From Candidatus Argoarchaeum ethanivorans (GTDB lineage: Archaea > Halobacteriota > Methanosarcinia > Methanosarcinales > EX4572-44): a stretch of DNA of 64,000 nucleotides. Positions 1-64,000 of the stretch are shown piece after piece. Under the pieces are notes generated by a model. That model was not told the DNA's origin, did no database searches, and saw only the letters and a program-made list of their open reading frames with translations. How positions within the stretch are numbered: the stretch's first letter is position 1; every line of letters starts with the position of its first letter. The stretch covers positions 4,790 to 68,789 of the forward strand of contig RPGO01000030.1 of the NCBI GenBank assembly GCA_004193545.1, in the 5' to 3' direction. A program made the translations under genes and the position numbers.

Positions 1-123
1 TCGCCAGTGTTGCAGGCAGATGAAAACCTGCGAAGGTCTCGCCTGATGCTTGTTAGATGTGCCAGGAGAAGGCTCAAGACAACACTTGACACTCTTGGAA
101 TGGCAGCACCAGAAGAAATGTAA
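1..123 (+). CDS. argS: Arginyl-tRNA synthetase, 3' end (partial)
   Basis: Frame 1 reads SPVLQADENLRRSRLMLVRCARRRLKTTLDTLGMAAPEEM*, matching the typical ArgRS C-terminus (PVL...RL.L...L..LG..APE.M). Not in the ORF track. Confidence 0.85.
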   Translation, partial: SPVLQADENLRRSRLMLVRCARRRLKTTLDTLGMAAPEEM

Positions 124-198
124 CCTGCACTTGATTGCTAGCGCAATCAAGAGTCACGAGTTGCCTTCTTGGAATGGCAGCACCAGAAGAAATGTAAC
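93..198 (+). repeat. 32-bp direct repeat of the argS 3' end flanking a 42-bp insert that contains a palindrome
   Basis: TCTTGGAATGGCAGCACCAGAAGAAATGTAAC at 93-124 and 167-198. The insert contains TGCACTTGATTGC-TAGC-GCAATCAAGAGT (126-154). Confidence 0.9.
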
Positions 199-261
199 AT
201 CACTATATGCTCAGTGTGTAGAAATGTACCAGGCATCTGGATACTCTTTGGATGGCAGTTC

Positions 262-948
262 TCATCTTAACCCTGTCTGCGTGATTGTAAATTCACATGA
301 AACGCCTTCAGGACGAAAGCGGTGTTTTTGGAGTATGGCACGTCTTCGCTGTGGCCTGATCTTTTCGAGTTGAATGATGGTTTTTGATATGTGAGCAAAA
401 GGATTTCCACCGAGTGGCATCATTGAATTAGAATCGATGTCAGTGTAGACTTGATTAGTTATCAGCACAGCTATTTTGTATCTGCGTGCAAGACTGTGAA
501 GAATGGACAGTTGGCTGGTTAGCTGTCTTCGAAAAATCATGTTATTACTATCCTCAAGGCTTGCACGATAAAACATGATCGGTGAATCAAACACTATAAG
601 TCCAATATCTTTGTTCATTAGTCTCTCGCAGTCGCTAACAGCACTGTTTTGACTTGTAAAATCAGAAGGCTCGTAGATGATGATGCTCTTTGCAATCTCT
701 TCTGCATCTTTTCCTGCGATCTGCTTGAATCGTTCCGGTGAAAAACCCTCGGTGTCGATGAATATGATTTTTTTATCCTGCACAGCGCAGGCTATGGATA
801 ATTGAATTACAAGATTTGTTTTGCCACTGCCAGCTTCGCCATATACTTGTGTTACAATGCCAGCTTCAAAACCGCCGCCAACAAGTTCATCAAGTGGTGT
901 GCAGCCAGAGAGAAGTTTTATATTATGGTTGCCCTGAATGAGAATCAC
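262..948 (-). CDS. radB: DNA repair and recombination protein RadB
   Basis: RecA-like ATPase (GEAGSGKT, IDTEGFSPERF, ITNQV) with the RadB KHR motif and no N-terminal HhH domain. Confidence 0.92.
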   Translation of the reverse strand: MILIQGNHNIKLLSGCTPLDELVGGGFEAGIVTQVYGEAGSGKTNLVIQLSIACAVQDKKIIFIDTEGFSPERFKQIAGKDAEEIAKSIIIYEPSDFTSQNSAVSDCERLMNKDIGLIVFDSPIMFYRASLEDSNNMIFRRQLTSQLSILHSLARRYKIAVLITNQVYTDIDSNSMMPLGGNPFAHISKTIIQLEKIRPQRRRAILQKHRFRPEGVSCEFTITQTGLR

Positions 949-1028
949 CTGACTTTAATTAATATTAACGTCCCAAAGGTTAAATATATAACGAATACAT
1001 TCAGGTCATATATTTCGGAGGAAAAAAA

Positions 1029-1616
1029 TTGGCTAAACCAACAAGAAAGACTGATAATTGGAAATCAAAAAACTGGTACTCGGTACTGTCACCTGAAATA
1101 CTTGGAACAGTTAACGTAGGCAAAACCATAACAAGCAATCCAGACAATCTTATAGGAAGAGTTATCGAGACAACGCTTGGAGATGTGACAAGAGATTTTT
1201 CAAAACAGAACATCAAATTAAAACTTAAAATCTCAAGGATTGGAGGAGACTCTGCTCACACCAAATTCATGGGACATCAACTAACACAGGATTACCTTCG
1301 CTCTCTTGTAAAAAGACGAAGCTCTGCCATCGATTCAAATGTAGATGTGACAACAAGCGATGGGTATAAAATCAGGGTGAAACCTACATGTTTCACACTC
1401 AAAAGAGCACATTTGGTACAGATAGAGGGGATGCGAAAACAGATGAATCACATAATCACTGACCGCGCAAAGAATCTTAACTTTAATCAATTCATGGAAG
1501 AGGCTTTTAATGGAAAGCTATCCTCAATAATCTACAAAGAGACGAAAAAAATATACCCGCTGCGAAGAGTGGAGATTAGAAAAACTGAAGTCAAGAGAGA
1601 GGCAGCCGCATCTTAA
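1029..1616 (+). CDS. rps3ae: 30S ribosomal protein S3Ae (eS1)
   Basis: WKSKNWY..., GRVIETTLGD, DYLRSLVKRRSS, IYPLRRVEIRK. Confidence 0.95.
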   Translation: MAKPTRKTDNWKSKNWYSVLSPEILGTVNVGKTITSNPDNLIGRVIETTLGDVTRDFSKQNIKLKLKISRIGGDSAHTKFMGHQLTQDYLRSLVKRRSSAIDSNVDVTTSDGYKIRVKPTCFTLKRAHLVQIEGMRKQMNHIITDRAKNLNFNQFMEEAFNGKLSSIIYKETKKIYPLRRVEIRKTEVKREAAAS

Positions 1617-1743
1617 AGAACAACATTTTTTTTACTCATGCACGGCAGGCAAGTATATAAGTAATGGATGCTTTTAGTGCCGTCAGAATCTGGATGTGTT
1701 TACATCAGATATTCTGTTTAAAACAATTTATACGGATGATAAA

Positions 1744-3708
1744 ATGGATGAAACAAGCATCACGTCTGTTATAGGAGAGATACGCAAATTCGAACCGCCA
1801 GAAGGGTTCAGTGCAAAAGCGTATATAAAGACTCTTGAAGAATACAAGAAAATCTACAATGAATCCATTGCCGACCCATCGGCTTTTTGGGCAGAGAAAG
1901 CAGAAGAGTACCTTGACTGGTTCAAAAAATGGGATACTGTCCATACATGGGATTCTGAAAATGTAAAGCATACATGGTTTGCAGGAGGAAAACTTAATGC
2001 ATCGTACAACTGCCTTGACAGACACCTTAAAAGCTGGAGAAAAAATAAGGCTGCAATCATTTTCGAAGGCGAGCATGGCGACTCAAAAGTTTATACCTAT
2101 CAGCAGCTTCATCACGAAGTCTGCAAGTTTGCAAATGTACTGAAAAGCCAGGGAGTTACAAAAGGCGACCGGGTATCGATTTATTTACCAATGATACCGG
2201 AACTTCCGATAGCAATGCTTGCATGCACACGCATTGGAGCTATCCACAGTGTGGTATTTGGTGGATTTAGTGCAGATGCATTGCGCGATAGAATTCTTGG
2301 ACCTGGATGCAAACTTCTTATCACCTCAGATGGCAGTTTTAGATCAGGCAAAACGATACCACTGAAAGCAAATGCTGATGAGGCAGTATCCCAATGTGAT
2401 TGTATCGAGCATGTAATCGTAGTAAACAGGACAAAGAACAGCATCAATATGGTAGAGGGACGCGACCACTGGTGGCATGAACTCATGCAGGACTCTCCGG
2501 CAGTATGCGAACCGGAACAGATGGATGCGGAAGACCCACTGTTTATTCTATATACAAGCGGGAGTACAGGCAAGCCAAAAGGAGTACTTAATACTACAGG
2601 AGGCTACCTGCTCTACGTGACCCAGACATTTAAATGGGTTTTTGACTACAAGGATGAGGACACGTTTTGGTGCACAGCAGACATTGGATGGGTTACCGGA
2701 CACAGTTATATTGTGTATGGCCCACTGAGCGCCGGTGCTACAAGTCTCATGTTCGAGGGCGTACCCAATTATCCAAAACCTGATCGATTCTGGGCAATTG
2801 TAGAAAAATATAAAGTTAATACACTCTACACTGCACCAACAGCCATCAGAGCGATGATGAAAGACGGGGACAAGTGGCCACTTGGAAGAGACTTATCAAG
2901 CCTTCGGGTGCTTGGAAGCGTTGGCGAGCCAATAAACCCGGAAGCATGGATGTGGTACTACAACATTATCGGAAAAGGTAACTGCCCAATCGTAGACACG
3001 TGGTGGCAGACAGAAACCGGCGGCATACTGATTACACCGCTGCCTGGTGCAGTACCTACAAAACCAGGCTCAGCCACATTGCCCTATCCGGGCATTGAGC
3101 CAGTGATTCTTCGGGAAGATGGCAGCGTTGCTGATGTAAATGAGGGTGGATACCTTGTTATTAAAAAACCATGGCCAGGGCTAATGAGAACCGTGTACGA
3201 GCATCACGAACGATTCAAGAAAACCTATTTCACCAAATTCCCAGGACTTTACGTCACCGGGGACGGCGCCCGTAAAGATGGCGACGGCTACTACTGGCTG
3301 ATGGGCAGGGTTGATGACGTAATCAATGTGTCAGGACATCGAATGGGTACAGCCGAAATCGAAAGCTCACTTGACTCGCATGAAACAGTAGCAGAGTCCG
3401 CAGTAGTAGGATTTCCACATACTATTAAGGGTGAGGGGATCTACGCATTTGTTATTTTAAAAACAGGCAGAGAACCCAGCGACGAACTCAGAAACGAATT
3501 ATTAAAGCATGTACGAAAAGAGATTGGCCCCATAGCTAAGCCAGATGTGCTCCAGTTTGCAGATGGTCTGCCAAAAACACGAAGCGGCAAAATCATGAGA
3601 CGCATACTCAAGAAAATAGCTGCCGGTGATGTGAAAGATGTCGGTGATACAAGTACCCTGGCAGATCCAAGTGTTGTTGATGTGCTCATAGCAGGAAGAG
3701 AAAAATAA
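1744..3708 (+). CDS. acs: Acetyl-CoA synthetase (AMP-forming)
   Basis: [47 protein letters not shown] at 1744 preferred over GTG at 1696. Confidence 0.95.
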
Positions 3709-3780
3709 AGATTGGGGACAAAAAACCCAACCCAACTCTTTTATATGATTTGGAACTACCTGTAATTGGGGGCACTTCGT

Positions 3781-4494
3781 ATGAAGGATGCAAGTCAGAT
3801 AGAAAAACAAGGTCCTAAAAAGATAAGTGAATTGACTGGTTTGCCAATTAAACTAATTATAGCTACACAAAAGTCAATATACAAACTTGGAATAAAACAT
3901 TCTGAATATATATTCTTAGACGTAGGTATAATTTCATCGATTTATAACGAAATGAAGTACGCAGTTACTGATTCAAAAAGTACAGAAGAATGTGACCAGA
4001 AGTTTTCTGAAATACTGAATAACCACTCAACTTTACTTCCTTTAGAATTATTCATTGAGAAAAATGAATTTCAAAATATGTTAGGTCAACAGGAGGTTTC
4101 AATCGATGACCTGCTGCGCGAAACACGAGCCAGAATTCCACACTATGAAGTCTCTGTTAGCCCTGAAGCTTTAGTTTTAGCTGCAATTATTCTAAAAATC
4201 TTACCTAATAACTTTCTGTCTGTAGTACGTTCACATCTGTCATCTTTAGTTTATGAAAGAACTTTACGTAATAGTTTTAGCAAATCCATGAATGATCTGA
4301 TTGGACGAATTGGTGAGGGGAAAATAACACATGAAGATGGCGAAAGAGTTGCAGCGAGTGTATCAAAGATATACTTAGACTCAATTAAAGCAATCAGGTC
4401 TTCAACTAACAACACAAAAAAATTAGAAACATCATCTGAAGTGAAAGATTTTATTGATGAAACTATGAAACATTTAGATGACGACACAATCTAA
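3781..4494 (+). CDS. Hypothetical protein (AT-rich, predicted helical)
   Basis: Open frame of ~237 aa; no motif recognised. Confidence 0.6.
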   Translation: MKDASQIEKQGPKKISELTGLPIKLIIATQKSIYKLGIKHSEYIFLDVGIISSIYNEMKYAVTDSKSTEECDQKFSEILNNHSTLLPLELFIEKNEFQNMLGQQEVSIDDLLRETRARIPHYEVSVSPEALVLAAIILKILPNNFLSVVRSHLSSLVYERTLRNSFSKSMNDLIGRIGEGKITHEDGERVAASVSKIYLDSIKAIRSSTNNTKKLETSSEVKDFIDETMKHLDDDTI

Positions 4495-4578
4495 CCTAAG
4501 TTTCAAAGAAACGTAAAATCCTTCTGGCGAATCATGGCATCTTCAGGAAAGAAGAGTATGGATAGTCTCAAAGATGAA

Positions 4579-5828
4579 CTAGTATAACGATTCCAAATTA
4601 ATCTTACAATAATCATACCACAATTCTGCCAGGCATATCATCCATTTTGTATTTCCACTTAAATATCACTGGAGTTTCGTTTATATCATCAAAATATTGA
4701 CTTATGCGATCAATCAGTTTCTCTTTTGAAGATACCCTCATCCCCCTCAACAAACTTCTTGTCATTTTACTGAACAAACTTTCAATAATATTCAGCCACG
4801 AAGCGTGTTTCGGAGTAAAGACGAATTGAAACCGTTGTGGAACACTTTCAAGATATTTTTGAGTTTCCTTTGACGTATGAACCCTCAGATTGTCAAGGAT
4901 GACTACGATTTTAAGTTTTTGTGGATAGTATAAATCCATTATCTTCAAAAAATCAATGAATTCAGCACTCCGGTGTTTTTCATAAACTTGATAATGAATT
5001 GTTCCGGTTAACAAGTCGATTCCTGCCAACAAAGAAAGAGTTCTGTTCCTTACATATTCATAATCACGCGAAATAGTAGGATATTTATCAACTACTGGCA
5101 TTAAATCCGGATATTTGTTCCCAACTGCTTGCATACCTGGTTTTTCATCATACGAAACAATTGCTACATCCACATCTTTGCCATTTTTCCTCACTTCCGG
5201 AAGTTTTTCTACCTGCTTATATGTATGCAAAACAACAGCACTCTTCGACTCGAAATTCGGATCGATTTGGTTAATATATGATGAGATTTTATGTGGTTTT
5301 ATGTTGCTTGCACTAAGAATTTTTGAAAATCGTTCCTGAAGATATCTTCACTGCCTCGGGATATCCTTTATCTATACAGTTATCGCGAATATATTCTGCC
5401 AATAGTCGTTGTGTCCAAAGTTCATGTGGATATCCAAAATCTTTTGGTTTCATACAGGCAAGAGAGATAATCCACGCACGTCCTTCGGGAGTGAGTTTTT
5501 TTGGTCTACCATTTCTCGGTAAATCATCGATCGCTTCATAAATCCCATAGGCGAGAGCCTTTTTTATACATCGGATTACTTTTTGACGATTTGTGTTTAA
5601 TTCATTAGCTATTTGTGAATTATTCATTCCCTGATAACACAAAAGCAGAATTTTTGCCCTTTCAACTGTTCTCACTGGTTCGGTCCTTGAACGAGTCGAT
5701 GAAATTAAGTATTCAAGTTCTTTATCAGTCAACTCTAATTTTGGACGTTTGCTTATAAATGGCATCAAGATTAATTAGCAGCCATCGTTAATAAATATTG
5801 TTATATTATTTTGGAATCGATACACTAG
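4579..5828 (-). mobile_element. IS630-family element; transposase split by a 1-nt insertion
   Basis: TIRs CTAGTATAACGATTCCAAATTAAT / ATTATTTTGGAATCGATACACTAG. HTH ORF 5313-5768 and DDE ORF 4613-5230 (DEKP, DNL..H, PKHASWLNIIE). Extra T near 5325. Confidence 0.92.
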
Positions 5829-7006
5829 TGTCTCAGCAACTTAATTTTTAGACAAAGTTTATAAACCTGTGAGTCCAACCATATTCTATGGAAAAAATAA
5901 AACTTACAGAGAAAGAGGTGGAGTATCTCAACGATTTCGTGAAAATGGGGCGTAAAAGCGCGAGAGAATTGACCCGGGCACATATTTTGCTTCTGGTCAA
6001 TGATGGAAAAAAGGAAATGGAGATAAAAGATACGCTGCGGATCAGCAGGGCAACCGTTTCCAACACCAAGAAGAAATACCGCGAAGAAAGTCTCCAAAAC
6101 GCCCTCGCGGAGAAACCAAGATCCGGTCAGCCTAAAAAGTATACAGAGAAACATGCGGCGGAAGTTATAGCGCAGGCATGCACCGAATCACCTGATGGGC
6201 GCAAGAGATGGACACTTACACTACTAACAGAAGAAATGCGAAAGAAGGATGGGTTTGAAACGATAAACAAAGAGAGTATCAGGCTTATTTTAAAAAAAGC
6301 AAAACTAAACCTTGGTTAAGGCGGATGTGGTGCATACAGACGATCGACACCGAATACAGAGAACGGATGTACGATGTTCTCGATCTGTACGAAGAACCGT
6401 ACGACCCGGGAAGTCCCATTGTCTGTTTTGACGAGAAACCAAAGCAACTTCTTGGAGATAAAAGGATTTCCATCCCTATGAAGCCTGGAATCCCTGTGAA
6501 ATATGATTATGAATATATCAGGAACGGTACAGCAAACATTTTCATGGCGGTCGAATTTAAAGCAGGGAAACGGGTGACGAGAGGATCACCAAAAGAAGAA
6601 CTATGGTGGATTTTGCACAATTCGTGAAGATGCTTGTCGATGAAGAATACCCAGACGTTAAAATCATCCGACTGGTCATGGATAATCTCAATACTCACAA
6701 GGAAAAGTCATTTTACGAGGCATTCGGCGAGGGGGAGGCGGAAATGATTTTGAGCAAGATCGAGTTTCATTACACACCAAAGCATGCAAGCTGGCTTAAT
6801 GCCGCTGAAATCGAGATCAATGTAATGGATATCGAATGCACTGACAGACGGATTGGAGATATGGAGATACTGACTCATGAGGTGACAGCGTGGACCAGGA
6901 GACGGAATGACGATGAAAAGAAAATCAACTGGGGGTTTACGAGGAGGAAGGCGGATAAGAAACTGTCCAAGTATTATGTCTAAGAACTAAATTGTCGAGA
7001 CACTAG
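5825..7006 (+). mobile_element. IS630-family element, copy 1
   Basis: TIRs CTAGTGTCTCAGCAACTTAATTTTTAGACA / TGTCTAAGAACTAAATTGTCGAGACACTAG. HTH ORF 5888-6319, A7G slippery site near 6292, DDE ORFs 6325-6627 and 6603-6983. Confidence 0.95.
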
Positions 7007-8184
7007 TGTCTCAGCAACTTAATTTTTAGACAAAGTTTATAAACCTGTGAGTCCAACCATATTCTATGGAAAAAATAAAACTTACAGAGAAAGAGGTGGA
7101 GTATCTCAACGATTTCGTGAAAATGGGGCGTAAAAGCGCGAGAGAATTGACCCGGGCACATATTTTGCTTCTGGTCAATGATGGAAAAAAGGAAATGGAG
7201 ATAAAAGATACGCTGCGGATCAGCAGGGCAACCGTTTCCAACACCAAGAAGAAATACCGCGAAGAAAGTCTCCAAAACGCCCTCGCGGAGAAACCAAGAT
7301 CCGGTCAGCCTAAAAAGTATACAGAGAAACATGCGGCGGAAGTTATAGCGCAGGCATGCACCGAATCACCTGATGGGCGCAAGAGATGGACACTTACACT
7401 ACTAACAGAAGAAATGCGAAAGAAGGATGGGTTTGAAACGATAAACAAAGAGAGTATCAGGCTTATTTTAAAAAAAGCAAAACTAAACCTTGGTTAAGGC
7501 GGATGTGGTGCATACAGACGATCGACACCGAATACAGAGAACGGATGTACGATGTTCTCGATCTGTACGAAGAACCGTACGACCCGGGAAGTCCCATTGT
7601 CTGTTTTGACGAGAAACCAAAGCAACTTCTTGGAGATAAAAGGATTTCCATCCCTATGAAGCCTGGAATCCCTGTGAAATATGATTATGAATATATCAGG
7701 AACGGTACAGCAAACATTTTCATGGCGGTCGAATTTAAAGCAGGGAAACGGGTGACGAGAGGATCACCAAAAGAAGAACTATGGTGGATTTTGCACAATT
7801 CGTGAAGATGCTTGTCGATGAAGAATACCCAGACGTTGAAAACATCCGACTGGTCATGGATAATCTCAATACTCACAAGGAAAAGTCATTTTACGAGGCA
7901 TTCGGCGAGGGGGAGGCGGAAATGATTTTGAGCAAGATCGAGTTTCATTACACACCAAAGCATGCAAGCTGGCTTAATGCCGCTGAAATCGAGATCAATG
8001 TAATGGATATCGAATGCACTGACAGACGGATTGGAGATATGGAGATACTGACTCATGAGGTGACAGCGTGGACCAGGAGACGGAATGACGATGAAAAGAA
8101 AATCAACTGGGGGTTTACGAGGAGAAAGGCGGATAAGAAACTGTCCAAGTATTATGTCTAAGAACTAAATTGTCGAGACACTAG
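7003..8184 (+). mobile_element. IS630-family element, copy 2 (tandem, near-identical to copy 1)
   Basis: 1178-bp tandem repeat of the 5825-7002 unit, sharing the CTAG. At least 3 substitutions seen between the copies. Confidence 0.95.
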
Positions 8185-8287
8185 TAAAGGTGGGTATCTG
8201 ACAAATGAAGCACCTGAAAGAATGTATTTAGATGCTGCAGAACTTGGAGTGGAATATTTTGTTGTTCCATGGACAAAAGTAGATAAA

Positions 8288-8836
8288 ATGGGTTGTATGT
8301 GTCTCTTGCCAAGGGGGCTCTTGAATCAGCGGAACCAGGTGATTTTTTTCAGTGTATGAACTTTTCATTGCTATTCGACATGCTAGATCCCGTCGCAGGC
8401 AGACCCGATTCTTTCCATATACTGGGTATTGGGCTTTGCGAGTGATGATTCTTATGGGTGTCCCAGGCAAGTATGGTTGAACTGAAGGAACTTCCTTAAA
8501 AGACGAAGTGGACAACATGCCTCATGTAACAGTTTGAACCGAAATCAGACAGTTACATATCTGTTGCGGAGCCTTGCATACGGTATTAAGGAATCGAGGG
8601 GTGACAGGGCATCACCTGTTCTATCGAACTAGGCAACCTTTGCATACAAAGACACGTCAAGGGAATATTGCTCATGCAAAGAGTTCTCGTAAAAGAGCAC
8701 AACACAGTGCTTCACTGAGAAGACGTTACCGAGGCTTACGGGACTGAAGTAACACACAAGAGCGTGATACTTGGAGACTCACTATCTGAGAAACTGGATG
8801 TGAGAGTGGGTGACGCTTGATGCAACCTTTCCTGAA
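8288..8836 (+). pseudogene. Indel-riddled inverted copy of the 5' part of the ABC permease gene (17883-18434)
   Basis: Long matches to the reverse complement of 17883-18434 (e.g. GGACAACATGCCTCATGTAAC, ACACACAAGAGCGTGATACTTGGAGACTCACTATCTGAGAAACTGGATGTGA) with dense 1-nt indels. Confidence 0.85.
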
Positions 8837-8890
8837 AAAACAGGACAACAAACTCTCAATGCCTTTTTTGATCTTGGAGATTTACCATTT

Positions 8891-9100
8891 TCAGGCATAA
8901 TCATCAACGGTTAAACCAGCAAGTTTTATAAGCTTTCTGATTGTGCCCCTATCAAGTTCTTTATGTCTTGGAACAGAAAATGTAACTATAGAACCAGGTT
9001 TTATCATTATGGTATGACCAGTTTGCCTTGCCACAAACCATCCAGCGTTATTAAAAGCCTTGACCGCTTCTATGCCATACATTCCTGGTAGTTTTGCCAT
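8891..9100 (-). CDS. hicA: HicA-family toxin
   Basis: GW...RQTGH..M, SVPRHKELDRGT.RKLIK.AG pattern; 69 aa. Confidence 0.85.
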   Translation of the reverse strand: MAKLPGMYGIEAVKAFNNAGWFVARQTGHTIMIKPGSIVTFSVPRHKELDRGTIRKLIKLAGLTVDDYA

Positions 9101-9333
9101 CAGACAGCTATTTCTATTAGTTTCTCTTCGCCTTTTATTTCAATCTTTTCATTCAAGACAGCTAAGCAGCCTTGAATTGCATCCTTTATATTTTCCAGCG
9201 CCTCTTCGAACTTCTTCCCCTGTGATACACAGCCTATTATGGATTGGCATTCGACGACGTACCAACCAGCTTCTCCTGCAGGAATTATTGTGACCTCATA
9301 CCCAATATAGCTTCTGTAAAGCATCACAACCAC
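9100..9333 (-). CDS. hicB: HicB-family antitoxin
   Basis: GCVSQGK..EEALENIKDAI. Overlaps the hicA start by 1 nt. Start codon uncertain. Confidence 0.85.
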   Translation of the reverse strand: MVVMLYRSYIGYEVTIIPAGEAGWYVVECQSIIGCVSQGKKFEEALENIKDAIQGCLAVLNEKIEIKGEEKLIEIAV

Positions 9334-9400
9334 AAGAGGAATGTATTTATCTATGACTGGTCACTATAGTGACTGATAACTGATGATGGATTGAATAGCG

Positions 9401-10159
9401 ATGAAATGGAGATACCTTGATATTGGCTTGATAGACCCTTATGAAGCGATGGCAGTGCACGAGGCGATGTTTATATCTCGTATAGAACAAAAAAGTCTGG
9501 ACACTTTATATCTGGAGCGATACACATCAAAATCCGTGTTCCTTGGATACCATCAATGTGCAGAGGCTGAACTAAATCTAAATTATTGCAGGGAAAATGA
9601 TGTTAAAGTGGTACGGCGTTCGACCGGGGGCGGGGCAGGTTATATGGATTCCAAACAGTTGAACTATGAGGTAGTGGTAGATAGAAAAATGCATAACATT
9701 CCATCAGACTTTGTTGCATCCTACGAGAGAATCATGGATGGTTTCGTAGAGGCATTAAAATACATCGGACTGGATGCAGAATTTAAGCCTACAAACGATT
9801 TAATTGTAAATGGCGGGAAGATATCTGGTGGATGCATGGCACGCCAGAATGCGATTCTTCTACAGCACGGTTCACTACTGGTTGATTTTGACATGGATAC
9901 CGCTTTTAAGGTATTGAATGTCCCAACGATAAAATATGAAAGTAAAGGATTGAAATCAGCGAAAAGCAGGGTTAGTTGGATAAATAAGGAATTAGGTTAT
10001 GATGTCGATCTGGATGAACTAAAAGCAGCGATTAGGAAGGGATTTGAGAAATCCTTTGGAATAGAATTTGAAGACTCTGGGTTGACACCGTATGAAGAGG
10101 AACTGGTGCAAGACTTACTTCCCAAGTATCGATCAACAGAATTTATTTACAGGTTATAG
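9401..10159 (+). CDS. lplA: Lipoate-protein ligase A, catalytic domain
   Basis: RRSTGGGAGYMD, NDL, KISG, QHGSLL. Confidence 0.9.
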   Translation: MKWRYLDIGLIDPYEAMAVHEAMFISRIEQKSLDTLYLERYTSKSVFLGYHQCAEAELNLNYCRENDVKVVRRSTGGGAGYMDSKQLNYEVVVDRKMHNIPSDFVASYERIMDGFVEALKYIGLDAEFKPTNDLIVNGGKISGGCMARQNAILLQHGSLLVDFDMDTAFKVLNVPTIKYESKGLKSAKSRVSWINKELGYDVDLDELKAAIRKGFEKSFGIEFEDSGLTPYEEELVQDLLPKYRSTEFIYRL

Positions 10160-10161
10160 AA

Positions 10162-10458
10162 ATGAAAATCGATATACCCAGCTATCAACAAGGATTGTAT
10201 AAATCAGCAGGCGGACTGATACGTGTTTTTTTAAAAGAAAAAGATGGAAAAATTGATGATATTTTATTTACCGGTGATTTTTTCATATTTCCAGAAGACT
10301 CGTTGAATATAATGGCCCAATCTTTAAAAAATGCTGCGTTAGATAAAAGGATAATAATAGACACACTAAAAGAAGTATATCTTAAAGAAAATGTAGATTC
10401 GCCAGGTGCAACTATAGGGGATTTTGCGAATGCAGTAATGGCTGCGACATCAAGGTGA
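10162..10458 (+). CDS. Lipoate-protein ligase C-terminal domain protein (LplB-like)
   Basis: KSAGGLIRV...I.FTGDFFIFPE. Directly follows lplA (bipartite ligase). Confidence 0.8.
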   Translation: MKIDIPSYQQGLYKSAGGLIRVFLKEKDGKIDDILFTGDFFIFPEDSLNIMAQSLKNAALDKRIIIDTLKEVYLKENVDSPGATIGDFANAVMAATSR

Positions 10459-10551
10459 TTATAATCTTCTTGAAGCTAATTTGACAGCCTCCTATACAAA
10501 TAGTTTTGTTTTAGTAAACCATATATAGCACTTTATCTATTTATATAGTGG

Positions 10552-10962
10552 ATGACCATTAAGTCTTTAGATAATCAGTTTGTTCGAGGATTTGCCCTTG
10601 TTATGTTGATGGCCTTTGTTCTGTATGCAGTGATTCTTGGTATTATATATATGGCCTCAGACACTCCTCAAAAGGTAATGCTACCTGCACCGATAGTAGT
10701 TCTCGTATTTGCTCTTGCATTTGTTTTCACATCTATATTTTTTTCTAATCATCGCAGTGTTATATATCCATGGTCACTCCTGGGTGGGGGAATAGTCGCG
10801 CTTGCAGTTACTTTTATTGTGACAGCAGTTTACGGGGGTATCCAGTATATGAATGGAAATGGCTTCGCTGGACTTGGTTGGGAAGTATCACTATATCTCC
10901 TGGCAGGATGCATCGTCTCAAGTGTGGTGTCAGTCACTTACCTGGATCAAAATAGCCGGTAG
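10552..10962 (+). CDS. Small membrane protein (4 predicted TM segments)
   Basis: Four hydrophobic segments. Confidence 0.7.
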   Translation: MTIKSLDNQFVRGFALVMLMAFVLYAVILGIIYMASDTPQKVMLPAPIVVLVFALAFVFTSIFFSNHRSVIYPWSLLGGGIVALAVTFIVTAVYGGIQYMNGNGFAGLGWEVSLYLLAGCIVSSVVSVTYLDQNSR

Positions 10963-11134
10963 CTTTTAACTCTCGATTGCGAGAAGCACTGCACAACTTC
11001 GCTTTCGCAGAACCGCATACTCCGTGTGCAGAGACGAACAGTAACTGCATACAACGCAAGCACTACACAACTTCGTTGTGCAGAAATAATTCTCGATTGC
11101 GTTAGCAATCGAGTGCAGAAAACAACTCTTGATT
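10958..11134. repeat. Palindromic intergenic repeat cluster (REP/BIME-like)
   Basis: Modules CTCGATTGC..GCAATCGAG, CACAACTTCGTTGTG and CACAACTTCGCTTTCGCAGAAC, shared with 6 other loci. Confidence 0.85.
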
Positions 11135-11327
11135 TAATTAGTATACCCCGCAGCAGAGCGTGTGGTTGGGATGAAAGATCAGGTAGCGGTCAAAGCAATA
11201 GAACAAAGGCTGCGGCTTGATACTTCGCATCAATTGAATCAACTCTACAAAGAATCATCACCACGAAACATGCCCACCGATCAACAGGTTTGTGCAGGGT
11301 TGATGCAATGCAATTGTCAGGATTAAC

Positions 11328-11766
11328 ATGGCACAGAGAAACGACCTTCGCCACGATAGACACACAGTGTCACTGCTGACCGATCACATGGTCTTCTCAC
11401 CCAAGTATCGCGGTAAAATTTTAACAGGTGATGTTGCTCTGGTTACCGAAGGCACCATCCGAAAAACCTGCAAGGAGATGGATATTCAAATCATAGACAT
11501 GGCAGTGAACACAGATCACGTCTACCTCTTCATAAAATATCCGCCGAAGTATTCCGTAAGCTATATAAGCCAAGAGGGTCAAAGGTAGAAGCAGCAGAGT
11601 GCTCAGAAAAGAATTTCCACACCTGAAAAAGTGGTGCGGAGGTCATCTATGGGCACCAAGCTGCTACCATGGATCGGTTGGACAAGGATAGGATGTCGTT
11701 GAGCGATATATACAGAATCAAGATAAACCGAATGCAAAGAAACTCACATACAGGCTCTGTACTTAA
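11328..11766 (+). pseudogene. tnpA: IS200/IS605 TnpA (Y1 HUH transposase) pseudogene
   Basis: HMVFSPKYR; HUH motif degenerate (DHVY); frameshift near 11570 continuing KGRSSRVLRKEFPHL...LWAPS; in-frame TAG; YIQNQ. Downstream hairpin CTCTGTACTTAAGTACGGGG. Confidence 0.88.
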
Positions 11767-11856
11767 GTACGGGGTTTGGTGACTTATAATATCATGGGAA
11801 AAAATCGAAAAAAATAAAGAGTATAAAGGAAGGAAAAACTGGAGGGATAAAAATCG

Positions 11857-13683
11857 ATGGATTATATTATTAAGGGAATGATTAAAAAAGAGGATCTGGG
11901 AAAACTTCCAGATGTATTACCTGTTATGGTGTATGCCGCGAGGGACAGAAGAGTGCTTGGTTCAGCACCGGTTAATGAGGATGGAAGTTTTGAGATAAAA
12001 TATAAGTACAAGGTTTCTGGTAGAGAGAAAAAACCAATTGGTGCATACTTGATTATAGGGCCAAAACTTCCTGGCGATCAAATACTGAAAACAAAACTTG
12101 AGAGAAAATTTCTTAGTTCTAAAGGATTTAAAAGAGCAAGCCCACGGTATAAGTATGAGTTTGAAGAGGCAATACCCATCTCAAAGAAAGATAAGAGAAT
12201 ATACGCGGGAACTATCATGGAATTTGCCTCTGGCTTTACCTACATGGGATATATTAGAACCTGTTTGCCATTAATTGAAGATGCGGGGCATCCATGTCCT
12301 CTTGGATGTGTAAATCCCGGTACCTTATCTACATCCGAGCATCGTGCATATGTGCGAATATCCAGGGAAGATAACATTATTGGGGATGACATTCTGGTGA
12401 GTGACGGAAGTGAAAGTGAAGAATCCTTATCAGGAGAGTTTAGTGTAACTGAAATAATACCTGGTTTGTGGATATTCCCTTTAGGGTACACAGCTCTCGT
12501 GGAGGTCTATCAAAAAATTGGTGGGATCACTAATACACTATATAGTGGCAATCACAGATTTGAACACAATTATCCGCAGTATATTTGTATTGACAGAGAT
12601 GAAGTAGAAATAATTGAAATACCCGAACTGGAGGGTCTTGGAGTTGGAAACTCCTTTGGATTTACACGAGTGAGTAATATCCCTATAGATTATATAGACC
12701 AAAGCACAGGATATGCCGATTCTAGTGGTGCGACAGATAGTGCAACACACAAAGTTAAAGATTTTGCATTCTTTGGAGAGCTACACCTCTATGCAAATAT
12801 CGGTGAAGAGTTACAGGTTGATGATTCAACAGGGGATTGCAAAATACAGTACATCAGAGTGAAGTATGAACATTTAGTTGAAGATGGTACTGGTGGTTAC
12901 ATTACAGATGCTGAAGGTTATATTCAAACTCCTTTTGGAAACGCAAGAGAACCAAGAGAAGGTGAAGGAGACGATCTAATAACTGAAACAATGGGACCAT
13001 TGCCCCTAAGTGAAACAGGGGGTATGATTGGAGTGTATAGATATGCTAATCCGTATGAAACCGCGGCATTAGATCCTGATAAAGAGATAAATGATTGGGT
13101 GTTTAAGGGATTGCTTATGGTTATATATCCGTCATCTTTACCATTTAACTACGGAAGATACAGGTTAACTGTAGAAGCATATGGTACTGATATGGAGGAT
13201 GTAGGCATTGCTGATGCTGATGACAACGACTTTGTAGAGGTGTTCAATTTGCTGATAGATAATGATATATCTGCATTGACTGGAGATATCAAGGATATTG
13301 AGGGAACGGGTGCTTGTGGTTTATTGGACCATAGGGGGAGTCCCACTTCAGAATTTGATATCACCGTTGATTTTGATATTAATAACAGTCATGGAAATTT
13401 AAGAGATTTTAAACTGACTGCCTGTTGGGGGGAAAATTGTGAGAAAGAATTGGAATGCGGAGAATACCCAACATATCCCGGAATAACTCCTCCAAAGTGG
13501 GATGGTGAAAGTGGCATCCGCACGACTAAAACGTGTGCGTGGGTAGAATGTGCTTATCAGTTTAGACTAATGGCACATAGAAGAGTGACCAATGGGTTCT
13601 CTGATGAAACCGAGAGAGAAGTATTCACTAAACACATTACTATACGCTCTATGAACTCATATGATCCGTCCTGCAACATGTGA
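11857..13683 (+). CDS. Large hypothetical protein (608 aa, acidic, probably beta-rich)
   Basis: Long ORF with GGAGG RBS; no signal peptide or recognised catalytic motif. Confidence 0.8.
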   Translation: MDYIIKGMIKKEDLGKLPDVLPVMVYAARDRRVLGSAPVNEDGSFEIKYKYKVSGREKKPIGAYLIIGPKLPGDQILKTKLERKFLSSKGFKRASPRYKYEFEEAIPISKKDKRIYAGTIMEFASGFTYMGYIRTCLPLIEDAGHPCPLGCVNPGTLSTSEHRAYVRISREDNIIGDDILVSDGSESEESLSGEFSVTEIIPGLWIFPLGYTALVEVYQKIGGITNTLYSGNHRFEHNYPQYICIDRDEVEIIEIPELEGLGVGNSFGFTRVSNIPIDYIDQSTGYADSSGATDSATHKVKDFAFFGELHLYANIGEELQVDDSTGDCKIQYIRVKYEHLVEDGTGGYITDAEGYIQTPFGNAREPREGEGDDLITETMGPLPLSETGGMIGVYRYANPYETAALDPDKEINDWVFKGLLMVIYPSSLPFNYGRYRLTVEAYGTDMEDVGIADADDNDFVEVFNLLIDNDISALTGDIKDIEGTGACGLLDHRGSPTSEFDITVDFDINNSHGNLRDFKLTACWGENCEKELECGEYPTYPGITPPKWDGESGIRTTKTCAWVECAYQFRLMAHRRVTNGFSDETEREVFTKHITIRSMNSYDPSCNM

Positions 13684-13857
13684 AGAAGCGGATGTTTTTT
13701 CTGTAGAAAAGGTCAGTAAGATATATGTCCTAGATGATATTGCTGAAGAGACAGGGATCCATAAATGCAATAACCAAAAAAATGTTTTACACGCAGGAAG
13801 AGAGAAATGCAGCAAAGGGATGCCTCGGAATTTATTCCGAGTGTGGCGTGGATGAGG

Positions 13858-13916
13858 CTCTCGATTACGCAAGCAATCGAGTGCAGAAAATAATTCTCGA
13901 CTACGAAGTAGTCGAG
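13858..13916. repeat. Palindromic intergenic repeat (same family)
   Basis: CTCTCGATTACGCAAGCAATCGAGTGCAG and CTCGACTAC-GAA-GTAGTCGAG. Confidence 0.8.
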
Positions 13917-14000
13917 CCCACGCGGTTTCAATTTTTTTGAGTTCCGGATCGATATGTTATTTCGTTACATGCCCTTAGTAATCCAAACCCTATTTCAACC

Positions 14001-15275
14001 TCACAAACTTATTCTGTATGCTTCAACTGTTTTTTCGATGTCTTCTTCACTGTGTGCTGTTGATAGGAAGTTAGTCTCAAATTGCGAGGGTGGTAAAAAC
14101 ACACCGTTCTTTAACATTCTTTGGAAAAACTGGTAGTATGCTTCTTTGTTGCACTGTAGAGCTTCTGTGTAGTTTTTTGGCTTTTTTCCAAAGAACAGCT
14201 TGAACAGGCTTGCTGTGCCCCCGACACTATACGGCAACTTTTTATCCATAATTATATCAGCAAGGCTTGCCCTGAGCTTGTCACCAGTGTCATTCAGGTT
14301 TTTATATATTGCTTTTTGTTCTATAAGCTTCAGCACTGCACCTGCTGCTGCAAGAGACACCGGGTTTGCATTGAATGTGCCTGCCTGATATACTGGTCCC
14401 GATGGTGTTACAATTTGCATGATCTCGCGTTTTCCCCCGATTACGCCAATTGGAAAGCCACCGCCGAGCACTTTGCCAAGTGTGGTCATGTCAGGTGTTA
14501 CTCCATAGTGTTCCTGTGCACCGCCCTGTGATATTCTAAACCCTGTTATTACTTCATCGAAAATCAAAACCACGTCGTTTTCTGCTGTAATCTTTCTAAC
14601 CTCTGTAAGGTAATCTTTTTCTGGAAGTATTGGCCCAATGTTTCCAAGCACAGGCTCCATAATCAATGCTGCAACATCATTTTTGTTTTGTTCAATCACA
14701 TTAACCAGTGCTTCTGTGTCGTTGTAAGGTATTTGAAGCGTGTCTTTTGTAACACTTTTAGGTATTCCAAGTGAGTCCGGAACTCCGTGAGTTGCTGCCC
14801 CGGAACCTGCTTTTACCAGTACAGAATCGTGTGCACCATGAAACCCGCCCTCGATTTTTATAAACTTGTTTTTGTTTGTGTAACCTCTTGCAATGCGGAT
14901 AGCACCCATCGTAGCTTCGGTACCAGTGGAAACAAAACGCACCATGTCGATACTTGGATACAGGTTTGTGATTTTCTCTGCAATGTTAACCTCTGCTTCG
15001 GTTGGAATTCCGTACAACCAGCCGCGTTCAAGCTGCTCTGTTACTGCTTTTTTTATGGCAGGATGTTCATGTCCAAAGAACTTTGGCCCGTAAGCCATGC
15101 AATAGTCGATAAATTCATTACTGTCAACATCAATGACTTTCGAGCCGCTTGCTCTTTTAACATAAAACGGATACGGCTTAATAGCACGCACCGGACTATT
15201 TACGCCGCCACACAAAAGCCTGTTTGCACGATCAAAAATAACGCGTGAAGTATCAGTGTTCATGTAGAGCAACAT
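14001..15275 (-). CDS. hemL: Glutamate-1-semialdehyde 2,1-aminomutase
   Basis: [47 protein letters not shown]. Confidence 0.96.
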
Positions 15276-15343
15276 CTACGCCATCCTTTATATTGTTTAT
15301 CAAATCAAACCCTTGTGAGACAACGACTCATGAGGTTTTGATT

Positions 15344-16033
15344 TTAAGTTGATTTATCCTCTGTGATTTTGCCGTCCACGAGTCCAATGATTCGCTCTGT
15401 TTTTTCTGCCATTTGTTCGTCGTGTGTTACAAGGATGAATGTCTGGTTGTGTTCTCTGTTGAGTTTGCGCAGCAGTTCGTAGATTTTCTCGCTTGTTTTG
15501 GAGTCGAGGTTGCCTGTGAGTTCGTCTCCTATGACGATTTCCGGGCTGTTTGCAAGTGCTCGTGCGATTGCAACTCTCTGGTTTTCTCCTCCTGAGAGTT
15601 GTCTTGGTTTGTGGTTTATTCTTTCACCAAGCCCTACTTCTTTAAGCATTGTATGGGCTTTTGCTCTGGCGTTGGTGGGTTTGATTCCGTTTATTAGTAG
15701 TGGCATCATCACGTTTTCCACAGCATTAAAATCGGGTAGCAGGTGGTGGTATTGGAAGATGAATCCGAGTTTCTGGTTTCTCATTTTGGAGCGTTCCTTT
15801 TCAGATGCTTTTGTGATATCAACTCCGTCTAATGTGATTGTTCCGCTTGTGGGTGTGTCAAGTATTCCAATCATGTTCAGGAGTGTACTTTTTCCAGAGC
15901 CTGAGGGACCTACGATTGCCATGAATTCCCCGCGTCCAATCGTCATGTTGACGTTATCGAGGGCTTTTATTTTAACACCGTCACCATAAACTTTTGTCAG
16001 GTCTGTTATCTGGATTATGTTTTTCTCAGACAC
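15344..16033 (-). CDS. ABC transporter ATP-binding protein (LolD/MacB-like)
   Basis: GPSGSGKST, LSGGENQRVAIARAL, VTHD. Confidence 0.93.
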   Translation of the reverse strand: MSEKNIIQITDLTKVYGDGVKIKALDNVNMTIGRGEFMAIVGPSGSGKSTLLNMIGILDTPTSGTITLDGVDITKASEKERSKMRNQKLGFIFQYHHLLPDFNAVENVMMPLLINGIKPTNARAKAHTMLKEVGLGERINHKPRQLSGGENQRVAIARALANSPEIVIGDELTGNLDSKTSEKIYELLRKLNREHNQTFILVTHDEQMAEKTERIIGLVDGKITEDKST

Positions 16034-17192
16034 TGTGAATCGCCTCCACCGGATCCATTTTTGAGGCTCTGTGGGCTGGATTTATACCGGCTAAGATGTT
16101 GATTACCATGGAGAATGCTCCTGCTATAAGGAAGTTTTCAGATGCTATTCGGATGGGAAGGTGGTCGAGCCCAAAGTACATTTCAGGCGGAACAGGAATT
16201 GTATAGGATATGAGTAATATGCAGGATACGTATCCAAGCACTGCTCCGATAATTACACCTATTATTCCAAGTATGCCTGCTTCAAGCAGGAAGATTGCGA
16301 GTATGCTTTTTCTGGATGTTCCCATGGCAAGTAGCATGCCGATCTCACCAACCTTTTCCATCACTATCATATTTAGAATATTTGCGATGCTAAATCCTGA
16401 TATGGCAAAGATCATAAGATAGAAGATAAAGACAAACTGCCTCTGTGTGTTCAGTAGATTCAGTATCTCTGAACTTTGTTCCATCCAGCTCTCTGCATCA
16501 TAACCTGTCTCCCTATCAATTCTATCTGCCAATGGATCAACAGCGTAGACATCAGAAACACGTATTCCGATACCTGTCACAATACCACTTTTTCCATAGA
16601 AATCCTGGACTTGCTCAAGGTTTGCGTACGCCAGTGTCTCGTCAGCCGATGTCCCTGTTTGGATAATTCCGGTGATCTTGAAATCGGATGGCTTTGATCC
16701 TGGAAAGCTAACGGTAACAGTATCATCTATTCCAACTTCCAATTTGTCTGCAAGCTTTGATCCGAGGATGATGCGGTTTCCTGTCCCCAGGATGGATTCA
16801 AATTCACCTGCAATCATATCCTTTTTCACATTCAGGACATGATCTTCATCAACAGGTCTCACGCCTGAGAGAACAGCCCCTTCCACGTTATGTCTGTACT
16901 GGATGGCAGCACCTCTCTTGTAGTAGGATGAAACGGCAGCCACGCCTTCCTGTTCACGTATAAAGCTTTCAAGTCCGTGATAAAGAGATATGTAGTCTTC
17001 ATTCTCTTTTGGTGAAACCGTAATGTGTGCCTGGTTTTCAACCGTTGTCTCGATGATGTTTTCTCTAAATCCTGTCAGCATTGACATGGAAACGATTATT
17101 ATTGCTACCGAGAGTGCGACAGCTATTACTGAAAACGTGGTCTGCCTGCGGCGCGCTTTGATATGCCGAAGGGCAATATTTATCTCGAACAT
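16026..17192 (-). CDS. ABC transporter permease (LolC/E, FtsX/MacB type)
   Basis: IALRHI..RRRQT; one TM, a large extracellular domain, then 3 TM; EK..EIGML.AMG; PA.RAS..DPVEAI. Confidence 0.9.
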   Translation of the reverse strand: MFEINIALRHIKARRRQTTFSVIAVALSVAIIIVSMSMLTGFRENIIETTVENQAHITVSPKENEDYISLYHGLESFIREQEGVAAVSSYYKRGAAIQYRHNVEGAVLSGVRPVDEDHVLNVKKDMIAGEFESILGTGNRIILGSKLADKLEVGIDDTVTVSFPGSKPSDFKITGIIQTGTSADETLAYANLEQVQDFYGKSGIVTGIGIRVSDVYAVDPLADRIDRETGYDAESWMEQSSEILNLLNTQRQFVFIFYLMIFAISGFSIANILNMIVMEKVGEIGMLLAMGTSRKSILAIFLLEAGILGIIGVIIGAVLGYVSCILLISYTIPVPPEMYFGLDHLPIRIASENFLIAGAFSMVINILAGINPAHRASKMDPVEAIHSV

Positions 17193-17213
17193 GACTCAGC
17201 CATCCATCCAGGA

Positions 17214-18377
17214 TTATTCACTACTTATCGCCTCCACCGGGTCAAGTCTTGAGGCACGTCTTGCAGGAAATATGCCTGCAACCAGGTTCAAAAGAAAGGT
17301 GAAAATGACGATCATAACAGCGTCCTTTGTCCTTACCACAAACGGAAAAGTACTTACACCACCATAGGCTTCTTCTCCGATATCCATAGTAATAGATCCC
17401 AAATATAGGGAGACTACTATTCCTGCAAGAACGCCCACCACAGGACCAATCAATCCCATGATTCCACCTTCCAGTAAGAATATTGTCAGAATGCTTCTTC
17501 TTGGAACACCCATTGCCATAAGCATGCCTATCTCTTTTGTCTTCTCCATCACCACCATGAATAGTGTACTCACCATACTGAAGGACGCAATCACAATAAT
17601 CATGCCAAGAATGATGAAATTGCTGAGACCTTCGATCATTATCATCTGCAGTATCTCAGGATTTGTCTCCATCCAGCTTGAAGCCTGGTACCCCACAGCA
17701 TCTATCTCATCCGCTATTGGCTGCGCATAATCAGGATCTTCAACCCGTACTAGGATACTGTTTGCCACATTGGAATTGTCAAAAAAGTGTTGAGCAGTAG
17801 ATAGTGGTACGTATGCCAGGGTCTCGTCCTGGGGCGTGCCGCTGTCGTATATGCCAACCACCTTAAGGGTGGTAGGTTTTGCTTCAGGAAAGGTTGCATC
17901 AAGCGTGTCACCCACTTTCACATCCAGTTTCTCAGATAGTGAGTCTCCAAGTATCACGCTCTTGTGTGTTACTTCAAGGTCCCTGAAGCTTCCCTCGGTA
18001 ATGTCTTTCTCAGTGTGAAGCACTGTGTTGTGCTCTTTTACGAGAATCCCTTGCATGAGCACATTCCTTGACGTGTCTTTGTATGCAAAGGTTGCCTGCC
18101 CGGATAGAACAGGTGATGCTCCTGTCACCCCCTCGATCTCTCTAATATCGTATGCAAGGCTCCGGTATAAATAGATATAATCCTCGTCTGATTTCGGTTC
18201 AACCGTTACATGAGGCATGTTGTCCACTGTCTTTTTATACAGTTCCTCTGTAAAACCAACCATACTTGCCTGGGACACCATGAGAATCATCACTGCAAGC
18301 CCAATACCCAGTATGGAAAGAATCGTCTGCCTGCGACGTGATCTAAGATGTCGAATAGCAATGAAGAGTTCATACAC
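17214..18377 (-). CDS. ABC transporter permease (LolC/E, FtsX/MacB type)
   Basis: Paralogue of the adjacent permease. GTG at 18377 is the probable start (YELFIAIRHLRSRRRQT). Confidence 0.9.
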   Translation of the reverse strand: MYELFIAIRHLRSRRRQTILSILGIGLAVMILMVSQASMVGFTEELYKKTVDNMPHVTVEPKSDEDYIYLYRSLAYDIREIEGVTGASPVLSGQATFAYKDTSRNVLMQGILVKEHNTVLHTEKDITEGSFRDLEVTHKSVILGDSLSEKLDVKVGDTLDATFPEAKPTTLKVVGIYDSGTPQDETLAYVPLSTAQHFFDNSNVANSILVRVEDPDYAQPIADEIDAVGYQASSWMETNPEILQMIMIEGLSNFIILGMIIVIASFSMVSTLFMVVMEKTKEIGMLMAMGVPRRSILTIFLLEGGIMGLIGPVVGVLAGIVVSLYLGSITMDIGEEAYGGVSTFPFVVRTKDAVMIVIFTFLLNLVAGIFPARRASRLDPVEAISSE

Positions 18378-18385
18378 TGAAAAAA

Positions 18386-19531
18386 TCACCTGGTTCCGCG
18401 ATTCAAGAGCCCTGGCAAGAGACATATAACCATAATTGCAAAAGCTGCTCCATAGACATTGAAGCCCGGTGTCTCTGCCGGAGTCGGAACAGTAGACTCG
18501 TTTTCATCTCTTTTCTCTTCTGCTTCTATTACGGTGTCCCACACATCCACCACATCACCGTCATTTCCCAGAAGCGTTACAGAGAGTCCATAAAGACCAG
18601 CCGGGAGTCTCTTATTCCACGTAACCTCAATAGTTTCATCATCCTCTAACATCAAGATCGGCGATCTTTCCTGAATTACTTCTACTGTCTCGTTATCCTT
18701 TGACACCGTAAAGACGATTTCGCCAGTAAACGGAACCTGAGACAATCCCAAAACAGTAGCACTTGCCCCAGTCTCATCCCTGTAAAGCTCAGTTATCCTG
18801 GCATCATCCATCGCAGTAAAATCCTCAGACCTGGCAATCACAGTATCACCGGGAGGAATTCCAAAGTCTCTTGGCGATGAAACTCGGACTTTCACCCTTG
18901 TTGAGTAATTATTATTATTTTCAAGCCGCACATTCCAGTTTTTAGAGAGAGTCATTGCCTGCACTACCGTCACCCGGCGATCTGTGGTTTTGTAGATCAC
19001 CGTATCCACGTCCACAAGCATGTATTCTACATCTGCCAGTACAAACTCCTGTTCCGAACCAATTCGGGGAGTGTTCGGTCTTAAAATAACGCTAACACCA
19101 CTGGAATCGGAGTTAATATCTTTAATGAATACCTTTGGTATTTCCTGTATGCCCCAGCCGTATGAAAAGTTGTAATATTCTCTCTCCAAGACTACGCCGT
19201 CGATTGAGAGAGTCATTCTAACGGTATAAAAACCATCTTCAGGGCTACTTATATTCCAGCACATTACCTTTGTTATATCAGTATCAGGCAAATCCACTCC
19301 AATAATAAATTCTTTTGACTTCAGCACGTCTCCGCCAAATATCAGGTCTGCACCGATGGTAACGTTCGCATAGTTTCTCTCTGAGTGAAGTGTAACATCA
19401 GCCGACTCGATATCCGAATAAAGATCAACAATCCTGATGTCCTCTGCACTCGCTAACCCTGCAAGAATAAAAATCAGGACTGCCGAGAAAACAGCAATTA
19501 ATATTTTACGACTGCTGAAACAGCTCACCAT
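18386..19531 (-). CDS. Cell-surface protein with PGF-CTERM sorting signal
   Basis: N-terminal signal peptide; C-terminal TPGF, TM segment and basic tail (archaeosortase A substrate pattern). Confidence 0.8.
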   Translation of the reverse strand: MVSCFSSRKILIAVFSAVLIFILAGLASAEDIRIVDLYSDIESADVTLHSERNYANVTIGADLIFGGDVLKSKEFIIGVDLPDTDITKVMCWNISSPEDGFYTVRMTLSIDGVVLEREYYNFSYGWGIQEIPKVFIKDINSDSSGVSVILRPNTPRIGSEQEFVLADVEYMLVDVDTVIYKTTDRRVTVVQAMTLSKNWNVRLENNNNYSTRVKVRVSSPRDFGIPPGDTVIARSEDFTAMDDARITELYRDETGASATVLGLSQVPFTGEIVFTVSKDNETVEVIQERSPILMLEDDETIEVTWNKRLPAGLYGLSVTLLGNDGDVVDVWDTVIEAEEKRDENESTVPTPAETPGFNVYGAAFAIMVICLLPGLLNRGTR

Positions 19532-19683
19532 CTTTTCACCCCATAACCATCAAACCAATCAAGCAAATCTTTTATGATTTGTTCAGAAAACAATATCTGT
19601 TCACAGTAATTTTCCACGATCATCAACTCCTCAAAATCCTTCCGAATGATCTCGGTTACCTATAAAAACCAGTGGTGGAGTAT

Positions 19684-20694
19684 TTAACGTTTGATTTCTA
19701 TCTCAGTGTTACACTTCTGGCATCTGTTATCAGAAGTAAGCCCATCACACGTTACATCAAAACCATGCCGTCTGATTAACAGTTCACCACAGTTTGGACA
19801 ATAGGTGTTATCTTTTTCTGTGCCAGGCACATTTCCAATGTACACGTATTTCATAGCTTCTTCCTTGGCAATGCTATAAGCGTCTTCAAGTGTGCGAAGT
19901 GGTGTGGGCGGTAATTTATCCAATTTATAATAAGGATAAAAACGTGTAAAGTGCATCGGTGTGTAATCACCAAGATTGTCACGTACCCACTGCACAAGTT
20001 CTCTTATTTCCTCTAAGGAATCATTAAGTGTTGGAATAATAAGGTTTACAACTTCTACGTGCATACCAAGTTCTCTTGCAAGTTTTGCAGATCTAAGTAC
20101 TGGTGCAAGTTTAGCACTGCATATTTCTTTATAAAAACCATCTCTAAATGATTTAATGTCAACACTGAAAGCATCAAGATATGGTGCAATCATTCGAAGT
20201 GCCTTCTCGCTGATGTATCCATTTGTAACATACACGATAGCAATCCCTGCCTCGTGTGCCAGTTTTGCAGTATCATAAGTATACTCAAACCATATCGCAG
20301 GTTCGTTGTAAGTAAATGAAATGCTCCGGCAGCCTGAAGACAGAGCACGGTTGAGAGCGTCTTCTGGAAGTATTTCAACAGTATTCACCTCGTCAATACG
20401 CATCTGCGAAATAGTATAATTCTGACAGTTCTTACATCTAAAATTACAGCCCACGGTACCAAGAGAATAACTCGTACTGCAAGGCATAAAATGGTACAGT
20501 GGTTTCTTCTCAATTGGATCAACAGATGCACTGGATACAACACCATAAATCAATGTGTACAGCTTGCCATTTTTATTCTGCCGGGTTCTACAGAAACCAT
20601 ACTTACCCTCGGAGACTATGCACTCTCGATTACATACATGGCACTTGACTTTGCCATCTTCCATCGATGTATACAGCTTAGCTTCTTTAATCAA
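19684..20694 (-). CDS. amrS: AmmeMemoRadiSam system radical SAM enzyme
   Basis: VDPIEKKPLYHF, GCNFRCKNCQN, FTYNEP, YVYIGNV, TYCPNC. Confidence 0.9.
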   Translation of the reverse strand: MIKEAKLYTSMEDGKVKCHVCNRECIVSEGKYGFCRTRQNKNGKLYTLIYGVVSSASVDPIEKKPLYHFMPCSTSYSLGTVGCNFRCKNCQNYTISQMRIDEVNTVEILPEDALNRALSSGCRSISFTYNEPAIWFEYTYDTAKLAHEAGIAIVYVTNGYISEKALRMIAPYLDAFSVDIKSFRDGFYKEICSAKLAPVLRSAKLARELGMHVEVVNLIIPTLNDSLEEIRELVQWVRDNLGDYTPMHFTRFYPYYKLDKLPPTPLRTLEDAYSIAKEEAMKYVYIGNVPGTEKDNTYCPNCGELLIRRHGFDVTCDGLTSDNRCQKCNTEIEIKR

Positions 20695-20920
20695 ACAACA
20701 TCACACCCATAACTTGGAAATATTCGCAATTAATACATAGCACTCTAACATTAAAAACGTAGCCCTCAAACAAACGCACACTTACCACGGTTTGACCTTG
20801 AGATTTTTCTGGTATTGTGAAAGTTCAAAACCAAGGTTAAATTTATAATATATGCTGGCTATTGTAATTGTTTACTATATTTTTTAAAACGTATAGGAAG
20901 TATAAACGCATTTGTTTATC

Positions 20921-21038
20921 TTGCACTTGATTGCTTTGCAATCGAGAGTTATTTCCGCACACGGAGTGTACGGTTCTGCATAACGAAGTTGTGCAGTGGT
21001 TCGCAATCGAGAGTTATTTCCGCACAACGAAGTTGTGT
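20921..21038. repeat. Palindromic intergenic repeat cluster (same family)
   Basis: TGCACTTGATTGCTTTGCAATCGAGAGT, CGCACACGGAGTGTACG, CACAACGAAGTTGTG. Confidence 0.85.
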
Positions 21039-21056
21039 GGTGTTGGAGAGATTTAT

Positions 21057-22483
21057 ATGAAAGAATATCGTTCATACGAAGATTTGCCTAAGATTAAGCT
21101 GCCTCATGGACAGGACGTGTATATCAGCGATAGCACGATCCGTGACGGCTCTCAAATGGCAGGAATCGTACTTAAGAAACGCCACAAGCTGAAGATCTAC
21201 GATTACCTGCATAAAATGTGTATTGAAAAACTTGAAGCTTTTGTGTTCAATGAGCGGGATCGTGCAGCAGTGCGTGACATGCTTGATTACGGGTATGAGT
21301 GCCCCGAAGTGACAGGTTGGGCAAGATCCAATCCAAAGGATATCGATTCTGTATTGAGTATGGAGGGAATAGAAGAAACTGGTATCCTCATGTCGGTGTC
21401 AGATTCACACATTATTGAGAAGATGGGTCTTAAAAATAGAGAAGAAGCACAGGACAAGTATATTGAAACTTTGCAGTATGCAGTGGATCATGGACTCCGC
21501 ACACGTGCTCACATCGAGGATATTACCCGCTCAGATATCAATAATTTCGTATTCCCGCTCGTAAAAGAACTGATTGAGATAGACCCCAACTGCATTATTA
21601 GACCATGTGACACGCTTGGTTTTGGAATACCATTTGTGGATGTTAGCGAACCATACGGGGTACCGTATATTATCAATGGATTGAAGGAAATCGGGGTAAA
21701 GAATATTGAATCACACATGCATGATGACTTTGGGCTCGGTGTGTCAAACACTATTTCAGCTTACTGGCATGGTGCTAACTGGACAAGTGTCACCTTCCTT
21801 GGTATCGGGGAACGTGCTGGTAATGCCGAACTTGAGAAGATATTGCTATTTTTAAAGCAGAGGGTAGAAGGTTTTGATAAATATGACTTAAGCACTATCA
21901 GTGAATTCTCTCGTTTTATGGAGGATGAAATTGGAATTCGCATACCATGCAACAAAGCACTTGTAGGTCGAAATGTATTTGCACATGAAAGTGGAATCCA
22001 TTCAGCAGGTGTTATCAAAAATCCATTCACCTATGAGCCTTATCCACCAGAGTTGATAGGAGCAACCAGGCAGCTTCTGATTGGGGACTCTTCTGGACTT
22101 GAAGTGATCCGGCATAAAGTAGAAGAGACATTGAATAAACTGATGCGTGTGACAATTACTCTTGACAAACATGACAGGCGTATAAAAGCAATCCAGAGAG
22201 AGATTCACCGATTGTATGATACAGAGCAGCGAGTGTCCTTAAAGTAGAAGAGACATTGAATAAACTGATGCGTGTGACAATTACTCTTGACAAACATGAC
22301 AGGCGTATAAAAGCAATCCAGAGAGAGATTCACCGATTGTATGATACAGAGCAGCGAGTGTCCTGCATTTCAGACGAGGAACTGCGCGGTTATGTAGAAA
22401 AATACTTCATGTTCGAATCAATGATTGAAAATAATACTTACAGCGAAGATACGGGTGATACGAGCAGCAGCATGGAAAAATGA
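21057..22483 (+). CDS. DRE-TIM metallolyase (homocitrate/isopropylmalate/Re-citrate synthase family), frameshifted by a 125-bp tandem duplication
   Basis: SDSTIRDGSQ, HMHDDFG, GIGERAGNA, FAHESGIH. Removing 22240-22364 restores a single ORF. Confidence 0.85.
22115..22364 (+). repeat. Perfect 125-bp tandem duplication
   Basis: 22115-22239 is identical to 22240-22364. Confidence 0.92.
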
Positions 22484-22545
22484 AAAAGTATAGATGACAA
22501 TGGTATTTGTTAAAGTTGTGTTAATTTTAGAAGTGCCCTTGTATA

Positions 22546-23130
22546 CTATGTTCGCTCAAGATATTGCAGCATGTCTTCGATGTGCACGTTCTTACCAGAT
22601 AGGTGTATTGCCAACACATCGTTTCCGTGACAGTCAGAACATGCGATACCACGTGGACGATGCACTGTGATTAAGTTACCATCGCACGATTCTATAGGAT
22701 TTGGATAGCTATGACACTTTCCACATCTTGCTGCACCCCCTTCCAAAGTGGGAACTTCCCCCTTTTCTCCATGGCAATCGTTACATAAAACACCACTATC
22801 TTCCATTGGATGGGAGTTGTGGTCTATCGTATGGCAGAGCATACAGTATCGTGCCATTTCATTGTGCAGGCTATCTGCTTGAGGTACGCTGCGTTTATCT
22901 GTTAAATGGCAATTCTCACATGAATTATACGTTGCATCTGTCTGCGAAGTGGTTGTGGAAGAAGGTATTGTAACTACTGTTGTAACTGGAGTTGGTAACG
23001 GTGTGGTTGTTTCCTTTATTGTGCTTACTGGTGTTTTATCTGTATCGGTTTGATACACAATAACTACTGTAAAGATGATAGCAATTATTACTACGATAAT
23101 TCCTATTTTAAATCCTTTGACACTATTCAT
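22546..23130 (-). CDS. Membrane-anchored pentaheme cytochrome c
   Basis: N-terminal TM, Thr/Pro linker, then CENCH, CMLCH, CNDCH, CGKCH, CSDCH. Confidence 0.9.
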   Translation of the reverse strand: MNSVKGFKIGIIVVIIAIIFTVVIVYQTDTDKTPVSTIKETTTPLPTPVTTVVTIPSSTTTSQTDATYNSCENCHLTDKRSVPQADSLHNEMARYCMLCHTIDHNSHPMEDSGVLCNDCHGEKGEVPTLEGGAARCGKCHSYPNPIESCDGNLITVHRPRGIACSDCHGNDVLAIHLSGKNVHIEDMLQYLERT

Positions 23131-23224
23131 TGAAATTTATAACCTTTTATAATTTAATTATGTAGTTCCAACCCCATCATTTATAAATCTTGAGTTTTTG
23201 TTTTCCAGACGTGATGCTAGAATT

Positions 23225-23743
23225 CTAAGATCGTTCATGGAGGCTTTGAAGATCCTGTATATGACAAAGATCGCATGTGTAGCCTTTTTTGATATGTATA
23301 TCTATGATGTTCCCAGAGCTTGGCTTCAGCGGATCATCGTAATTATGGCAGGTATCACAGATAATTTCATGACCAGGCAGGCGTTGAGGTGTGATTGCAT
23401 TGTCTGTGTGGCAGTATTGACAGGTCAAGTTCACTGTTTTATCACTGGTATGCAGGTCATGTAGGTCTGCCCCATGACATGCTTTACAATAATTCCCCCC
23501 GTCTTTGTGCCTGGTGAGGTTTTCCGGTTGCTTATGACAGATATTACACTCAATTGTTTGTTCTTGTATCTCTTCGAATTCAGGTATTATTATTTGTGGG
23601 TTTGTGACATTCTTTGGTGCAAAAACGTTGGTCGTGGCTGCAATATACGCGGCACTGGCTATGAGAATTATACCTGTTATAACCATTGTTATGATGTATG
23701 GCGTATCTTTCATTGCCACTTTAGTGGTGTGCTTTTTTTGCAA
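23225..23743 (-). CDS. Membrane-anchored pentaheme cytochrome c
   Basis: N-terminal TM, then CNICH, CKACH, CQYCH, CDTCH, CDLCH. Confidence 0.9.
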   Translation of the reverse strand: MQKKHTTKVAMKDTPYIITMVITGIILIASAAYIAATTNVFAPKNVTNPQIIIPEFEEIQEQTIECNICHKQPENLTRHKDGGNYCKACHGADLHDLHTSDKTVNLTCQYCHTDNAITPQRLPGHEIICDTCHNYDDPLKPSSGNIIDIHIKKGYTCDLCHIQDLQSLHERS

Positions 23744-24117
23744 AGAGGGTTGCCCATTTCATCAGTTACCTTTACAATCACATCGACTGTGTCTCCAGTA
23801 TTTGGTATTGTTCTAAGGTCTGTTGTTATCTCGTATTCGCCCTCACCTATGTAGCTGCTGTATCGTAAGTAGCCGATTTCTCGCTTGTCTTTTATGATTC
23901 TAAGAGTTACACATGGAAATGGTGGTGACATGTCGCGATATTCTTCTAACCTGTTTACACTGTCTACTTCCGCCAGTAATTGTGTGATTTGTGGTTTCCC
24001 GTCCGTTTCTGTGATTGTTATTTTGGTTATTATGACTGGTTTATCCTTATCAACACAACCAGACGCAAAGACAAGCACCATGAATAATATAACAACAATG
24101 ATCGATCTCATAATCAA
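23710..24117 (-). CDS. Putative lipoprotein
   Basis: Hydrophobic leader ending in FASGC (lipobox); beta-rich body. Confidence 0.7.
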   Translation of the reverse strand: MIMRSIIVVILFMVLVFASGCVDKDKPVIITKITITETDGKPQITQLLAEVDSVNRLEEYRDMSPPFPCVTLRIIKDKREIGYLRYSSYIGEGEYEITTDLRTIPNTGDTVDVIVKVTDEMGNPLCKKSTPLKWQ

Positions 24118-24206
24118 AACATAATATTTAATACAATATAAGCTTTTGTAAATTATGAATTCAAACTGAAAAGATTAATAAATAAGTTAAAACAGATGTT
24201 GATTTA

Positions 24207-24650
24207 ATGATAAAGAATTTTTTGATTGCAACCACAGCAAGTGTTGTTGCTGGAGGTATTATCTATAGCCTGGTTGTTTTACTTGTTAATTATTTTGCGC
24301 CAATTGTTGCTGTAATCGCCGGGTTTGTTAGTGGAATAGGGCTTGTGGTTTTGAGCAGATGCAATAAAGAGAATAACAAGGATATTTCAGCAGTTGGTCT
24401 ATGCTATTTTGGAGTGGTTGCTGTAATGTCGCTTTTTACTGGATATCTGCTTATTTACTATTTTAAACCAGTGATTATTCATGGTATTATGTGTCATCCA
24501 AAAAACTTCATCGCATTTCCACAGTTTATTGTAAACACGCTTAAAATCCCAGATATTTTAAGCACAATATTCGGGGGCATTGCAGCATCAGCACTATCAC
24601 ATAAAATAAGAGCGATTTATGAATATTTTCGCCGTTCTTCGCCTGTATGA
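24207..24650 (+). CDS. Membrane protein
   Basis: About 4 hydrophobic segments. Confidence 0.6.
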   Translation: MIKNFLIATTASVVAGGIIYSLVVLLVNYFAPIVAVIAGFVSGIGLVVLSRCNKENNKDISAVGLCYFGVVAVMSLFTGYLLIYYFKPVIIHGIMCHPKNFIAFPQFIVNTLKIPDILSTIFGGIAASALSHKIRAIYEYFRRSSPV

Positions 24651-25384
24651 TTGGACCTGCTTTGGGCGATTGTTATATCTATCGGGACAGTTGAGTGACA
24701 ACTAATACATGCCAGATAGCTCTTTGAAGTATAATCACCTGCAAGATTTCCTGGAGTATGGTTGAATGGTTCACCTGCCACAAATCCGGTTGGCTCATTG
24801 ACCAGACTTAGATAGAATGCATTATGAAGATTGCCTGATTCATTCAAAACATTTCCAGCATCAACTGTTGGCAATGTGTCGAATAACTGAGGATCATTGA
24901 ACGTATAATTTCTATTTCCATGGCACCAGTCATCATCGCAAGTTCTTACGATAAGTGCATGACTGTGTTTATCTGCCAGTGATGAATTGTGGCAGAGGTG
25001 GCAGATTTCATTTCCATCGATTTCATTGCTGCCATCTGCATCTAACTTTTCCAATCTTGATTCTGTGTCATTGATCCACGAACTTCCATTCCATGTCCAG
25101 ATCTTATCTTCTACTGTGTCAATGGTGCCACCTGATGGATGGTAATCAATACCGCCAATTGCAAGATACGTGGTGTAATTGGTGTTGTTTGCAGCTCTGA
25201 TGTGTGCATCTCCTGCTGCTGATGTAGCCCACACCTCACCGTATTCTTCTTCATGGCATTTTTGACAGTTTATCTGATTATAAAAGACGTGCTGCCCACT
25301 AAACATTGAAAATATGTCAGGCACCACAAACATTGTAAGCGATATTAAGGCAAGCAGTAATAATATAATATTACTACGTTTCAT
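24617..25384 (-). CDS. Secreted tetraheme cytochrome c, nanowire (ECN)-like paralogue
   Basis: Signal peptide then SMFSGQHVFY; CQKCH, CHLCH, CDDDWCH, CISCH. Aligns by eye with 44478-45149. Confidence 0.8.
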   Translation of the reverse strand: MKRSNIILLLLALISLTMFVVPDIFSMFSGQHVFYNQINCQKCHEEEYGEVWATSAAGDAHIRAANNTNYTTYLAIGGIDYHPSGGTIDTVEDKIWTWNGSSWINDTESRLEKLDADGSNEIDGNEICHLCHNSSLADKHSHALIVRTCDDDWCHGNRNYTFNDPQLFDTLPTVDAGNVLNESGNLHNAFYLSLVNEPTGFVAGEPFNHTPGNLAGDYTSKSYLACISCHSTVPIDITIAQSRSNHTGEERRKYS

Positions 25385-25790
25385 TGAAGAACTCCATGCT
25401 ATTATTATATAATTGAGAATCTGATTTGCCTATTATGTAATGTGCAGACTGGTTTAATCCACTTATACCAGTATAGAGTGTAATATCACCAGTTGTTTCA
25501 TTATAATTTGAGTGACAATTGGTACAATAAATCTTCTTGGTAAGATTGTGTACCATATTAACCTGTGGAGTTGTGTTTGGATTGTATCCATGACATAAAC
25601 AATTCACATCACTATGCACACCAGCACTAACATTTGTTACTGATGCGGGATGGCACTTGTTGCAAAACTTCCATGGGTCAGTCTCATTTTTATAGCTGTA
25701 TAATTCATGGCTGTTGGAAAACATCGCACCGGCTATGCCTATAATTAACATGACCACAATTACAGCTATAATTACTTTTTTTAACCTCAT
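25374..25790 (-). CDS. Small secreted triheme cytochrome c (truncated ECN-like paralogue)
   Basis: Signal peptide then AMFSNSHELY; CNKCH, CLCH, CTNCH. Confidence 0.75.
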   Translation of the reverse strand: MRLKKVIIAVIVVMLIIGIAGAMFSNSHELYSYKNETDPWKFCNKCHPASVTNVSAGVHSDVNCLCHGYNPNTTPQVNMVHNLTKKIYCTNCHSNYNETTGDITLYTGISGLNQSAHYIIGKSDSQLYNNSMEFFNET

Positions 25791-25796
25791 GGTTTT

Positions 25797-28700
25797 TCAA
25801 TACCAGCTCTGGATTGTTTTATTGCCTTTGTCCGGATATTCATGGCACCATCTGCATTCATGCTCGGCGCTTGAGTTGAAGTTTGACTTTGCATTTTCAT
25901 AAGTTGTTGCATCATGGCAGGTTGTGCAGTTTGCAATCTCAAGTACGCATGTTCCTCCAACCATGTAAGTTAGCGGGTTACCTGTCACATTATGCCGATC
26001 GCTCTCGTTGATTAAGTCTAACTGATATGAATGGCAGCACTCGCACCATTTCCATGTGTACTCCTCGAGTGGATGCCAGTTAACAGGCTGATCAGTATGG
26101 ATATGACATTCTGTACAGTTTACAGTTGCATGCACGCCATAATTAAACATCGTCTCATTCACATAATATTTACTTGCAGTAGAATCATCCAGCCCGAAAT
26201 GACAGTTGTCGCAGTCCTGCTCCCATGATATGGTTGGGATGGTCAGGTTCTGGTCGTGCATCCGTCCTGTGTTGTGGCACTCTGTAATGGTGCAAGATTC
26301 TGTTCTGGTTGCATGCGGAATGTTCTCGGTGTAATTCTGCGAACCAGCACGCTCAAATATCTCGATGAACTCGTTTGTGGAGTTCCTGTGGCACCATGTG
26401 CAATCTGACAGGTTGCTTGCTGTTGCGATGTCAGGACGGCTTCGAGGATAGTGCGATGCCTCTGATAGATTCTGGCGATATGAAGACTGTCCAGCGAGTC
26501 CTTCGAACCCAGAAACTTTCATGGTGGTGAGGTTGTGGCAGCCGTAGCCACAGGACTCTGAGTTCGTCTCCGCGGTGGTGCGCGCAGAGATGTTGATGCC
26601 GCTTTTGAAGTGGTTGTAGACAGCGGTTGCATTACTTACGTTTTGGTATGCATAGGTTCCATTATGACATTCATAACAGAGATACGCATCATTGTTGAAG
26701 GTGCCTCTGTGCCCCTCTTCTGGACACGCTCCCTCTGGTACATGGCAGCCCCAGCACTTGGAGTTGTTCGCGTCACCCACCGTTATTGCAACCGAAGTCA
26801 TGTTGTCATTCACATTTGCATGCACTCCAAAATTCACTGCTGTGACATTAATTTTATACTTCAAGCCCTGCTGATCAGCTCCGTATGTTGCATGGCAGTT
26901 GGTGCAGTTCGCATCAGTTAGTACCCGTTCTAATGTGCCACTGTGGAGCCTACCTACACCATGACATTCATCACACGTCTGGATCTGATAGTGGTTGACC
27001 TTTTTCATGGATTGCTGCTCTACAAATACAGTCGATAGATTGTCATGACAGTAACCGCAATAAGCTCCCGGGTCATTTTCGATATATGTAGTGACAATAT
27101 CTGTTCGATTGTCGCCGTAATGGGATATTAGTGAGAAGTTCGTGAAGTAAGGATCTGTCTCGTTTTCATCGAATGTGTAGCGCATCTCTGACTGGTTGTG
27201 GCAGCCCATGCATGAGTCTAAATCTGTGGGGCGTGTCCAGTATGCCTCTATGCAGGTTCCACTCTTGAAGTGATTGTGCACTTCGGGTGCATCGCTCACA
27301 TTACTGAATAACGTGGTGTTGTCTTTGTTGTGGCAGTCGTAACAGTTGTAGGCAGGCTCTAGCCGGTTGCTGTGCTCATCCATGCCAACACCTTCTGGGA
27401 AATGACAGACCCAGCACGACTTGTTGATGTCGCCATCGACACTCGCATTGTTCATCCCGGCGTGGATCGCACCCATATATGCAATCTCATCAATCCTGCG
27501 CCTTTCTGCACTACCGTTACTGCCATGACACCTGAGGCAGTCAGGATCACCAACGATGCTCACCGCGTTTATGTTGTGGAAGTCAACAGGTGTCTGGTTG
27601 TGGCTATGGCAGAAGCAGCAGCCATCCTCAGGATTTGCTTCGTCTGTGAAGTTGCCGTGCTTGTTTGCGGTTGCATTGCCATAGAGAGTTGCGTTGGCTC
27701 TTGCGCTTGTTGTATTATCGTGGCAGTACCCACATTTCGTTGTTGGAGTAAGAAGACTACTCGTTGTACCGTAATGTGAGACACCTGAGAAAATCGTGTG
27801 TCCAAGTTCCTTGTAAGCGGTATCATTGTTATCGGAATTAAAGCTGTTGTTGTGACAGTCCACGCACCGACCATTGTCGCTGTGTTGGTTCGTTTTGACA
27901 TATGTCGAGTTTGGATAATGGTCACTTATCAGAGGAGGCAGCCTGTTCAGACCGAGAGCAGGATCGCTTGCACTCTCCCATGTATGCCCATCACCTGTTG
28001 CTCCACTCCATGCCTCGCTTCGTGCATGGCAGTCCTCGCAGGTGTACGGCAGCTCATCAACTGTTATGATCCCATCCTCATTCCGATCAGTGATCCCGTT
28101 TCGATCACCCATGCCTTCTGGAATCGTACCGTCGCTCTGATGACAGCCCCAGCATGGGTTTGACCTGTTATCCATCCCATACGTCTCGTGGACGAGGGTG
28201 TTGTTCAAGATGTTTCCATGAATTCCCATCTTGATTGCAGTGGCATTTACAAGCGACTGGACTCCGTACTTGCTATTCACATCATGGCATAAGGTGCAGT
28301 TGGGACCTCCGCCAGCGTAGATTGATTCGTTGTGGAAGTGTGTAAGTGTGCTCTCTTCAACACTACCGACCCAATCAGGTCTGACATGGCAGTAGGTGTA
28401 GCACGTAGAGACATTTGTTGTGTCAGCGCCGTACATATTATCGGCGATGTACGTGGCATTGCCCCAGATCGAACCGTTGGTCGAGTCGCAGTGGCAGTAT
28501 AAGCAGTCTGTGGTGTTGAATAGTGGATTATCAATTCCAAATGCCAGCCCCTGTGTTTTATTCAGCCCATAGTGCGAGACGTCGCCCATCGTTGATCTGC
28601 CTGTATAGGTAATAAAACTTTTAGATGGAGTATACTTCCAGACCTTGAGTTCGCCTATGGAACTGTTTGGGAGAACGCTCGGAGCATGGCAGTCGTCACA

Positions 28701-31700
28701 TGAGCCGCCAATTCCGACACTGGTCTGGATGAGTATCGATTCAGCGCCTTTTGTGGTCGGACCATGGTTATCGATCGCGGCAACAAGCCCCTGCGTGTGC
28801 GGCGGCTGACCATCGTAAGGTCCATGGCACTTTGCACATTTGTATGGATTCAGTGCCCGATCCGGATGGAAATATGGACTTGGCGGTGTTCCGTTGGTGC
28901 AGTGACATGCCCAGCAGATCGCATTGTCTCCGGTGATATTTACGATCTGTGGGGCGGTGTACCCGCGATATTCGAGCCATTCAGTGAAGTTTTTGTCAGT
29001 TCCCTGGAGATCGCTGCCTGTTCTAAACGCACCGCTCAGATTGGTGTGCATCGCAAGTTTTACCGCGGTCAGGTTCACGATCGGACGGATCGGGTCGGTG
29101 TTGTACGCGGACGCGTTGTTGTCGTGGCACTCGAGGCAACCCGCACCGCCAGCGGGGGTGTAGTTGACGAATGGCTGGCGGTAGTTGAAGCTGTTTGGGA
29201 GTTTAAATCCATGACACCCGCCACAGGATGGATTATCAAGACCGCCAGCCTGATTCATCGTTGAATTCGACCAGTTCGCATGATCCAGTATCGTTTGATT
29301 TACCCAATCGCCATCATTATCCGCCCCGCTTGGAAGTGTGAGATTCGTGATGTAGGTATATTTTATCGGTGGGCGTGTCGTTGCCGGATAATCAGAACCA
29401 TGCGGATTGTGACAGGAGTAACAATGATAGTTGGGATGACCGGTCCATCCTGCCTGTCCGCCTTGTGGAGAGTGAATATTCTGTAACATTGGAGTTCCAG
29501 TACTACCAAAACCCGTCCCCCAATGATAATACTCATCCCGAAAGTTCGTTTGATTCGTGTAATTCTGAAGATGCGAATTAGTCTCGCCCGACATCTTCGC
29601 GACGAGTTTCTCCTCAAGATGACACACAAAGCAGAGTGCATAGTTGGCTGAGTTATAGTTACCTTCTGTGTTAGTCCTGTAATACCTCAGCAAATCAGAA
29701 TCATACTCCGTCCCATGATTGTCATGGCATGCCTTGCATGAAAGTTTTCCATCCCCGAGTGGATGATGTGTCGTCTGGTTGAACTCAGTCTCCTGAACAA
29801 GCCGTTCCTGTGTCGCACTCGCGCCGTGGCAGTTAAGACCACCAGTTTTGCCAGTGTAGCATAACTGCGGGCTCTGATTGTACAACAGATCCTTTCCGCT
29901 CTCGTTTCCGTGTGGAATCGCAATGGAATCGTTCTCGTTATGGCAGTCGATGCATTGTCCGGGCGTGTATGGCTCATCGAGGCTATTAAATACCTGTGAG
30001 GTGTAGTTCGTCCAGTGTAGTGTGTCCTTGAACTTGAGCTTATCCAGATGGCAGTAGTAGCACTTGCCGTTCGGTGTGTAGCCTGTGTCAACGAGAATTG
30101 TAACCCCGGGTCCTGTAATCTCGGTCGTGATGTTCCGATATGTGATATTCTTACCCTGTATCTTGTCCCATCTGTTGATTGCAGTGCAGTTCATCGGCTG
30201 ATAAGTGGTTTTTCCAGTCACGTTCTCCTTGTACTCGATTATCGGAAGCCAGTTATCGCCTGATGCAGGGGGCCCATAGTAATCGAAATCATTGCTGCTC
30301 AACCTGCCGTGGTTTGAAAGTGGTATCTCATTTTCACCCCAGACCGTCACATTCCCGATATCAGAAAACTCGCCGTACCTGACCGTGAGATTCGCCCAGA
30401 CAAACTCTATATGGTAGTTGTCCCAGCAGAGCACATCGATCCTCCACATCAATGTCAGATTTGAAGTATCCTCATAGCCTACCTCTGTCTTGTTAAATAC
30501 CGTGTCAAGTGTTGCGAGTCTGGTGTCGTTTGTAAGGTAGAAGGTGTAATTCGCTGTCACCGACTCGTTGTTTACAATCACACAATAGTTTGAGTCGTTG
30601 AGGCGGATGTCGAACTCTGACGAATTGCGTGTGAGATCGTTTCCGATGATCGTTGCGTTCGTTGAGTGCTCTTCAAGGAGGATGCCTGTAATCGTATAGT
30701 TTGTGATGTTGTTTGCGGTTAAGTTGTGATCCCTTGATTCTGTCAGGAATATCCCTCTCAGTGTTGCATCGATTGTGTTATTCGTGAGGTTTCCCTGGTT
30801 TGACTCTGACATATAAATCCCGTCCTCACCTCTTATCGTGGTGTTCAGAATTTTGGTATAGTTTGATCCTGAACAGTACACACATGTGTTGTTTGCAGTG
30901 AGGTTGGAATCTGTGAGAGTAATATAATCGGACGTAGATAAATATGCGCTGTGTGATGATGTTGAGGTGATCGTTGTGTTTGTGAGATTGGTGTAATGTG
31001 CACCGATGGTGTATAGTCCATACCGATCTACAGATGAGATCATTGTGTTGGTAATTGTGGTGTAATCTGATGAGGATAGGTACATTGCATTAGAGGTTGT
31101 GGCTGCGAAACTGCTGTCTGTTATGTTGTTGTGATCCGAATCCTCTTCGAAATGCGCTCCATACAGGTTGCTTGGACTTATCGTATCGAGATCAATGATG
31201 CTGTTCTCAGATGAGCCGTATAGCCAGATGCCATTGCAGTTATTCGATATGGCGTTGTTTGTCAGGTTATTGTTACTTGAATTCCGTAAAAATATGCCAT
31301 AACCGGATTTGATATTATTCGAAAATTCGCTGTTTCTTATGGTGAGGTTGGTGCAATCGATGAGCGTGATCTTTCCGACATTGCTCACATTGGATGCAAA
31401 GAGATACTTATTTTCGATGATGTTATCGCCCAGTTCGGTGATCTTGTCGTGCTCATCGTAATAGTAGTTTATTTGTTCGCCGTTTGCTGTGTTGTTTCGC
31501 CAGATGTGATTATAAAAAGAATTCCTAACATAAGAGACTTTCAGTGCATAATGCCCGCTGAGTGATGATATGGTGTTGTTACTTAAATAATTATAATTTG
31601 TATACGCCCCAATACCTGTGTTGTTGTTCGATAGTATGGTGTTGTTGGCAATAGTGTTTTGCGTGCTTAGAGAGCTATAATAATATGTACCTATGCAGAT

Positions 31701-33494
31701 GCCGCCATCGCCACGGTTCTTTGACACATTATTATGTGTGATGTCGTCATGCCCGGCTCCGTCCAAACAGATACCTCCCTTGGTGTTGTTTGTGATGTTG
31801 TTGTAATTGACATGATTGTAACTGCTCGATCCTTCGGAATGAACTCCATAATTGTTGTTATTCAGAATATCGCTGTCGTTTATGATGTTGTTGCTCGAAC
31901 CAGCAAGATAAAACCCCTGTTTTGTGTTATTTTCAATGATTACGGATGTGATGTTATTCCAACTCGTCGATTCGAGATTGATGCCGTACACAGTGTTGTT
32001 CTCAATCGTGCTGCTCCTGATGCTCACATTCGATGAAGACCCGATGATCCGGATGCCATCTCCGTTATGTATCGTGCAGCCAGTAAACCACAGATCGCTG
32101 CAATCAACGATTGTGACATGCCCGATGTCGGCATCAGTGATCGTAACATTACTATCTGTGCAATTGTAGTACACCCGCCCCCCGTTCACTTCGTTTGTTG
32201 TGTCGATGTCCTGATCATAGTTCCCTTTAACATAGAGGTTGTAGTCTGTGCTGTTGATTATATCGTTGGATTTAAGGATGCTGCTATGGGATGAGGTGAT
32301 ATTTATACCATATTCGCTGCTGTCTGTGATTGTATTGCCTGTCAATGTGTTGTTTGTTGAGGATTTGAGGTTCATCCCATCCCTATTGCAGGCAAGGTCG
32401 TTAGAAAGCAGAGTGCTGTTTTCTGAACTCTGCATAAAAATTCCATAATCTCCGCTGTCTGTGACGTTATTCTCTGAAATGTTGCAGTAGTTTGAGTTTT
32501 GGATGTAAATGCCGTGATCTATGACACTGTTGATGGTGCTGTTGATAACGTTTATGTTGTTGGATGAATATGCATGGATGCCATGCTTATTATTGCCTCC
32601 TGCAATGCTGAAATCTCGGAGCGTGTTGTTGAAGGTTGATTCGAGGTGCACGGCATCGTTGGTTGTGATAGAGTACGACCCTCGCGTGATGCTGATATTA
32701 TTTAATGTGTTGTTGTTTGAATTCTGGATGTAAATACCGTGATAGTAGCTGCTCTTTTCTGCGATGGTGATGCTTTCGAGGGTGTTGTCGTTCGAGTCAT
32801 GTATGTGGATACCATGCCAGTACCGGACTCTATAGTTATAACTGTGCGATTTGGTGTGCCCCGCCTCTATTGTGCAGTCTCTGATGCTTGCGTTGCTTGC
32901 AGAATGGAGATAGATTCCATGTGTGGTGGTGGTGACATAAACATAATTCAGTCCATCCCCATGTCTGAATGTGCAGTTGTATATACTGACACTCTCGTTT
33001 GTCTCGATACTGAATCCATTGTTGTGTACACAGCATTCGATAGTAGTGTTCGTGACATTGCCCCGGCTTCCGCTTTCGTATATCCAGCCGTAGTAGTCTG
33101 ATGTACTGGTATCCTTATGGGTGATCTCTGAACCATTGATGTTCATCACGCCGCCATTGTGTACGGTGATCGAATACTTGATGGAAGATGTGCTATCCAT
33201 CTTCACAGTCGCATTCTCAATCTCCAGCACAGCGCCGCCATTCACGATAATGTCCCCTGCCACGTTGCTTACGTTGTTGCTAAGATTTGTACTCCACTGA
33301 GAATCATTTGTAGTGGTTACGATGATCTCGCCGTAGTCAACAGCCCCGGCGATTCCGCAGAAGATTATGAGTAAAAAAAAGATAGAAGCACAGCTCATAA
33401 AACGCGTCCTACATGTTCTACCATCCTGCCATATCCCGGTTATCTGGTGTCGGAACATCATAATTCGTTTCATCAGTACGTGTTGGAAATTCAC
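25797..33494 (-). CDS. Giant secreted multiheme cytochrome c with N-terminal right-handed beta-helix (NosD/PbH1-like) repeats
   Basis: Hydrophobic leader; ~1000 aa of GI.L..S.N..I..N.I repeats; 32 CxxCH plus CX9CH, 2x CX3CH and CX4CH (hand count); no C-terminal TM. True start probably 33461 or 33398. Confidence 0.92.
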   Translation of the reverse strand: MNFQHVLMKRIMMFRHQITGIWQDGRTCRTRFMSCASIFFLLIIFCGIAGAVDYGEIIVTTTNDSQWSTNLSNNVSNVAGDIIVNGGAVLEIENATVKMDSTSSIKYSITVHNGGVMNINGSEITHKDTSTSDYYGWIYESGSRGNVTNTTIECCVHNNGFSIETNESVSIYNCTFRHGDGLNYVYVTTTTHGIYLHSASNASIRDCTIEAGHTKSHSYNYRVRYWHGIHIHDSNDNTLESITIAEKSSYYHGIYIQNSNNNTLNNISITRGSYSITTNDAVHLESTFNNTLRDFSIAGGNNKHGIHAYSSNNINVINSTINSVIDHGIYIQNSNYCNISENNVTDSGDYGIFMQSSENSTLLSNDLACNRDGMNLKSSTNNTLTGNTITDSSEYGINITSSHSSILKSNDIINSTDYNLYVKGNYDQDIDTTNEVNGGRVYYNCTDSNVTITDADIGHVTIVDCSDLWFTGCTIHNGDGIRIIGSSSNVSIRSSTIENNTVYGINLESTSWNNITSVIIENNTKQGFYLAGSSNNIINDSDILNNNNYGVHSEGSSSYNHVNYNNITNNTKGGICLDGAGHDDITHNNVSKNRGDGGICIGTYYYSSLSTQNTIANNTILSNNNTGIGAYTNYNYLSNNTISSLSGHYALKVSYVRNSFYNHIWRNNTANGEQINYYYDEHDKITELGDNIIENKYLFASNVSNVGKITLIDCTNLTIRNSEFSNNIKSGYGIFLRNSSNNNLTNNAISNNCNGIWLYGSSENSIIDLDTISPSNLYGAHFEEDSDHNNITDSSFAATTSNAMYLSSSDYTTITNTMISSVDRYGLYTIGAHYTNLTNTTITSTSSHSAYLSTSDYITLTDSNLTANNTCVYCSGSNYTKILNTTIRGEDGIYMSESNQGNLTNNTIDATLRGIFLTESRDHNLTANNITNYTITGILLEEHSTNATIIGNDLTRNSSEFDIRLNDSNYCVIVNNESVTANYTFYLTNDTRLATLDTVFNKTEVGYEDTSNLTLMWRIDVLCWDNYHIEFVWANLTVRYGEFSDIGNVTVWGENEIPLSNHGRLSSNDFDYYGPPASGDNWLPIIEYKENVTGKTTYQPMNCTAINRWDKIQGKNITYRNITTEITGPGVTILVDTGYTPNGKCYYCHLDKLKFKDTLHWTNYTSQVFNSLDEPYTPGQCIDCHNENDSIAIPHGNESGKDLLYNQSPQLCYTGKTGGLNCHGASATQERLVQETEFNQTTHHPLGDGKLSCKACHDNHGTEYDSDLLRYYRTNTEGNYNSANYALCFVCHLEEKLVAKMSGETNSHLQNYTNQTNFRDEYYHWGTGFGSTGTPMLQNIHSPQGGQAGWTGHPNYHCYSCHNPHGSDYPATTRPPIKYTYITNLTLPSGADNDGDWVNQTILDHANWSNSTMNQAGGLDNPSCGGCHGFKLPNSFNYRQPFVNYTPAGGAGCLECHDNNASAYNTDPIRPIVNLTAVKLAMHTNLSGAFRTGSDLQGTDKNFTEWLEYRGYTAPQIVNITGDNAICWACHCTNGTPPSPYFHPDRALNPYKCAKCHGPYDGQPPHTQGLVAAIDNHGPTTKGAESILIQTSVGIGGSCDDCHAPSVLPNSSIGELKVWKYTPSKSFITYTGRSTMGDVSHYGLNKTQGLAFGIDNPLFNTTDCLYCHCDSTNGSIWGNATYIADNMYGADTTNVSTCYTYCHVRPDWVGSVEESTLTHFHNESIYAGGGPNCTLCHDVNSKYGVQSLVNATAIKMGIHGNILNNTLVHETYGMDNRSNPCWGCHQSDGTIPEGMGDRNGITDRNEDGIITVDELPYTCEDCHARSEAWSGATGDGHTWESASDPALGLNRLPPLISDHYPNSTYVKTNQHSDNGRCVDCHNNSFNSDNNDTAYKELGHTIFSGVSHYGTTSSLLTPTTKCGYCHDNTTSARANATLYGNATANKHGNFTDEANPEDGCCFCHSHNQTPVDFHNINAVSIVGDPDCLRCHGSNGSAERRRIDEIAYMGAIHAGMNNASVDGDINKSCWVCHFPEGVGMDEHSNRLEPAYNCYDCHNKDNTTLFSNVSDAPEVHNHFKSGTCIEAYWTRPTDLDSCMGCHNQSEMRYTFDENETDPYFTNFSLISHYGDNRTDIVTTYIENDPGAYCGYCHDNLSTVFVEQQSMKKVNHYQIQTCDECHGVGRLHSGTLERVLTDANCTNCHATYGADQQGLKYKINVTAVNFGVHANVNDNMTSVAITVGDANNSKCWGCHVPEGACPEEGHRGTFNNDAYLCYECHNGTYAYQNVSNATAVYNHFKSGINISARTTAETNSESCGYGCHNLTTMKVSGFEGLAGQSSYRQNLSEASHYPRSRPDIATASNLSDCTWCHRNSTNEFIEIFERAGSQNYTENIPHATRTESCTITECHNTGRMHDQNLTIPTISWEQDCDNCHFGLDDSTASKYYVNETMFNYGVHATVNCTECHIHTDQPVNWHPLEEYTWKWCECCHSYQLDLINESDRHNVTGNPLTYMVGGTCVLEIANCTTCHDATTYENAKSNFNSSAEHECRWCHEYPDKGNKTIQSWY

Positions 33495-33705
33495 TTTACG
33501 CTGTGTTATGATTTATTATTATCTATTTTCTGTTGCCTGAAATTATAGCTCATAAACACAATCATTCACTAATCGTTCAAAACGTATTTCATTTTGAATA
33601 TGCACAAAGATTCCAAGCAATTCATAGGCAGGAGTACGCCAAAATCCTTATAATAGATAAAGAATATTAACCAGAGTAGAATGTAATAATTTTGGGTGAT
33701 GAAAA

Positions 33706-34263
33706 TTGTTAGAACATAACTCTTTTGATACGCAGCAGAATAACACGCATTCAAACCTCGAGCATGCTGTTGAAAATGGCTACTTAAAACCTGTAGACGA
33801 AGTGATCGAATTACTTAGGGAAGTGATTGATGTACTTGAGGAGATAAATGGTATTGATGCTACAGAAGAATTGTTGTATGATATCGGCAAAAGCAGGGGT
33901 AAGTGCATCGGGAAACTACTTGGAACAGGAAAACACCCAAAAACTGCTATCGAAGAATTTATTGAGCACGTCAAACATTGCTATTCCATAGAAGTTATAG
34001 ATCAAAAAGACACGGAAAAGAAATATACAGCAAAACTACAGATCAACGAATGCATAATAAAAAAACTATGTGGAGGTTGGAGTGAACCTATGAGAAACCT
34101 TCATTGCAGAAATATCAATGGATTATTTGAAGGAGCACTATCTTTTATGACTAAGATGAGTGTTACTGCATTACTCAGTGCTGATGAGGATGTATGCCAT
34201 ATTACTATGGTATTCAATAATAATAATAATAATAATAATAAGCGGAATCACATCATTCACTAA
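33706..34263 (+). CDS. V4R-domain (4-vinyl reductase-like) putative sensor protein
   Basis: LLYDIGKSRG, ECII, HCRNINGLFEG and VCHI Cys pattern. Divergent from the giant MHC gene. Confidence 0.65.
   Translation: MLEHNSFDTQQNNTHSNLEHAVENGYLKPVDEVIELLREVIDVLEEINGIDATEELLYDIGKSRGKCIGKLLGTGKHPKTAIEEFIEHVKHCYSIEVIDQKDTEKKYTAKLQINECIIKKLCGGWSEPMRNLHCRNINGLFEGALSFMTKMSVTALLSADEDVCHITMVFNNNNNNNNKRNHIIH
34216..34239 (+). repeat. (AAT)8 microsatellite encoding poly-Asn
   Basis: AATAATAATAATAATAATAATAAT near the 3' end of the V4R gene. Confidence 0.9.
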
Positions 34264-34268
34264 ATCAA

Positions 34269-36128
34269 TCATCGTCTTCTCCGCATGAACTTGGATAGGA
34301 GTGTAAGAATAACTCCTGCAAGCAGCAAAGTACATCCTGCCCATAATACATTTAAAAGTGGATACTTGTTAACTATCAGGTCAACATGTCCTGTTTCGAG
34401 TCGACACGGCGGCATTCCTTTCAGGTCAACTATGGTGGCTGACAGCAAGCTGTACTTTACAGCAGGTCTGCTGACAAAGCAAAACTGACGGTGCTTCATG
34501 AATGTTGTAGTCAGGTTGTTTGTTCTGTCGCCTTCAGTTAGTTCAATGTTAGCGGTTTGAATCCAGTCAGATCCAACTTTGTTAACTTTAAAGTCAAGTA
34601 GTTTCACACCAACACTTGCATTTTCTTTGTAAACATTTTCTTCGTTCAAAGCAAAACTGAAGTTGTCAACCGTTGATAGAGACATGCTAACGACAGCTCC
34701 AAGAAGTGCAAAACCAAAACCAAGATGGATGATATTAACCCCGGCTCTATGTATAAATACTGCTCTGCTTTTTATCCTCATATCATGGACTATTCTAAAC
34801 AGAGTATTGCTTGTAATAAAAAAAAATGCTGGAAGAATAAGTATCAAACGGTTATATTGTACCACAAATATAAGTAAGACATTTATGATAAAAAATATTG
34901 CGGTTGTATAGGCAATTATTTGATTTTTCACTTTTCCATACAACATACAGATACCTGTAAGATACACCAGAAGGATCGTTGGAATATATGACATGGCATT
35001 ATAAAATTCAGTAGATACAACAGTCCAGTATCCCATATATTGAAGAACAATACAGATGTTTGGTCCCCAGAACGCTATAAAGGCAAGAACTATCAACAGT
35101 AAAATTGTGAAATAAAATGTGTTGTGTGGGGCAAGAGCTGCACTCAAAGGTGATGATTCTATAGCGCTTTTTTCACCAAACAGTAAAGCAAGTAATGCTG
35201 ATATAATTGCCACAACAAGGATAAAAATAAGAAGCACTAAAAATGTTGGTGTTTCTAAAAATGTGTGAATTGAATTGTATATGCCACTTCGTGCTACGAA
35301 AGTAGTATATATGCAGCCTATGAAACTGTATATGCAAAGAAGCGGAAACAGTCTGCGGTACTCACCGACATTGAACCTAATTTCCGCATGCAGTGCTGCT
35401 GTTATGAGTAGCCATGTTGCAAGTGTTACTGATTGGATTGGATCCCACTGCCAGAAGCCTGTCCACCCAAGAAGCCTGTTTGCCCAGATTCCTCCTGAAA
35501 TCATGCTAATACTTAAAAATAACCAAGATAATCGTAGATAGTCTTTAATACGATGTTTTTTGCCAGTTGTAAGATATGCTGCTGAAACTGCTGCCGGAAT
35601 CAGTGCAAAGGCGTATGCTGCAAACGCTGTGAAAATATGAATTGGCATCAGTATGTCTATTAGTGCTGGGTTGATGCTGTTTCCGATGGCTGGTATTGAT
35701 GCACCTTCTCCAATAAGTATGGATCTAAATGGATTCATTATAATTGTTAGAAAAAGTAAAAAACTGCATGCAGCAAGTGCATAAATGCTATCGTACTGGT
35801 TTGTATTTTGTCTATGTCGCTTGAGATTGATAAATGCGAGCAAAATAGAGAGCCATGCCCATACAAGATACGTTCCATCCTGCCCTACCAGTATGGCTGC
35901 GAGTCGGTAACCAATCGGAAGCACGTCACTATTAAACATCCAGACATAATATGTGCTAAAATCAAGTGAAACGAATGCATAAGATAATGCTAATACAGAT
36001 GCTGTAATGGAGACGGCTGCTATTCCAGCAGACCAGAGACCAATTCTTACTTGTTTGATAATTAAAAATATAACAGCAAGAACTGTGAATATGAAACTGG
36101 TGTATAGAAGCGCTCCACCAATATTCAT
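34269..36128 (-). CDS. ccmF: Cytochrome c biogenesis heme lyase CcmF (system I)
   Basis: Polytopic membrane protein; GQDGT..VW, NPALI...M.IH, WWD-domain WTGFWQWDPIQ, RSG..NSIHTF, IHLG. Confidence 0.9.
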   Translation of the reverse strand: MNIGGALLYTSFIFTVLAVIFLIIKQVRIGLWSAGIAAVSITASVLALSYAFVSLDFSTYYVWMFNSDVLPIGYRLAAILVGQDGTYLVWAWLSILLAFINLKRHRQNTNQYDSIYALAACSFLLFLTIIMNPFRSILIGEGASIPAIGNSINPALIDILMPIHIFTAFAAYAFALIPAAVSAAYLTTGKKHRIKDYLRLSWLFLSISMISGGIWANRLLGWTGFWQWDPIQSVTLATWLLITAALHAEIRFNVGEYRRLFPLLCIYSFIGCIYTTFVARSGIYNSIHTFLETPTFLVLLIFILVVAIISALLALLFGEKSAIESSPLSAALAPHNTFYFTILLLIVLAFIAFWGPNICIVLQYMGYWTVVSTEFYNAMSYIPTILLVYLTGICMLYGKVKNQIIAYTTAIFFIINVLLIFVVQYNRLILILPAFFFITSNTLFRIVHDMRIKSRAVFIHRAGVNIIHLGFGFALLGAVVSMSLSTVDNFSFALNEENVYKENASVGVKLLDFKVNKVGSDWIQTANIELTEGDRTNNLTTTFMKHRQFCFVSRPAVKYSLLSATIVDLKGMPPCRLETGHVDLIVNKYPLLNVLWAGCTLLLAGVILTLLSKFMRRRR

Positions 36129-39100
36129 CTAAATCGTCTCCAGGCAAAATACAACAAACCAAATATGATTATAACAGCAGGTATACAAATTTTTAGTATA
36201 AATTCTGTTATCACAAGTTTCCTCGGCTTTACTACTTTAAGCACTCCGATACCTGTTTTGCTCCAGTGTCCTGCCGAATCCTTTACCCGTACGAAAATAA
36301 AATGCTCTCCATAAGACATCATAGAAGTATTTATCGTATCACCGACAACTGCCGATGATTCGCCATTTTCTCCTATTATGTATTTCAGGTGCTTTCCTTT
36401 GCCTTTGATTCCAAGTATGTCAATGAAGTACTCTGCACGAACGATCTTCATCAAAGGCGGAAGCACCACGGTAACTCTGAGAACGCTAACCTCTCCTATA
36501 GCAACTGTATTCGGTTCAAGCGTTACCACCACGCGTGGCAGGAATTCGGTTGCTGCAAGACTGTGGAAGCTGATCGGATCCTCGCCACCGTGACAGATTG
36601 TACAGTTTGGTGCAAAACCGTGTGCCGTACCCTTTGGGGATCTTCCTTCTGTTCCCATATTTGTGGCATTAAATGGTGAGCATCCGCCGTGGTACGTGTG
36701 ACAGTCCTTGCATCCTGTTATATTTCCAGGGGTCCAATCCTTCCAGTCAGGGTTCTGCACAGTACCACGCGAATATGTGTCAAAATGGAATCTGCTTTCA
36801 CCGGTGGCATTATGACAGGAGCTGCATGTTCTAAGCGGCTCGTCTGAGACGTTGCCTATCGTTGCCATGGTTCCACGAGTGATGCCTACTGCTTTTTGTT
36901 GTGTTTCATTGAAAAGATCGATTTCTTCGCCGTGACAGACATAACACGGTCGTAACGCTTCTTCACTGACATTGGCTTCGATGTGCGTAAGATTGTGGTA
37001 TAAATCTGCTTCAGGGTTGTGGCACAGCCCGCATGTTTCAGTTCTGTTTACAATCTCTATCTCTGCAGTCGAGTAATGGGATGCTCCATATTCGGTATGG
37101 CAGTCGATGCACCTGATGCCTTCAAATGGTTGATATTCCCTTCCCTCGTGTTCTTCATGGCATTCAATGCAGTCAAGTGCAAAATTTCTTGCACCAATAA
37201 TGCCTGTTTTACCGACCATGCTTGGTGCATGGAATATGCTCACGCCTTTTGGATCATGGCAAGCTTCGCAACCGGATTTTACTTTTATCCCGCGTCCATG
37301 CCTGAATATTTTTATCTGGGCTTCTGGTTTGTGTGAAAACTCTCCTTCAATGCTGTGGCACTGGAAGCAGTAGCCCATTGTCTGATTACCGCGCACGACT
37401 TCAAGGGATTCATGCAGCGTGGTATTTGTCGCATTGTGGCACATCTCACACGTGTAGTTATAATTTTTCAGGGTGTCTGCACTATCCTCTGGTGCACCTG
37501 GATAATGAGTACGAATGACTGTAAGATTGAGCTCCTCGCAACGTTCTTTGTTCACATGGCAGTCTTTACACTCTCGTGTTATGGTTATTCCGGGCTTATG
37601 GAAATTGGTTAATCCTTCACCGGCATGGCAGCGTGTACAGGTATTGTTTGAATTGTGTTTTATAACCTGCGGGGCACTACCCCACTCCGGTGCATTTGTT
37701 TCGTTGTTGTGGCACACACTGCAATCTGATGTGTTTAACAGGTCTTCTCGTGTTGAATAATGGGACGCTGAAGCTTGTGTGTGCTTGTCTTCCAGTAACA
37801 TATTTGAATGACAATCCCAGCATGCAGAAGTAGTTGAGATTTCAGCACCCTGGTAATGTGTGTAAACCTGCTTTGCCCCAAACTTCGAGTGTCCATGACA
37901 GTGGATACAGGTTTGCGGCGTGCAATTCCCAAAGTATGGTGTCGGGTGCCTGACAGGTTCACCGCTGCTGCCATTGCCATGACATGCCCAGCATGCTTTG
38001 TTTGCATCATCGGTGATGAAACTGAAATAGTCTGCATCTTTGTTCAAACCAGCATGCACACCGCGTTTGAACTGATCAATATCGATTTTAATTGGTGCAA
38101 CTCCATCCCCGGAATGGCAGCTAATGCAGTCAGAGCTGTATCCACCCGGTGTGAGTGTGTACACATGGAATGTTTCAGGTTTCTCCCCAACTGTTATGTA
38201 ACTATCAAGAGGCAGGTATTTCAAAGGAATTCCAGATTGCAGTACCTGTGTTGTTGCACTCAATGTTTTCTGTTTCCCTGCAATAACTCGAATATTACTC
38301 AGTACGATAGAAGGAGCTGCACCGATAAAAACACGGTCAAGTTTTACTCTGATAACATCGATCTTTCGATCAAGCAACCGTTCTTCGTATGTAAAGTAGC
38401 ATCCTTCATTTATTATTACATCATCGACCAGTGTTTCATTCTTGTACAACCGAAGCTTTGCACCGCCTCGTTTAATGTTTACATCTGCAACATAGAGAAT
38501 GTATCCGCATGTAAGATTCAATGATTCTCCGATATCAAGCATGATGGTTTCATTGTCTGTGAGGTTAACAGGCATCCGGGCAAGCGTTACGTTTTCAATA
38601 TCCTTTTTAAGAACGTAGTAATCAGTGCCTTCTGGCGCGTTTGCACGATATTGGCTGTCATGGCACCCCCAGCAAGCCTTGTTTTCTGTTTCACGGTGTA
38701 TGCGTGATGCAAGTATGGTTCCTGACAACTCTGCAACATAACGATCTTTTGCTGTGAATAACCTGTTTACCGTAAGGTTGACAATGGTTGTTTTTCCTGG
38801 TGCAATGCCGCAAACTTCATATTTAAATACATCACCTTTTACAATCAATTCTTCACGCAGTATCTCTTCATCTTTTTCAAATTTAAATATTGCAGCATCA
38901 CGTGTTGTCTCGATCAGTGTAAGTGAATAGTTGTCAACGAGCTTCCATTGCTGGTTTGCTACCAGTGTTTTGTTAATTGTTGTGTAGTGCACGTGGTCTC
39001 CTTGGTCAGGTGCGTTTCCCCAGCCATCAACAATACCAGTATGGCATCTGATGCAGTCTCTTGTCTCAAGAGATTCCTTCTTAAGGTAATGGGATGCTGA

Positions 39101-42100
39101 GATTTCAATGGTTGTGGCATGATGTGCACCCTGGGCATGACATAATGCACATGAAGCATTGGTTGGCACACTGCTTTGATCAGGAATGTGTTTGTAAACA
39201 ATTGGCGTATCAGCAAAACCACTGATGTGGCACTCTTCACAAATTTTCGCCTTGTATTCTTCACCGTGTTTCATGTCCACATCGATTGTTAAGGTAAACT
39301 CTGTATCTCCACTCACATCACATACAATAGCAGTCCAATTTCCCAGTTGTGGTGAACTGATGTTTATCCTTGTTCCTGTATAGTTCGTATCAGGTGCATA
39401 CAGGGTCAGATTAAGTATACTACTTCCATTCCAATCAAGTGTAGCGTTTAGACATGTAATGTTAGATACCATGCTAAAGTTATACGTGTACGATTCTCTA
39501 TTGACAATAATATCTTTAAATACCTGGCGTGGCGTGTGACAATCTACACAAAAAATGTTTGCATGCGCTGATGTTCTAAATTCAGCCCCTTCAAATTCGG
39601 TCTTGTTGCTATGACAAACCAAACATGCTTCATTGTCTTTGCTCATAATTGGAACTTCCAGGCTTTTATCATGGATTCTACCTGAACCATGACAGGATGT
39701 ACAGTTCGTCCCATGTGTAATATCAGCATTACTTGGATCTACAAAAACACAATAAAACTCGCGTCCACCACCTGTGTGACAGTACGAACAGTTGGTTATA
39801 ACCTGATTGTTTTCAACCACCCACATATCAGTTCTCTGTCTACCATAGTGAGATATGTAGTTTTTAGCCCGTGGATATTTTACATTTTCAGTTGGTGGTG
39901 CAATTGTCAATGATTTGTTATGGCATATTGTACAGTTTGAATCTGTTTGTATATCTTCACCATTTGGCTGATGCTCTCTTACCTGCAGCGGCGTCTGGTT
40001 GAGGTATTCACTGTTTAATGGGGTGCCGGTATCATGGCAGTCCTCGCAAGCTGGCAAATCAGTAACACGTTTTGTATGAGATGAGTCAATGAGCTGCTGT
40101 GTATAATTGACATGACAGCCCCAGCAAACACGGCTGATACTGGTATAATTTGTTTGACTGAACTGTCCGGTGATGTTACGATGAATGCTGCCAAAGAATC
40201 CGGTTTTATTAATTATCGGTATACCTGAAGTTACGTTTGCACCACCTTCAAGATGACAATCGGTGCAGTCTCCACCAGCTGCCGCCTCAGGTTCAACATG
40301 CGGATCATTATGACAGAGCATGCAACCAGTATACTCCATTTCATAATAATCTGCCACGGCATGTCCACCAGGTCGCTGTGTGTGGCAGTCAGTGCAGTTC
40401 CTGATTGAAATATCATGGAATGAATTGTGGCATAATCGGCATGTAACATCATCCATACCATCATCATTAGTATCAGCATGAGTATGTGATAGCCCATTGT
40501 TGTCCCACGAAGGTATCGGTTTGGATGTCTTAGCTCCTGATAAATCTCCACTTGCCCCGGGATTGTGGCATTCACTGCAGTTCCATGGTATATGAATAAT
40601 AGGCTTACTCTGTATGGAATGGTTTGACGTTATTGTGTAATTGAACATTCCCGGTGAACGAGAAAATATCTTCGCAATCCATGTGCCGCTTTTCGGGACA
40701 GCATTAAAACTTGTAGTGTGTAACTTATCACCAACAGGGTAACATATCTTCGAACCTTCTGCAAATACAGCAGTCCCATTAACACTCGGAACTGTATACG
40801 TGCCCTGCCATTTGTCTCCAGTGTTTAAATCCTGCAGACCATTTACATCATCTACTGGTCCAACCAACGTGAGAAATATTTCATACAGTGGGTCGTCCCC
40901 ATCTACCGTCACATTGATTGTTCCGGAGTTAACGTCAATGATGTATGTTTTTGTTACTGCTTCGTATGACATAAACTCTGGTTCATAGTCTCCGATTGTG
41001 TCATTTAGTGTGGTTACTCCATCGAATTGCGGATAAATCAAGCCGTGTCCTTCACTTTTATAATAAATTCCATGACATGCTTCACATGATACATTGTAGT
41101 GTACTCCACTTCGACCTAAATATGACCCGTTTAATGAATGCGGCACTGCAATGTCGTACGTATCTTTTCCGCTTTGACTGTGAATGAAACTTGTGTGGCA
41201 CTGTGTGCAGTCTGCATCTGTCACGTGCGATGGAATGTTAAACTTGGTCTGTGGAATTTTCCTCCCAACAGAACTTTTGCGATACAACTGCACGTTGGTG
41301 TTTGAATTATTAAAAATGGTCACCCAACCACTTTCTCCATAAATAAATCCACCTTCATGGCCATACTTGATGTCATGCAGATGAATTGGTGTTGCACGAA
41401 GGAACTGCGATGAATAAGTGCTGTGGCACATTGTAAGGCAGCTACCTTTTATGTTAGAGGTGATGTTGTCCGGGTGCATTGCAGTAACCGGATTTCTCAC
41501 TGATAAATCGCTCTGTGGACTCCACGAATCATGGCATCCTCTTGCTTGACATCCCCATAAAGTGGTGTTGAAACTGGTGGATGCTGACAAATCCTCTGAA
41601 CCTATTGTGGTGCTGAACTCAATTGTGTATCTGCCGGCATAAGCATCATTCGGGTACGTGAATGTTCCATAATATATCTGGTGAATATAGTTTTCACTAA
41701 GCTCTATTGTTTCTGATTTTGTTGAGAAGTGATCGCCTGCATAATCATAATGCGGATAGTAAATTGTTGCTGTTAGTTTAGGAGCTCTGGTCTCTGCACC
41801 ATTACTAAAAATAATATTACCGTCTGATGTCTCAACTGTTATATCGTCGATCCACCATTCACCATTGTTATTATTATTATTTGAAATGAAATGAAATGCT
41901 ACAAATACTTTCTGTCCGCTATATTGTGTTAAATTGATTGATTCCTGTGTCCATCCGCTGCTGTTGCCTGAATATTCTGCAAGTGTATCCCATGTAGCCC
42001 CCATGTCTACCGATACTTTAACAAAGCCTCCGCTGTCCATCATCCTGTACTGATTCCAGAATGTCAGGTTAATCGTCTGGTCTGAAGATGTTTCTGCCCC

Positions 42101-42562
42101 GATAAACATTCGCTTGAACCAGTTGAATATTTTTGTTGACAAGCTTGTGGTTTCCGGATAACCGGTCAGGTCTATATCCTGCCATGGTGCACCAGTGGTA
42201 TCATAGTTATCAAGATAGTGCCAGCTGTGTGTGCCTTTCTCAGCGTTCCAGCTGTACCCACCGCTTTTTTTTGTTGTACTATCTCTTATCCATGATTGTG
42301 GTGAAAGGCCGCTTACTGGTGTAGTGTTTTCCATAATACTTACTAATACCAGATTTTTCTGCTGCATTCCAATTTCAGTATCCCACCAGTTCCAGCCAGT
42401 GGTATCACCATTTGAGAGATATCCAAGTTGATAAGGTGTCTGCCCGTAGCCAAGTGTCACTGTATACGTTTCCGCCTTAACAATAACTGTACAAGCACTG
42501 AACACTAAAACAAGAAAACTGATGATTAATAATAGTGTTCGTCCAGTGCAAGCGTTTTTCAT
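36125..42562 (-). CDS. Giant membrane-anchored multiheme cytochrome c with S-layer (DUF1608-like) and beta-sandwich domains
   Basis: Signal peptide; 35 CxxCH plus CX4CH and CX3CH (hand count); Methanosarcinales S-layer-like segments at ~38290-38985 (GESLNL..GYIL...LRLYKNETLVDD.II.EG.YFTYE); C-terminal TM followed by RRFR. Confidence 0.92.
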   Translation of the reverse strand: MKNACTGRTLLLIISFLVLVFSACTVIVKAETYTVTLGYGQTPYQLGYLSNGDTTGWNWWDTEIGMQQKNLVLVSIMENTTPVSGLSPQSWIRDSTTKKSGGYSWNAEKGTHSWHYLDNYDTTGAPWQDIDLTGYPETTSLSTKIFNWFKRMFIGAETSSDQTINLTFWNQYRMMDSGGFVKVSVDMGATWDTLAEYSGNSSGWTQESINLTQYSGQKVFVAFHFISNNNNNNGEWWIDDITVETSDGNIIFSNGAETRAPKLTATIYYPHYDYAGDHFSTKSETIELSENYIHQIYYGTFTYPNDAYAGRYTIEFSTTIGSEDLSASTSFNTTLWGCQARGCHDSWSPQSDLSVRNPVTAMHPDNITSNIKGSCLTMCHSTYSSQFLRATPIHLHDIKYGHEGGFIYGESGWVTIFNNSNTNVQLYRKSSVGRKIPQTKFNIPSHVTDADCTQCHTSFIHSQSGKDTYDIAVPHSLNGSYLGRSGVHYNVSCEACHGIYYKSEGHGLIYPQFDGVTTLNDTIGDYEPEFMSYEAVTKTYIIDVNSGTINVTVDGDDPLYEIFLTLVGPVDDVNGLQDLNTGDKWQGTYTVPSVNGTAVFAEGSKICYPVGDKLHTTSFNAVPKSGTWIAKIFSRSPGMFNYTITSNHSIQSKPIIHIPWNCSECHNPGASGDLSGAKTSKPIPSWDNNGLSHTHADTNDDGMDDVTCRLCHNSFHDISIRNCTDCHTQRPGGHAVADYYEMEYTGCMLCHNDPHVEPEAAAGGDCTDCHLEGGANVTSGIPIINKTGFFGSIHRNITGQFSQTNYTSISRVCWGCHVNYTQQLIDSSHTKRVTDLPACEDCHDTGTPLNSEYLNQTPLQVREHQPNGEDIQTDSNCTICHNKSLTIAPPTENVKYPRAKNYISHYGRQRTDMWVVENNQVITNCSYCHTGGGREFYCVFVDPSNADITHGTNCTSCHGSGRIHDKSLEVPIMSKDNEACLVCHSNKTEFEGAEFRTSAHANIFCVDCHTPRQVFKDIIVNRESYTYNFSMVSNITCLNATLDWNGSSILNLTLYAPDTNYTGTRINISSPQLGNWTAIVCDVSGDTEFTLTIDVDMKHGEEYKAKICEECHISGFADTPIVYKHIPDQSSVPTNASCALCHAQGAHHATTIEISASHYLKKESLETRDCIRCHTGIVDGWGNAPDQGDHVHYTTINKTLVANQQWKLVDNYSLTLIETTRDAAIFKFEKDEEILREELIVKGDVFKYEVCGIAPGKTTIVNLTVNRLFTAKDRYVAELSGTILASRIHRETENKACWGCHDSQYRANAPEGTDYYVLKKDIENVTLARMPVNLTDNETIMLDIGESLNLTCGYILYVADVNIKRGGAKLRLYKNETLVDDVIINEGCYFTYEERLLDRKIDVIRVKLDRVFIGAAPSIVLSNIRVIAGKQKTLSATTQVLQSGIPLKYLPLDSYITVGEKPETFHVYTLTPGGYSSDCISCHSGDGVAPIKIDIDQFKRGVHAGLNKDADYFSFITDDANKACWACHGNGSSGEPVRHPTPYFGNCTPQTCIHCHGHSKFGAKQVYTHYQGAEISTTSACWDCHSNMLLEDKHTQASASHYSTREDLLNTSDCSVCHNNETNAPEWGSAPQVIKHNSNNTCTRCHAGEGLTNFHKPGITITRECKDCHVNKERCEELNLTVIRTHYPGAPEDSADTLKNYNYTCEMCHNATNTTLHESLEVVRGNQTMGYCFQCHSIEGEFSHKPEAQIKIFRHGRGIKVKSGCEACHDPKGVSIFHAPSMVGKTGIIGARNFALDCIECHEEHEGREYQPFEGIRCIDCHTEYGASHYSTAEIEIVNRTETCGLCHNPEADLYHNLTHIEANVSEEALRPCYVCHGEEIDLFNETQQKAVGITRGTMATIGNVSDEPLRTCSSCHNATGESRFHFDTYSRGTVQNPDWKDWTPGNITGCKDCHTYHGGCSPFNATNMGTEGRSPKGTAHGFAPNCTICHGGEDPISFHSLAATEFLPRVVVTLEPNTVAIGEVSVLRVTVVLPPLMKIVRAEYFIDILGIKGKGKHLKYIIGENGESSAVVGDTINTSMMSYGEHFIFVRVKDSAGHWSKTGIGVLKVVKPRKLVITEFILKICIPAVIIIFGLLYFAWRRFR

Positions 42563-43617
42563 CTTTTCCCACGTCTCAATTTGCTACCTACAATGTACGA
42601 TGCGACAAGCAAAATACCTGTTAGTACCAGATAGTCAGGTGAATATGCAGGCATCCATTTTAGATTGTATTTTATATTAATCATTTGTAAGACTAATAAT
42701 AATCCAAAAACGAGTGAACTTATAATTAAAGATGTCGAAATTGAGTGACGCTTTCGAGTAAACTTTTCTTTTAGTATCGTCAGGTGTGCTATTCCTTTAT
42801 TTTCTTTTGGAATTTTATTTGTCAGTTTATTTAAATCAAATGGTAAGCATCCCTCGATAATATACTTGCTCCATGTAAAATATGCAGTTGCATACACTAC
42901 AAGCCCAAGGGTCATGCTGCCTATGAGTGTTCCGCCCCCATAGACTACCTCAAATAGAATCGTTGTGATTGGGATAGTCAGTATCGGGATAAATGCCCAA
43001 ACCCATGCAGATGACCGCTGCCAGAGGTTGTAATCGTATGTGATTTCAAGCCACCAGACGATGTACAGCATTGTTATCAAGTACGGTGTGTAAGCACGTG
43101 TAAAACTCAAAAGGAATAAAAATACTGCAAGAGTGGCATTGATTAACAAAACCAATCGAAGAAAACGCGATACTTCCGAAGCAATATCAATGCCGTAGGC
43201 TGATCCGTCCCCTTGAATTGTGAGAGTTACAGAACGCTTTCCGAGTCGATCGATATTGGTATTCATACTGTTCATCCGCTCTTCAATTTTATCAATCATC
43301 ACCTGGGTGCCTGCAATTTCTTTGAGGATTGGTTCAAGTCGTGTATAGATTCCATTTTCAAACCCAACATCAATCAGTTGCTCAAGTGCGATTGTTTTTC
43401 TTACAAGATTGATCCCACCACACAATGTAGCCACTCCAAGCAGTATGATTGTTAGATTTATAATAACCTCTCTTTGCTCAAACTCTTCTCCAGACAACAG
43501 ATCAATTACTGGCTGATAGGACAGGTATACAAGGTAAATTCCAGCAATAACTATGCAGATAGCACCAAATTTTCCAAATAGTGAAATACCAGTTTTTCCG
43601 CTCATTTCAATCAACAA
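42559..43617 (-). CDS. Polytopic membrane protein with a coiled-coil segment
   Basis: About 8 hydrophobic segments. Overlaps the downstream MHC start by 4 bp. Confidence 0.75.
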   Translation of the reverse strand: MLIEMSGKTGISLFGKFGAICIVIAGIYLVYLSYQPVIDLLSGEEFEQREVIINLTIILLGVATLCGGINLVRKTIALEQLIDVGFENGIYTRLEPILKEIAGTQVMIDKIEERMNSMNTNIDRLGKRSVTLTIQGDGSAYGIDIASEVSRFLRLVLLINATLAVFLFLLSFTRAYTPYLITMLYIVWWLEITYDYNLWQRSSAWVWAFIPILTIPITTILFEVVYGGGTLIGSMTLGLVVYATAYFTWSKYIIEGCLPFDLNKLTNKIPKENKGIAHLTILKEKFTRKRHSISTSLIISSLVFGLLLVLQMINIKYNLKWMPAYSPDYLVLTGILLVASYIVGSKLRRGKR

Positions 43618-43632
43618 CGATTATATAATTAT

Positions 43633-44406
43633 TTAGTGTTTGCTGCTTGCAGCTAAGAAAATGTAGAGCAGTATGCAGATTATAAATATTGTAAATCCAA
43701 GTTTTTTGACATTTTTAAGAATCTGGCTTACTCTGTGCATTTCAGACCCATATTTTGTAATCTGTACCTTATCTGAATCAAATAGCAGATATTCACCAAT
43801 ATTCTTAACTATTATTGGTTCACCCTTGAATAATATGGCTTCTCCCTGTATTGTCTCTTTTTTCAGTGTCCAGTCATCAGGAAATGCTACTGCATCACCC
43901 TTTGTTTTGATGACATCCCCTGATACAGAGTGTACCCGATGAATGACCGGCATCCTCGCTTTTTTTGTGTTAAACATGACAATGTCACCCTGCTGTGGGT
44001 TGACATGCAGGTTCTGTATGAGAACTAGGTCCTTTACCTCAAGAGCAGGCGACATGCTGCCTGAAGTTACGATAGCAAGAAATACGTAGTGGTTAAGGAC
44101 GATGTATGCTATAACGATCGTGATTAACAGTGGAATAAGCACCGGTAAAACTCTCTGTCTTTTTGATAACTCCCCATAGTGTCCCATCCTGCTTTCGACA
44201 GATTTTTTCTGATTTTGGTAAGTGATTTTTTTTATTAAAGTACTGATAACATTTGGAAAAAATGTTGAATTTCTTACATGTATATTACGTAAGATTATAA
44301 AAAAGATTAATGTGGCTAAAAACAGGATTAATAAAACTTGATTAATATATAAGAGATAAAAAAATGAAGATAATAATATACCAATCGAATCTTCTACAAA
44401 CGACAT
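43633..44406 (-). CDS. Signal peptidase I, S26 family (Sec11/SipW type)
   Basis: SGSMSP (catalytic Ser), GDIV.F, IHRV (His), KTKGD; TM segments at both ends. Confidence 0.88.
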   Translation of the reverse strand: MSFVEDSIGILLSSFFYLLYINQVLLILFLATLIFFIILRNIHVRNSTFFPNVISTLIKKITYQNQKKSVESRMGHYGELSKRQRVLPVLIPLLITIVIAYIVLNHYVFLAIVTSGSMSPALEVKDLVLIQNLHVNPQQGDIVMFNTKKARMPVIHRVHSVSGDVIKTKGDAVAFPDDWTLKKETIQGEAILFKGEPIIVKNIGEYLLFDSDKVQITKYGSEMHRVSQILKNVKKLGFTIFIICILLYIFLAASSKH

Positions 44407-44477
44407 GGTTTATTATATAAAAATATCAAATATTTAAAAATTAAAAAAATTAAAGATGATCAATATCAATGATCATC

Positions 44478-45149
44478 TTAATCCATCACAAGTGTTGTAT
44501 TCGTGGTGACACCAATATCCCATGTCTCAGTCGTTGTGTTTATACTTGCATTGATATCAAGCCCGCCGAACTTGTACCATGTGATATTGATATTGGTCAT
44601 AGTATGGCATCCGATACATGCGGAACTGTCGGTTGCAGCACCTTCGGATTGATTGTAGAAATCACTGTGTGCAGAACTAGAACTTCTTAACTGTACTGTT
44701 GCATTGTAATGACAGTCTCCACAATCTACCTTTATTGCGGCATGGGGGGTGGCCTGACTTCGCCATGTTCCATTGAAAGCAGTTGAGTAACTTGTATTGC
44801 TCAAACCTTCTTGTGTGAAATCCTCAAAGTTATAGCCTGTCAACGATGTAATATTCAAGCCATAATCAGTCTCAAGTATTGTTTCATTAATCTGATGACA
44901 GATACTGCACCCTGAAGTGCCTGAGTAATTCACAGCAAAAGTTGCATGTGCACCACCACGAGCTAAATTTGCATTCCACTCATCAACCTCTGGCTGATGA
45001 CACTTTGCACATAAATCTACCATATCATCCGGGTTCTTAACACTATACCATGTGTGCTGCCCTACAAACATTGACATGGTTGAAGGCAGTACAAAAAGTC
45101 CAATAGCTAAAATGCTACAAGACAACAACAATATATATTTACCTTTCAT
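44478..45149 (-). CDS. Secreted tetraheme cytochrome c, candidate extracellular cytochrome nanowire (ECN) major subunit
   Basis: Signal peptide then SMFVGQHTWY; CAKCH, CSICH, CGDCH, CIGCH; beta-rich C-tail; strong GAGGTGA RBS. ECN resemblance is from recall, not from a search. Confidence 0.8.
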   Translation of the reverse strand: MKGKYILLLSCSILAIGLFVLPSTMSMFVGQHTWYSVKNPDDMVDLCAKCHQPEVDEWNANLARGGAHATFAVNYSGTSGCSICHQINETILETDYGLNITSLTGYNFEDFTQEGLSNTSYSTAFNGTWRSQATPHAAIKVDCGDCHYNATVQLRSSSSAHSDFYNQSEGAATDSSACIGCHTMTNINITWYKFGGLDINASINTTTETWDIGVTTNTTLVMD

Positions 45150-45265
45150 TTTTTTATCACCTCTTAATTAGTTTACTGACAATCAATACTACTACTCATA
45201 ATCACATAAATATCTTTCTTTTTTTTAATAGTTACGCAACTTTTCCATCTTTCTAAAGCAATATC

Positions 45266-45399
45266 GAGGCTGTCAACTTGTTGGGTGTTATACCAGAACC
45301 CTAATTTCTTTCATGCGTTCAAACCCAGAACAGTAGACATTATACCTGAATACACAAGCAAGTCGAAACAATGCCAACACCCAACAACTTTACAACCAC
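45266..45399. mobile_element. MITE with 8-bp target duplication GCAATATC
   Basis: Ends GAGGCTGTCAACTTGTTGGGTGTT / AACACCCAACAACTTTACAACCAC; GCAATATC at 45258-45265 and 45400-45407. Confidence 0.85.
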
Positions 45400-45407
45400 G
45401 CAATATC

Positions 45408-46965
45408 GGGGTTGTAAACTCTCCGGGTGTTGGCGCTCATTATAGAAAGATCCATGCTGAAACACCTGTATCTTCTTTTTAAATCTGATTTTGTCTTATA
45501 ATTCAAGTTTCTATCCAAAAATAAATCGAAAAATCTATGCATAAGGAAAACAGAGTATGTACAATGAGTGTTACAATGTTATCTACTTTGAAAACAAACA
45601 TCTCGCAGATTCAGCTTCTCTTGTCTGATTTTTCCAACGGTACCCCGGAACCATAGAAGATCATAGCAGAGCGATTTTCGATGGATAATAAACCGTATCA
45701 TGTGAACAAGGGATTGATTCTCCTGGCAGATAACCATTTTGAACTTGTTAACCCAATTTGTCCTATTTGTGGTTCTTATTGTGTGATTCGGCAGGAATTT
45801 CAGGAGCGAAATCCGATACTGGGTGAGTTTGGATCTTGTGAGATTTATATGAGGCGTTATTTGTGTAAAAAATGCCACAGAAAGTTTGTAACACAGTTAA
45901 ACCTGGTTGTATAGCCGAATCATCGATATGCATCGATATTCAAGGAGAAAATAGATGGTTTAGTCAAAACAGGCTACCGTTCCTTGCGAAAACTGGGTGA
46001 GGATCTCCATACGTTCTTCGGAATCTCGCCCTCTCACCAATCGATAACCTTCACACCAATCGATAAAGAACTGGCTAAGAATCGGGGATGAAAAGAGAAT
46101 CAATAACCATATACCAGATTATTCTGGATATTACTGCTATGATGAGCAATATATCAAGATTGATGGTAGAAAAAGCTATCGTCTGACATTATTTGACGCT
46201 TTATTGAATATCCCAATCGCTGAAGAGATAGCCAAGAAAATAGATTACACGACAGTTTACAACTTTTTAAAATCAGTACTTGCAGATAAACCGCTTATTA
46301 CAATAACAACGGATCACAAGAGGATGTACAATAGCATAATCGAGAAACTGGGAGCTTTACATCAATTATGCATATTCCACCTATTCAAAATGATAGGAAA
46401 GGAAATGATAGGAGAAGATGTATACGACCGTTTAAAGTCCAAAACTATCCCATATCGAGATAAAATCAAATTATGCATATACTTCACTAAAATCAAGGAA
46501 ATATTCAGGACATACGACCTTAATGTTGCAATAAATAGATTAAATAAATTATTAGATAAATATGACGATATTTCACGCGTTTTACAAAAGTGGATACGAA
46601 AAAAGATCATCCCTGACTTTGAACGACTTAATATCTTCATGAGAGATGGGTCAATCCCCAAAACGAATAATCAAGTTGAAAATTACTACCGACAGACCGA
46701 TCCCAACCAAATAAAAAGGAAATACAAGACATATCAAGGAATACTCGCCTTTCTAACAAGAAAAATGGAATACTGGACATCAAAACATGGGAAGATACAA
46801 CACCCAACAAGTTGACAGCCCAAAATTACTACCGACAGACCGATCCCAACCAAATAAAAAGGAAATACAAGACATATCAAGGAATACTCGCCTTTCTAAC
46901 AAGAAAAATGGAATACTGGACATCAAAACATGGGAAGATACAACACCCGGAGAGTTTACAGCCCC
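45408..46965 (+). mobile_element. Degraded DDE IS (ISNCY/ISM1-like) with a fragmented transposase
   Basis: TIRs GGGGTTGTAAACTCTCCGGGTGTTG / CAACACCCGGAGAGTTTACAGCCCC. Zn-ribbon CPICG..CKKC, YCYDEQY, TTD, HQLCIFH, TNNQVE. Contains a stop, frameshifts and a ~120-bp 3' duplication. Confidence 0.8.
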
Positions 46966-46972
46966 GATATTG

Positions 46973-47107
46973 GTGGTTGTAAAGTTGTTGGGTGTTGGCA
47001 TTGTTTCGACTTGGTTGTATAGTTCAGGTATAATGTCTACTGTTCTGGGTTTAAACGCATGAAAGAAATTAGAGTTCTGGTATAACACCCAATAAGTTGA
47101 CAGCCCC
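46973..47107. mobile_element. Second MITE copy, inverted relative to 45266-45399
   Basis: Reverse-complement match to 45266-45399; followed by GCAATATC at 47108-47115. Confidence 0.85.
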
Positions 47108-47115
47108 GCAATATC

Positions 47116-48503
47116 TGCTTTGTTGAATAAATAGTCCCTTTTTGACTCTCCTAAGAATTTTCTTCTATCCTACGCCCAATTTAATAGCATGTTATAAAAT
47201 GTAAACTTCATAATAACTTCTTTGAACATACCAGAGTTACTACTCGCTCGTACCGATTCACCAAAGATTCGTTTTACAGAAGAGTAGGTGCCCTCAACTA
47301 CCCATCGCATTCCGTAATCATATTTCTTTTTCCATTCATCGTAGCCAAGTTTCTTTCGTTCTCGTACACATTTCGCCCTATAAGGTGAACCCTTTGCTTT
47401 GGTACTTGCATCTTTTCTCGTTTTGATCCCTGATTCTATGCCCTTTTTATGCAAGAAACTGAAGTTGCCTTTAGTATCGTAGGCCCCATCACCTAAAGCC
47501 CGCTTTATTTTATCATAACCTATGGTTTCTTCAGATACTTCAATTAAATCTTCAAATTTATCCCCGTCACTGGTCTGTTCGTCAGTGACCTCTATAGCAA
47601 CAATTTCCTTTGTGTTTACATTAACCGCTATATGAGCCTTAATCCAACCTCTATGGATTCTCCATTTTTCTCGCATCCATTCTCCTCTGTTTGTAACCTT
47701 TACTCCAGAACTATCTACTGCAATGATAATATCTTCGTCCTTATTCTTTATCGTATCACTAAGCTCCAGCTCCAATTTTTCAATCCGTTTGAATAACGTC
47801 GTATAATCTGCGGCGCTCTAGCTTTGGGATCATTTCGGATAATTTACGACTGAATCATTCCATATGTCGATAAGGCATGGCAAATATAATATGAATAAAT
47901 GCCATCCACAATATGAACTGTTTAGGATACTGGAAGGGTGCTCCACGTTTGTTTTTATTCATTTTTGCTATCTCAAGATCCCAGTTCTCGACGAATTCTA
48001 AAGAAAGATACAATTCACCTCTTTGAACCAATCTTTCATTGTATTCCTTCCAGTTTCTGTTATCTTTGTATTTCTTGCCCCATCTTTTCTTTTCCCATCG
48101 TTTTGACATAGTGCATCATAACTGAATAGTTATTCAGTTATATATTTATATCTGTTAAATGCATACGGGAGCCACATGAAAACTGCTACTCTCATTATTT
48201 TTCATCTGCATAGAAAAGATAAAAAAATTGAAATGAGTAATGCATGCAAATTATATCGGGAATTGTATGGATATAATAATTATTCATTCTATGGAAAGTA
48301 CCGTAGTAGAATTGATGGGTTAATTGACAAAATCAATGGTATTCGAATTGTAAGGAGTGTAGTAATCGTTAGAAATGAAGATGCAAAATCAGTAATGGAT
48401 CTCCTGTTAAAATACCAAGCCGAAATAATCACAAAAAAAGTGATTTTAGATCAGAATGATATTAGACAACTGCGAATCGACTAAAGAATTATTCAACACA
48501 GCA
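47116..48503 (-). mobile_element. IS5-family (IS903-like) element with a frameshifted transposase and a divergent passenger ORF
   Basis: TIRs TGCTTTGTTGAATAA / TTATTCAACACAGCA; TSD GCAATATC (47108-47115, 48504-48511). ORFs 47855-48109 (NWKEYN..L.QRG) and 47170-47775 (VDSSG, W.K.H, GDGAYD, YGMRWVVE). Confidence 0.9.
48176..48484 (+). CDS. Small basic protein carried inside the IS5 element
   Basis: Intact 102-aa ORF that ends just before the right TIR. Confidence 0.7.
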   Translation: MKTATLIIFHLHRKDKKIEMSNACKLYRELYGYNNYSFYGKYRSRIDGLIDKINGIRIVRSVVIVRNEDAKSVMDLLLKYQAEIITKKVILDQNDIRQLRID

Positions 48504-48561
48504 GCAATATCAAAACACTTAAATACAACATTTTTCCTATAACTATCAAGGTGAAATAGCT

Positions 48562-49134
48562 ATGATTTTAGAAAAAAAAGGTCCAATTATATGTACAGTG
48601 CTCATTATTGCAGCAATGATGATATTAGGTATGGGTTGTACGGATATAGATTCAAAAACACCGGTTGAAAAACCTCTGGAAACTCCTGTTAAAACAGCTC
48701 CGGAAACTCCTGTTAAAACAACACCAGTACCAACACCAAAGCCTACTCCAAAACCAACAACGGTTGTCGCAGCTCCTCAGCCAATAAAATGTGATTTGTG
48801 TCATGTCGATTCAGGAACGTTGTTACCACATAAAGAAGGTGGTAAATACTGCTTCAAATGTCACGGCAGTGATGTGCACCCTATACACATTGGAACTGGC
48901 ACTGTAAATCTTAAGTGTGAAAGTTGTCATGGCCCAGCAACAGATCTCAGCATACCAAAAGCAGAAGCCGGGCATGTAACATGTGAAAAGTGTCATGCAG
49001 CACCTCCAGATTCATTCCAGCCATCCAATGGAGACATAGTAGAAATACATCTTTCACGAAATGTGTATTGTACCAAATGTCATGGTTCAGATGTGTATAA
49101 GCTCCACGAGACAGTTTTAGGGACATCGAAATAA
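48562..49134 (+). CDS. Pentaheme cytochrome c lipoprotein
   Basis: Lipobox LGMGC, Pro/Thr/Lys linker, then CDLCH, CFKCH, CESCH, CEKCH, CTKCH; AGGTGA RBS. Confidence 0.9.
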   Translation: MILEKKGPIICTVLIIAAMMILGMGCTDIDSKTPVEKPLETPVKTAPETPVKTTPVPTPKPTPKPTTVVAAPQPIKCDLCHVDSGTLLPHKEGGKYCFKCHGSDVHPIHIGTGTVNLKCESCHGPATDLSIPKAEAGHVTCEKCHAAPPDSFQPSNGDIVEIHLSRNVYCTKCHGSDVYKLHETVLGTSK

Positions 49135-49205
49135 GTCAGGTCGTATCTGAAAAATTATGAAGTCCGGTAAACGTAAAACAACATGAGCGTTTACTGGAGT
49201 TCAAG

Positions 49206-50288
49206 CTATAGAGCAAACTTCTTAAGTTGTTCATACCTGTCGTTGATGATTTCTTTAAACTCTCTTGGATGTGCCTTAATTCGGAGAGCAAGTTCAGTAT
49301 CACCAAGGTACTCTATCCATCTCACTACCCACTTGACATCTTCTTCTTTGATACTGTCAAGATGTTCTATCAGTCCTTTTAACCCTTTGCAGACTTTATT
49401 TGGAAGATGATACCCCTCTACTCCTTCCCCAAGTATTATCCTTCGTGCAACTCTGCATCGACTGGCTGCTTCATCTGGCGTTAACATATTCTTGTGTTCG
49501 TTTGTGCCTTCGAGATGGTATATATTCTCTATGCTTTTTGCTGCACTGCTTGCTAAATTTAGTAAAGTATTATTGTCCAGTTCGGTTAATTTATGGGGCA
49601 GTTCATAGTAGCATTCGACAGCACCAATGACCATATTTTTTCCAATGAGTGGTATTGCAACAGCAGATAATGGCTCTATTCCGTTTTTAATCTTTGGAGT
49701 AGGATACTTTTTCATATCTTCTGGTGTTATTGAGGTTTTAATCGATGCATCAGATATGGCATCCCATGCAAGAGTGTTGTGCATGGCAGTTTCTTTGGGC
49801 ATAGTGCCTATCACGATGTTCTCTGTATGTGTATGTTTCAGGTGTGAGTTTTTTAATAGATAAATTAATATGGAATCGCTTCCAGTAGTTTTTTGTATTA
49901 AACTTGAAATTATTTCAAGAGTTTTATCGAGGTTTAAACATGCTGTCAGTGCATCCCCTGTCTGTGTTATTGCCTCGTGCAGCTGACTGCCGGTTCTCTC
50001 CCACAGCTCAAAGTATTCTTTATAGAGGAGGCTGAAGTTCATAATGAATTCAAGAAGGAAAATAGAGGATTTTGAGATGATAAGCGGAATTTCATTGAAT
50101 GGCACCTTATTAATCAGTTTTCCAATACCATCTATATGGACAGCAGCTATTTCTTCAAGTCCAACTCTTTCATTTATACTCTCTCTGCTGAATTCATAGG
50201 CTTTGTAGAGTGCTGCTTCATCATCTCCCCCGAATAGATAGTCATTAAGAAGTGTTATATATGTCTCTTTCAGTTCTTCAGGATTCAT
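49206..50288 (-). CDS. RsbU N-terminal-like + GAF + DUF5752-like domain protein
   Basis: Y..LLNDYL....E..LYKAYEFSR..I...V..EEI...H (RsbU_N-like); GAF segment (SAVAIPL..K..VIG); C-terminal W.RWIEYLGD.ELA.RI. No PP2C motifs. Confidence 0.7.
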   Translation of the reverse strand: MNPEELKETYITLLNDYLFGGDDEAALYKAYEFSRESINERVGLEEIAAVHIDGIGKLINKVPFNEIPLIISKSSIFLLEFIMNFSLLYKEYFELWERTGSQLHEAITQTGDALTACLNLDKTLEIISSLIQKTTGSDSILIYLLKNSHLKHTHTENIVIGTMPKETAMHNTLAWDAISDASIKTSITPEDMKKYPTPKIKNGIEPLSAVAIPLIGKNMVIGAVECYYELPHKLTELDNNTLLNLASSAAKSIENIYHLEGTNEHKNMLTPDEAASRCRVARRIILGEGVEGYHLPNKVCKGLKGLIEHLDSIKEEDVKWVVRWIEYLGDTELALRIKAHPREFKEIINDRYEQLKKFAL

Positions 50289-50884
50289 GTACTCTCCTCA
50301 CGCGCTACAAGCAGCGTTGCATCATCATCATCTCGTGCATACTGTTTGAATAGTTCTTCTGCTATTGTTTGTTCTTCAAGGTTTTGCAGTCTGATACACA
50401 GGTCTGAGTTGATTCGTGAGATTATACCGTCTGTATACATAAGTATTAAATCTCCTCTTTTGTATGGATATGTGTATTCTTTTACTGCCGGCATGTTGTA
50501 CCCGACTATGCCCCCTCTTGGTATAGGATAAATGTTTTTCATACCAATAATGCGTGTTGCAATATTGCCGATCCCTGCATAGCGTATCGTACCACAAGGT
50601 GCATCGACAAGAATTGAAGCCATGACCACACCATCAGTGCTTTTAAGTGCTTCATGGCATCGATTAAAAAGAATGATTAGATTGCAATCTTCGCTGGATT
50701 GAATGTATTTTTTTATGGTGTTTACACATTTGGTTGCAGCATTGTCTGCATGAACTCCGTGCCCTATCCCATCAATAACACTAATTAATATTTTCTGATC
50801 GATTTTTTCAATCACGTAGGAATCGCCATTTGCACTAAAACCCTTCTTTGGTCGACTGATTACACCTACATTCATTTCAACCAC
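50285..50884 (-). CDS. rsbX: PP2C/SpoIIE-type phosphatase (RsbX-like)
   Basis: NGD, IDGIGHG, GIGNI, GIVG, YTDGI, DDAT. Confidence 0.82.
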   Translation of the reverse strand: MVEMNVGVISRPKKGFSANGDSYVIEKIDQKILISVIDGIGHGVHADNAATKCVNTIKKYIQSSEDCNLIILFNRCHEALKSTDGVVMASILVDAPCGTIRYAGIGNIATRIIGMKNIYPIPRGGIVGYNMPAVKEYTYPYKRGDLILMYTDGIISRINSDLCIRLQNLEEQTIAEELFKQYARDDDDATLLVAREEST

Positions 50885-51237
50885 TTCCTTGTTAGGATGC
50901 GTGTTCCATGTGCTTCTGTTGTAATAATCATTTCATCCATCAGATGTTCAATGCTCTTAAGACCTATTCCAAGACCGTGTCCAGTATTTTTTTGCATCAT
51001 GTCTCTGCCGGAATCCTTGCAGATAATTTCAAGTCCTTTCTCGACGGGACGAAACTCCATGGTTCCGCCATCTGCATATTTTACTGCATTTTCAGCAAGT
51101 TCTGAGACAGCGGTAGCAATTCGATATTGATCGTAAACATCAAACCCAACACTTTCTGCAATTTTTTTCACCGTTTCTCGTGCAGTTACAATGCTTGCTT
51201 CACTGTTCACATACAGCACTTCAGTAGCAACTTGCAT
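50872..51237 (-). CDS. RsbT-like GHKL kinase (second, shorter copy)
   Basis: IATAVSELAENAVKYA, D.G, GLGIGL, LMD, GT.I..RKW. Confidence 0.82.
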   Translation of the reverse strand: MQVATEVLYVNSEASIVTARETVKKIAESVGFDVYDQYRIATAVSELAENAVKYADGGTMEFRPVEKGLEIICKDSGRDMMQKNTGHGLGIGLKSIEHLMDEMIITTEAHGTRILTRKWLK

Positions 51238-51243
51238 AACGTG

Positions 51244-51684
51244 TTATCTTAACCATTTCTTAATCGTTACTCTGGTACCTTCTCCAGGTTTTGATTTGAT
51301 GTCAAAGTCATCCATGAGCATTTTTGCACCAGAAAGTCCAAGCCCAAGACTGTTTGATGTGCTGTATCCAGCTTTGAGAACAAGTTCAATGCTTTCTATG
51401 CCAGGTCCCTTATCAGTACATATAATCGCCATACCATCCTTTTTATCAACATCACTGTGTATCTTTTTTATGATCACTTTGCCTTTGCCTGTATAAGTGA
51501 CGATGTTCCTGGTAAGCTCTGAGATAGCAGTGGTGATTTTTGTCTGATCAACGATGTTAAAACCAAGTTGTTTCGCCATTTCTCTCCCAACACCCCGTGC
51601 AGTAATGATGTCTGCACTGGATTTGATTGATATTCTTTTTTCTGTCTCACTCAAAACGAAACCACCCAACCTTTCACATTTCAA
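51244..51684 (-). CDS. rsbT: Stressosome serine/threonine kinase RsbT
   Basis: DII.AR..GR..A.QLGF..VDQ..ITTAISEL.RNI, DKGPGI, GYST..SLGLGL.G.K.LMDDF. Confidence 0.9.
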   Translation of the reverse strand: MKCERLGGFVLSETEKRISIKSSADIITARGVGREMAKQLGFNIVDQTKITTAISELTRNIVTYTGKGKVIIKKIHSDVDKKDGMAIICTDKGPGIESIELVLKAGYSTSNSLGLGLSGAKMLMDDFDIKSKPGEGTRVTIKKWLR

Positions 51685-52042
51685 TACGTCTTTTTAATAT
51701 ATCTATTCCTTTTTCAAGGTTCAATGCAGTATTTAGATTCCACTTGATACGTATTCCAAGTTCTACAAGTGTTAATGCAACCGCGGGACGGATGCCAACC
51801 ACAACAGTCTTTGCACCAAGGAGGTCAGCGGTGTTTGCAATGTTTGAAAGAGTTCTACCCATGAAACTGTCAACCACATCAAGGGCAGTAATGTCAATAA
51901 TCAATCCAGATGCACTAACTTCCTTAATTCTGGATAATATGTCTTTTTGCAGCTTTAATATCTCATCATCTGACATTTCTGCCTGGATGGTCACAACAAG
52001 AAAATTCTCAATTTTTAATATAGGAATATCCAACCAGAGCAC
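51674..52042 (-). CDS. rsbS: Stressosome STAS protein RsbS
   Basis: IPILK, IDITALDVVDSF (conserved phospho-Ser), GIRPAVALTLVELG, TALNLEKG. Confidence 0.9.
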   Translation of the reverse strand: MLWLDIPILKIENFLVVTIQAEMSDDEILKLQKDILSRIKEVSASGLIIDITALDVVDSFMGRTLSNIANTADLLGAKTVVVGIRPAVALTLVELGIRIKWNLNTALNLEKGIDILKRRIEM

Positions 52043-52043
52043 C

Positions 52044-52856
52044 TCACTTTTGAAGCATTTCGTCAGCTAACTTGAGCCCTGTACGAAGATTGTTTTTTGT
52101 AATCAGTGTTGAAATGTCAACACCAATGTTTACCAGTGTTTGCGCATTTGGTGGGCTTATTCCTGTGATAATGGTTTCTGCACCAAGCATTTTTGCTGCC
52201 TGCACAGTTTTTATTATATGGTTTGCTACCAGACTGTCAATAATCGGAACCCCCGTAAGGTCAATAATAATAATGGATGCCTGGTATTCAGCAATCTTGT
52301 TTAACAGTTCCTCCACGATTTGCTGTGACCTTGCAGAGTCGATGATTCCGATTAAGGGCAGTATCAGCATTTCATCCCGTATTTGCAGTACTGGTATGGA
52401 TAAAGCAAGCATCGCTTCTTTTTGCTGTTGCAGAATCTCTTTCTCGCTTTCTTCTACAAAAGCAAGAGCCTTGATAGACACAATTTTATTTATAACGGTT
52501 GCACAAGCAGATATAAGATCGCAAAGTCTTTTATCATCTTTGAATTTTTCAAATATGAAACATTGATACACATCTCGAAGTTTTAACATGCCACCTATAA
52601 TCTGGTCAACAGCCATGTGTTGAAGCACAGCTTTCTGTGCTATATCTCTTGCATATTTTTCAGCATCGCCATATTTACCGGTTTTGAAGGTTGATACAGC
52701 TATATTATATAGATTAGTGAACTGTTTTTCTATTTCATCATCGCTTACCTGTTCAAGAAAACCAAGCTTTTTCATCTCAGATATCCACTGCTCTTTCAAC
52801 TGATCCGCATGACCCTCAAACAACAAACTCAACTCTTTGTTCAGATCCCTACTCAT
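52044..52856 (-). CDS. rsbR: Stressosome sensor RsbR (N-terminal helical domain + STAS)
   Basis: LS.PV, LPLIG.IDS.R, IDLTGVP.IDS.VA.H, LGA..IITGI.P..AQTLV. Confidence 0.9.
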   Translation of the reverse strand: MSRDLNKELSLLFEGHADQLKEQWISEMKKLGFLEQVSDDEIEKQFTNLYNIAVSTFKTGKYGDAEKYARDIAQKAVLQHMAVDQIIGGMLKLRDVYQCFIFEKFKDDKRLCDLISACATVINKIVSIKALAFVEESEKEILQQQKEAMLALSIPVLQIRDEMLILPLIGIIDSARSQQIVEELLNKIAEYQASIIIIDLTGVPIIDSLVANHIIKTVQAAKMLGAETIITGISPPNAQTLVNIGVDISTLITKNNLRTGLKLADEMLQK

Positions 52857-52867
52857 GCCGTATCACC

Positions 52868-53046
52868 CGCACACTCCGTGTACGGAAATAACTCTTGATT
52901 GTAGTTCAAATCCCTACTCATGCTATATCACCCTTGGCTATTTTGTGCCTTGAAAATACCTGCTATTGGTTTCTGCACTCGATTGCTAACGCACTCGAGA
53001 ATTGGCCGTTAACCGTTATCTCTGCACAACGAAGTTGTGCAGTGCT
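52868..53046. repeat. Palindromic intergenic repeat cluster (same family)
   Basis: CGCACACTCCGTGTACGGAAATAACTCTTGATTG, TGCACTCGATTGC..GCACTCGAG, CTGCACAACGAAGTTGTGCAG. Confidence 0.85.
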
Positions 53047-53088
53047 GTATCACAACCTTGCTATTATGTTCTCTTTGAAAATACAGGA

Positions 53089-54672
53089 CTATAATACTAT
53101 CTGCTGGGCACTGACGATGCCATCTACTGCCTGCACTTCTTTTAGAATCTCTTCGGTTATGGGTGTGTCGATGTTTAGAATCATTATGGCATTACTCCCC
53201 TGTTTGATGCGTCCTACCTGCATGCCTGCGATATTGGTATTGTGTTTTCCAAGTACCACGCAGCATGGACCTATTATATTTGGTCGATCTTCGTGTATTA
53301 CCAGTATCATATATTTGCTTGCAGTGATGTTTATGTGATAATCATCTATCTGCACGATGTGATTTTCACTGCCAACAACAATACCGTTTACTTTCTTGGC
53401 AGCATCTCCATAAGTAATAATCAAGCTTACGACACTTGGGTAACAGTCTGTAGTATCTGATTTGCTTTCAGTGACTTTTATTTTTCTCTCTTTTGCAATT
53501 ACCGGTGCATTGATATAATTCACGCCCGAACCAAGAGCAGACTCCAGCAATCCTTTTAGAGCAGCTATAGTAACAGTATCAACATCCTTGTTTGCAATAT
53601 CGCCCTGGTAAGAGACTTCCACAGCATCATAGTTGCCTCCAACAAGCTGTGCACCAATAAGACCAAGTGTTTCTGCCAGATGTACATACGGGGTGATAAT
53701 ATTCACAACCTCTGGACGCACATAGGGCATGTTTATAGCATTTTTTACTTGCTGTCCTGATAATTCATTTTTAATCTGTTCTGCAACAGTAATTGCTACT
53801 TTTATCTGTGCCTCCTCGGTGGATGCTCCAAGATGTGGCGTGAGTACAATGTTATCAAGCTCCAAGAGCTTGCTTTTAAGTGGAGGCTCTTCAACAAATA
53901 CATCAATAGCTGCTCCTGCAATCCTTTTGAGTCTGAGTGCATCATATAGTGCATCTTCGTTGATTATACCGCCGCGAGCACAGTTTATCACCCGCGCAGA
54001 AGGCTTCATTTTGGCAAACTCCCCGGTGCTGATCAGGTCTCTGGTGCTTGCGGTCAGTGGTACGTGAACTGTGATGTAGTCTGATTTTTTAATGAGGTCG
54101 TCAACTGTTGTAAGCTTTACTCCAAGTTCAGAAGCTCTTTCATCTGAAATATATGGGTCATAAGCAAGAATGTTCATTTCAAAACCCATCGCTCTTCGCA
54201 CAACCTCTGCACCAACACGGCCCAGTCCAATAACTCCAAGAGTCTTGCCCCGAAGTTCCACTCCAAGGAATTTCTTACGCTCCCATTTTTTAGCCTTCAG
54301 ACTTGCATGTGCATCTGGTATTTCCCTTGAGAGTGCAAGGGTCATAGCAACGGTGTGTTCAGCAGCAGAGATGGTATTTCCTTCTGGAGCATTTACCACC
54401 ACCACTCCCTTCTGGGTGGCAGCATCCACATCGATATTATCCACTCCAACACCTGCACGACCGATTATTTTTAGCTTACTGCCAGCTTCGATGACCTCTT
54501 TTGTTACCATCGTCTGGCTTCGAACCATCAGAGCATCGTACATGGGTATTCTCTTAATCAATTCACCAGAGGTTAAATCGGTTGCAATATCCACTAAAAA
54601 TTTCTGCTGGAGTATCTCAATACCTTCCTCTGCAATCTGGTCAGTTACAAGAACCTTAAAATCCATAAACAT
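53089..54672 (-). CDS. serA: D-3-phosphoglycerate dehydrogenase
   Basis: RAGVGVDNID, GLGRVG, NCARGGI, TPHLGAST; C-terminal ACT domain. Confidence 0.95.
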   Translation of the reverse strand: MFMDFKVLVTDQIAEEGIEILQQKFLVDIATDLTSGELIKRIPMYDALMVRSQTMVTKEVIEAGSKLKIIGRAGVGVDNIDVDAATQKGVVVVNAPEGNTISAAEHTVAMTLALSREIPDAHASLKAKKWERKKFLGVELRGKTLGVIGLGRVGAEVVRRAMGFEMNILAYDPYISDERASELGVKLTTVDDLIKKSDYITVHVPLTASTRDLISTGEFAKMKPSARVINCARGGIINEDALYDALRLKRIAGAAIDVFVEEPPLKSKLLELDNIVLTPHLGASTEEAQIKVAITVAEQIKNELSGQQVKNAINMPYVRPEVVNIITPYVHLAETLGLIGAQLVGGNYDAVEVSYQGDIANKDVDTVTIAALKGLLESALGSGVNYINAPVIAKERKIKVTESKSDTTDCYPSVVSLIITYGDAAKKVNGIVVGSENHIVQIDDYHINITASKYMILVIHEDRPNIIGPCCVVLGKHNTNIAGMQVGRIKQGSNAIMILNIDTPITEEILKEVQAVDGIVSAQQIVL

Positions 54673-54815
54673 GTCCTCACATAAAAAATTATGTTAATAG
54701 TACCTCTTTTTCAGGACATAATGTAACTCGATTATTTAATAGTTCCTATAGTCATATCTTCCGTAGAAAACCATTCCCATGACCTCAGTTTGCAACAGGG
54801 GCTAAAACTATAAGA

Positions 54816-55565
54816 ATGAATAAGATACAAACCGGCAAAAGGATGCACGAGATTACCGTACTGCTGTGTTCTGTGAAAGCTGAGGCAGAACACCTCCAGG
54901 ATAAAATCAAAAACACTACCTCAATGACTATAGGAAGAAGGCAGGTCCACTTGGGAGAACTCGCAGGCAATAAGATCATGTTTGTTGTAAGCGGGGTTGG
55001 AAAAACCAATGTATCGCACACGTTAACAGCAATCATGGAACAAATAAACCCTCGAAGGGTGATTCTGTTTGGATGTGCTGGAGCTTATCTAGATACAGGG
55101 CTAACAACTGGAGATTTAACAGTAGCTACAAAGGAGGTATATGGTGACGAAGGGATTCTCACGCCAGATGGTTTTTGCGATCTTCAACAGATAAATCTGC
55201 CAACTATTGATACGCCAGAGAACACCTGTTATAATGAATTTTTACTGGATGCTGAGCTATCTAAACGCGCTATGGAAGTTTTGAAAAATAATGGCTATGC
55301 ACCACGTATTGGTACATTTGTTACTGTGTCTTGCTGCTCAGGCACACAAAAACAAGGTGAACGCTTACATCGTCTTTTTGGTGGTATATGCGAAAACATG
55401 GAGGGTGCAGCAGCAGCTCATGTGTGCACCATTTATGATGTTCCACTTGTTGAAGTTCGGGGAATCAGTAATCTTGTCGTGGATAGGTCTGAACAGGTAT
55501 GGAATCTGCCACTCGCAGTATCAAGATGCCAGCAGGCAGTGCTTACACTGCTTGAGGAAATATGA
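54816..55565 (+). CDS. mqnB: Futalosine hydrolase-like nucleosidase (PNP/MTAN fold)
   Basis: SGVGKTN, GCAGAY, E.YGDEG..TPDGF insert, TVS.CSGT, ENMEGAA.A, RGISN.V.DR...W. Confidence 0.72.
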   Translation: MNKIQTGKRMHEITVLLCSVKAEAEHLQDKIKNTTSMTIGRRQVHLGELAGNKIMFVVSGVGKTNVSHTLTAIMEQINPRRVILFGCAGAYLDTGLTTGDLTVATKEVYGDEGILTPDGFCDLQQINLPTIDTPENTCYNEFLLDAELSKRAMEVLKNNGYAPRIGTFVTVSCCSGTQKQGERLHRLFGGICENMEGAAAAHVCTIYDVPLVEVRGISNLVVDRSEQVWNLPLAVSRCQQAVLTLLEEI

Positions 55566-55645
55566 TGCACTCGATTGCTTCGCAATCGAGAGTTGTTTCC
55601 GCACACGAAGTGTGTAGTTCTGCGAAAGCGAAGTTGTGCAGTTTC
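55566..55645. repeat. Palindromic intergenic repeat cluster (same family)
   Basis: TGCACTCGATTGC-TTC-GCAATCGAGAGT, CACAC-GAA-GTGTG, GCGAAAGCGAAGTTGTGCAG. Confidence 0.88.
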
Positions 55646-55737
55646 TTGAATGTGTAGGAAATTATAAACGCGACGCTACTGTTCTGGTTAAATTTGAATC
55701 CCATCAATGAGATGATCCAGTCCCACCATCTTCTCTA

Positions 55738-57045
55738 TTAACGCAGTGTGCATCCAATACCTTCTAAAAGCTCTGTAATCTGCTGCATAGTTTGCCTGTG
55801 GTTTTCTGCAATCATCATTATTCGGTAAGTAATACCCTGCTTATCCTGATCTTGACGCTGGTAGGTGTCAATAATCTCTGCGCTGTTTATTATATCTGGG
55901 AAGGACTGTTGTATTATCTGCCTGATGGTGCCAGGGTTTGATCCTTCCGGAACGTAAACTGAGATGTCCTTTGTAACATGAGACATGTACTCTTTTTTCC
56001 ATTGCAGGTATTCTTCATCTCTTAGAAGTTTTATGTTTTCAATTTTCAAGGTGGTTCTTTTCTTATTTTTTTGAAGTGTTATGGTAAGTGGTGTCACCCC
56101 TGTAAGAGTACCTGTGTGGATCTTGTTTGTGTAGAGATGCTCGACAGCACAGTGTCTTCCAGTTCGTTGAATGAGTGTTTCATACTCTACTATTTTGTTG
56201 TGTATGAGTTTGTCTGAGCGCCTCTGTGCTGATTCAGTGTTCTTGAAATGCACTGCTGCTAATTTCATTTTTTGCACAAATCCTTCGACATCGCCTCTTT
56301 TTATAAGGTCTGATAGCTGTTTGCATTGTGTGATATATATGTCATGCAGATCATTTACCTGTGGATTTGTTTGTATCATGGCATACAGGTAAGGGTTTTG
56401 TGCAAGTATGCGCCCTACAAAATCAAGCATAATCTCATACACCGGGCTCATAAATCTTCTGGATTTTGCAACATCAAAATTAATGGCTTCCAGTGTTGTG
56501 CCGATAGAAATATAAGCAAAGTGGGTAAGTCCCTGCACCACGCGCATGATTTCATCATGTTCTCTTGGGGTTATGATTTCAATGTGAGCTCCGCTGTCAG
56601 CATATATTTGTTTAACCAGCGGCAGCCAGTGCTTGCAACGCGCTGTTGGTGTAAGTATCACGGTTTGTCCACGAATATCTGAAATACTTGGACCAAACAT
56701 CGGGTGAGTGCCGAGAAATTCAACATCCTCTGGAGTATATTTTTCCATCGCTGCAACAGCTTCCATTTTTATTGAAGTAACATCCATCAGAAGGCTTCTA
56801 GACTTCATTTTTGGCGCAGTCTGTGCAATCATATCCTCTGTTCTGTTGATAGGAACTGAAATCATCACTACATCGCTTGTGTGTATGGTTTCATCAAGGT
56901 CTTCTGCAAACGGCACATTAAGTTTTTTTGCAATATCAAGACGGTGGTTTTTGCCCCACACATGAACATCGAAACCCCTGCTTTGAAAAAATTTGACGAA
57001 CCACTGACCTGTGTCACCAGTACCGCCAATGATTAGCATTTTCAT
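55738..57045 (-). CDS. tyrA: Prephenate dehydrogenase with a C-terminal extension
   Basis: GGTGDTG, DVTSIK, THPMFGP, EHD..M.VVQGLTH. Confidence 0.9.
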   Translation of the reverse strand: MKMLIIGGTGDTGQWFVKFFQSRGFDVHVWGKNHRLDIAKKLNVPFAEDLDETIHTSDVVMISVPINRTEDMIAQTAPKMKSRSLLMDVTSIKMEAVAAMEKYTPEDVEFLGTHPMFGPSISDIRGQTVILTPTARCKHWLPLVKQIYADSGAHIEIITPREHDEIMRVVQGLTHFAYISIGTTLEAINFDVAKSRRFMSPVYEIMLDFVGRILAQNPYLYAMIQTNPQVNDLHDIYITQCKQLSDLIKRGDVEGFVQKMKLAAVHFKNTESAQRRSDKLIHNKIVEYETLIQRTGRHCAVEHLYTNKIHTGTLTGVTPLTITLQKNKKRTTLKIENIKLLRDEEYLQWKKEYMSHVTKDISVYVPEGSNPGTIRQIIQQSFPDIINSAEIIDTYQRQDQDKQGITYRIMMIAENHRQTMQQITELLEGIGCTLR

Positions 57046-57869
57046 TGTTTCTCACCAAGTGCAGTGAGCAGTGCTTTATTCATAACATCAACTGGTTCTG
57101 ATATACCAGTCCATATTCTAAACGCTTCAGCACCCTGGTAAATCAACATCTTCTCACCAGTGATGATTCTTGCACCAGAAGCTTCAGCTTCCTTCAGCAA
57201 TCTGGTATGCAGAGGATTGTAGACAATATCAAAAACAACAAGATTCGAGTGCATCATCTCCTTTTTAACAAGTGTGTTATTGGTATCTGGGTACATGCCA
57301 ACCGATGTGGAATTTATAAGAATGTCAGCCTCTGCAATATGCTTTTTAAGTTCTGTTAAACTAAATCCTTCTGCTTTTCCAATTACTGAGACATCCTGTG
57401 CAAGTGACTGTGCCCTCTCTTCTGTCCGATTTACAATAAGCAGTCTTGCACCGGCGAGAGCAAACTGAAACGAGATTGCACGAGAAGCGCCACCAGCGCC
57501 AAGCAGTAGCACGGTCTTATCTTTAATAGAAATACCAGCACTTTCAACCGCCTTCTTTGCACCAATTCCATCAGTATTATATCCTCTCATACCATTTTTA
57601 AAATCCACGGTGTTTACAGCGCCAATTTGCCCTGCAATAGGATCCGGTTCGACAAATTTCAAAGCAGCTTCCTTTAAAGGAATTGTTAGGTTCACCCCAC
57701 CAAAACCCATCGCCTGTGCGCCTGAAAGAGCATTTCCAAGGTTCTCTCTCTTAACTTTGAAAGCATGATAGCGTGCCGATAGACCAAGAGCAGATATAGC
57801 AGCATTATGTATAACGGGCGAGAGACTGTGCGATATCGGATCTCCAAAAACAGCAAACACTTGCTCCAT
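57042..57869 (-). CDS. aroE: Shikimate dehydrogenase
   Basis: G.PI.HSLSP..HN, NLTIPLK, GAVNT, NTDG, GAGGA, DIVYNP. Start set at ATG 57869. Confidence 0.95.
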   Translation of the reverse strand: MEQVFAVFGDPISHSLSPVIHNAAISALGLSARYHAFKVKRENLGNALSGAQAMGFGGVNLTIPLKEAALKFVEPDPIAGQIGAVNTVDFKNGMRGYNTDGIGAKKAVESAGISIKDKTVLLLGAGGASRAISFQFALAGARLLIVNRTEERAQSLAQDVSVIGKAEGFSLTELKKHIAEADILINSTSVGMYPDTNNTLVKKEMMHSNLVVFDIVYNPLHTRLLKEAEASGARIITGEKMLIYQGAEAFRIWTGISEPVDVMNKALLTALGEKQ

Positions 57870-57910
57870 CAAGTAAACTACACAGTAATAAGAAGTAGAA
57901 AAAAGTTTCG

Positions 57911-58056
57911 TAACTGCACAACTTCGTTGTGCAGAAACAACTCTCGATTGCGAAGCAATCGAGTGCATAGAAAATAACAGGTAGCTTTTAATTCTCGACT
58001 CTCGCAAGCACTACACAACTTCGCTTTCGCAGAACTACACACTTCGTGTGTAGAAA
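57911..58056. repeat. Palindromic intergenic repeat cluster (same family)
   Basis: CTGCACAAC-TTC-GTTGTGCAG and CTCGATTGC-GAA-GCAATCGAG. The ~75-bp unit GGTAGCTTTTAA...TTCGCTTTCGCAGAAC matches the one starting at 10958. Confidence 0.88.
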
Positions 58057-58126
58057 ATAAAAGATGAGCGTAATTGCTCATCTCAACGTTTTAATTTATT
58101 TGCTTTTTCCTTCGTCTATTACTCTA

Positions 58127-59344
58127 TTAGACTACAGCCACAGATTCTTCCGCATCTACCAGGCCATGGCCATATAGCTTTGAATCTCCTAAAGGATCTG
58201 CTGTTGTCTGAAGAACGCTTCTAACATCGCTCTCATTATTGGCCGCCAATATCAGCGCTGCCGTACCGCTTACATGTGGACATGCCATACTTGTTCCATT
58301 TATTGTGTCGTATCCTTCGTCAAGCCATGTCGATTTTATATCTACCCCTGGTGCTGCCAGCTCAAGGTAATATCCGGAATTACTCCAGTAAGGAGCTGCA
58401 TTACTCTGATCTATAGCACCTACCGCAATAACCGAACCACAAGCAGCAGGATATGATATTTCATCTGTTGCAGGATCTCCATCTCCATCGTTTCCAGCAG
58501 CCGCAACGAGAATCAACCCATTTATGGATGCAGTATTGCATGCCTCTTCCATAGCTTGCGAATCAAATCCACCGCCAAGGCTCATGGATATTACGTCCAT
58601 ACCATTAGCTACAGACCACTGGATACCATCGATTATATCACTGTAAGTTCCGCTTCCATCGTTTCGCAAAACTTTCACGCCATAAAGCGATGCACCCGGA
58701 GCGACACCCACAACGCCTATATCATTGTTTTCGGCTGCGATTATACCTGCACAATGTGTTCCGTGCCCGTTCTTATCTGTCCAGTCTCTTGGTTTAGTCG
58801 ATTCTCTCGGCCCGATCACACTCACACCGCCTTTAACATTGTCATCGAGATCAGGATGTTTGTACGCTATACCTGTATCCAGAACCGCAACTTTAACACC
58901 AGTGCCTGTGGTCATAGTCCATGCAAGTTCTGCATCTATCCGGTCAACGCCCCACTGTAATTCCTGTGGTGGTTGTTCTTTTTTTGGTTTGTCTTTTCCT
59001 GGTGGTGATGCGGGTTTGCCCAATGCATACACCATCGCATCCTCTTCAACATACATCACGTTAGGGTTCTTTTGTATTGCTTCGATAGCTTTTGGCGGAA
59101 GAGTAGCAGCCATAGCAGGAATTATCTTCCAGACCTTGTTGACCGTTCCGCCGTGAGACTCTACAACTTCCCGCATCTCATTGGAGTGGGGCTCTTTGAA
59201 CCCGATGATCACCGAAACCGGTGTACTATTTTGGCTTTCCCGTGCAACTACCAGACCTGCAAAGGTTGATACGATAAGCACCGCGACAACAAAAGTTCCT
59301 ACGATTTTACTTTTCATTTTACTTTTCATTTCACATTCCTCCAA
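58127..59344 (-). CDS. Secreted subtilisin-family (S8) serine protease with I9 propeptide
   Basis: VLDTG, HGTHCAG, AAAGN, GTSMACPH; signal peptide. Confidence 0.93.
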   Translation of the reverse strand: MEECEMKSKMKSKIVGTFVVAVLIVSTFAGLVVARESQNSTPVSVIIGFKEPHSNEMREVVESHGGTVNKVWKIIPAMAATLPPKAIEAIQKNPNVMYVEEDAMVYALGKPASPPGKDKPKKEQPPQELQWGVDRIDAELAWTMTTGTGVKVAVLDTGIAYKHPDLDDNVKGGVSVIGPRESTKPRDWTDKNGHGTHCAGIIAAENNDIGVVGVAPGASLYGVKVLRNDGSGTYSDIIDGIQWSVANGMDVISMSLGGGFDSQAMEEACNTASINGLILVAAAGNDGDGDPATDEISYPAACGSVIAVGAIDQSNAAPYWSNSGYYLELAAPGVDIKSTWLDEGYDTINGTSMACPHVSGTAALILAANNESDVRSVLQTTADPLGDSKLYGHGLVDAEESVAVV

Positions 59345-59712
59345 CTGTTTTTATCCTAACAACACCGCTGGCGTATTGTCTCGATGCGCTTATCATCGTG
59401 CCTTTTTTAAAGGGCAAATCTCCATGCATCTCAGATTTTAAGCCGCGGTTTTTCCTTTTAGCACATACCATTATAGGTACAGAGCTTGTTAGCGTTTTTC
59501 GCTTATAAGGGTTTCGTTCTATTTGTTCTGTGTATGGATATATTTCTCAACTACCTCCCAACCGTGTCCTACAGAGGCATGATAATATCCTGGGGCTCAT
59601 AGGTGATTGAGGCACCATTCCTTCAGATGTGGGAAGTATACAGCTACAGAATACTTTGGCGGGTACCAAAAAGAGGCGTTAAAATCCATCCTGTAAAAAA
59701 CTTGTGGGAAAT

Positions 59713-59802
59713 TGACTGTTGACTTGCTCGTGTGTTATACCAGAACTCTGAATTTTCCAGACGTTCAAAATCGAAACAATCCAACACCTGGGAGAGTTTA
59801 CA
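59713..59802. mobile_element. Degenerate remnant of the 45266-type MITE
   Basis: CTGTTGACTTGCTCGTGTGTTATACCAGAACTC...TCGAAACAATCCAACACC..GGAGAGTTTACA resembles the MITE and IS ends at 45266-47107. Confidence 0.65.
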
Positions 59803-59921
59803 CACATGAAGAACAATCTTTATGTAGTAGTAAGTGTATGCACTGGTAGTCTTATCTAAGATGCAAGTTTTTGTGCCTAAGTTCAGGCTAAAACTGCGGC
59901 TCGATGTGAGGGCACAATAAT

Positions 59922-60284
59922 ATGAGTAAAAGATCTAAAACGAATCCAACTTTGATACAATTGATTAACGAATTAAAAACCAAATCCCGCATCGAGGACG
60001 TTTCTATCTGGCGAGTTATTGCAAAGAGGTTCGAACGTCCAACCCGGAGATTTGCAGAAGTAAATATCAGTAAAATCAATAGATATGCTTCAGATAATGA
60101 TACTGTGATCGTTCCTGGAAAAGTACTTAGTGCAGGAAACATTGACCATTCTGTTACTGTTGCTGCGTTTAATTTCAGCATCAATGCAGAAGATAAAATA
60201 CATAAAGCTGGTGGAACCTGTCTTTCCATTGCAGAGCTAATAGAGACAAATCCAAAAGGCAGTAATGTCAGGATAATGGAGTGA
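59922..60284 (+). CDS. rpl18e: 50S ribosomal protein L18e
   Basis: KTNP.L, EVNISKINRY, VPGKVL, NPKG. Confidence 0.95.
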   Translation: MSKRSKTNPTLIQLINELKTKSRIEDVSIWRVIAKRFERPTRRFAEVNISKINRYASDNDTVIVPGKVLSAGNIDHSVTVAAFNFSINAEDKIHKAGGTCLSIAELIETNPKGSNVRIME

Positions 60285-60291
60285 TGTAGTA

Positions 60292-60711
60292 GTGATAGTC
60301 ATTGATGCTTCCGGACTCATATTAGGACGTCTTTCAAGTATGATTGCTAAACGTTTGCTTGAGGGTGAAACAGTTTCTATTGTCAATGCTGAAAAAGCGA
60401 TTATTTCAGGTTCGGCAACAACCACGTTTAAAGGATATCTACAAGCAACACAGCGTGGTATCAAGGAACAAGGTCCATATTACCCTAAAAGACCTGATAT
60501 GATTCTTAAACGAACAGTCAGGGGCATGCTGCCGCATAAACGGCGGCGCGGAAGAGATGCCCTCTCTCATCTCAAGGTTTATGTTGGTGAACCAGGGGAA
60601 CTTAAGCAGGAAGCAAGGAGTAAATTAGAGGGCACATCCATGAAACGGCTCAGCACCATCAAGCATATTGGACTTGATGACTTGAGCAGGCAACTTGGTG
60701 GTAAATTCTAA
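60292..60711 (+). CDS. rpl13: 50S ribosomal protein L13
   Basis: ILGRL.S, VNAEK, GPYYPKRPD, RGMLP. Confidence 0.95.
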   Translation: MIVIDASGLILGRLSSMIAKRLLEGETVSIVNAEKAIISGSATTTFKGYLQATQRGIKEQGPYYPKRPDMILKRTVRGMLPHKRRRGRDALSHLKVYVGEPGELKQEARSKLEGTSMKRLSTIKHIGLDDLSRQLGGKF

Positions 60712-60719
60712 AGGAGTAA

Positions 60720-61130
60720 TTGTATTTGGTTAAAATTATTAATACTTCAGGTAAAAAGAAAACTGCAATAGCACGTGCTACTCTAAAAGAGGGAAAAGGA
60801 TGCATCAGGATTAATAAAGTGCCCATCGAAATTATTGAGCCAGAGCTTGTTAGACTAAAGATGATTGAACCTGTTCGACTCTGCAACGATGACGTGATTA
60901 ACAGCATTGATGTTAATGTAGTGGTTAAAGGCGGGGGCATTATGGGCCAGGCTGGAGCAGTCAGGACTGCTATTGCCAAGGGACTTGTAGAGTGGAGTGG
61001 AGACCCCGCACTCAAGGATGCATTACTTGAATACGATAGGTCTCTTCTTGTTAATGATTCGCGCCAGAAAGAATCCAAGAAGTTTGGAGGGCCTGGTGCA
61101 AGAGCCAAGAGACAAAAGTCGTACAGGTGA
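60720..61130 (+). CDS. rps9: 30S ribosomal protein S9
   Basis: [34 protein letters not shown]. Confidence 0.96.
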
Positions 61131-61136
61131 ATATGA

Positions 61137-61322
61137 ATGATACCGGTTAGATGTTTTACCTGTGGTAAGGTTATTGGAAGTGTGTGGGAAGAATTCACAA
61201 AGCGCAGCGAGAGCGAGGATGCTGGTGCGGTGCTTGACGATCTCGGGATTAATCGGTATTGCTGTCGAAGGATGCTCCTTTCTCATGTTAAACTCGTGGA
61301 TATACTTTCACCCTACCAGTAG
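61137..61322 (+). CDS. rpoN: RNA polymerase subunit N (Rpo10)
   Basis: [18 protein letters not shown]. Confidence 0.96.
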
Positions 61323-61396
61323 GGGTTGTAGGGTAGCCTGGACCATCCTGCAGCGTTCGGGACGCTGTGACCTGAGTTCGAATCTCAGCAACCCCA
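61322..61396 (+). tRNA. tRNA-Pro (CGG)
   Basis: Acceptor stem GGGGTTG/CAACCCC, anticodon arm CAGCG-TTCGGGA-CGCTG, T-arm CTGAG-TTCGAAT-CTCAG. No intron; CCA not encoded. Confidence 0.95.
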
Positions 61397-61490
61397 AAAT
61401 CGCGATGGAATCCAGTATAAAGCAGTGTCCACTTTCAGAGGGATTATAGAAACATATAATTAATGATTGATTCAAAAATGTGGTGATTAA

Positions 61491-61733
61491 TTGGAGATAG
61501 ATAAATATACACGATATGAACGTGCCAGAATCGTTGGTGCACGTGCTTTGCAAATTTCGATGGGTGCACCGGTGCTGATTCCGGATGCAAAAGGTGAACC
61601 AATCGATATCGCTATTGAAGAACTGCGCCTTGGCGCTATTCCTATCACTGCAAAGCACGAACACAGAGTGTATAAAATAATTACCAAAAGTATGGTTGAA
61701 GAACCTGAAATAAAAAAAGATGAGGCGATATAA
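61491..61733 (+). CDS. rpoK: RNA polymerase subunit K (Rpo6)
   Basis: [21 protein letters not shown]. Confidence 0.95.
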
Positions 61734-61734
61734 A

Positions 61735-62352
61735 ATGGAACAGGAAATTATACCAGTATCAGATATAGAATATGAACCACTAATTCCCATTGATGAGTAT
61801 TTGTCAGCAGGAATTCACATAGGCACTCAGCAAAAGAACCATAAAATGATGAAATTTGTCTATCGAGTCAGGGCAGATGGTTTGTATGTGCTTGATATTC
61901 AAAAAACTGATGAACGGGCACGATTGGCAGCAAAATTACTCTCAAAATATAATCCATCACGCATACTGGTGGTATCAGCAAGACAGTATGGGCATTACCC
62001 AGCCACACAGTTTACCAGGATAATCGGTGCAAAAATCATCACTGGTAGATTTATACCAGGCACACTTACCAACCCAAAACTGGATAGGTATATTGAACCG
62101 GACATTGTTTTGGTTACAGACCCGCACGGGGATGCGCAAGCAGTCAGTGAAGCAGTTAATATTGGCATACCGGTGATGGCTTTGTGTGATACGAATAACT
62201 CCACATCAAACGTTGATTTTATCATACCAACAAACAATAAAGGTCGAAAAGCCCTTGCTTTAATCTACTGGCTATTAGCAAAGACTATAAAAGCAGAGAA
62301 AGGCGATACTACATTTAATTACGAGCTTTCGGATTTTGAAACAGAATTGTGA
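61735..62352 (+). CDS. rps2: 30S ribosomal protein S2
   Basis: [30 protein letters not shown]. Confidence 0.95.
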
Positions 62353-62364
62353 GTGTGAGTGGGC

Positions 62365-63156
62365 ATGCGGCGCAGTCCTACAGCAATAGGATTCTACCAG
62401 GGAAACCCGGATGATCTAAAAAAGTCAATAAAACAATTGATACCAGACATCCCAAAACATGAAAATGCGCTTGGTGTGGTGGTACCTCATGCTGGATATA
62501 TATACTCAGGCAGAACTGCCGGATGTGTGTATGCTGCACTACCTCATGCCGACACGTACGTGATTCTTGGGCCAAACCATACCGGTATGGGTTCGCAGGT
62601 TGCAGTATCCACTGATGTGTGGAATACTCCTCTTGGTGACGTGCATGTGGACCAGGACTTTGTGAGTATGCTTCCAGGAAATGTCATCGATTATGATGAG
62701 ATAGCACATCAGAGAGAGCACTCCATTGAAGTACAGCTCCCTTTTCTACAATATACCCAGAAAGATTTTAAGATCGTACCAATATGTATCAGTAATCAGT
62801 ATGAAGAGACGGCACTGAGAATCGGGGAAGAAATTGTGGAAGCCGCTCAAAAAAGCAGCAAGAGGGTAATAATAATAGCATCAAGCGATTTTACGCATTA
62901 CCAACCAGCAGACATTGCACACAAAAAAGACATGCCTGTTATAAATGCCATACTTGATTTTGACATACATAAGATGTATTCCATATTATATGAATTAAAT
63001 GCCACTGTCTGTGGCTATGGTGCGATCGCTGCGATGCTGTATGCTGCTAAAAAACTTGGTGCATCAACTTCAGAACTGCTTGATTATTCGACAAGCGGCG
63101 ATGCTACAGGAGATAACAGCAGCGTGGTTGGATATGCAGGAATCATCGTGGAATAA
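62365..63156 (+). CDS. amrB: AmmeMemoRadiSam system protein B (MEMO1 family)
   Basis: PHAGYIYSG, GPNH, EHSIEVQLPFLQ, SSDFTHY, CGYG, VVGYAG. Confidence 0.92.
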   Translation: MRRSPTAIGFYQGNPDDLKKSIKQLIPDIPKHENALGVVVPHAGYIYSGRTAGCVYAALPHADTYVILGPNHTGMGSQVAVSTDVWNTPLGDVHVDQDFVSMLPGNVIDYDEIAHQREHSIEVQLPFLQYTQKDFKIVPICISNQYEETALRIGEEIVEAAQKSSKRVIIIASSDFTHYQPADIAHKKDMPVINAILDFDIHKMYSILYELNATVCGYGAIAAMLYAAKKLGASTSELLDYSTSGDATGDNSSVVGYAGIIVE

Positions 63157-63304
63157 CATCATAGGAAATGTCTTATTCTTTGGAATTTGGGTTCGTGACT
63201 TAATACAAGAGAAAAATGAAAGAGAGCATGTGATGATTGAAGTTCGTCCGGAGTTATGTTCGAAATCATAGCGCTGAAACAGGATGTCCTGATTTTGATC
63301 CGGA

Positions 63305-63810
63305 GCATAATGGTTTTTTTGTTCTATCGCACCATTTTTCGTGTGACCTTGCCGTCGTCGCTCACGTTCCATCGCAGGTCGGGCAGGTGGGCTTGCGGCT
63401 CGCTATTTAAAATATCGGTCAGGCGATGACAGGCTCACTAATCACGAGGTACTCCGAAGAGGCTTGTGATGCCGGAACCGGCGTATCATCTTCCACCAAT
63501 CCGTTCACATGCAGTACGATTGCGTCATACATATTTTGCTTAACTTCTTCGTATGTGTTGCCAGTTGCCACACAACCGGGCAGGTCTGGCGAATATGCTG
63601 AGTAGTTCCCGTCTGCTTTTTCGATAACAATTAAAAACTTATACATAATTATCTCCTTTCAGTTAGTTTCGCCTATCGAACGAGTGGCTGCCGACCGCGA
63701 TTTCGAGAGCGATCGCGGCGTCTTTAGCTCGAACCACAAGACTTGTACAGCTTGATCACTATATGAGGCATAATGGTTTTTTTTGTCCTATCGCACCATT
63801 TTTCGTGTGA
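63305..63810 (+). repeat. ~42-bp direct repeat flanking a hicB-containing insert
   Basis: GCATAATGGTTTTTTT(T)GT(T/C)CTATCGCACCATTTTTCGTGTGA at 63305-63346 and 63768-63810. Confidence 0.85.
63419..63646 (-). CDS. hicB: HicB-family antitoxin (orphan)
   Basis: YSAYSPDLPGCVATG.T.EE...N...AI..H. Confidence 0.88.
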   Translation of the reverse strand: MYKFLIVIEKADGNYSAYSPDLPGCVATGNTYEEVKQNMYDAIVLHVNGLVEDDTPVPASQASSEYLVISEPVIA

Positions 63811-64000
63811 ATACAAAGAGGAAGAGTGCAACCATAAATACTCCAATGAAGACTTCAATTGATGTTGCCAATCTACTCCAGCCTGTTGGGTGGAGGTCGC
63901 CGTAGCCGAGTGAGGTGAAGGTGACGATGCTTGTGTAAAGCGCCCAGAGGAAGTCGTAGAATAGCTGTGTCAGGTTGGGTGTGAGTCTGGTTGCGAGGTC
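63788..64000 (-). CDS. Potassium-channel pore domain protein, 3' end (partial)
   Basis: Minus frame reads ...LYTSIVTFTSLGYGDLHPTGWSRLATSIEVFIGVFMVALFLFVFTRKMVR* (GYGD filter). Not in the ORF track. Confidence 0.85.
   Translation of the reverse strand, partial: DLATRLTPNLTQLFYDFLWALYTSIVTFTSLGYGDLHPTGWSRLATSIEVFIGVFMVALFLFVFTRKMVR

Follow-up and report, generated by a model that had tools for sequence, protein, structure and literature searches.

A probable ANME-type multiheme cytochrome island in an ethane-oxidising archaeon of the GoM-Arc1 type

Do the cytochrome genes at positions 22546-49134 of the window, the whole stretch of 64,000 nucleotides that was analysed, encode a complete path for electrons from the membrane to the cell exterior? 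The ORF list and a motif script gave eight c-type cytochrome genes in this region (Table 1), with 91 CxxCH, 3 Cx3CH, 3 Cx4CH and 1 CxCH motifs, 98 in total, which bears out the eight heme-c proteins and about 99 motifs of an earlier note on this DNA. Inspection of the sequences found a signal peptide or anchor on every cytochrome of the locus. Only 11 ORFs of the whole 1.99-Mb genome carry two or more CxxCH motifs, and the clustering is far from chance, because 8 of these 11 fall here; of the genome's 10 cytochrome candidates, 8 lie within the locus. With a genome completeness of 82%, counts of genes elsewhere are lower bounds. The locus is a real, complete copy of the giant-cytochrome cluster known from methane-oxidising archaea, here in an ethane-oxidising relative, and the most likely reading is that of an ANME-type large multiheme cytochrome island whose host is an ethane-oxidising archaeon of the GoM-Arc1 type. 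The genes of the locus fall into three groups. The MHC-B operon encodes the ECN-family tetraheme, the additional S26 signal peptidase, the '8x TMH' protein (8TMH), MHC-B and CcmF2; the MHC-C block encodes MHC-C together with two small ECN-like cytochromes and two further small proteins, one in the membrane and one secreted; and the third group is the three pentahemes tethered to the membrane. The gene identities and order given in the earlier note were correct, with the CcmF paralogue, the S26 peptidase and the polytopic membrane protein among the cytochromes, and the touching or overlapping genes were recovered as 4 nt overlaps (42559-42562 and 36125-36128) and an 11 nt overlap (25374-25384). 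Two conserved plus-strand non-cytochrome ORFs (24207-24650 and 33706-34263) were absent from that note. The observations cover gene content and domain architecture, homology and synteny, co-occurrence across genomes, and the conservation of catalytic residues.

Table 1. Features of the cytochrome locus, in positions of the window.
Feature	Position	Strand	Details
Pentaheme cytochrome c	22546..23130	-	194 aa; 5 CxxCH; TM residues 7-25, then Thr/Pro-rich linker
Pentaheme cytochrome c	23225..23743	-	172 aa; 5 CxxCH; N-terminal TM helix; Pfam match
Small secreted/lipoprotein-like protein	23710..24117	-	135 aa; lipobox-like ...ASGC
Small polytopic membrane protein	24207..24650	+	147 aa; hydrophobic segments; conserved
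Second ECN-family cytochrome	24617..25384	-	255 aa; 3 CxxCH and one Cx4CH (CDDDWCH)
Small cytochrome	25374..25790	-	138 aa; 2 CxxCH and CxCH (C-L-C-H); ECN-like N-terminal ...MFSNSH motif
MHC-C type giant cytochrome	25797..33494	-	2565 aa; 32 CxxCH, 2 Cx3CH, 1 Cx4CH
Conserved ORF	33706..34263	+	185 aa, without TM segments; homologues follow CcmF2 in L002, L009, L010
CcmF2, divergent CcmF/NrfE-type heme lyase paralogue	34269..36128	-	Cytochrom_C_asm PF01578, E 1.7e-13
MHC-B type giant cytochrome	36125..42562	-	2145 aa; 35 CxxCH, 1 Cx3CH, 1 Cx4CH
'8x TMH' polytopic membrane protein	42559..43617	-	stop overlaps MHC-B start by 4 nt
Extra archaeal-type signal peptidase I (S26)	43633..44406	-	additional TM segments; PF10502 (Peptidase_S26), E 2.3e-10
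ECN/MmcX-family tetraheme cytochrome	44478..45149	-	4 CxxCH; AvECN filament subunit homologue
IS-derived insertion, two elements with transposase fragments	45225..48504	.	DDE domains; not part of the system
Pentaheme cytochrome c	48562..49134	+	190 aa; 5 CxxCH; lipobox-like signal, Pro/Thr-rich linker; Pfam match

The sole Mcr-type alpha subunit of the host scored 942 bits against the ethyl-CoM reductase 7b1s_A and at most 482 bits against methyl-CoM reductases. Because the score is far higher for ethyl-CoM reductase, the host is an ethane oxidiser and not an ANME, and the ANME-2 context assumed earlier was not upheld. The nearest related locus (L002, 93% identity) is labelled GoM-Arc1. The locus had also been called self-contained, which was wrong, as CcmC, CcmF1 and CcmE sit on contigs C13, C20 and C33.

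The architectures proposed for the two large cytochromes, one TM-anchored with an S-layer domain and the other with a beta-helix, were confirmed by Pfam domains, the motif map and TM prediction. By the motif map, MHC-B runs from a signal peptide through a heme-free M6/MAM-like N-domain, 20 heme motifs, an S-layer-like domain (PF07752, E 2.6e-11) and 17 heme motifs to a C-terminal TM helix (residues 2121-2139), with a further match to PF20773 (InhA-like MAM, E 2e-6). It matches the published definition, as given in the available text of PMC9012536, because its S-layer domain, M6/MAM-like N-domain and C-terminal TM helix occur together and a CcmF paralogue lies next to its gene. Full-length orthologues in the related loci L002-L013 were 53-93% identical, and the Cx4CH (residue 338) and Cx3CH (residue 375) were kept in 10 of 10 sequences; the first two heme sites of the protein are non-canonical. 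Sequon density did not differ between the two heme blocks (3.61 vs 3.71 per 100 aa) and therefore gives no support for an inside/outside topology. Ordinary tandem PF07752 S-layer proteins are present in the genome, and the S-layer domain of MHC-B could fit their lattice.

CcmF2 is 29% identical to CcmF1 of the same genome and scored 150 bits against TIGR00353, under the cut-off of 569. Its four His and the WWD tryptophans were kept in 24/24 orthologues. Of the 26 related loci compared, 23 include the 3' end of the MHC-B gene, and in all of these the CcmF2 gene adjoins or follows it. The S26 paralogue scored 56.9 bits against TIGR02228, above the cut-off of 51.85, with S117, H156, D171 and D177 invariant in 16/16 sequences; a shorter second SPase I on contig C11 reached just 27 bits against its profile. 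By these conserved residues, both enzymes look active. For 8TMH, 86 homologues were collected, with only 76 representatives among 1.84 billion proteins, and the family occurs in 63 of 401 phylum genomes. Pfam and NCBIfam gave no family for 8TMH, nor for the products of 33706..34263, 24207..24650 and 23710..24117. AF2 gave no usable structure for the tetraheme (mean pLDDT 47) or 8TMH (56), and complex predictions were likewise unusable.

MHC-C has a signal peptide, a beta-helix of about 1100 aa (Beta_helix, E 9.7e-61; NosD, E 6.2e-46) and hemes from residue 1145 onwards, and it matches the published definition because of this beta-helix N-terminus without S-layer domain or C-terminal anchor. 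It is 64.5% identical to a partial orthologue in L007 and its 132 N-x-S/T sequons put it at the 99.7th percentile of the genome. Among 1341 genome ORFs, the N-glycosylation sequon densities of MHC-B, MHC-C and the three ECN-like proteins lie between the 97.8th and 99.9th percentiles, which, like the signal peptides and anchors, speaks for exposure outside the cell. The second ECN-family cytochrome matches 8e5g_A at its N-terminus (E 1.3e-5) and has orthologues in L007, L008, L014 and L056. The protein at 25374-25790, earlier called a triheme, does hold three motifs; canonical CxxCH accounts for only two of them, the third being a CxCH, which the orthologues in L007 and L014 retain as C-I-C-H. 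Homologues of the small membrane protein occupy the same position in L005, L007 and L008. The small secreted protein is a conserved companion of the pentahemes, with homologues in L005, L007, L008, L014 and 8 of 20 distant loci. The three pentahemes are paralogues of one another (22546..23130 matching Cytochrome_C7, E 4.5e-6), and homologues of 23225..23743 adjoin the 8TMH gene in distant loci L051, L052, L053 and L060.

Both in related loci and across the phylum these genes are conserved together, which supports the reading in the earlier note. The order ECN - S26 - 8TMH - MHC-B was found in 11 of the 26 related loci, labelled GoM-Arc1, Methanoperedenaceae, Methanosarcinales, Methanosarcinaceae and ANME-2 cluster MAGs, with one Nanoarchaeia. 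L007 holds the whole set including MHC-C in a different order: in L007 MHC-C is upstream of the ECN gene, in the present locus downstream of CcmF2. In the 401 phylum genomes, the ECN family, S26 paralogue and 8TMH co-occur in 55 of the 67 genomes with any of them.

In the available parts of Chadwick et al. (2022, PLoS Biol, PMC9012536), ANME MHC-B is accompanied by CcmF2, a signal peptidase and an '8x TMH' protein; MHC-C is also described, 'Ca. Argoarchaeum' is named among the holders of CcmF2 beside MHC-B, and S-layer conduits with specialised maturation, including modified heme motifs, are proposed. The present locus has the same proteins as that MHC-B cluster (Figs 11-12), with the same domain architecture and in the same order. 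It differs in that its host has an ethyl-CoM-reductase-type enzyme, that MHC-C, two further ECN-like cytochromes and three pentahemes are joined to it within 27 kb, that 8 of the genome's 10 cytochrome candidates are concentrated in it, and that an IS insertion splits it. This concentration, the phylum-wide co-occurrence of ECN, S26 and 8TMH, and the insertion are new here. MHC-B and MHC-C side by side, with a proposed joint function, are described for a different lineage, 'Ca. Methanovorans' (ANME-3) and Methanocomedens (ANME-2a), as is a fusion form, MHC-D (Sci Adv 2025, PMC12180501, in part). MtrCAB of Shewanella and Geobacter, an analogue named in PMC9012536, likewise carries a heme chain through the outermost cell layer, and Pfam MtrC/MtrF domain II/IV matched both giant cytochromes (E 1.5e-30 and 2.9e-28); unlike in MtrCAB, no porin and no outer membrane are present, and the crossing element would be the S-layer-type domain inside the cytochrome. 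NrfE, cited in the same paper, is a CcmF paralogue devoted to the CxxCK site of NrfA. Like NrfE, CcmF2 is a second heme lyase paralogue beside a cytochrome with non-standard sites, but it scores far under the cut-offs of the NCBIfam NrfE models.

From these genes we infer where the proteins are located, in which order electrons flow, that filaments form, and what the S26 paralogue and CcmF2 act on. After export, all cytochromes would be loaded with heme by the general Ccm system, whose genes lie elsewhere in the genome; CcmF2 would serve MHC-B at its unusual first two heme sites, and the S26 paralogue would cut the unusually conserved N-terminal signal of ECN-family proteins. Electrons from ethane oxidation would pass from the membrane to the tethered pentahemes and then along MHC-B, anchored by its C-terminal helix and with the S-layer-type domain between its two heme blocks. 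Beyond the S-layer, they would reach MHC-C and the ECN-type cytochromes, and finally a partner bacterium or mineral. No membrane carrier:cytochrome oxidoreductase was recognised among the genes of the locus, so the point where electrons enter the chain is hypothetical. The polymeric wire of small cytochromes, the adhesin-like tip formed by the beta-helix protein and the spatial order of the assembly line, as in the earlier note, are likewise conjectural. The model of the earlier note is essentially the hypothesis published for ANME MHC-A/B/C and their maturation genes, as far as the available text of PMC9012536 presents it.

The S26 paralogue and 8TMH could instead be maturation factors of MHC-B, with 8TMH handling heme, and not ECN-family partners. 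Both genes lie directly upstream of MHC-B, the stop of 8TMH overlapping its start, such a role is proposed in the accessible part of PMC9012536, and 8TMH has a conserved Trp-rich stretch, WWLEIT. However, the 8TMH family has no invariant His or Cys, whereas CcmF keeps four His, and 20 distant 8TMH-anchored loci showed no CcmF2-linked MHC-B, while 14 of them had an S26 gene and 12 had ECN-family genes no more than 7 kb away. ANME-2c-type loci retain MHC-B - CcmF2 - 8TMH with no S26 match at the locus. Moreover, ECN-family N-termini are nearly invariant, in contrast to the ordinary signal peptide of MHC-B, and N-terminal TPR or beta-propeller domains on some 8TMH homologues suggest a scaffold. 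A maturation role confined to MHC-B thus seems rather unlikely, and we prefer the ECN family as partner. Its member here, the tetraheme at 44478, is a true homologue of the AvECN filament subunit (8e5g_A, phmmer E 8.9e-14; BLASTP 27% identity over 240 aa, E 6e-15, against an ORF matching 8e5g_A full-length), so the homology part of the earlier link to archaeal filaments stands. It has four c-type hemes and full-length homology in common with AvECN (PDB 8E5G), MmcX (PMC11176372) and ECN-Mv (PMC13748539), as well as a conserved N-terminal ...LPSTxSxFxGQHxWY... stretch; AvECN has a solved filament structure, and the tetraheme here is a candidate wire. It is possible, although we lean the other way, that the small ECN-family cytochromes are monomeric or membrane-associated shuttles between the membrane and the giant cytochromes and not polymeric wires. 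The low identity to the family's sole solved filament subunit fits such shuttles, as does the distance of about 1.57 Mb between the filament gene and the S26/8TMH pair in the genome encoding that subunit. Despite the abundance of the ECN homologue in 'Ca. Methanoperedens vercellensis', cryo-EM resolved no ECN filament there, and the available part of PMC13748539 reports no polymerisation for any Methanosarcinales ECN homologue. On the other hand, a thicker, unresolved filament coincided with ECN abundance in that study, the homology to AvECN is full-length and the eight His that ligate heme never vary in the family, and the very high sequon density (99.5th percentile for the tetraheme) points to a protein that is exposed and glycosylated, as cytochrome filaments are reported to be (PMC13748539, in part).

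The final acceptor is a further point of choice. We regard it as unlikely, though possible, that the locus works in electron uptake or in the reduction of acceptors that are soluble or mineral (metal oxides, humics, sulfur species), and not in direct interspecies wiring to a sulfate reducer. In favour of such a use, Archaeoglobaceae-type genomes also contain these families (25/64 genomes of family f8), the peptidase and 8x TMH are tied to the EET-capable Ferroglobus and Geoglobus in the text available of PMC9012536, related cytochromes of Methanoperedens are described, in sources available in part, as used on electrodes and iron oxides, and 'Ca. Argoarchaeum' consortia are described as loose and non-wired (PMC7175092, in part). 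Against this, GoM-Arc1 genomes are presented in the available part of PMC7175092 as having no reductive pathway of their own and growing with sulfate-reducing partners; acceptor reduction and interspecies wiring are also compatible, and the machinery would be identical. The same partial source ranks cytochromes among the highest-expressed genes of a cultured relative; for the organism studied here, a look for RNA runs found none listed. For the cold-adapted ethane oxidiser 'Ca. Argoarchaeum' it gives zero-valent sulfur, not direct electron transfer, as the proposed carrier of reducing equivalents, which counts against a direct-transfer reading of the locus.

The pentaheme at 48562 is separated from the rest of the locus by the 3.3-kb IS insertion, whose inverted repeats lie at 45265-45432/46941-47108 and 47115-47130/48489-48504. 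In the 93%-related locus L002 only 125 bp stand in its place, and the orthologue of this pentaheme directly adjoins the tetraheme gene in divergent orientation. Expression of the MHC-B operon might be affected by the insertion, which starts 75 bp upstream of the operon's first gene.

The gene inventory and gene order that the earlier note had read by eye were borne out by the ORF list, the motif count and Pfam. The hand count of about 99 heme-binding motifs in eight heme-c proteins was replaced by a scripted count, which gave 91 CxxCH motifs and 98 motifs of all spacings. The touching or overlapping genes were also found as described, with overlaps of 4 nt for 8TMH (the polytopic membrane protein)/MHC-B, 4 nt for MHC-B/CcmF2 and 11 nt for the two small cytochromes. 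Housekeeping genes and IS elements flank the locus.

Genes of the cytochrome locus (window coordinates)
Feature	Coordinates	Strand	Remarks
Tetraheme cytochrome, 223 aa	44478-45149	-	
S26 peptidase	43633-44406	-	
Polytopic membrane protein (8TMH), 352 aa	42559-43617	-	without family
MHC-B cytochrome, 2145 aa	36125-42562	-	35 CxxCH, 1 Cx3CH, 1 Cx4CH
CcmF-type protein (CcmF2)	34269-36128	-	
MHC-C cytochrome, 2565 aa	25797-33494	-	32 CxxCH, 2 Cx3CH, 1 Cx4CH
Small cytochrome, 138 aa	25374-25790	-	2 CxxCH, 1 C-L-C-H
Small cytochrome, 255 aa	24617-25384	-	3 CxxCH, 1 Cx4CH
Lipoprotein-like ORF, 135 aa	23710-24117	-	
Pentaheme	23225-23743	-	
Pentaheme	22546-23130	-	
Third pentaheme	48562-49134	+	
Conserved small membrane protein	24207-24650	+	absent from the earlier note
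Conserved ORF	33706-34263	+	absent from the earlier note

The host genome (1.99 Mb, 46 contigs, 82% complete) encodes a single Mcr-type alpha subunit. Compared with the ethyl-coenzyme M reductase 7b1s_A, this subunit scored 942 bits; no methyl-coenzyme M reductase gave it more than 482 bits. The nearest related locus is labelled GoM-Arc1 and shares 93% identity in the 8TMH protein. Therefore, the host is an ethane oxidiser of the GoM-Arc1 clade and does not belong to ANME-2. Nor is the locus self-contained, as had been proposed, because parts of the maturation machinery are encoded elsewhere. Three Cytochrom_C_asm genes were found in the genome, namely a 255-aa CcmC-sized ORF on contig C13, the 772-aa CcmF1 on C20 and the CcmF2 of the window, and CcmE is encoded on C33. 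In the gene inventory of the locus, none was recognised as a membrane carrier:cytochrome oxidoreductase.

Eleven ORFs of the genome carry at least two CxxCH motifs, and the eight that lie in the locus hold 91 of the 104 motifs. The remaining three were a DnaJ-type protein, a PF13447 octaheme and a 108-aa triheme. The first of these, a 384-aa ORF on C13, was excluded by its sequence as a DnaJ-type zinc-finger protein, leaving 10 cytochrome candidates. With eight of these 10, the locus holds almost the entire cytochrome complement of the genome. The octaheme (G000:C14:94823-96220, L075; 8 CxxCH, PF13447 E 1.2e-43) is the only other large cytochrome of the genome. It weakly matched hydrazine dehydrogenase, and its PGF-CTERM-like end scored 17.6 bits, just below the cut-off of 18.8. 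A role of this octaheme as the membrane entry point was considered and found without support: the genes around it encode a small NIR_SIR protein, a rubrerythrin and an FMN reductase, and Rnf is not among them.

The two giant cytochromes were compared with published ones. In MHC-B, an S-layer domain (PF07752, E 2.6e-11) was found at residues 1335-1421, covering profile positions 107-198 of 259, and one CxxCH (residue 1297) lies inside the projected envelope of this domain. A C-terminal TM helix is predicted by hydropathy alone, from a hydrophobic segment at 2121-2139 followed by RRFR. The N-terminal region is peptidase-M6-like, with an InhA-like MAM domain (PF20773, E 2e-6, 27.9 bits against a cut-off of 26.9), and the motif map is free of hemes up to residue 338. 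The first two sites of the heme region are a Cx4CH at residue 338 and a Cx3CH at residue 375, both of which are kept in 10 of 10 orthologues. A PDB sequence search with MHC-B returned no match at E <=0.001. MHC-C has an N-terminal beta-helix (8 Beta_helix and 6 NosD stretches by Pfam), its hydrophobic segments are N-terminal only, so that a C-terminal TM helix is lacking, and no PF07752 S-layer domain was found in it by Pfam. Within the heme-rich half of the MHC-C gene, at window 26001-30000, the G+C content reaches 0.48-0.51, against about 0.37-0.45 elsewhere in the window.

The protein that adjoins MHC-B, CcmF2, scored 51.1 bits with Pfam PF01578 (cut-off 29.9) and 150 bits with NCBIfam TIGR00353 (cut-off 569), and is 29% identical to CcmF1. 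The WWD tryptophans W222, W226 and W228 and the histidines H164, H247, H288 and H468 are kept in all 24 CcmF2 sequences and have identical counterparts in the aligned CcmF1; the four histidines presumably have heme-binding roles. By these scores and residues, CcmF2 is classed as a divergent CcmF/NrfE-type paralogue. Three of the 26 related loci break off within MHC-B at a contig end; in all of the other 23, which retain its 3′ end, the CcmF2 gene follows MHC-B. The non-canonical heme sites of MHC-B, shared by all 10 orthologues compared, might be the reason for a second CcmF, but the idea has already been published by Chadwick et al. 2022 (PMC9012536).

In that study (PMC9012536), ANME MHC-B is defined by its S-layer domain, by a helix at the C-terminus and by an N-terminus resembling peptidase M6, and ANME MHC-C by a pectin-lyase-type N-terminus in a protein without S-layer domain or anchor. 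Every one of these defining features was found in the window. The study also states that a divergent CcmF2 always stands beside MHC-B, ‘Ca. Argoarchaeum’ included, describes a signal peptidase and an ‘8x TMH’ protein upstream of MHC-B, and proposes S-layer conduits with specialised maturation, modified heme motifs included. [quoted passage not shown] The locus belongs to this already published system. The assembly line that the earlier note had pictured, with membrane pentahemes, an S-layer-spanning conduit and dedicated maturation enzymes, is a fair restatement of the published hypothesis. The route by which ethane oxidisers of the GoM-Arc1 clade hand electrons to their partners is debated; according to PMC7175092, zero-valent sulfur has been put forward for ‘Ca. 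Argoarchaeum’, which is cold-adapted, and a direct route for ‘Ca. Ethanoperedens’. The full ANME-type cytochrome apparatus in one 27-kb locus provides a concrete genetic basis for direct transfer, and the locus is a compact target for expression studies.

The surface exposure of the components was approached through the density of N-x-S/T sites. Among 1341 ORFs of the genome, MHC-B ranked at the 97.8th percentile, MHC-C at the 99.7th and the three ECN-like proteins (resembling the AvECN filament subunit, PDB 8E5G) at the 98.6th-99.9th. The 135-aa protein and two of the pentahemes lack such sites altogether; the remaining pentaheme, at 23225, was moderate (94.7th percentile). As an indirect sign, this pattern would be compatible with heavily glycosylated outer components and tethered inner ones. 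Sequon density was also tried as a marker of the half of MHC-B that lies outside the S-layer and was rejected, since it is alike in the two heme blocks. Ordinary tandem S-layer proteins are present in the host genome. For the pentaheme at 48562, the PDB sequence search gave NrfH alone (E 0.0026, without a passing stretch), which is a lead only, and all ESM Atlas matches of the 135-aa protein stayed below 0.9.

The proposed check of gene-set synteny was carried out on 26 loci gathered via the 8TMH alignment and then compared by BLASTP. The order ECN - S26 - 8TMH - MHC-B was found in 11 of the 26. In thirteen others, several of them labelled Methanogaster or ANME-2 cluster, MHC-B, often represented by two ORFs, is followed by CcmF2 and then 8TMH, and no S26 or ECN match was obtained within them. 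The locus L007 has the whole set in another order, including MHC-C, both of the small cytochromes and the genes for the small membrane protein and the 135-aa protein. The upstream side of L011 is cut by the contig end, and S26 and ECN were not found in the 1.9 kb upstream in L003.

The earlier note had also expected polymeric nanowires, and the tetraheme at 44478 matched the filament subunit chain 8e5g_A at E 8.9e-14. An ORF of another genome, G300, matches 8e5g_A over all 262 residues and is 27% identical to the tetraheme over 240 aa (E 6e-15). By these two matches, the tetraheme is therefore homologous to the filament subunit; its filament formation is putative. The 255-aa protein (24617) matched 8e5g_A more weakly, over the N-terminus only (E 1.3e-5). 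Eight histidines are invariant in a 16-member alignment of the ECN family, a number that would fit four proximal and four distal heme ligands. An AF2 model of the tetraheme (alignment A2, 16 rows) had a mean pLDDT of 47.1, too low for a fold search. According to PMC11176372, in which the family is named MmcX, its members are found in ANME-1, ANME-2, ANME-2d, Syntropharchaeales and Archaeoglobales. It has also been published as ECN-Mv, in a paper whose available part reports no Methanosarcinales homologue resolved as a filament (PMC13748539).

The N-terminus is the best-conserved part of the ECN family, and most matches in the phylum fall on profile positions 1 to about 85. An N-terminal hydrophobic stretch followed by ...S(L/M)Fxx.H is present in each of the 24 distant ECN-family ORFs, with G-Q-H in 18 of them. 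At the second heme site of ECN-family proteins, C-x-C-H replaces the CxxCH of close relatives, including in the window at 25374-25790 (residues ~63-66). Of 46 close tetraheme homologues, 29 carry G-C-F-C-H and 16 carry CxxCH; C-L/I-C-H is found in the 138-aa protein and both its orthologues, and C-D-C-H in distant members. Examples of CxCH are the homologues P0103-P0131, L052:10317-11021 and L058:8158-8892. A full-text literature search for CXCH with heme and cytochrome found no title or abstract opening on such a motif, and these sites are a lead worth a bench test.

With the archaeal signal peptidase I model TIGR02228, the S26 paralogue scored 56.9 bits, above the cut-off of 51.85, and S117, H156, D171 and D177, which we take to be its catalytic residues, do not vary among the 16 sequences aligned. 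Contig C11 encodes a shorter signal peptidase I, which scored only 27 bits against the profile of the paralogue, which itself scored 365 bits; therefore, the enzyme in the window is an extra copy. The 8TMH protein has no Pfam or NCBIfam family and no usable ESM Atlas match, and only 76 representatives match it among 1.84 billion proteins. Its AF2 model (alignment A1, 16 rows) reached a mean pLDDT of 55.8, too low for a fold search. Heme handling of the CcmC/CcmF kind is not favoured for this protein, as neither an invariant His nor an invariant Cys was found in the family. Among its longer homologues (P0138, P0144, P0145, P0159), three carry N-terminal TPR repeats (663, 587 and 590 aa) and one of 1483 aa carries an N-terminal beta-propeller and an Ig-like domain. 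Such fusions hint at a possible scaffold role. One TPR stretch is weakly like the CcmH/CycH TPR family (E 1.7e-5, below the cut-off).

We searched three alignments against one 401-genome sample of the phylum. The 8TMH protein matched in 63 genomes (E 1e-4), the ECN family in 61 (E 1e-8) and the S26 paralogue in 59 (E 1e-20). All three occurred together in 55 of the 401 genomes; 67 genomes had at least one of them, and the remaining 334 had none. These counts overstate independence because the genomes are related to each other. The matched families were identical for the three genes, f8 (with G300) and f15 among them, and no match to any of the three was found in 52 genomes of f2, a family in the host's own order. 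Taking only the best match per genome, S26 and 8TMH lie at most 5 kb apart in 36 of the 58 genomes with both and on different contigs in the other 22. Twenty distant loci were then sampled, across families, from among the 63 8TMH-positive genomes. Genes at most 7 kb from 8TMH included S26 in 14 of these loci, ECN-family genes in 12, homologues of the 135-aa protein in eight and a CcmF2-like gene in three; pentaheme homologues stood beside 8TMH in four.

These distributions raise the tentative idea, which we hold to be rather unlikely as it stands, that the triad of ECN, S26 and 8TMH, and not MHC-B/CcmF2, is the ancient core. S26 and 8TMH would then form a dedicated device for processing and assembly of filament cytochromes, recognising the near-invariant N-terminal ...LPxTxS(L/M)FxGQH..., comparable to the processing enzymes of other archaeal surface filaments, and heme 2 would be held via C-x-C-H in many members. 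A simple operon picture for the triad is cut against by G300, in which the filament-subunit ORF lies at ~76 kb and the S26/8TMH pair at ~1,646 kb. A literature search, which did not include Baquero et al. 2023 or supplements, found no published link between the S26/8TMH pair and the ECN family. The co-occurrence of the three genes across the phylum offers a testable lead on the way in which archaea produce cytochrome filaments.

The third pentaheme is parted from the operon by an insertion. Window 45225-48504 stands in place of 125 bp of the 93%-related locus L002, in which the pentaheme gene lies directly beside the tetraheme gene. The insertion begins 75 bp upstream of the tetraheme start codon and contains transposase fragments and two sets of inverted repeats. 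It consists of two adjacent IS-like elements, at 45265-47108 (~170-nt inverted repeats) and 47115-48504 (16-nt inverted repeats). Both have broken transposase ORFs, lie inside the divergent intergenic region of the cytochrome locus and are absent from L002; related transposase ORFs are present on contigs C4, C14 and C33. Adjoining the locus, window 49206-52856 encodes a bacterial-style partner-switching set of RsbU-N/GAF, a SpoIIE-type phosphatase, two HATPase anti-sigma-like kinases and STAS. These genes were considered as regulators of the locus and were dropped, because they are conserved beside it only in L002. Repeated IS pieces were also seen at window 4613-8161, with HTH and DDE_3 ORFs at 4613-5768 and 5888-6983 and, at 7066-8161, another set of ORFs that equals them in size (143, 100 and 126 aa).

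Follow-up and report, generated by a model that had tools for sequence, protein, structure and literature searches.

Why should the gene for a cytochrome that resembles the subunit of an archaeal nanowire be followed directly by a gene for a signal peptidase? The question is raised by a gene block in the 64,000-nucleotide stretch of Candidatus Argoarchaeum ethanivorans DNA analysed here (the window), in which all features described below lie on the minus strand. The first gene, ECN223 (44478..45149), encodes a tetraheme c-type cytochrome of the AvECN family, 223 amino acids long, with an apparent Sec-type leader, which is a putative nanowire subunit. Its ribosome-binding site was read directly as the Shine–Dalgarno-like sequence GAGGTGAT at 45156..45163, 6 nt before the ATG, in agreement with an initial annotation of the window. 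The next gene, 71 nt downstream, encodes S26_257 (43633..44406), which Pfam, NCBIfam and a phylogenetic tree identify as an ECN-linked paralogue of the archaeal/ER-type signal peptidase I; the initial annotation was thus right to place an S26 peptidase immediately after the cytochrome. TM352 (42559..43617), a polytopic membrane protein without known family and with eight long helices in a structural model, comes next, and its stop is overlapped by 4 nt by the gene for a giant multiheme cytochrome (MHC) of 2145 amino acids (36125..42562). The domains of this cytochrome, which carries a C-terminal anchor, are an S-layer domain and, at the N-terminus, an InhA-like MAM domain; they correspond to ANME MHC type B in the naming of Chadwick et al. 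2022 (PMC9012536). A CcmF-like cytochrome c assembly protein of 619 amino acids (34269..36128; PF01578, 51.1 bits) is encoded directly 3' of it. The arrangement ECN223, S26 paralogue, TM352, S-layer giant cytochrome, CcmF-like protein, with ECN223 in first place, looks operon-like. Between ECN223 and the peptidase gene lies a terminator-like hairpin with a stem of 10 bp, a loop of 7 nt and a T-rich run behind it (44453..44479); it is a pattern match with a fold z-score of −1.1 (not significant) and could attenuate read-through.

AvECN is reportedly the protein that polymerizes into the extracellular cytochrome nanowire of Archaeoglobus veneficus, as described by Baquero and coworkers in 2023. 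The initial annotation had likened ECN223 to this protein, and the likeness turned out to be true sequence homology. In a single-sequence phmmer search of the PDB, 8e5g_A was the sole significant match of ECN223 (E = 8.9e-14), and the same chain was again the sole significant match of the family profile A1 (E = 3.1e-22); the entry 8E5G is AvECN (PMC12954529, Fig. 2 legend). The profile alignment consists of three collinear stretches that cover heme sites 1 and 2, heme site 3 and heme site 4, along with four distal histidines. All four heme sites of ECN223, canonical CxxCH motifs throughout (CAKCH at residue 47, CSICH at 81, CGDCH at 143 and CIGCH at 178), align with the four AvECN sites in the same order. 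The protein contains exactly eight histidines, four of them in the CxxCH motifs and the others (H32, H68, H136 and H161) aligned with histidines of AvECN, and none of the eight varies among the 19 aligned homologues. The number of histidines outside CxxCH, His32 included, therefore matches the need of four bis-His hemes. The two proteins are similar in size (262 amino acids in AvECN, 223 in ECN223) and nearly coincide at the end of the leader, where AvECN reads LPSTTS LFLGQH MWY and ECN223 reads LPSTMS MFVGQH TWY, whereas the similarity in the alignable stretches is modest and the central portion has diverged. The N-terminus of ECN223 shows what look like the n-, h- and c-regions of a Sec leader, with small residues at −3 and −1, and Sec leaders are used by archaeal cytochrome nanowires according to the introduction of PMC12337348. 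An AlphaFold2 model of ECN223 built on a 19-row alignment (mean pLDDT 50.3, pTM 0.28) was too poor for a fold search.

At the presumed junction between leader and mature protein, the family motif is P(−5) T(−3) S/A(−1) followed by L/M-F-x-G-Q-H-x-W-Y, and in ECN223 it occupies residues 22–35 (PSTMS, then MFVGQHTWY; 45045..45086). Among 129 ORFs found with the ECN profile in loci L006 to L082, the pattern (M/L/I/V)(F/L/I/V)xxxH occurs 5–40 residues before the first CxxCH in 108, one of which is a false match; the 21 ORFs without it are fragments or belong to a separate tetraheme subgroup of about 183 amino acids. Family statistics on the individual positions were compiled from 66 segments, non-redundant at no more than 70% identity. 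On the leader side, P−5 is present in 54 of the 66 segments, T−3 in 47 and S/A−1 in 61, while the mature side has L/M+1 in 56, F+2 in 60, G+4 in 58, Q+5 in 53, W+8 in 52 and Y+9 in 47. Conservation extends into the hydrophobic core of the signal peptide (A−15, A−12, G−10, F−8). In the ECN family, leader and N-terminus are conserved to a far greater degree than is usual for a Sec signal. The motif fits the −3/−1 rule for a cut before M/L-F, which in ECN223 would separate Ser26 from Met27, whose codon begins at 45071, and a second site, after +3, fits as well. Since the cleavage region obeys this ordinary rule, a housekeeping Sec11 could also cut there. Neither giant cytochrome of the window carries the motif in its leader.

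Two other interpretations of this region were considered and set aside. A class III (prepilin-type) leader would be expected to show a conserved G or A for cleavage ahead of its hydrophobic stretch, and the aligned N-termini have none; the leaders of archaeal nanowire cytochromes are moreover of the Sec type (PMC12337348). A sortase-like reading of "LPST" mistakes for a sorting signal what is the usual helix-breaking proline where the hydrophobic core meets the region of cleavage.

ECN223 is not the only member of its family in the window. A giant beta-helix multiheme cytochrome of 2565 amino acids (25797..33494), whose domains are those of MHC type C, is followed after a gap of 6 nt by the gene for par138, a short family member of 138 amino acids (25374..25790), and then by that for par255, of 255 amino acids (24617..25384). 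The ORF reading places these two genes and ECN223, with their motifs, where the initial annotation had put them. The motif reads PDIFS MFSGQH VFY in par255 and IAGA MFSNSH ELY in par138, with the conserved histidine at position 32 in the former, as in ECN223, and at position 28 in the latter. A CxKCH follows in all three proteins, as had also been claimed (CAKCH in ECN223, CQKCH at residue 40 in par255, CNKCH at residue 43 in par138). BLASTP connects ECN223 with par255 (E = 1e-9) and with par138 (E = 2e-6), and hhalign gives a probability of 95.9% and E = 6e-9 for the family profile against par138. Because the paralogues are homologous, their common motif is not a matter of chance. The blocks H..FY and ACIxCH(T/S)...I.IT are likewise found in both ECN223 and par255, as annotated. 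The description of this pair as two tetrahemes holds for ECN223, with its four CxxCH, and for par255 only if the motif CDDDWCH binds heme, since par255 has three CxxCH and one Cx4CH; par138 has two CxxCH and one CxCH (CLCH).

A whole-genome search of this 82%-complete genome found exactly these three ECN-family members. The three proteins belong to separate orthologue groups, and in six other loci (L007, L009, L019, L023, L025 and L037) the cluster order giant MHC, par138, par255, lipoprotein-like ORF, ECN223, S26, TM352 is conserved. The ORF list of the window also includes a lipoprotein-like ORF of 135 amino acids (23710..24117), which resembles the lipoprotein-like ORF between par255 and the ECN223 orthologue in the six loci, their N-termini being similar by eye. 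Other lineages have two to five tandem ECN-family paralogues with four to six hemes.

The peptidase S26_257 scores 41.1 bits against PF10502 (cut-off 22.9) and 56.9 bits against the archaeal signal peptidase model TIGR02228 (sigpep_I_arch; cut-off 51.85), and carries additional membrane segments at its N-terminus and an anchor at its C-terminus. Ser117 (in SGSM), His156 (in HR), Asp171 (in GDA) and Asp177 are present in every one of 15 orthologues; Ser117 and His156 are the presumed catalytic residues. S26_257 is an extra paralogue and not the housekeeping Sec11. A second, canonical Sec11-like gene of 191 amino acids is present on contig C11 of the same genome, and orthologues of the latter (E from 1e-40 to 1e-45) accompany the ECN-type enzyme in all five complete genomes of family f7. 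In a tree of 30 sequences the ECN-type enzymes fall on one side of a branch with support 95/90, the housekeeping group having support 100/98, and the clade of S26_257 is common to five f7 genomes, one of which encodes AvECN. In the phylum sample described below, S26_257 orthologues score at least 89 bits and the next paralogues at most 49 bits. Judged by its residues, the ECN-linked clade is catalytically intact as well as distinct. In Bacillus subtilis, the tapA-sipW-tasA locus encodes a fibre subunit along with its own signal peptidase I of the ER/archaeal type. The label "SipW-type" given to S26_257 in the initial annotation is apt in this broad sense, but the protein is not a SipW orthologue, with 22.9 bits against the SipW model NF046067, whose cut-off is 190.

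Less can be said about the membrane protein TM352, a single-copy gene product. Its eight long hydrophobic helices come from an AlphaFold2 model based on 15 rows (pLDDT 61.9) that was too poor for a fold search. A Pfam search with E values up to 0.1 returned a single sub-threshold ArsR match, and NCBIfam, heme-handling families included, returned no match. A comparison with the ESM Atlas yielded no usable feature match, all structural neighbors having TM scores below 0.33. The family is tiny, with 81 cluster representatives among 1.84 billion. Among ten of these representatives, picked mostly for extra length, there were no fusions of S26 with TM352, whereas three had N-terminal TPR repeats and one had a beta-propeller/Ig region, which suggests a scaffold role. 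Complex prediction for S26_257 and TM352 gave a score of 0.00 with controls that did not fold, which counts neither for nor against an interaction. A part for TM352 in maturation or assembly is suggested by the company it keeps.

The distribution of the three genes was surveyed in 401 genomes of the phylum. The ECN family is present in 63 genomes, TM352 in 63 and the S26 orthologue in 59; 56 genomes have all three, 67 have at least one and 334 have none, although the table overstates the signal because related genomes are not independent. None of the three genes was found in any of the 52 sampled genomes of family f2. In 36 of the 58 genomes with both S26 and TM352 the two lie on one contig, always within 2.5 kb of each other. 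An ECN-family ORF occurs within 6 kb on either side of the S26 orthologue in 25 of 58 neighborhoods, and in 21 of the 58, from families f4, f14, f19 and f31, the gap between them is at most 113 nt or the two genes overlap; families f7 and f10 have more distant links inside the 6-kb range. The other 33 neighborhoods have no ECN gene within 6 kb of S26, which is the case for 22 of the 25 from family f7. The genome whose ECN-family protein is AvECN itself, residue for residue, has its S26-TM352 pair about 1.57 Mb from the AvECN gene, in contrast to the window, where the pair follows the subunit gene directly. Among 41 named loci, ECN, S26 and TM352 are collinear in 12, which are of ANME-2/GoM-Arc1, and a thirteenth has ECN and S26 before the contig ends; no S26 was found in the remaining 28, of which nine have less than 1 kb of downstream sequence and 19 have at least 1.6 kb. 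The subunit, the peptidase and TM352 thus co-occur phyletically and are frequently adjacent. The peptidase linkage also recurs in other genomes and families, and the absence of linkage elsewhere, which the initial annotation had named as grounds for giving up its proposal, is therefore not what we observe. Giant cytochromes are present in these clusters too, so the substrate cannot be read off from adjacency to an ECN gene, and counts beside the peptidase are biased in that giant cytochrome ORFs of 5–7 kb run past the ends of the ±6-kb stretches.

The joint occurrence of ECN, S26 and TM352 across many archaea leads us to propose that maturation or assembly of the wire may be the task of the two accessory genes. 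On balance we favor, by a little, the view of the S26 paralogue, with TM352 as its probable partner, as a maturation/assembly module dedicated to cytochromes in which the leader A..A.G.F.LP.T.S precedes the N-terminus (L/M)F.GQH.WY. The ECN precursor would be exported via Sec and cut after Ser or Ala at −1, presumably by S26_257. The new N-terminus, (L/M)-F-x-G-Q-H, would bring the invariant histidine to mature position 6, where it could serve as the distal axial ligand of one bis-His heme; in ECN223 this histidine is His32. The heme in question may sit in the neighboring protomer, as AvECN protomers are joined by His–Fe bonds, being linked through "one or more coordination bonds" in the words of the introduction of PMC11936953. 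A more far-reaching version of this scheme, which we regard as rather improbable, makes the S26 paralogue and TM352 a dedicated membrane machine for the assembly of ECN nanowires. Such a machine would recognize the conserved leader, cut it to expose (L/M)F.GQH and pass His6 to the heme of the previous protomer. Cleavage might thereby be coupled to polymerization in a heme-ligand analogue of donor-strand exchange, and par255 and par138 would be initiator or adaptor subunits to the giant surface cytochromes.

The strongest competitor of a dedicated module is general cytochrome maturation, in which the peptidase trims ordinary signal peptides of many or all MHCs of the cluster, especially MHC-B, TM352 handles heme, and ECN is one more cluster member. 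We consider it unlikely. It was proposed by Chadwick et al. 2022, who place the pair immediately upstream of CcmF2/MHC-B (PMC9012536), the window has the identical layout from TM352 through the 2145-residue S-layer MHC to the CcmF-like gene, and in four of the five complete f7 genomes the pair has giant cytochromes no more than a few kb away. On the other hand, the pair is more widely distributed than CcmF2/MHC-B by the account of the same authors, and it tracks the ECN family, as seen in the 56 genomes with all three genes against 67 with any of them. A peptidase that abuts an ECN-family ORF directly in 21 of 58 neighborhoods, and giant cytochromes of the window whose leaders lack the motif, also fit poorly with a general role, as do a TM352 protein that matches no heme-handling family in NCBIfam and nothing significantly in Pfam, and relatives whose TPR and beta-propeller fusions speak for a scaffold.

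The remaining alternatives concern the cytochromes themselves. The initial annotation envisaged a pilus-like system with ECN223 as the major subunit and with par255 and par138 in minor, adaptor or terminator roles, through which the wire would dock onto the giant beta-helix cytochrome. Three orthologue groups that stay together in a syntenic cluster at six other loci, the start of par138 only 6 nt after the giant cytochrome gene and the N-terminal module retained in all three proteins are in keeping with this idea, and in the archaeal Tafi pilus locus major and minor pilins are indeed encoded alongside a signal peptidase of their own (PMC12337348). However, solved cytochrome filaments, AvECN included, are homopolymers as described in the introduction of PMC11936953, and the two to five tandem paralogues of other lineages fit alternative wires or soluble carriers equally well. 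With conserved synteny as the one line of evidence for it, the major/minor/terminator logic went unsupported, and we consider such a system quite unlikely. It is also conceivable, if very unlikely, that ECN223 does not form a filament here and carries electrons between membrane and S-layer cytochromes, either in solution or at the surface layer, with an N-terminus conserved solely for ligation of heme 1 and folding. Small MHCs are regarded as intermediates between membrane and S-layer by Chadwick et al. (PMC9012536), and the ECN homologue of 'Ca. M. vercellensis' is reported as abundant in the medium with no ECN filament resolved (PMC13748539). Yet ECN223 is homologous to a filament former over its full length and in collinear order, with all four distal histidines conserved, and conservation of the hydrophobic core of the leader goes beyond the needs of simple heme ligation.

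Compared with known systems, the dedicated module that we favor has a close counterpart in the pair of a signal peptidase and an unannotated "8x TMH" protein that Chadwick et al. 2022 described upstream of S-layer MHC-B and CcmF2, with an equally restricted taxon range (ANME/Ferroglobus/Geoglobus; PMC9012536). S26_257 and TM352 correspond to these genes by description. The earlier authors assigned the pair to general MHC signal cleavage and heme handling, and the accessible portion of their paper, which predates the archaeal nanowire structures, does not tie it to small cytochromes, an N-terminal motif or nanowires. The Tafi pilus locus of haloarchaea likewise has its own ER/archaeal-type signal peptidase I, TafD, a membrane helper, TafG, and major and minor subunits (PMC12337348), but TM352 lacks DUF5305, the TafG domain, its single Pfam hit being the sub-threshold ArsR match. 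Both SipW and Tafi differ from the present case in that ECN223 is a heme protein and not a beta-sandwich pilin, and any donor-strand exchange here would be hypothetical. OmcZ of Geobacter, like the archaeal OmcZ clusters, offers a nanowire cytochrome co-encoded with a protease needed for polymerization, OzpA (PMC13748539). OzpA, a subtilisin-like enzyme and thus of another protease class, removes a C-terminal inhibitory domain, whereas the candidate step here is removal of an N-terminal leader by an S26 enzyme.

The novelty of these observations is lower than the initial annotation assumed, as the peptidase pair had already been published and an ECN homologue in an ANME archaeon had been named by Wissink et al. 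2026 (PMC13748539). The co-distribution of small MHCs with the two genes may already be contained in figures S11/S14 and data S2/S3 of Chadwick et al. Leaving aside the primary description of AvECN, which may cover part of the matter, the literature searched contained no published connection of ECN with a signal peptidase and no proposed accessory gene for an AvECN-type wire; the single mention of "peptidase" in the available text of Wissink et al. concerns OmcZ. What is new is the specific tie of the peptidase and TM352 to the ECN family and the conserved processing motif, a contribution whose value is tempered by the fact that each component had been described before and that lies in the link between them.

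The analysis defines a minimal candidate gene set consisting of subunit, peptidase and TM352, on the basis of leader conservation, common phyletic distribution and frequent operon-like grouping. If true, the membrane-machine reading would be the first proposed assembly pathway for 'insulated' cytochrome nanowires, and three to five genes would be enough for its reconstitution. The gene set bears on how archaea that oxidize methane and alkanes make electrical contact with partner bacteria, minerals or electrodes.

On the minus strand of the window, the gene for ECN223 (44478-45149, 223 aa), a putative nanowire subunit, comes first in a series of genes. It is followed after 71 nt by the gene for S26_257 (43633-44406, 257 aa), a Sec11-like S26 signal peptidase, and 15 nt further by the gene for TM352 (42559-43617, 352 aa), a polytopic membrane protein. 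A 2145-aa S-layer multiheme cytochrome with an InhA-like MAM domain (36125-42562) overlaps TM352 by 4 nt; a CcmF-like gene (34269-36128), a 2565-aa beta-helix multiheme cytochrome (25797-33494) and two small cytochromes, par138 (25374-25790) and par255 (24617-25384), lie beyond it on the same strand. The ribosome-binding site of ECN223 and the adjoining downstream peptidase gene, both described in the initial annotation, are confirmed, the former as GAGGTGAT on the minus strand 6 nt upstream of the ATG. A hairpin followed by a T-run (44453-44479, minus strand), the fold of which is not significant against shuffled sequences, stands directly 3' of the ECN223 stop codon and might cause the peptidase and TM352 to be expressed less than the subunit.

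ECN223 is a new member of the family of AvECN, the nanowire subunit of Archaeoglobus veneficus (PDB 8E5G; PMC12954529). A likeness to AvECN had been proposed and is borne out by a comparison with the PDB, where chain 8e5g_A was the sole significant match (E = 8.9e-14); a profile of 19 homologues matched the same chain with E = 3.1e-22 in collinear stretches corresponding to heme sites 1+2, 3 and 4. The N-terminal module of par255 alone matches 8e5g (E = 1.3e-5), and par138 gave no match to it by direct search. There are exactly eight histidines in ECN223, four within CxxCH and the others at H32, H68, H136 and H161; none of the eight varies in the homologue alignment, and the latter four align with histidines of AvECN. 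The hemes of known wires are described as bis-His, with 0, 1 or 3 inter-subunit histidines (bioRxiv 10.1101/2023.06.12.544705), and one or more His-Fe bonds join the AvECN protomers (PMC11936953). Since the count of eight matches bis-His hemes, His32 is very probably a heme ligand.

The leader-proximal motifs originally quoted for ECN223, par255 and par138 were all found in place, and the three proteins are mutually homologous by sequence comparison, so that the common motif is inherited and not a coincidence. A whole-genome search detected these three family members only (the genome is 82% complete). The description of two tetrahemes holds for ECN223, with four CxxCH, but must be modified for par255, which has three CxxCH and one Cx4CH (CDDDWCH, residues 149-155, window 24940-24920), an expanded site replacing the third canonical one. 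In par138, two CxxCH are accompanied by one CxCH (CLCH, residues 64-67, window 25599-25588), which aligns with the CxCH at heme site 2 of most ANME homologues of ECN223. That site reads G-C-F-C-H-Q in most of the ANME homologues (columns ~88-93 of the 19-homologue alignment); ECN223 and AvECN have CxxCH there. A functional CxCH heme site is known from an anammox cytochrome. The proteins also contain N-x-S/T sequons (11 in the 223 residues of ECN223, 9 in par255 and 8 in par138), numbers that would be consistent with glycosylated extracellular archaeal proteins.

Among 129 ORFs matching the ECN profile, collected from 41 named loci and further genomes of the same phylum, 108 have (M/L/I/V)(F/L/I/V)xxxH shortly before the first CxxCH, one of them a false match, while the remaining 21 are truncated or belong to a distinct ~183-aa tetraheme subgroup. 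Addition of peptidase neighbourhoods gave 191 hits, of which 159 have the motif and a full leader; these reduce to 136 distinct segments, or 66 once redundancy above 70% identity is removed. Numbered from a predicted cut between -1 and +1, the 66 segments have P at -5 (54), T at -3 (47), S/A at -1 (61), L/M at +1 (56), F at +2 (60), G at +4 (58), Q at +5 (53), W at +8 (52) and Y at +9 (47), with positions +1, +2 and +6 partly set by the anchoring pattern used for the alignment. A cut after -1 agrees with the -3/-1 rule; an alternative cut after +3, with A/S/G at -1 and L/M at -3, would fit less canonically. The hydrophobic core of the leader (window 45086-45120 in ECN223) is also patterned across distant lineages, with A-15, A-12, G-10, F-8 and L-6. 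In an ordinary Sec leader hydrophobicity suffices and a patterned core is unusual; the conserved core suggests recognition inside the membrane. Larger cytochromes of family f7 (392-457 aa, 6-10 CxxCH) have a degenerate N-terminal module, such as TPS LFVSQH or TYS VLLQTH (L078 2979-4352 and 5187-6383, L080 1780-2958 and 3751-5079, all on the minus strand), and the module is therefore not limited to tetrahemes.

The three genes were searched for in one sample of 401 genomes of the phylum. The ECN profile and TM352 each matched 63 genomes and S26_257 matched 65 at E ≤1e-10, 59 of them scoring at least 89 bits and the others at most 49. ECN and TM352 occur together in 60 genomes, ECN and S26 in 56, TM352 and S26 in 58, and all three in 56; 67 genomes have at least one and 334 have none, and none of the three was found in any of the 52 genomes of family f2. 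Mismatched genomes are mostly drafts, 73-95% complete. No P value is attached to the co-occurrence because related genomes are non-independent.

In 36 of 58 genomes the S26 and TM352 genes are on one contig, and they are then never more than 2.5 kb apart. Within ±6 kb of S26, TM352 is found in 35 of 58 neighbourhoods and an ECN-family ORF in 25, and in 21 of these 25 the ECN-S26 gap, counted from distances, is ≤113 nt or the genes overlap; the proposed linkage thus extends to other genomes. By family, the ECN-linked S26 loci number 16 of 22 in f14, 2 of 2 in both f19 and f31, 1 of 1 in both f4 and f10, 3 of 25 in f7, 0 of 3 in f21, and 0 of 1 in both f3 and f37. ECN is followed by S26 in 13 of the 41 named ANME-2, GoM-Arc1 and Methanoperedens loci, and TM352 is also present in 12 of the 13, the remaining locus stopping at a contig end. 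One of the complete f7 genomes, G113, codes for a protein that agrees with 8e5g_A at every one of the 262 residues, and its S26-TM352 pair lies ~1.57 Mb from this gene; in the remaining four the distance from the pair to tandem ECN paralogues is 0.9-8 kb. The ECN223-S26_257-TM352 gene module is well supported as real. A conserved ~204-214-aa six-heme cytochrome is also encoded ~2-2.5 kb from the pair in four of the five complete f7 genomes (L077 2478-3092, minus; L078 13115-13759, plus; L079 2412-3053, minus; L080 16531-17172, plus).

S26_257 scores above the TIGR02228 cut-off (56.9 against 51.85) and far below that of the SipW model (22.9 against 190), and the earlier label "SipW-type" applies to it in a broad sense only. 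Ser117, His156, Asp171 and Asp177 do not vary among the 15 orthologues compared. A further Sec11-like gene (191 aa) is present in the genome on a different contig. The five complete f7 genomes have 2-5 TIGR02228 matches each, and in every one there is a single clear orthologue of the 191-aa protein (E 1e-40 to 1e-45) and likewise one of the ECN-type enzyme. A maximum-likelihood tree of 30 sequences places the ECN-type enzymes on one side of a 95/90 branch and supports the housekeeping group with 100/98; the groups were predefined by similarity and context, so the tree shows coherence and is not an independent test. Judged from these comparisons, S26_257 is a dedicated paralogue, and not simply the housekeeping Sec11, as the initial annotation had allowed. 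Additional S26 paralogues (162-354 aa), from one to three per genome, occur in G047, G065, G113 and G210 (loci L141, L143, L144, L146-L148, L150 and L151) and none in G073, the fifth complete f7 genome; they form two well-supported clades outside the housekeeping and ECN-type enzymes and may have a role for other surface filaments.

TM352 has no significant Pfam match and no NCBIfam match, and an Atlas search gave no usable neighbour. A low-confidence model predicts an all-helical protein with eight long hydrophobic helices. An exhaustive profile search found only 81 relatives among 1.84 billion representatives; F86, Y91, P96, E100, A102, W188, W189, T193, P211, L213, P216, Y242 and Y246 are invariant. 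Among ten relatives scanned, three have N-terminal TPR repeats (587-663 aa) and another contains, as a fusion, a BamB-like beta-propeller with an Ig domain (1483 aa; together P0060, P0061, P0062 and P0084); these fusions hint that TM352 is not an enzyme but acts as a scaffold or in a chaperone-like way.

The order in six other loci is giant multiheme cytochrome (MHC), par138, par255, a lipoprotein-like ORF, ECN223, S26 and TM352, contiguous from par138 to TM352 (e.g. L009 3602-8772), with two of the six, L007 and L037, cut off ahead of S26. The ECN223 block of the window lies ~19 kb from par138 and par255, with two giant cytochromes in between and transposase-like ORFs just upstream of ECN223 (46204-46815, plus; 47170-47775, minus, with a PF01609 match), and it looks rearranged relative to those loci. 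Gene order of this kind does support a view of par138, par255 and ECN223 as three separate, conserved parts of a single cluster. The full model of the initial annotation, in which ECN223 would be the major subunit and its two paralogues minor ones, can draw on the retention of the three in the six loci; we consider it improbable. Chadwick et al. 2022 (PMC9012536) describe a "signal peptidase" and an unannotated "8x TMH" membrane protein upstream of CcmF2/MHC-B, together with a widespread and highly transcribed group of small MHCs of the same taxon range. By description, the accessory pair is already in print, and the published view assigns it to MHC maturation in general, a view that seems to us rather unlikely. 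We lean instead, if only slightly, towards the ECN family, the S26 paralogue and TM352 forming one functional unit, which is the most economical explanation. The conserved leader and N-terminus would provide a handle by which the peptidase, perhaps with TM352, recognizes ECN-type precursors, and a heme ligand would come from the N-terminus after processing.

A precedent for a dedicated fibre protease or peptidase is SipW, for TasA. Others are OzpA for OmcZ (PMC13748539) and TafD with its helper TafG in the Tafi pilus (PMC12337348). For "Ca. M. vercellensis" an AvECN homologue has been named by Wissink et al. 2026, who make no mention of an associated signal peptidase (PMC13748539). Within the literature searched, neither the specific link between ECN and the peptidase nor the processing motif appears to have been reported before, and this link offers a concrete handle on how ECN wires get made.
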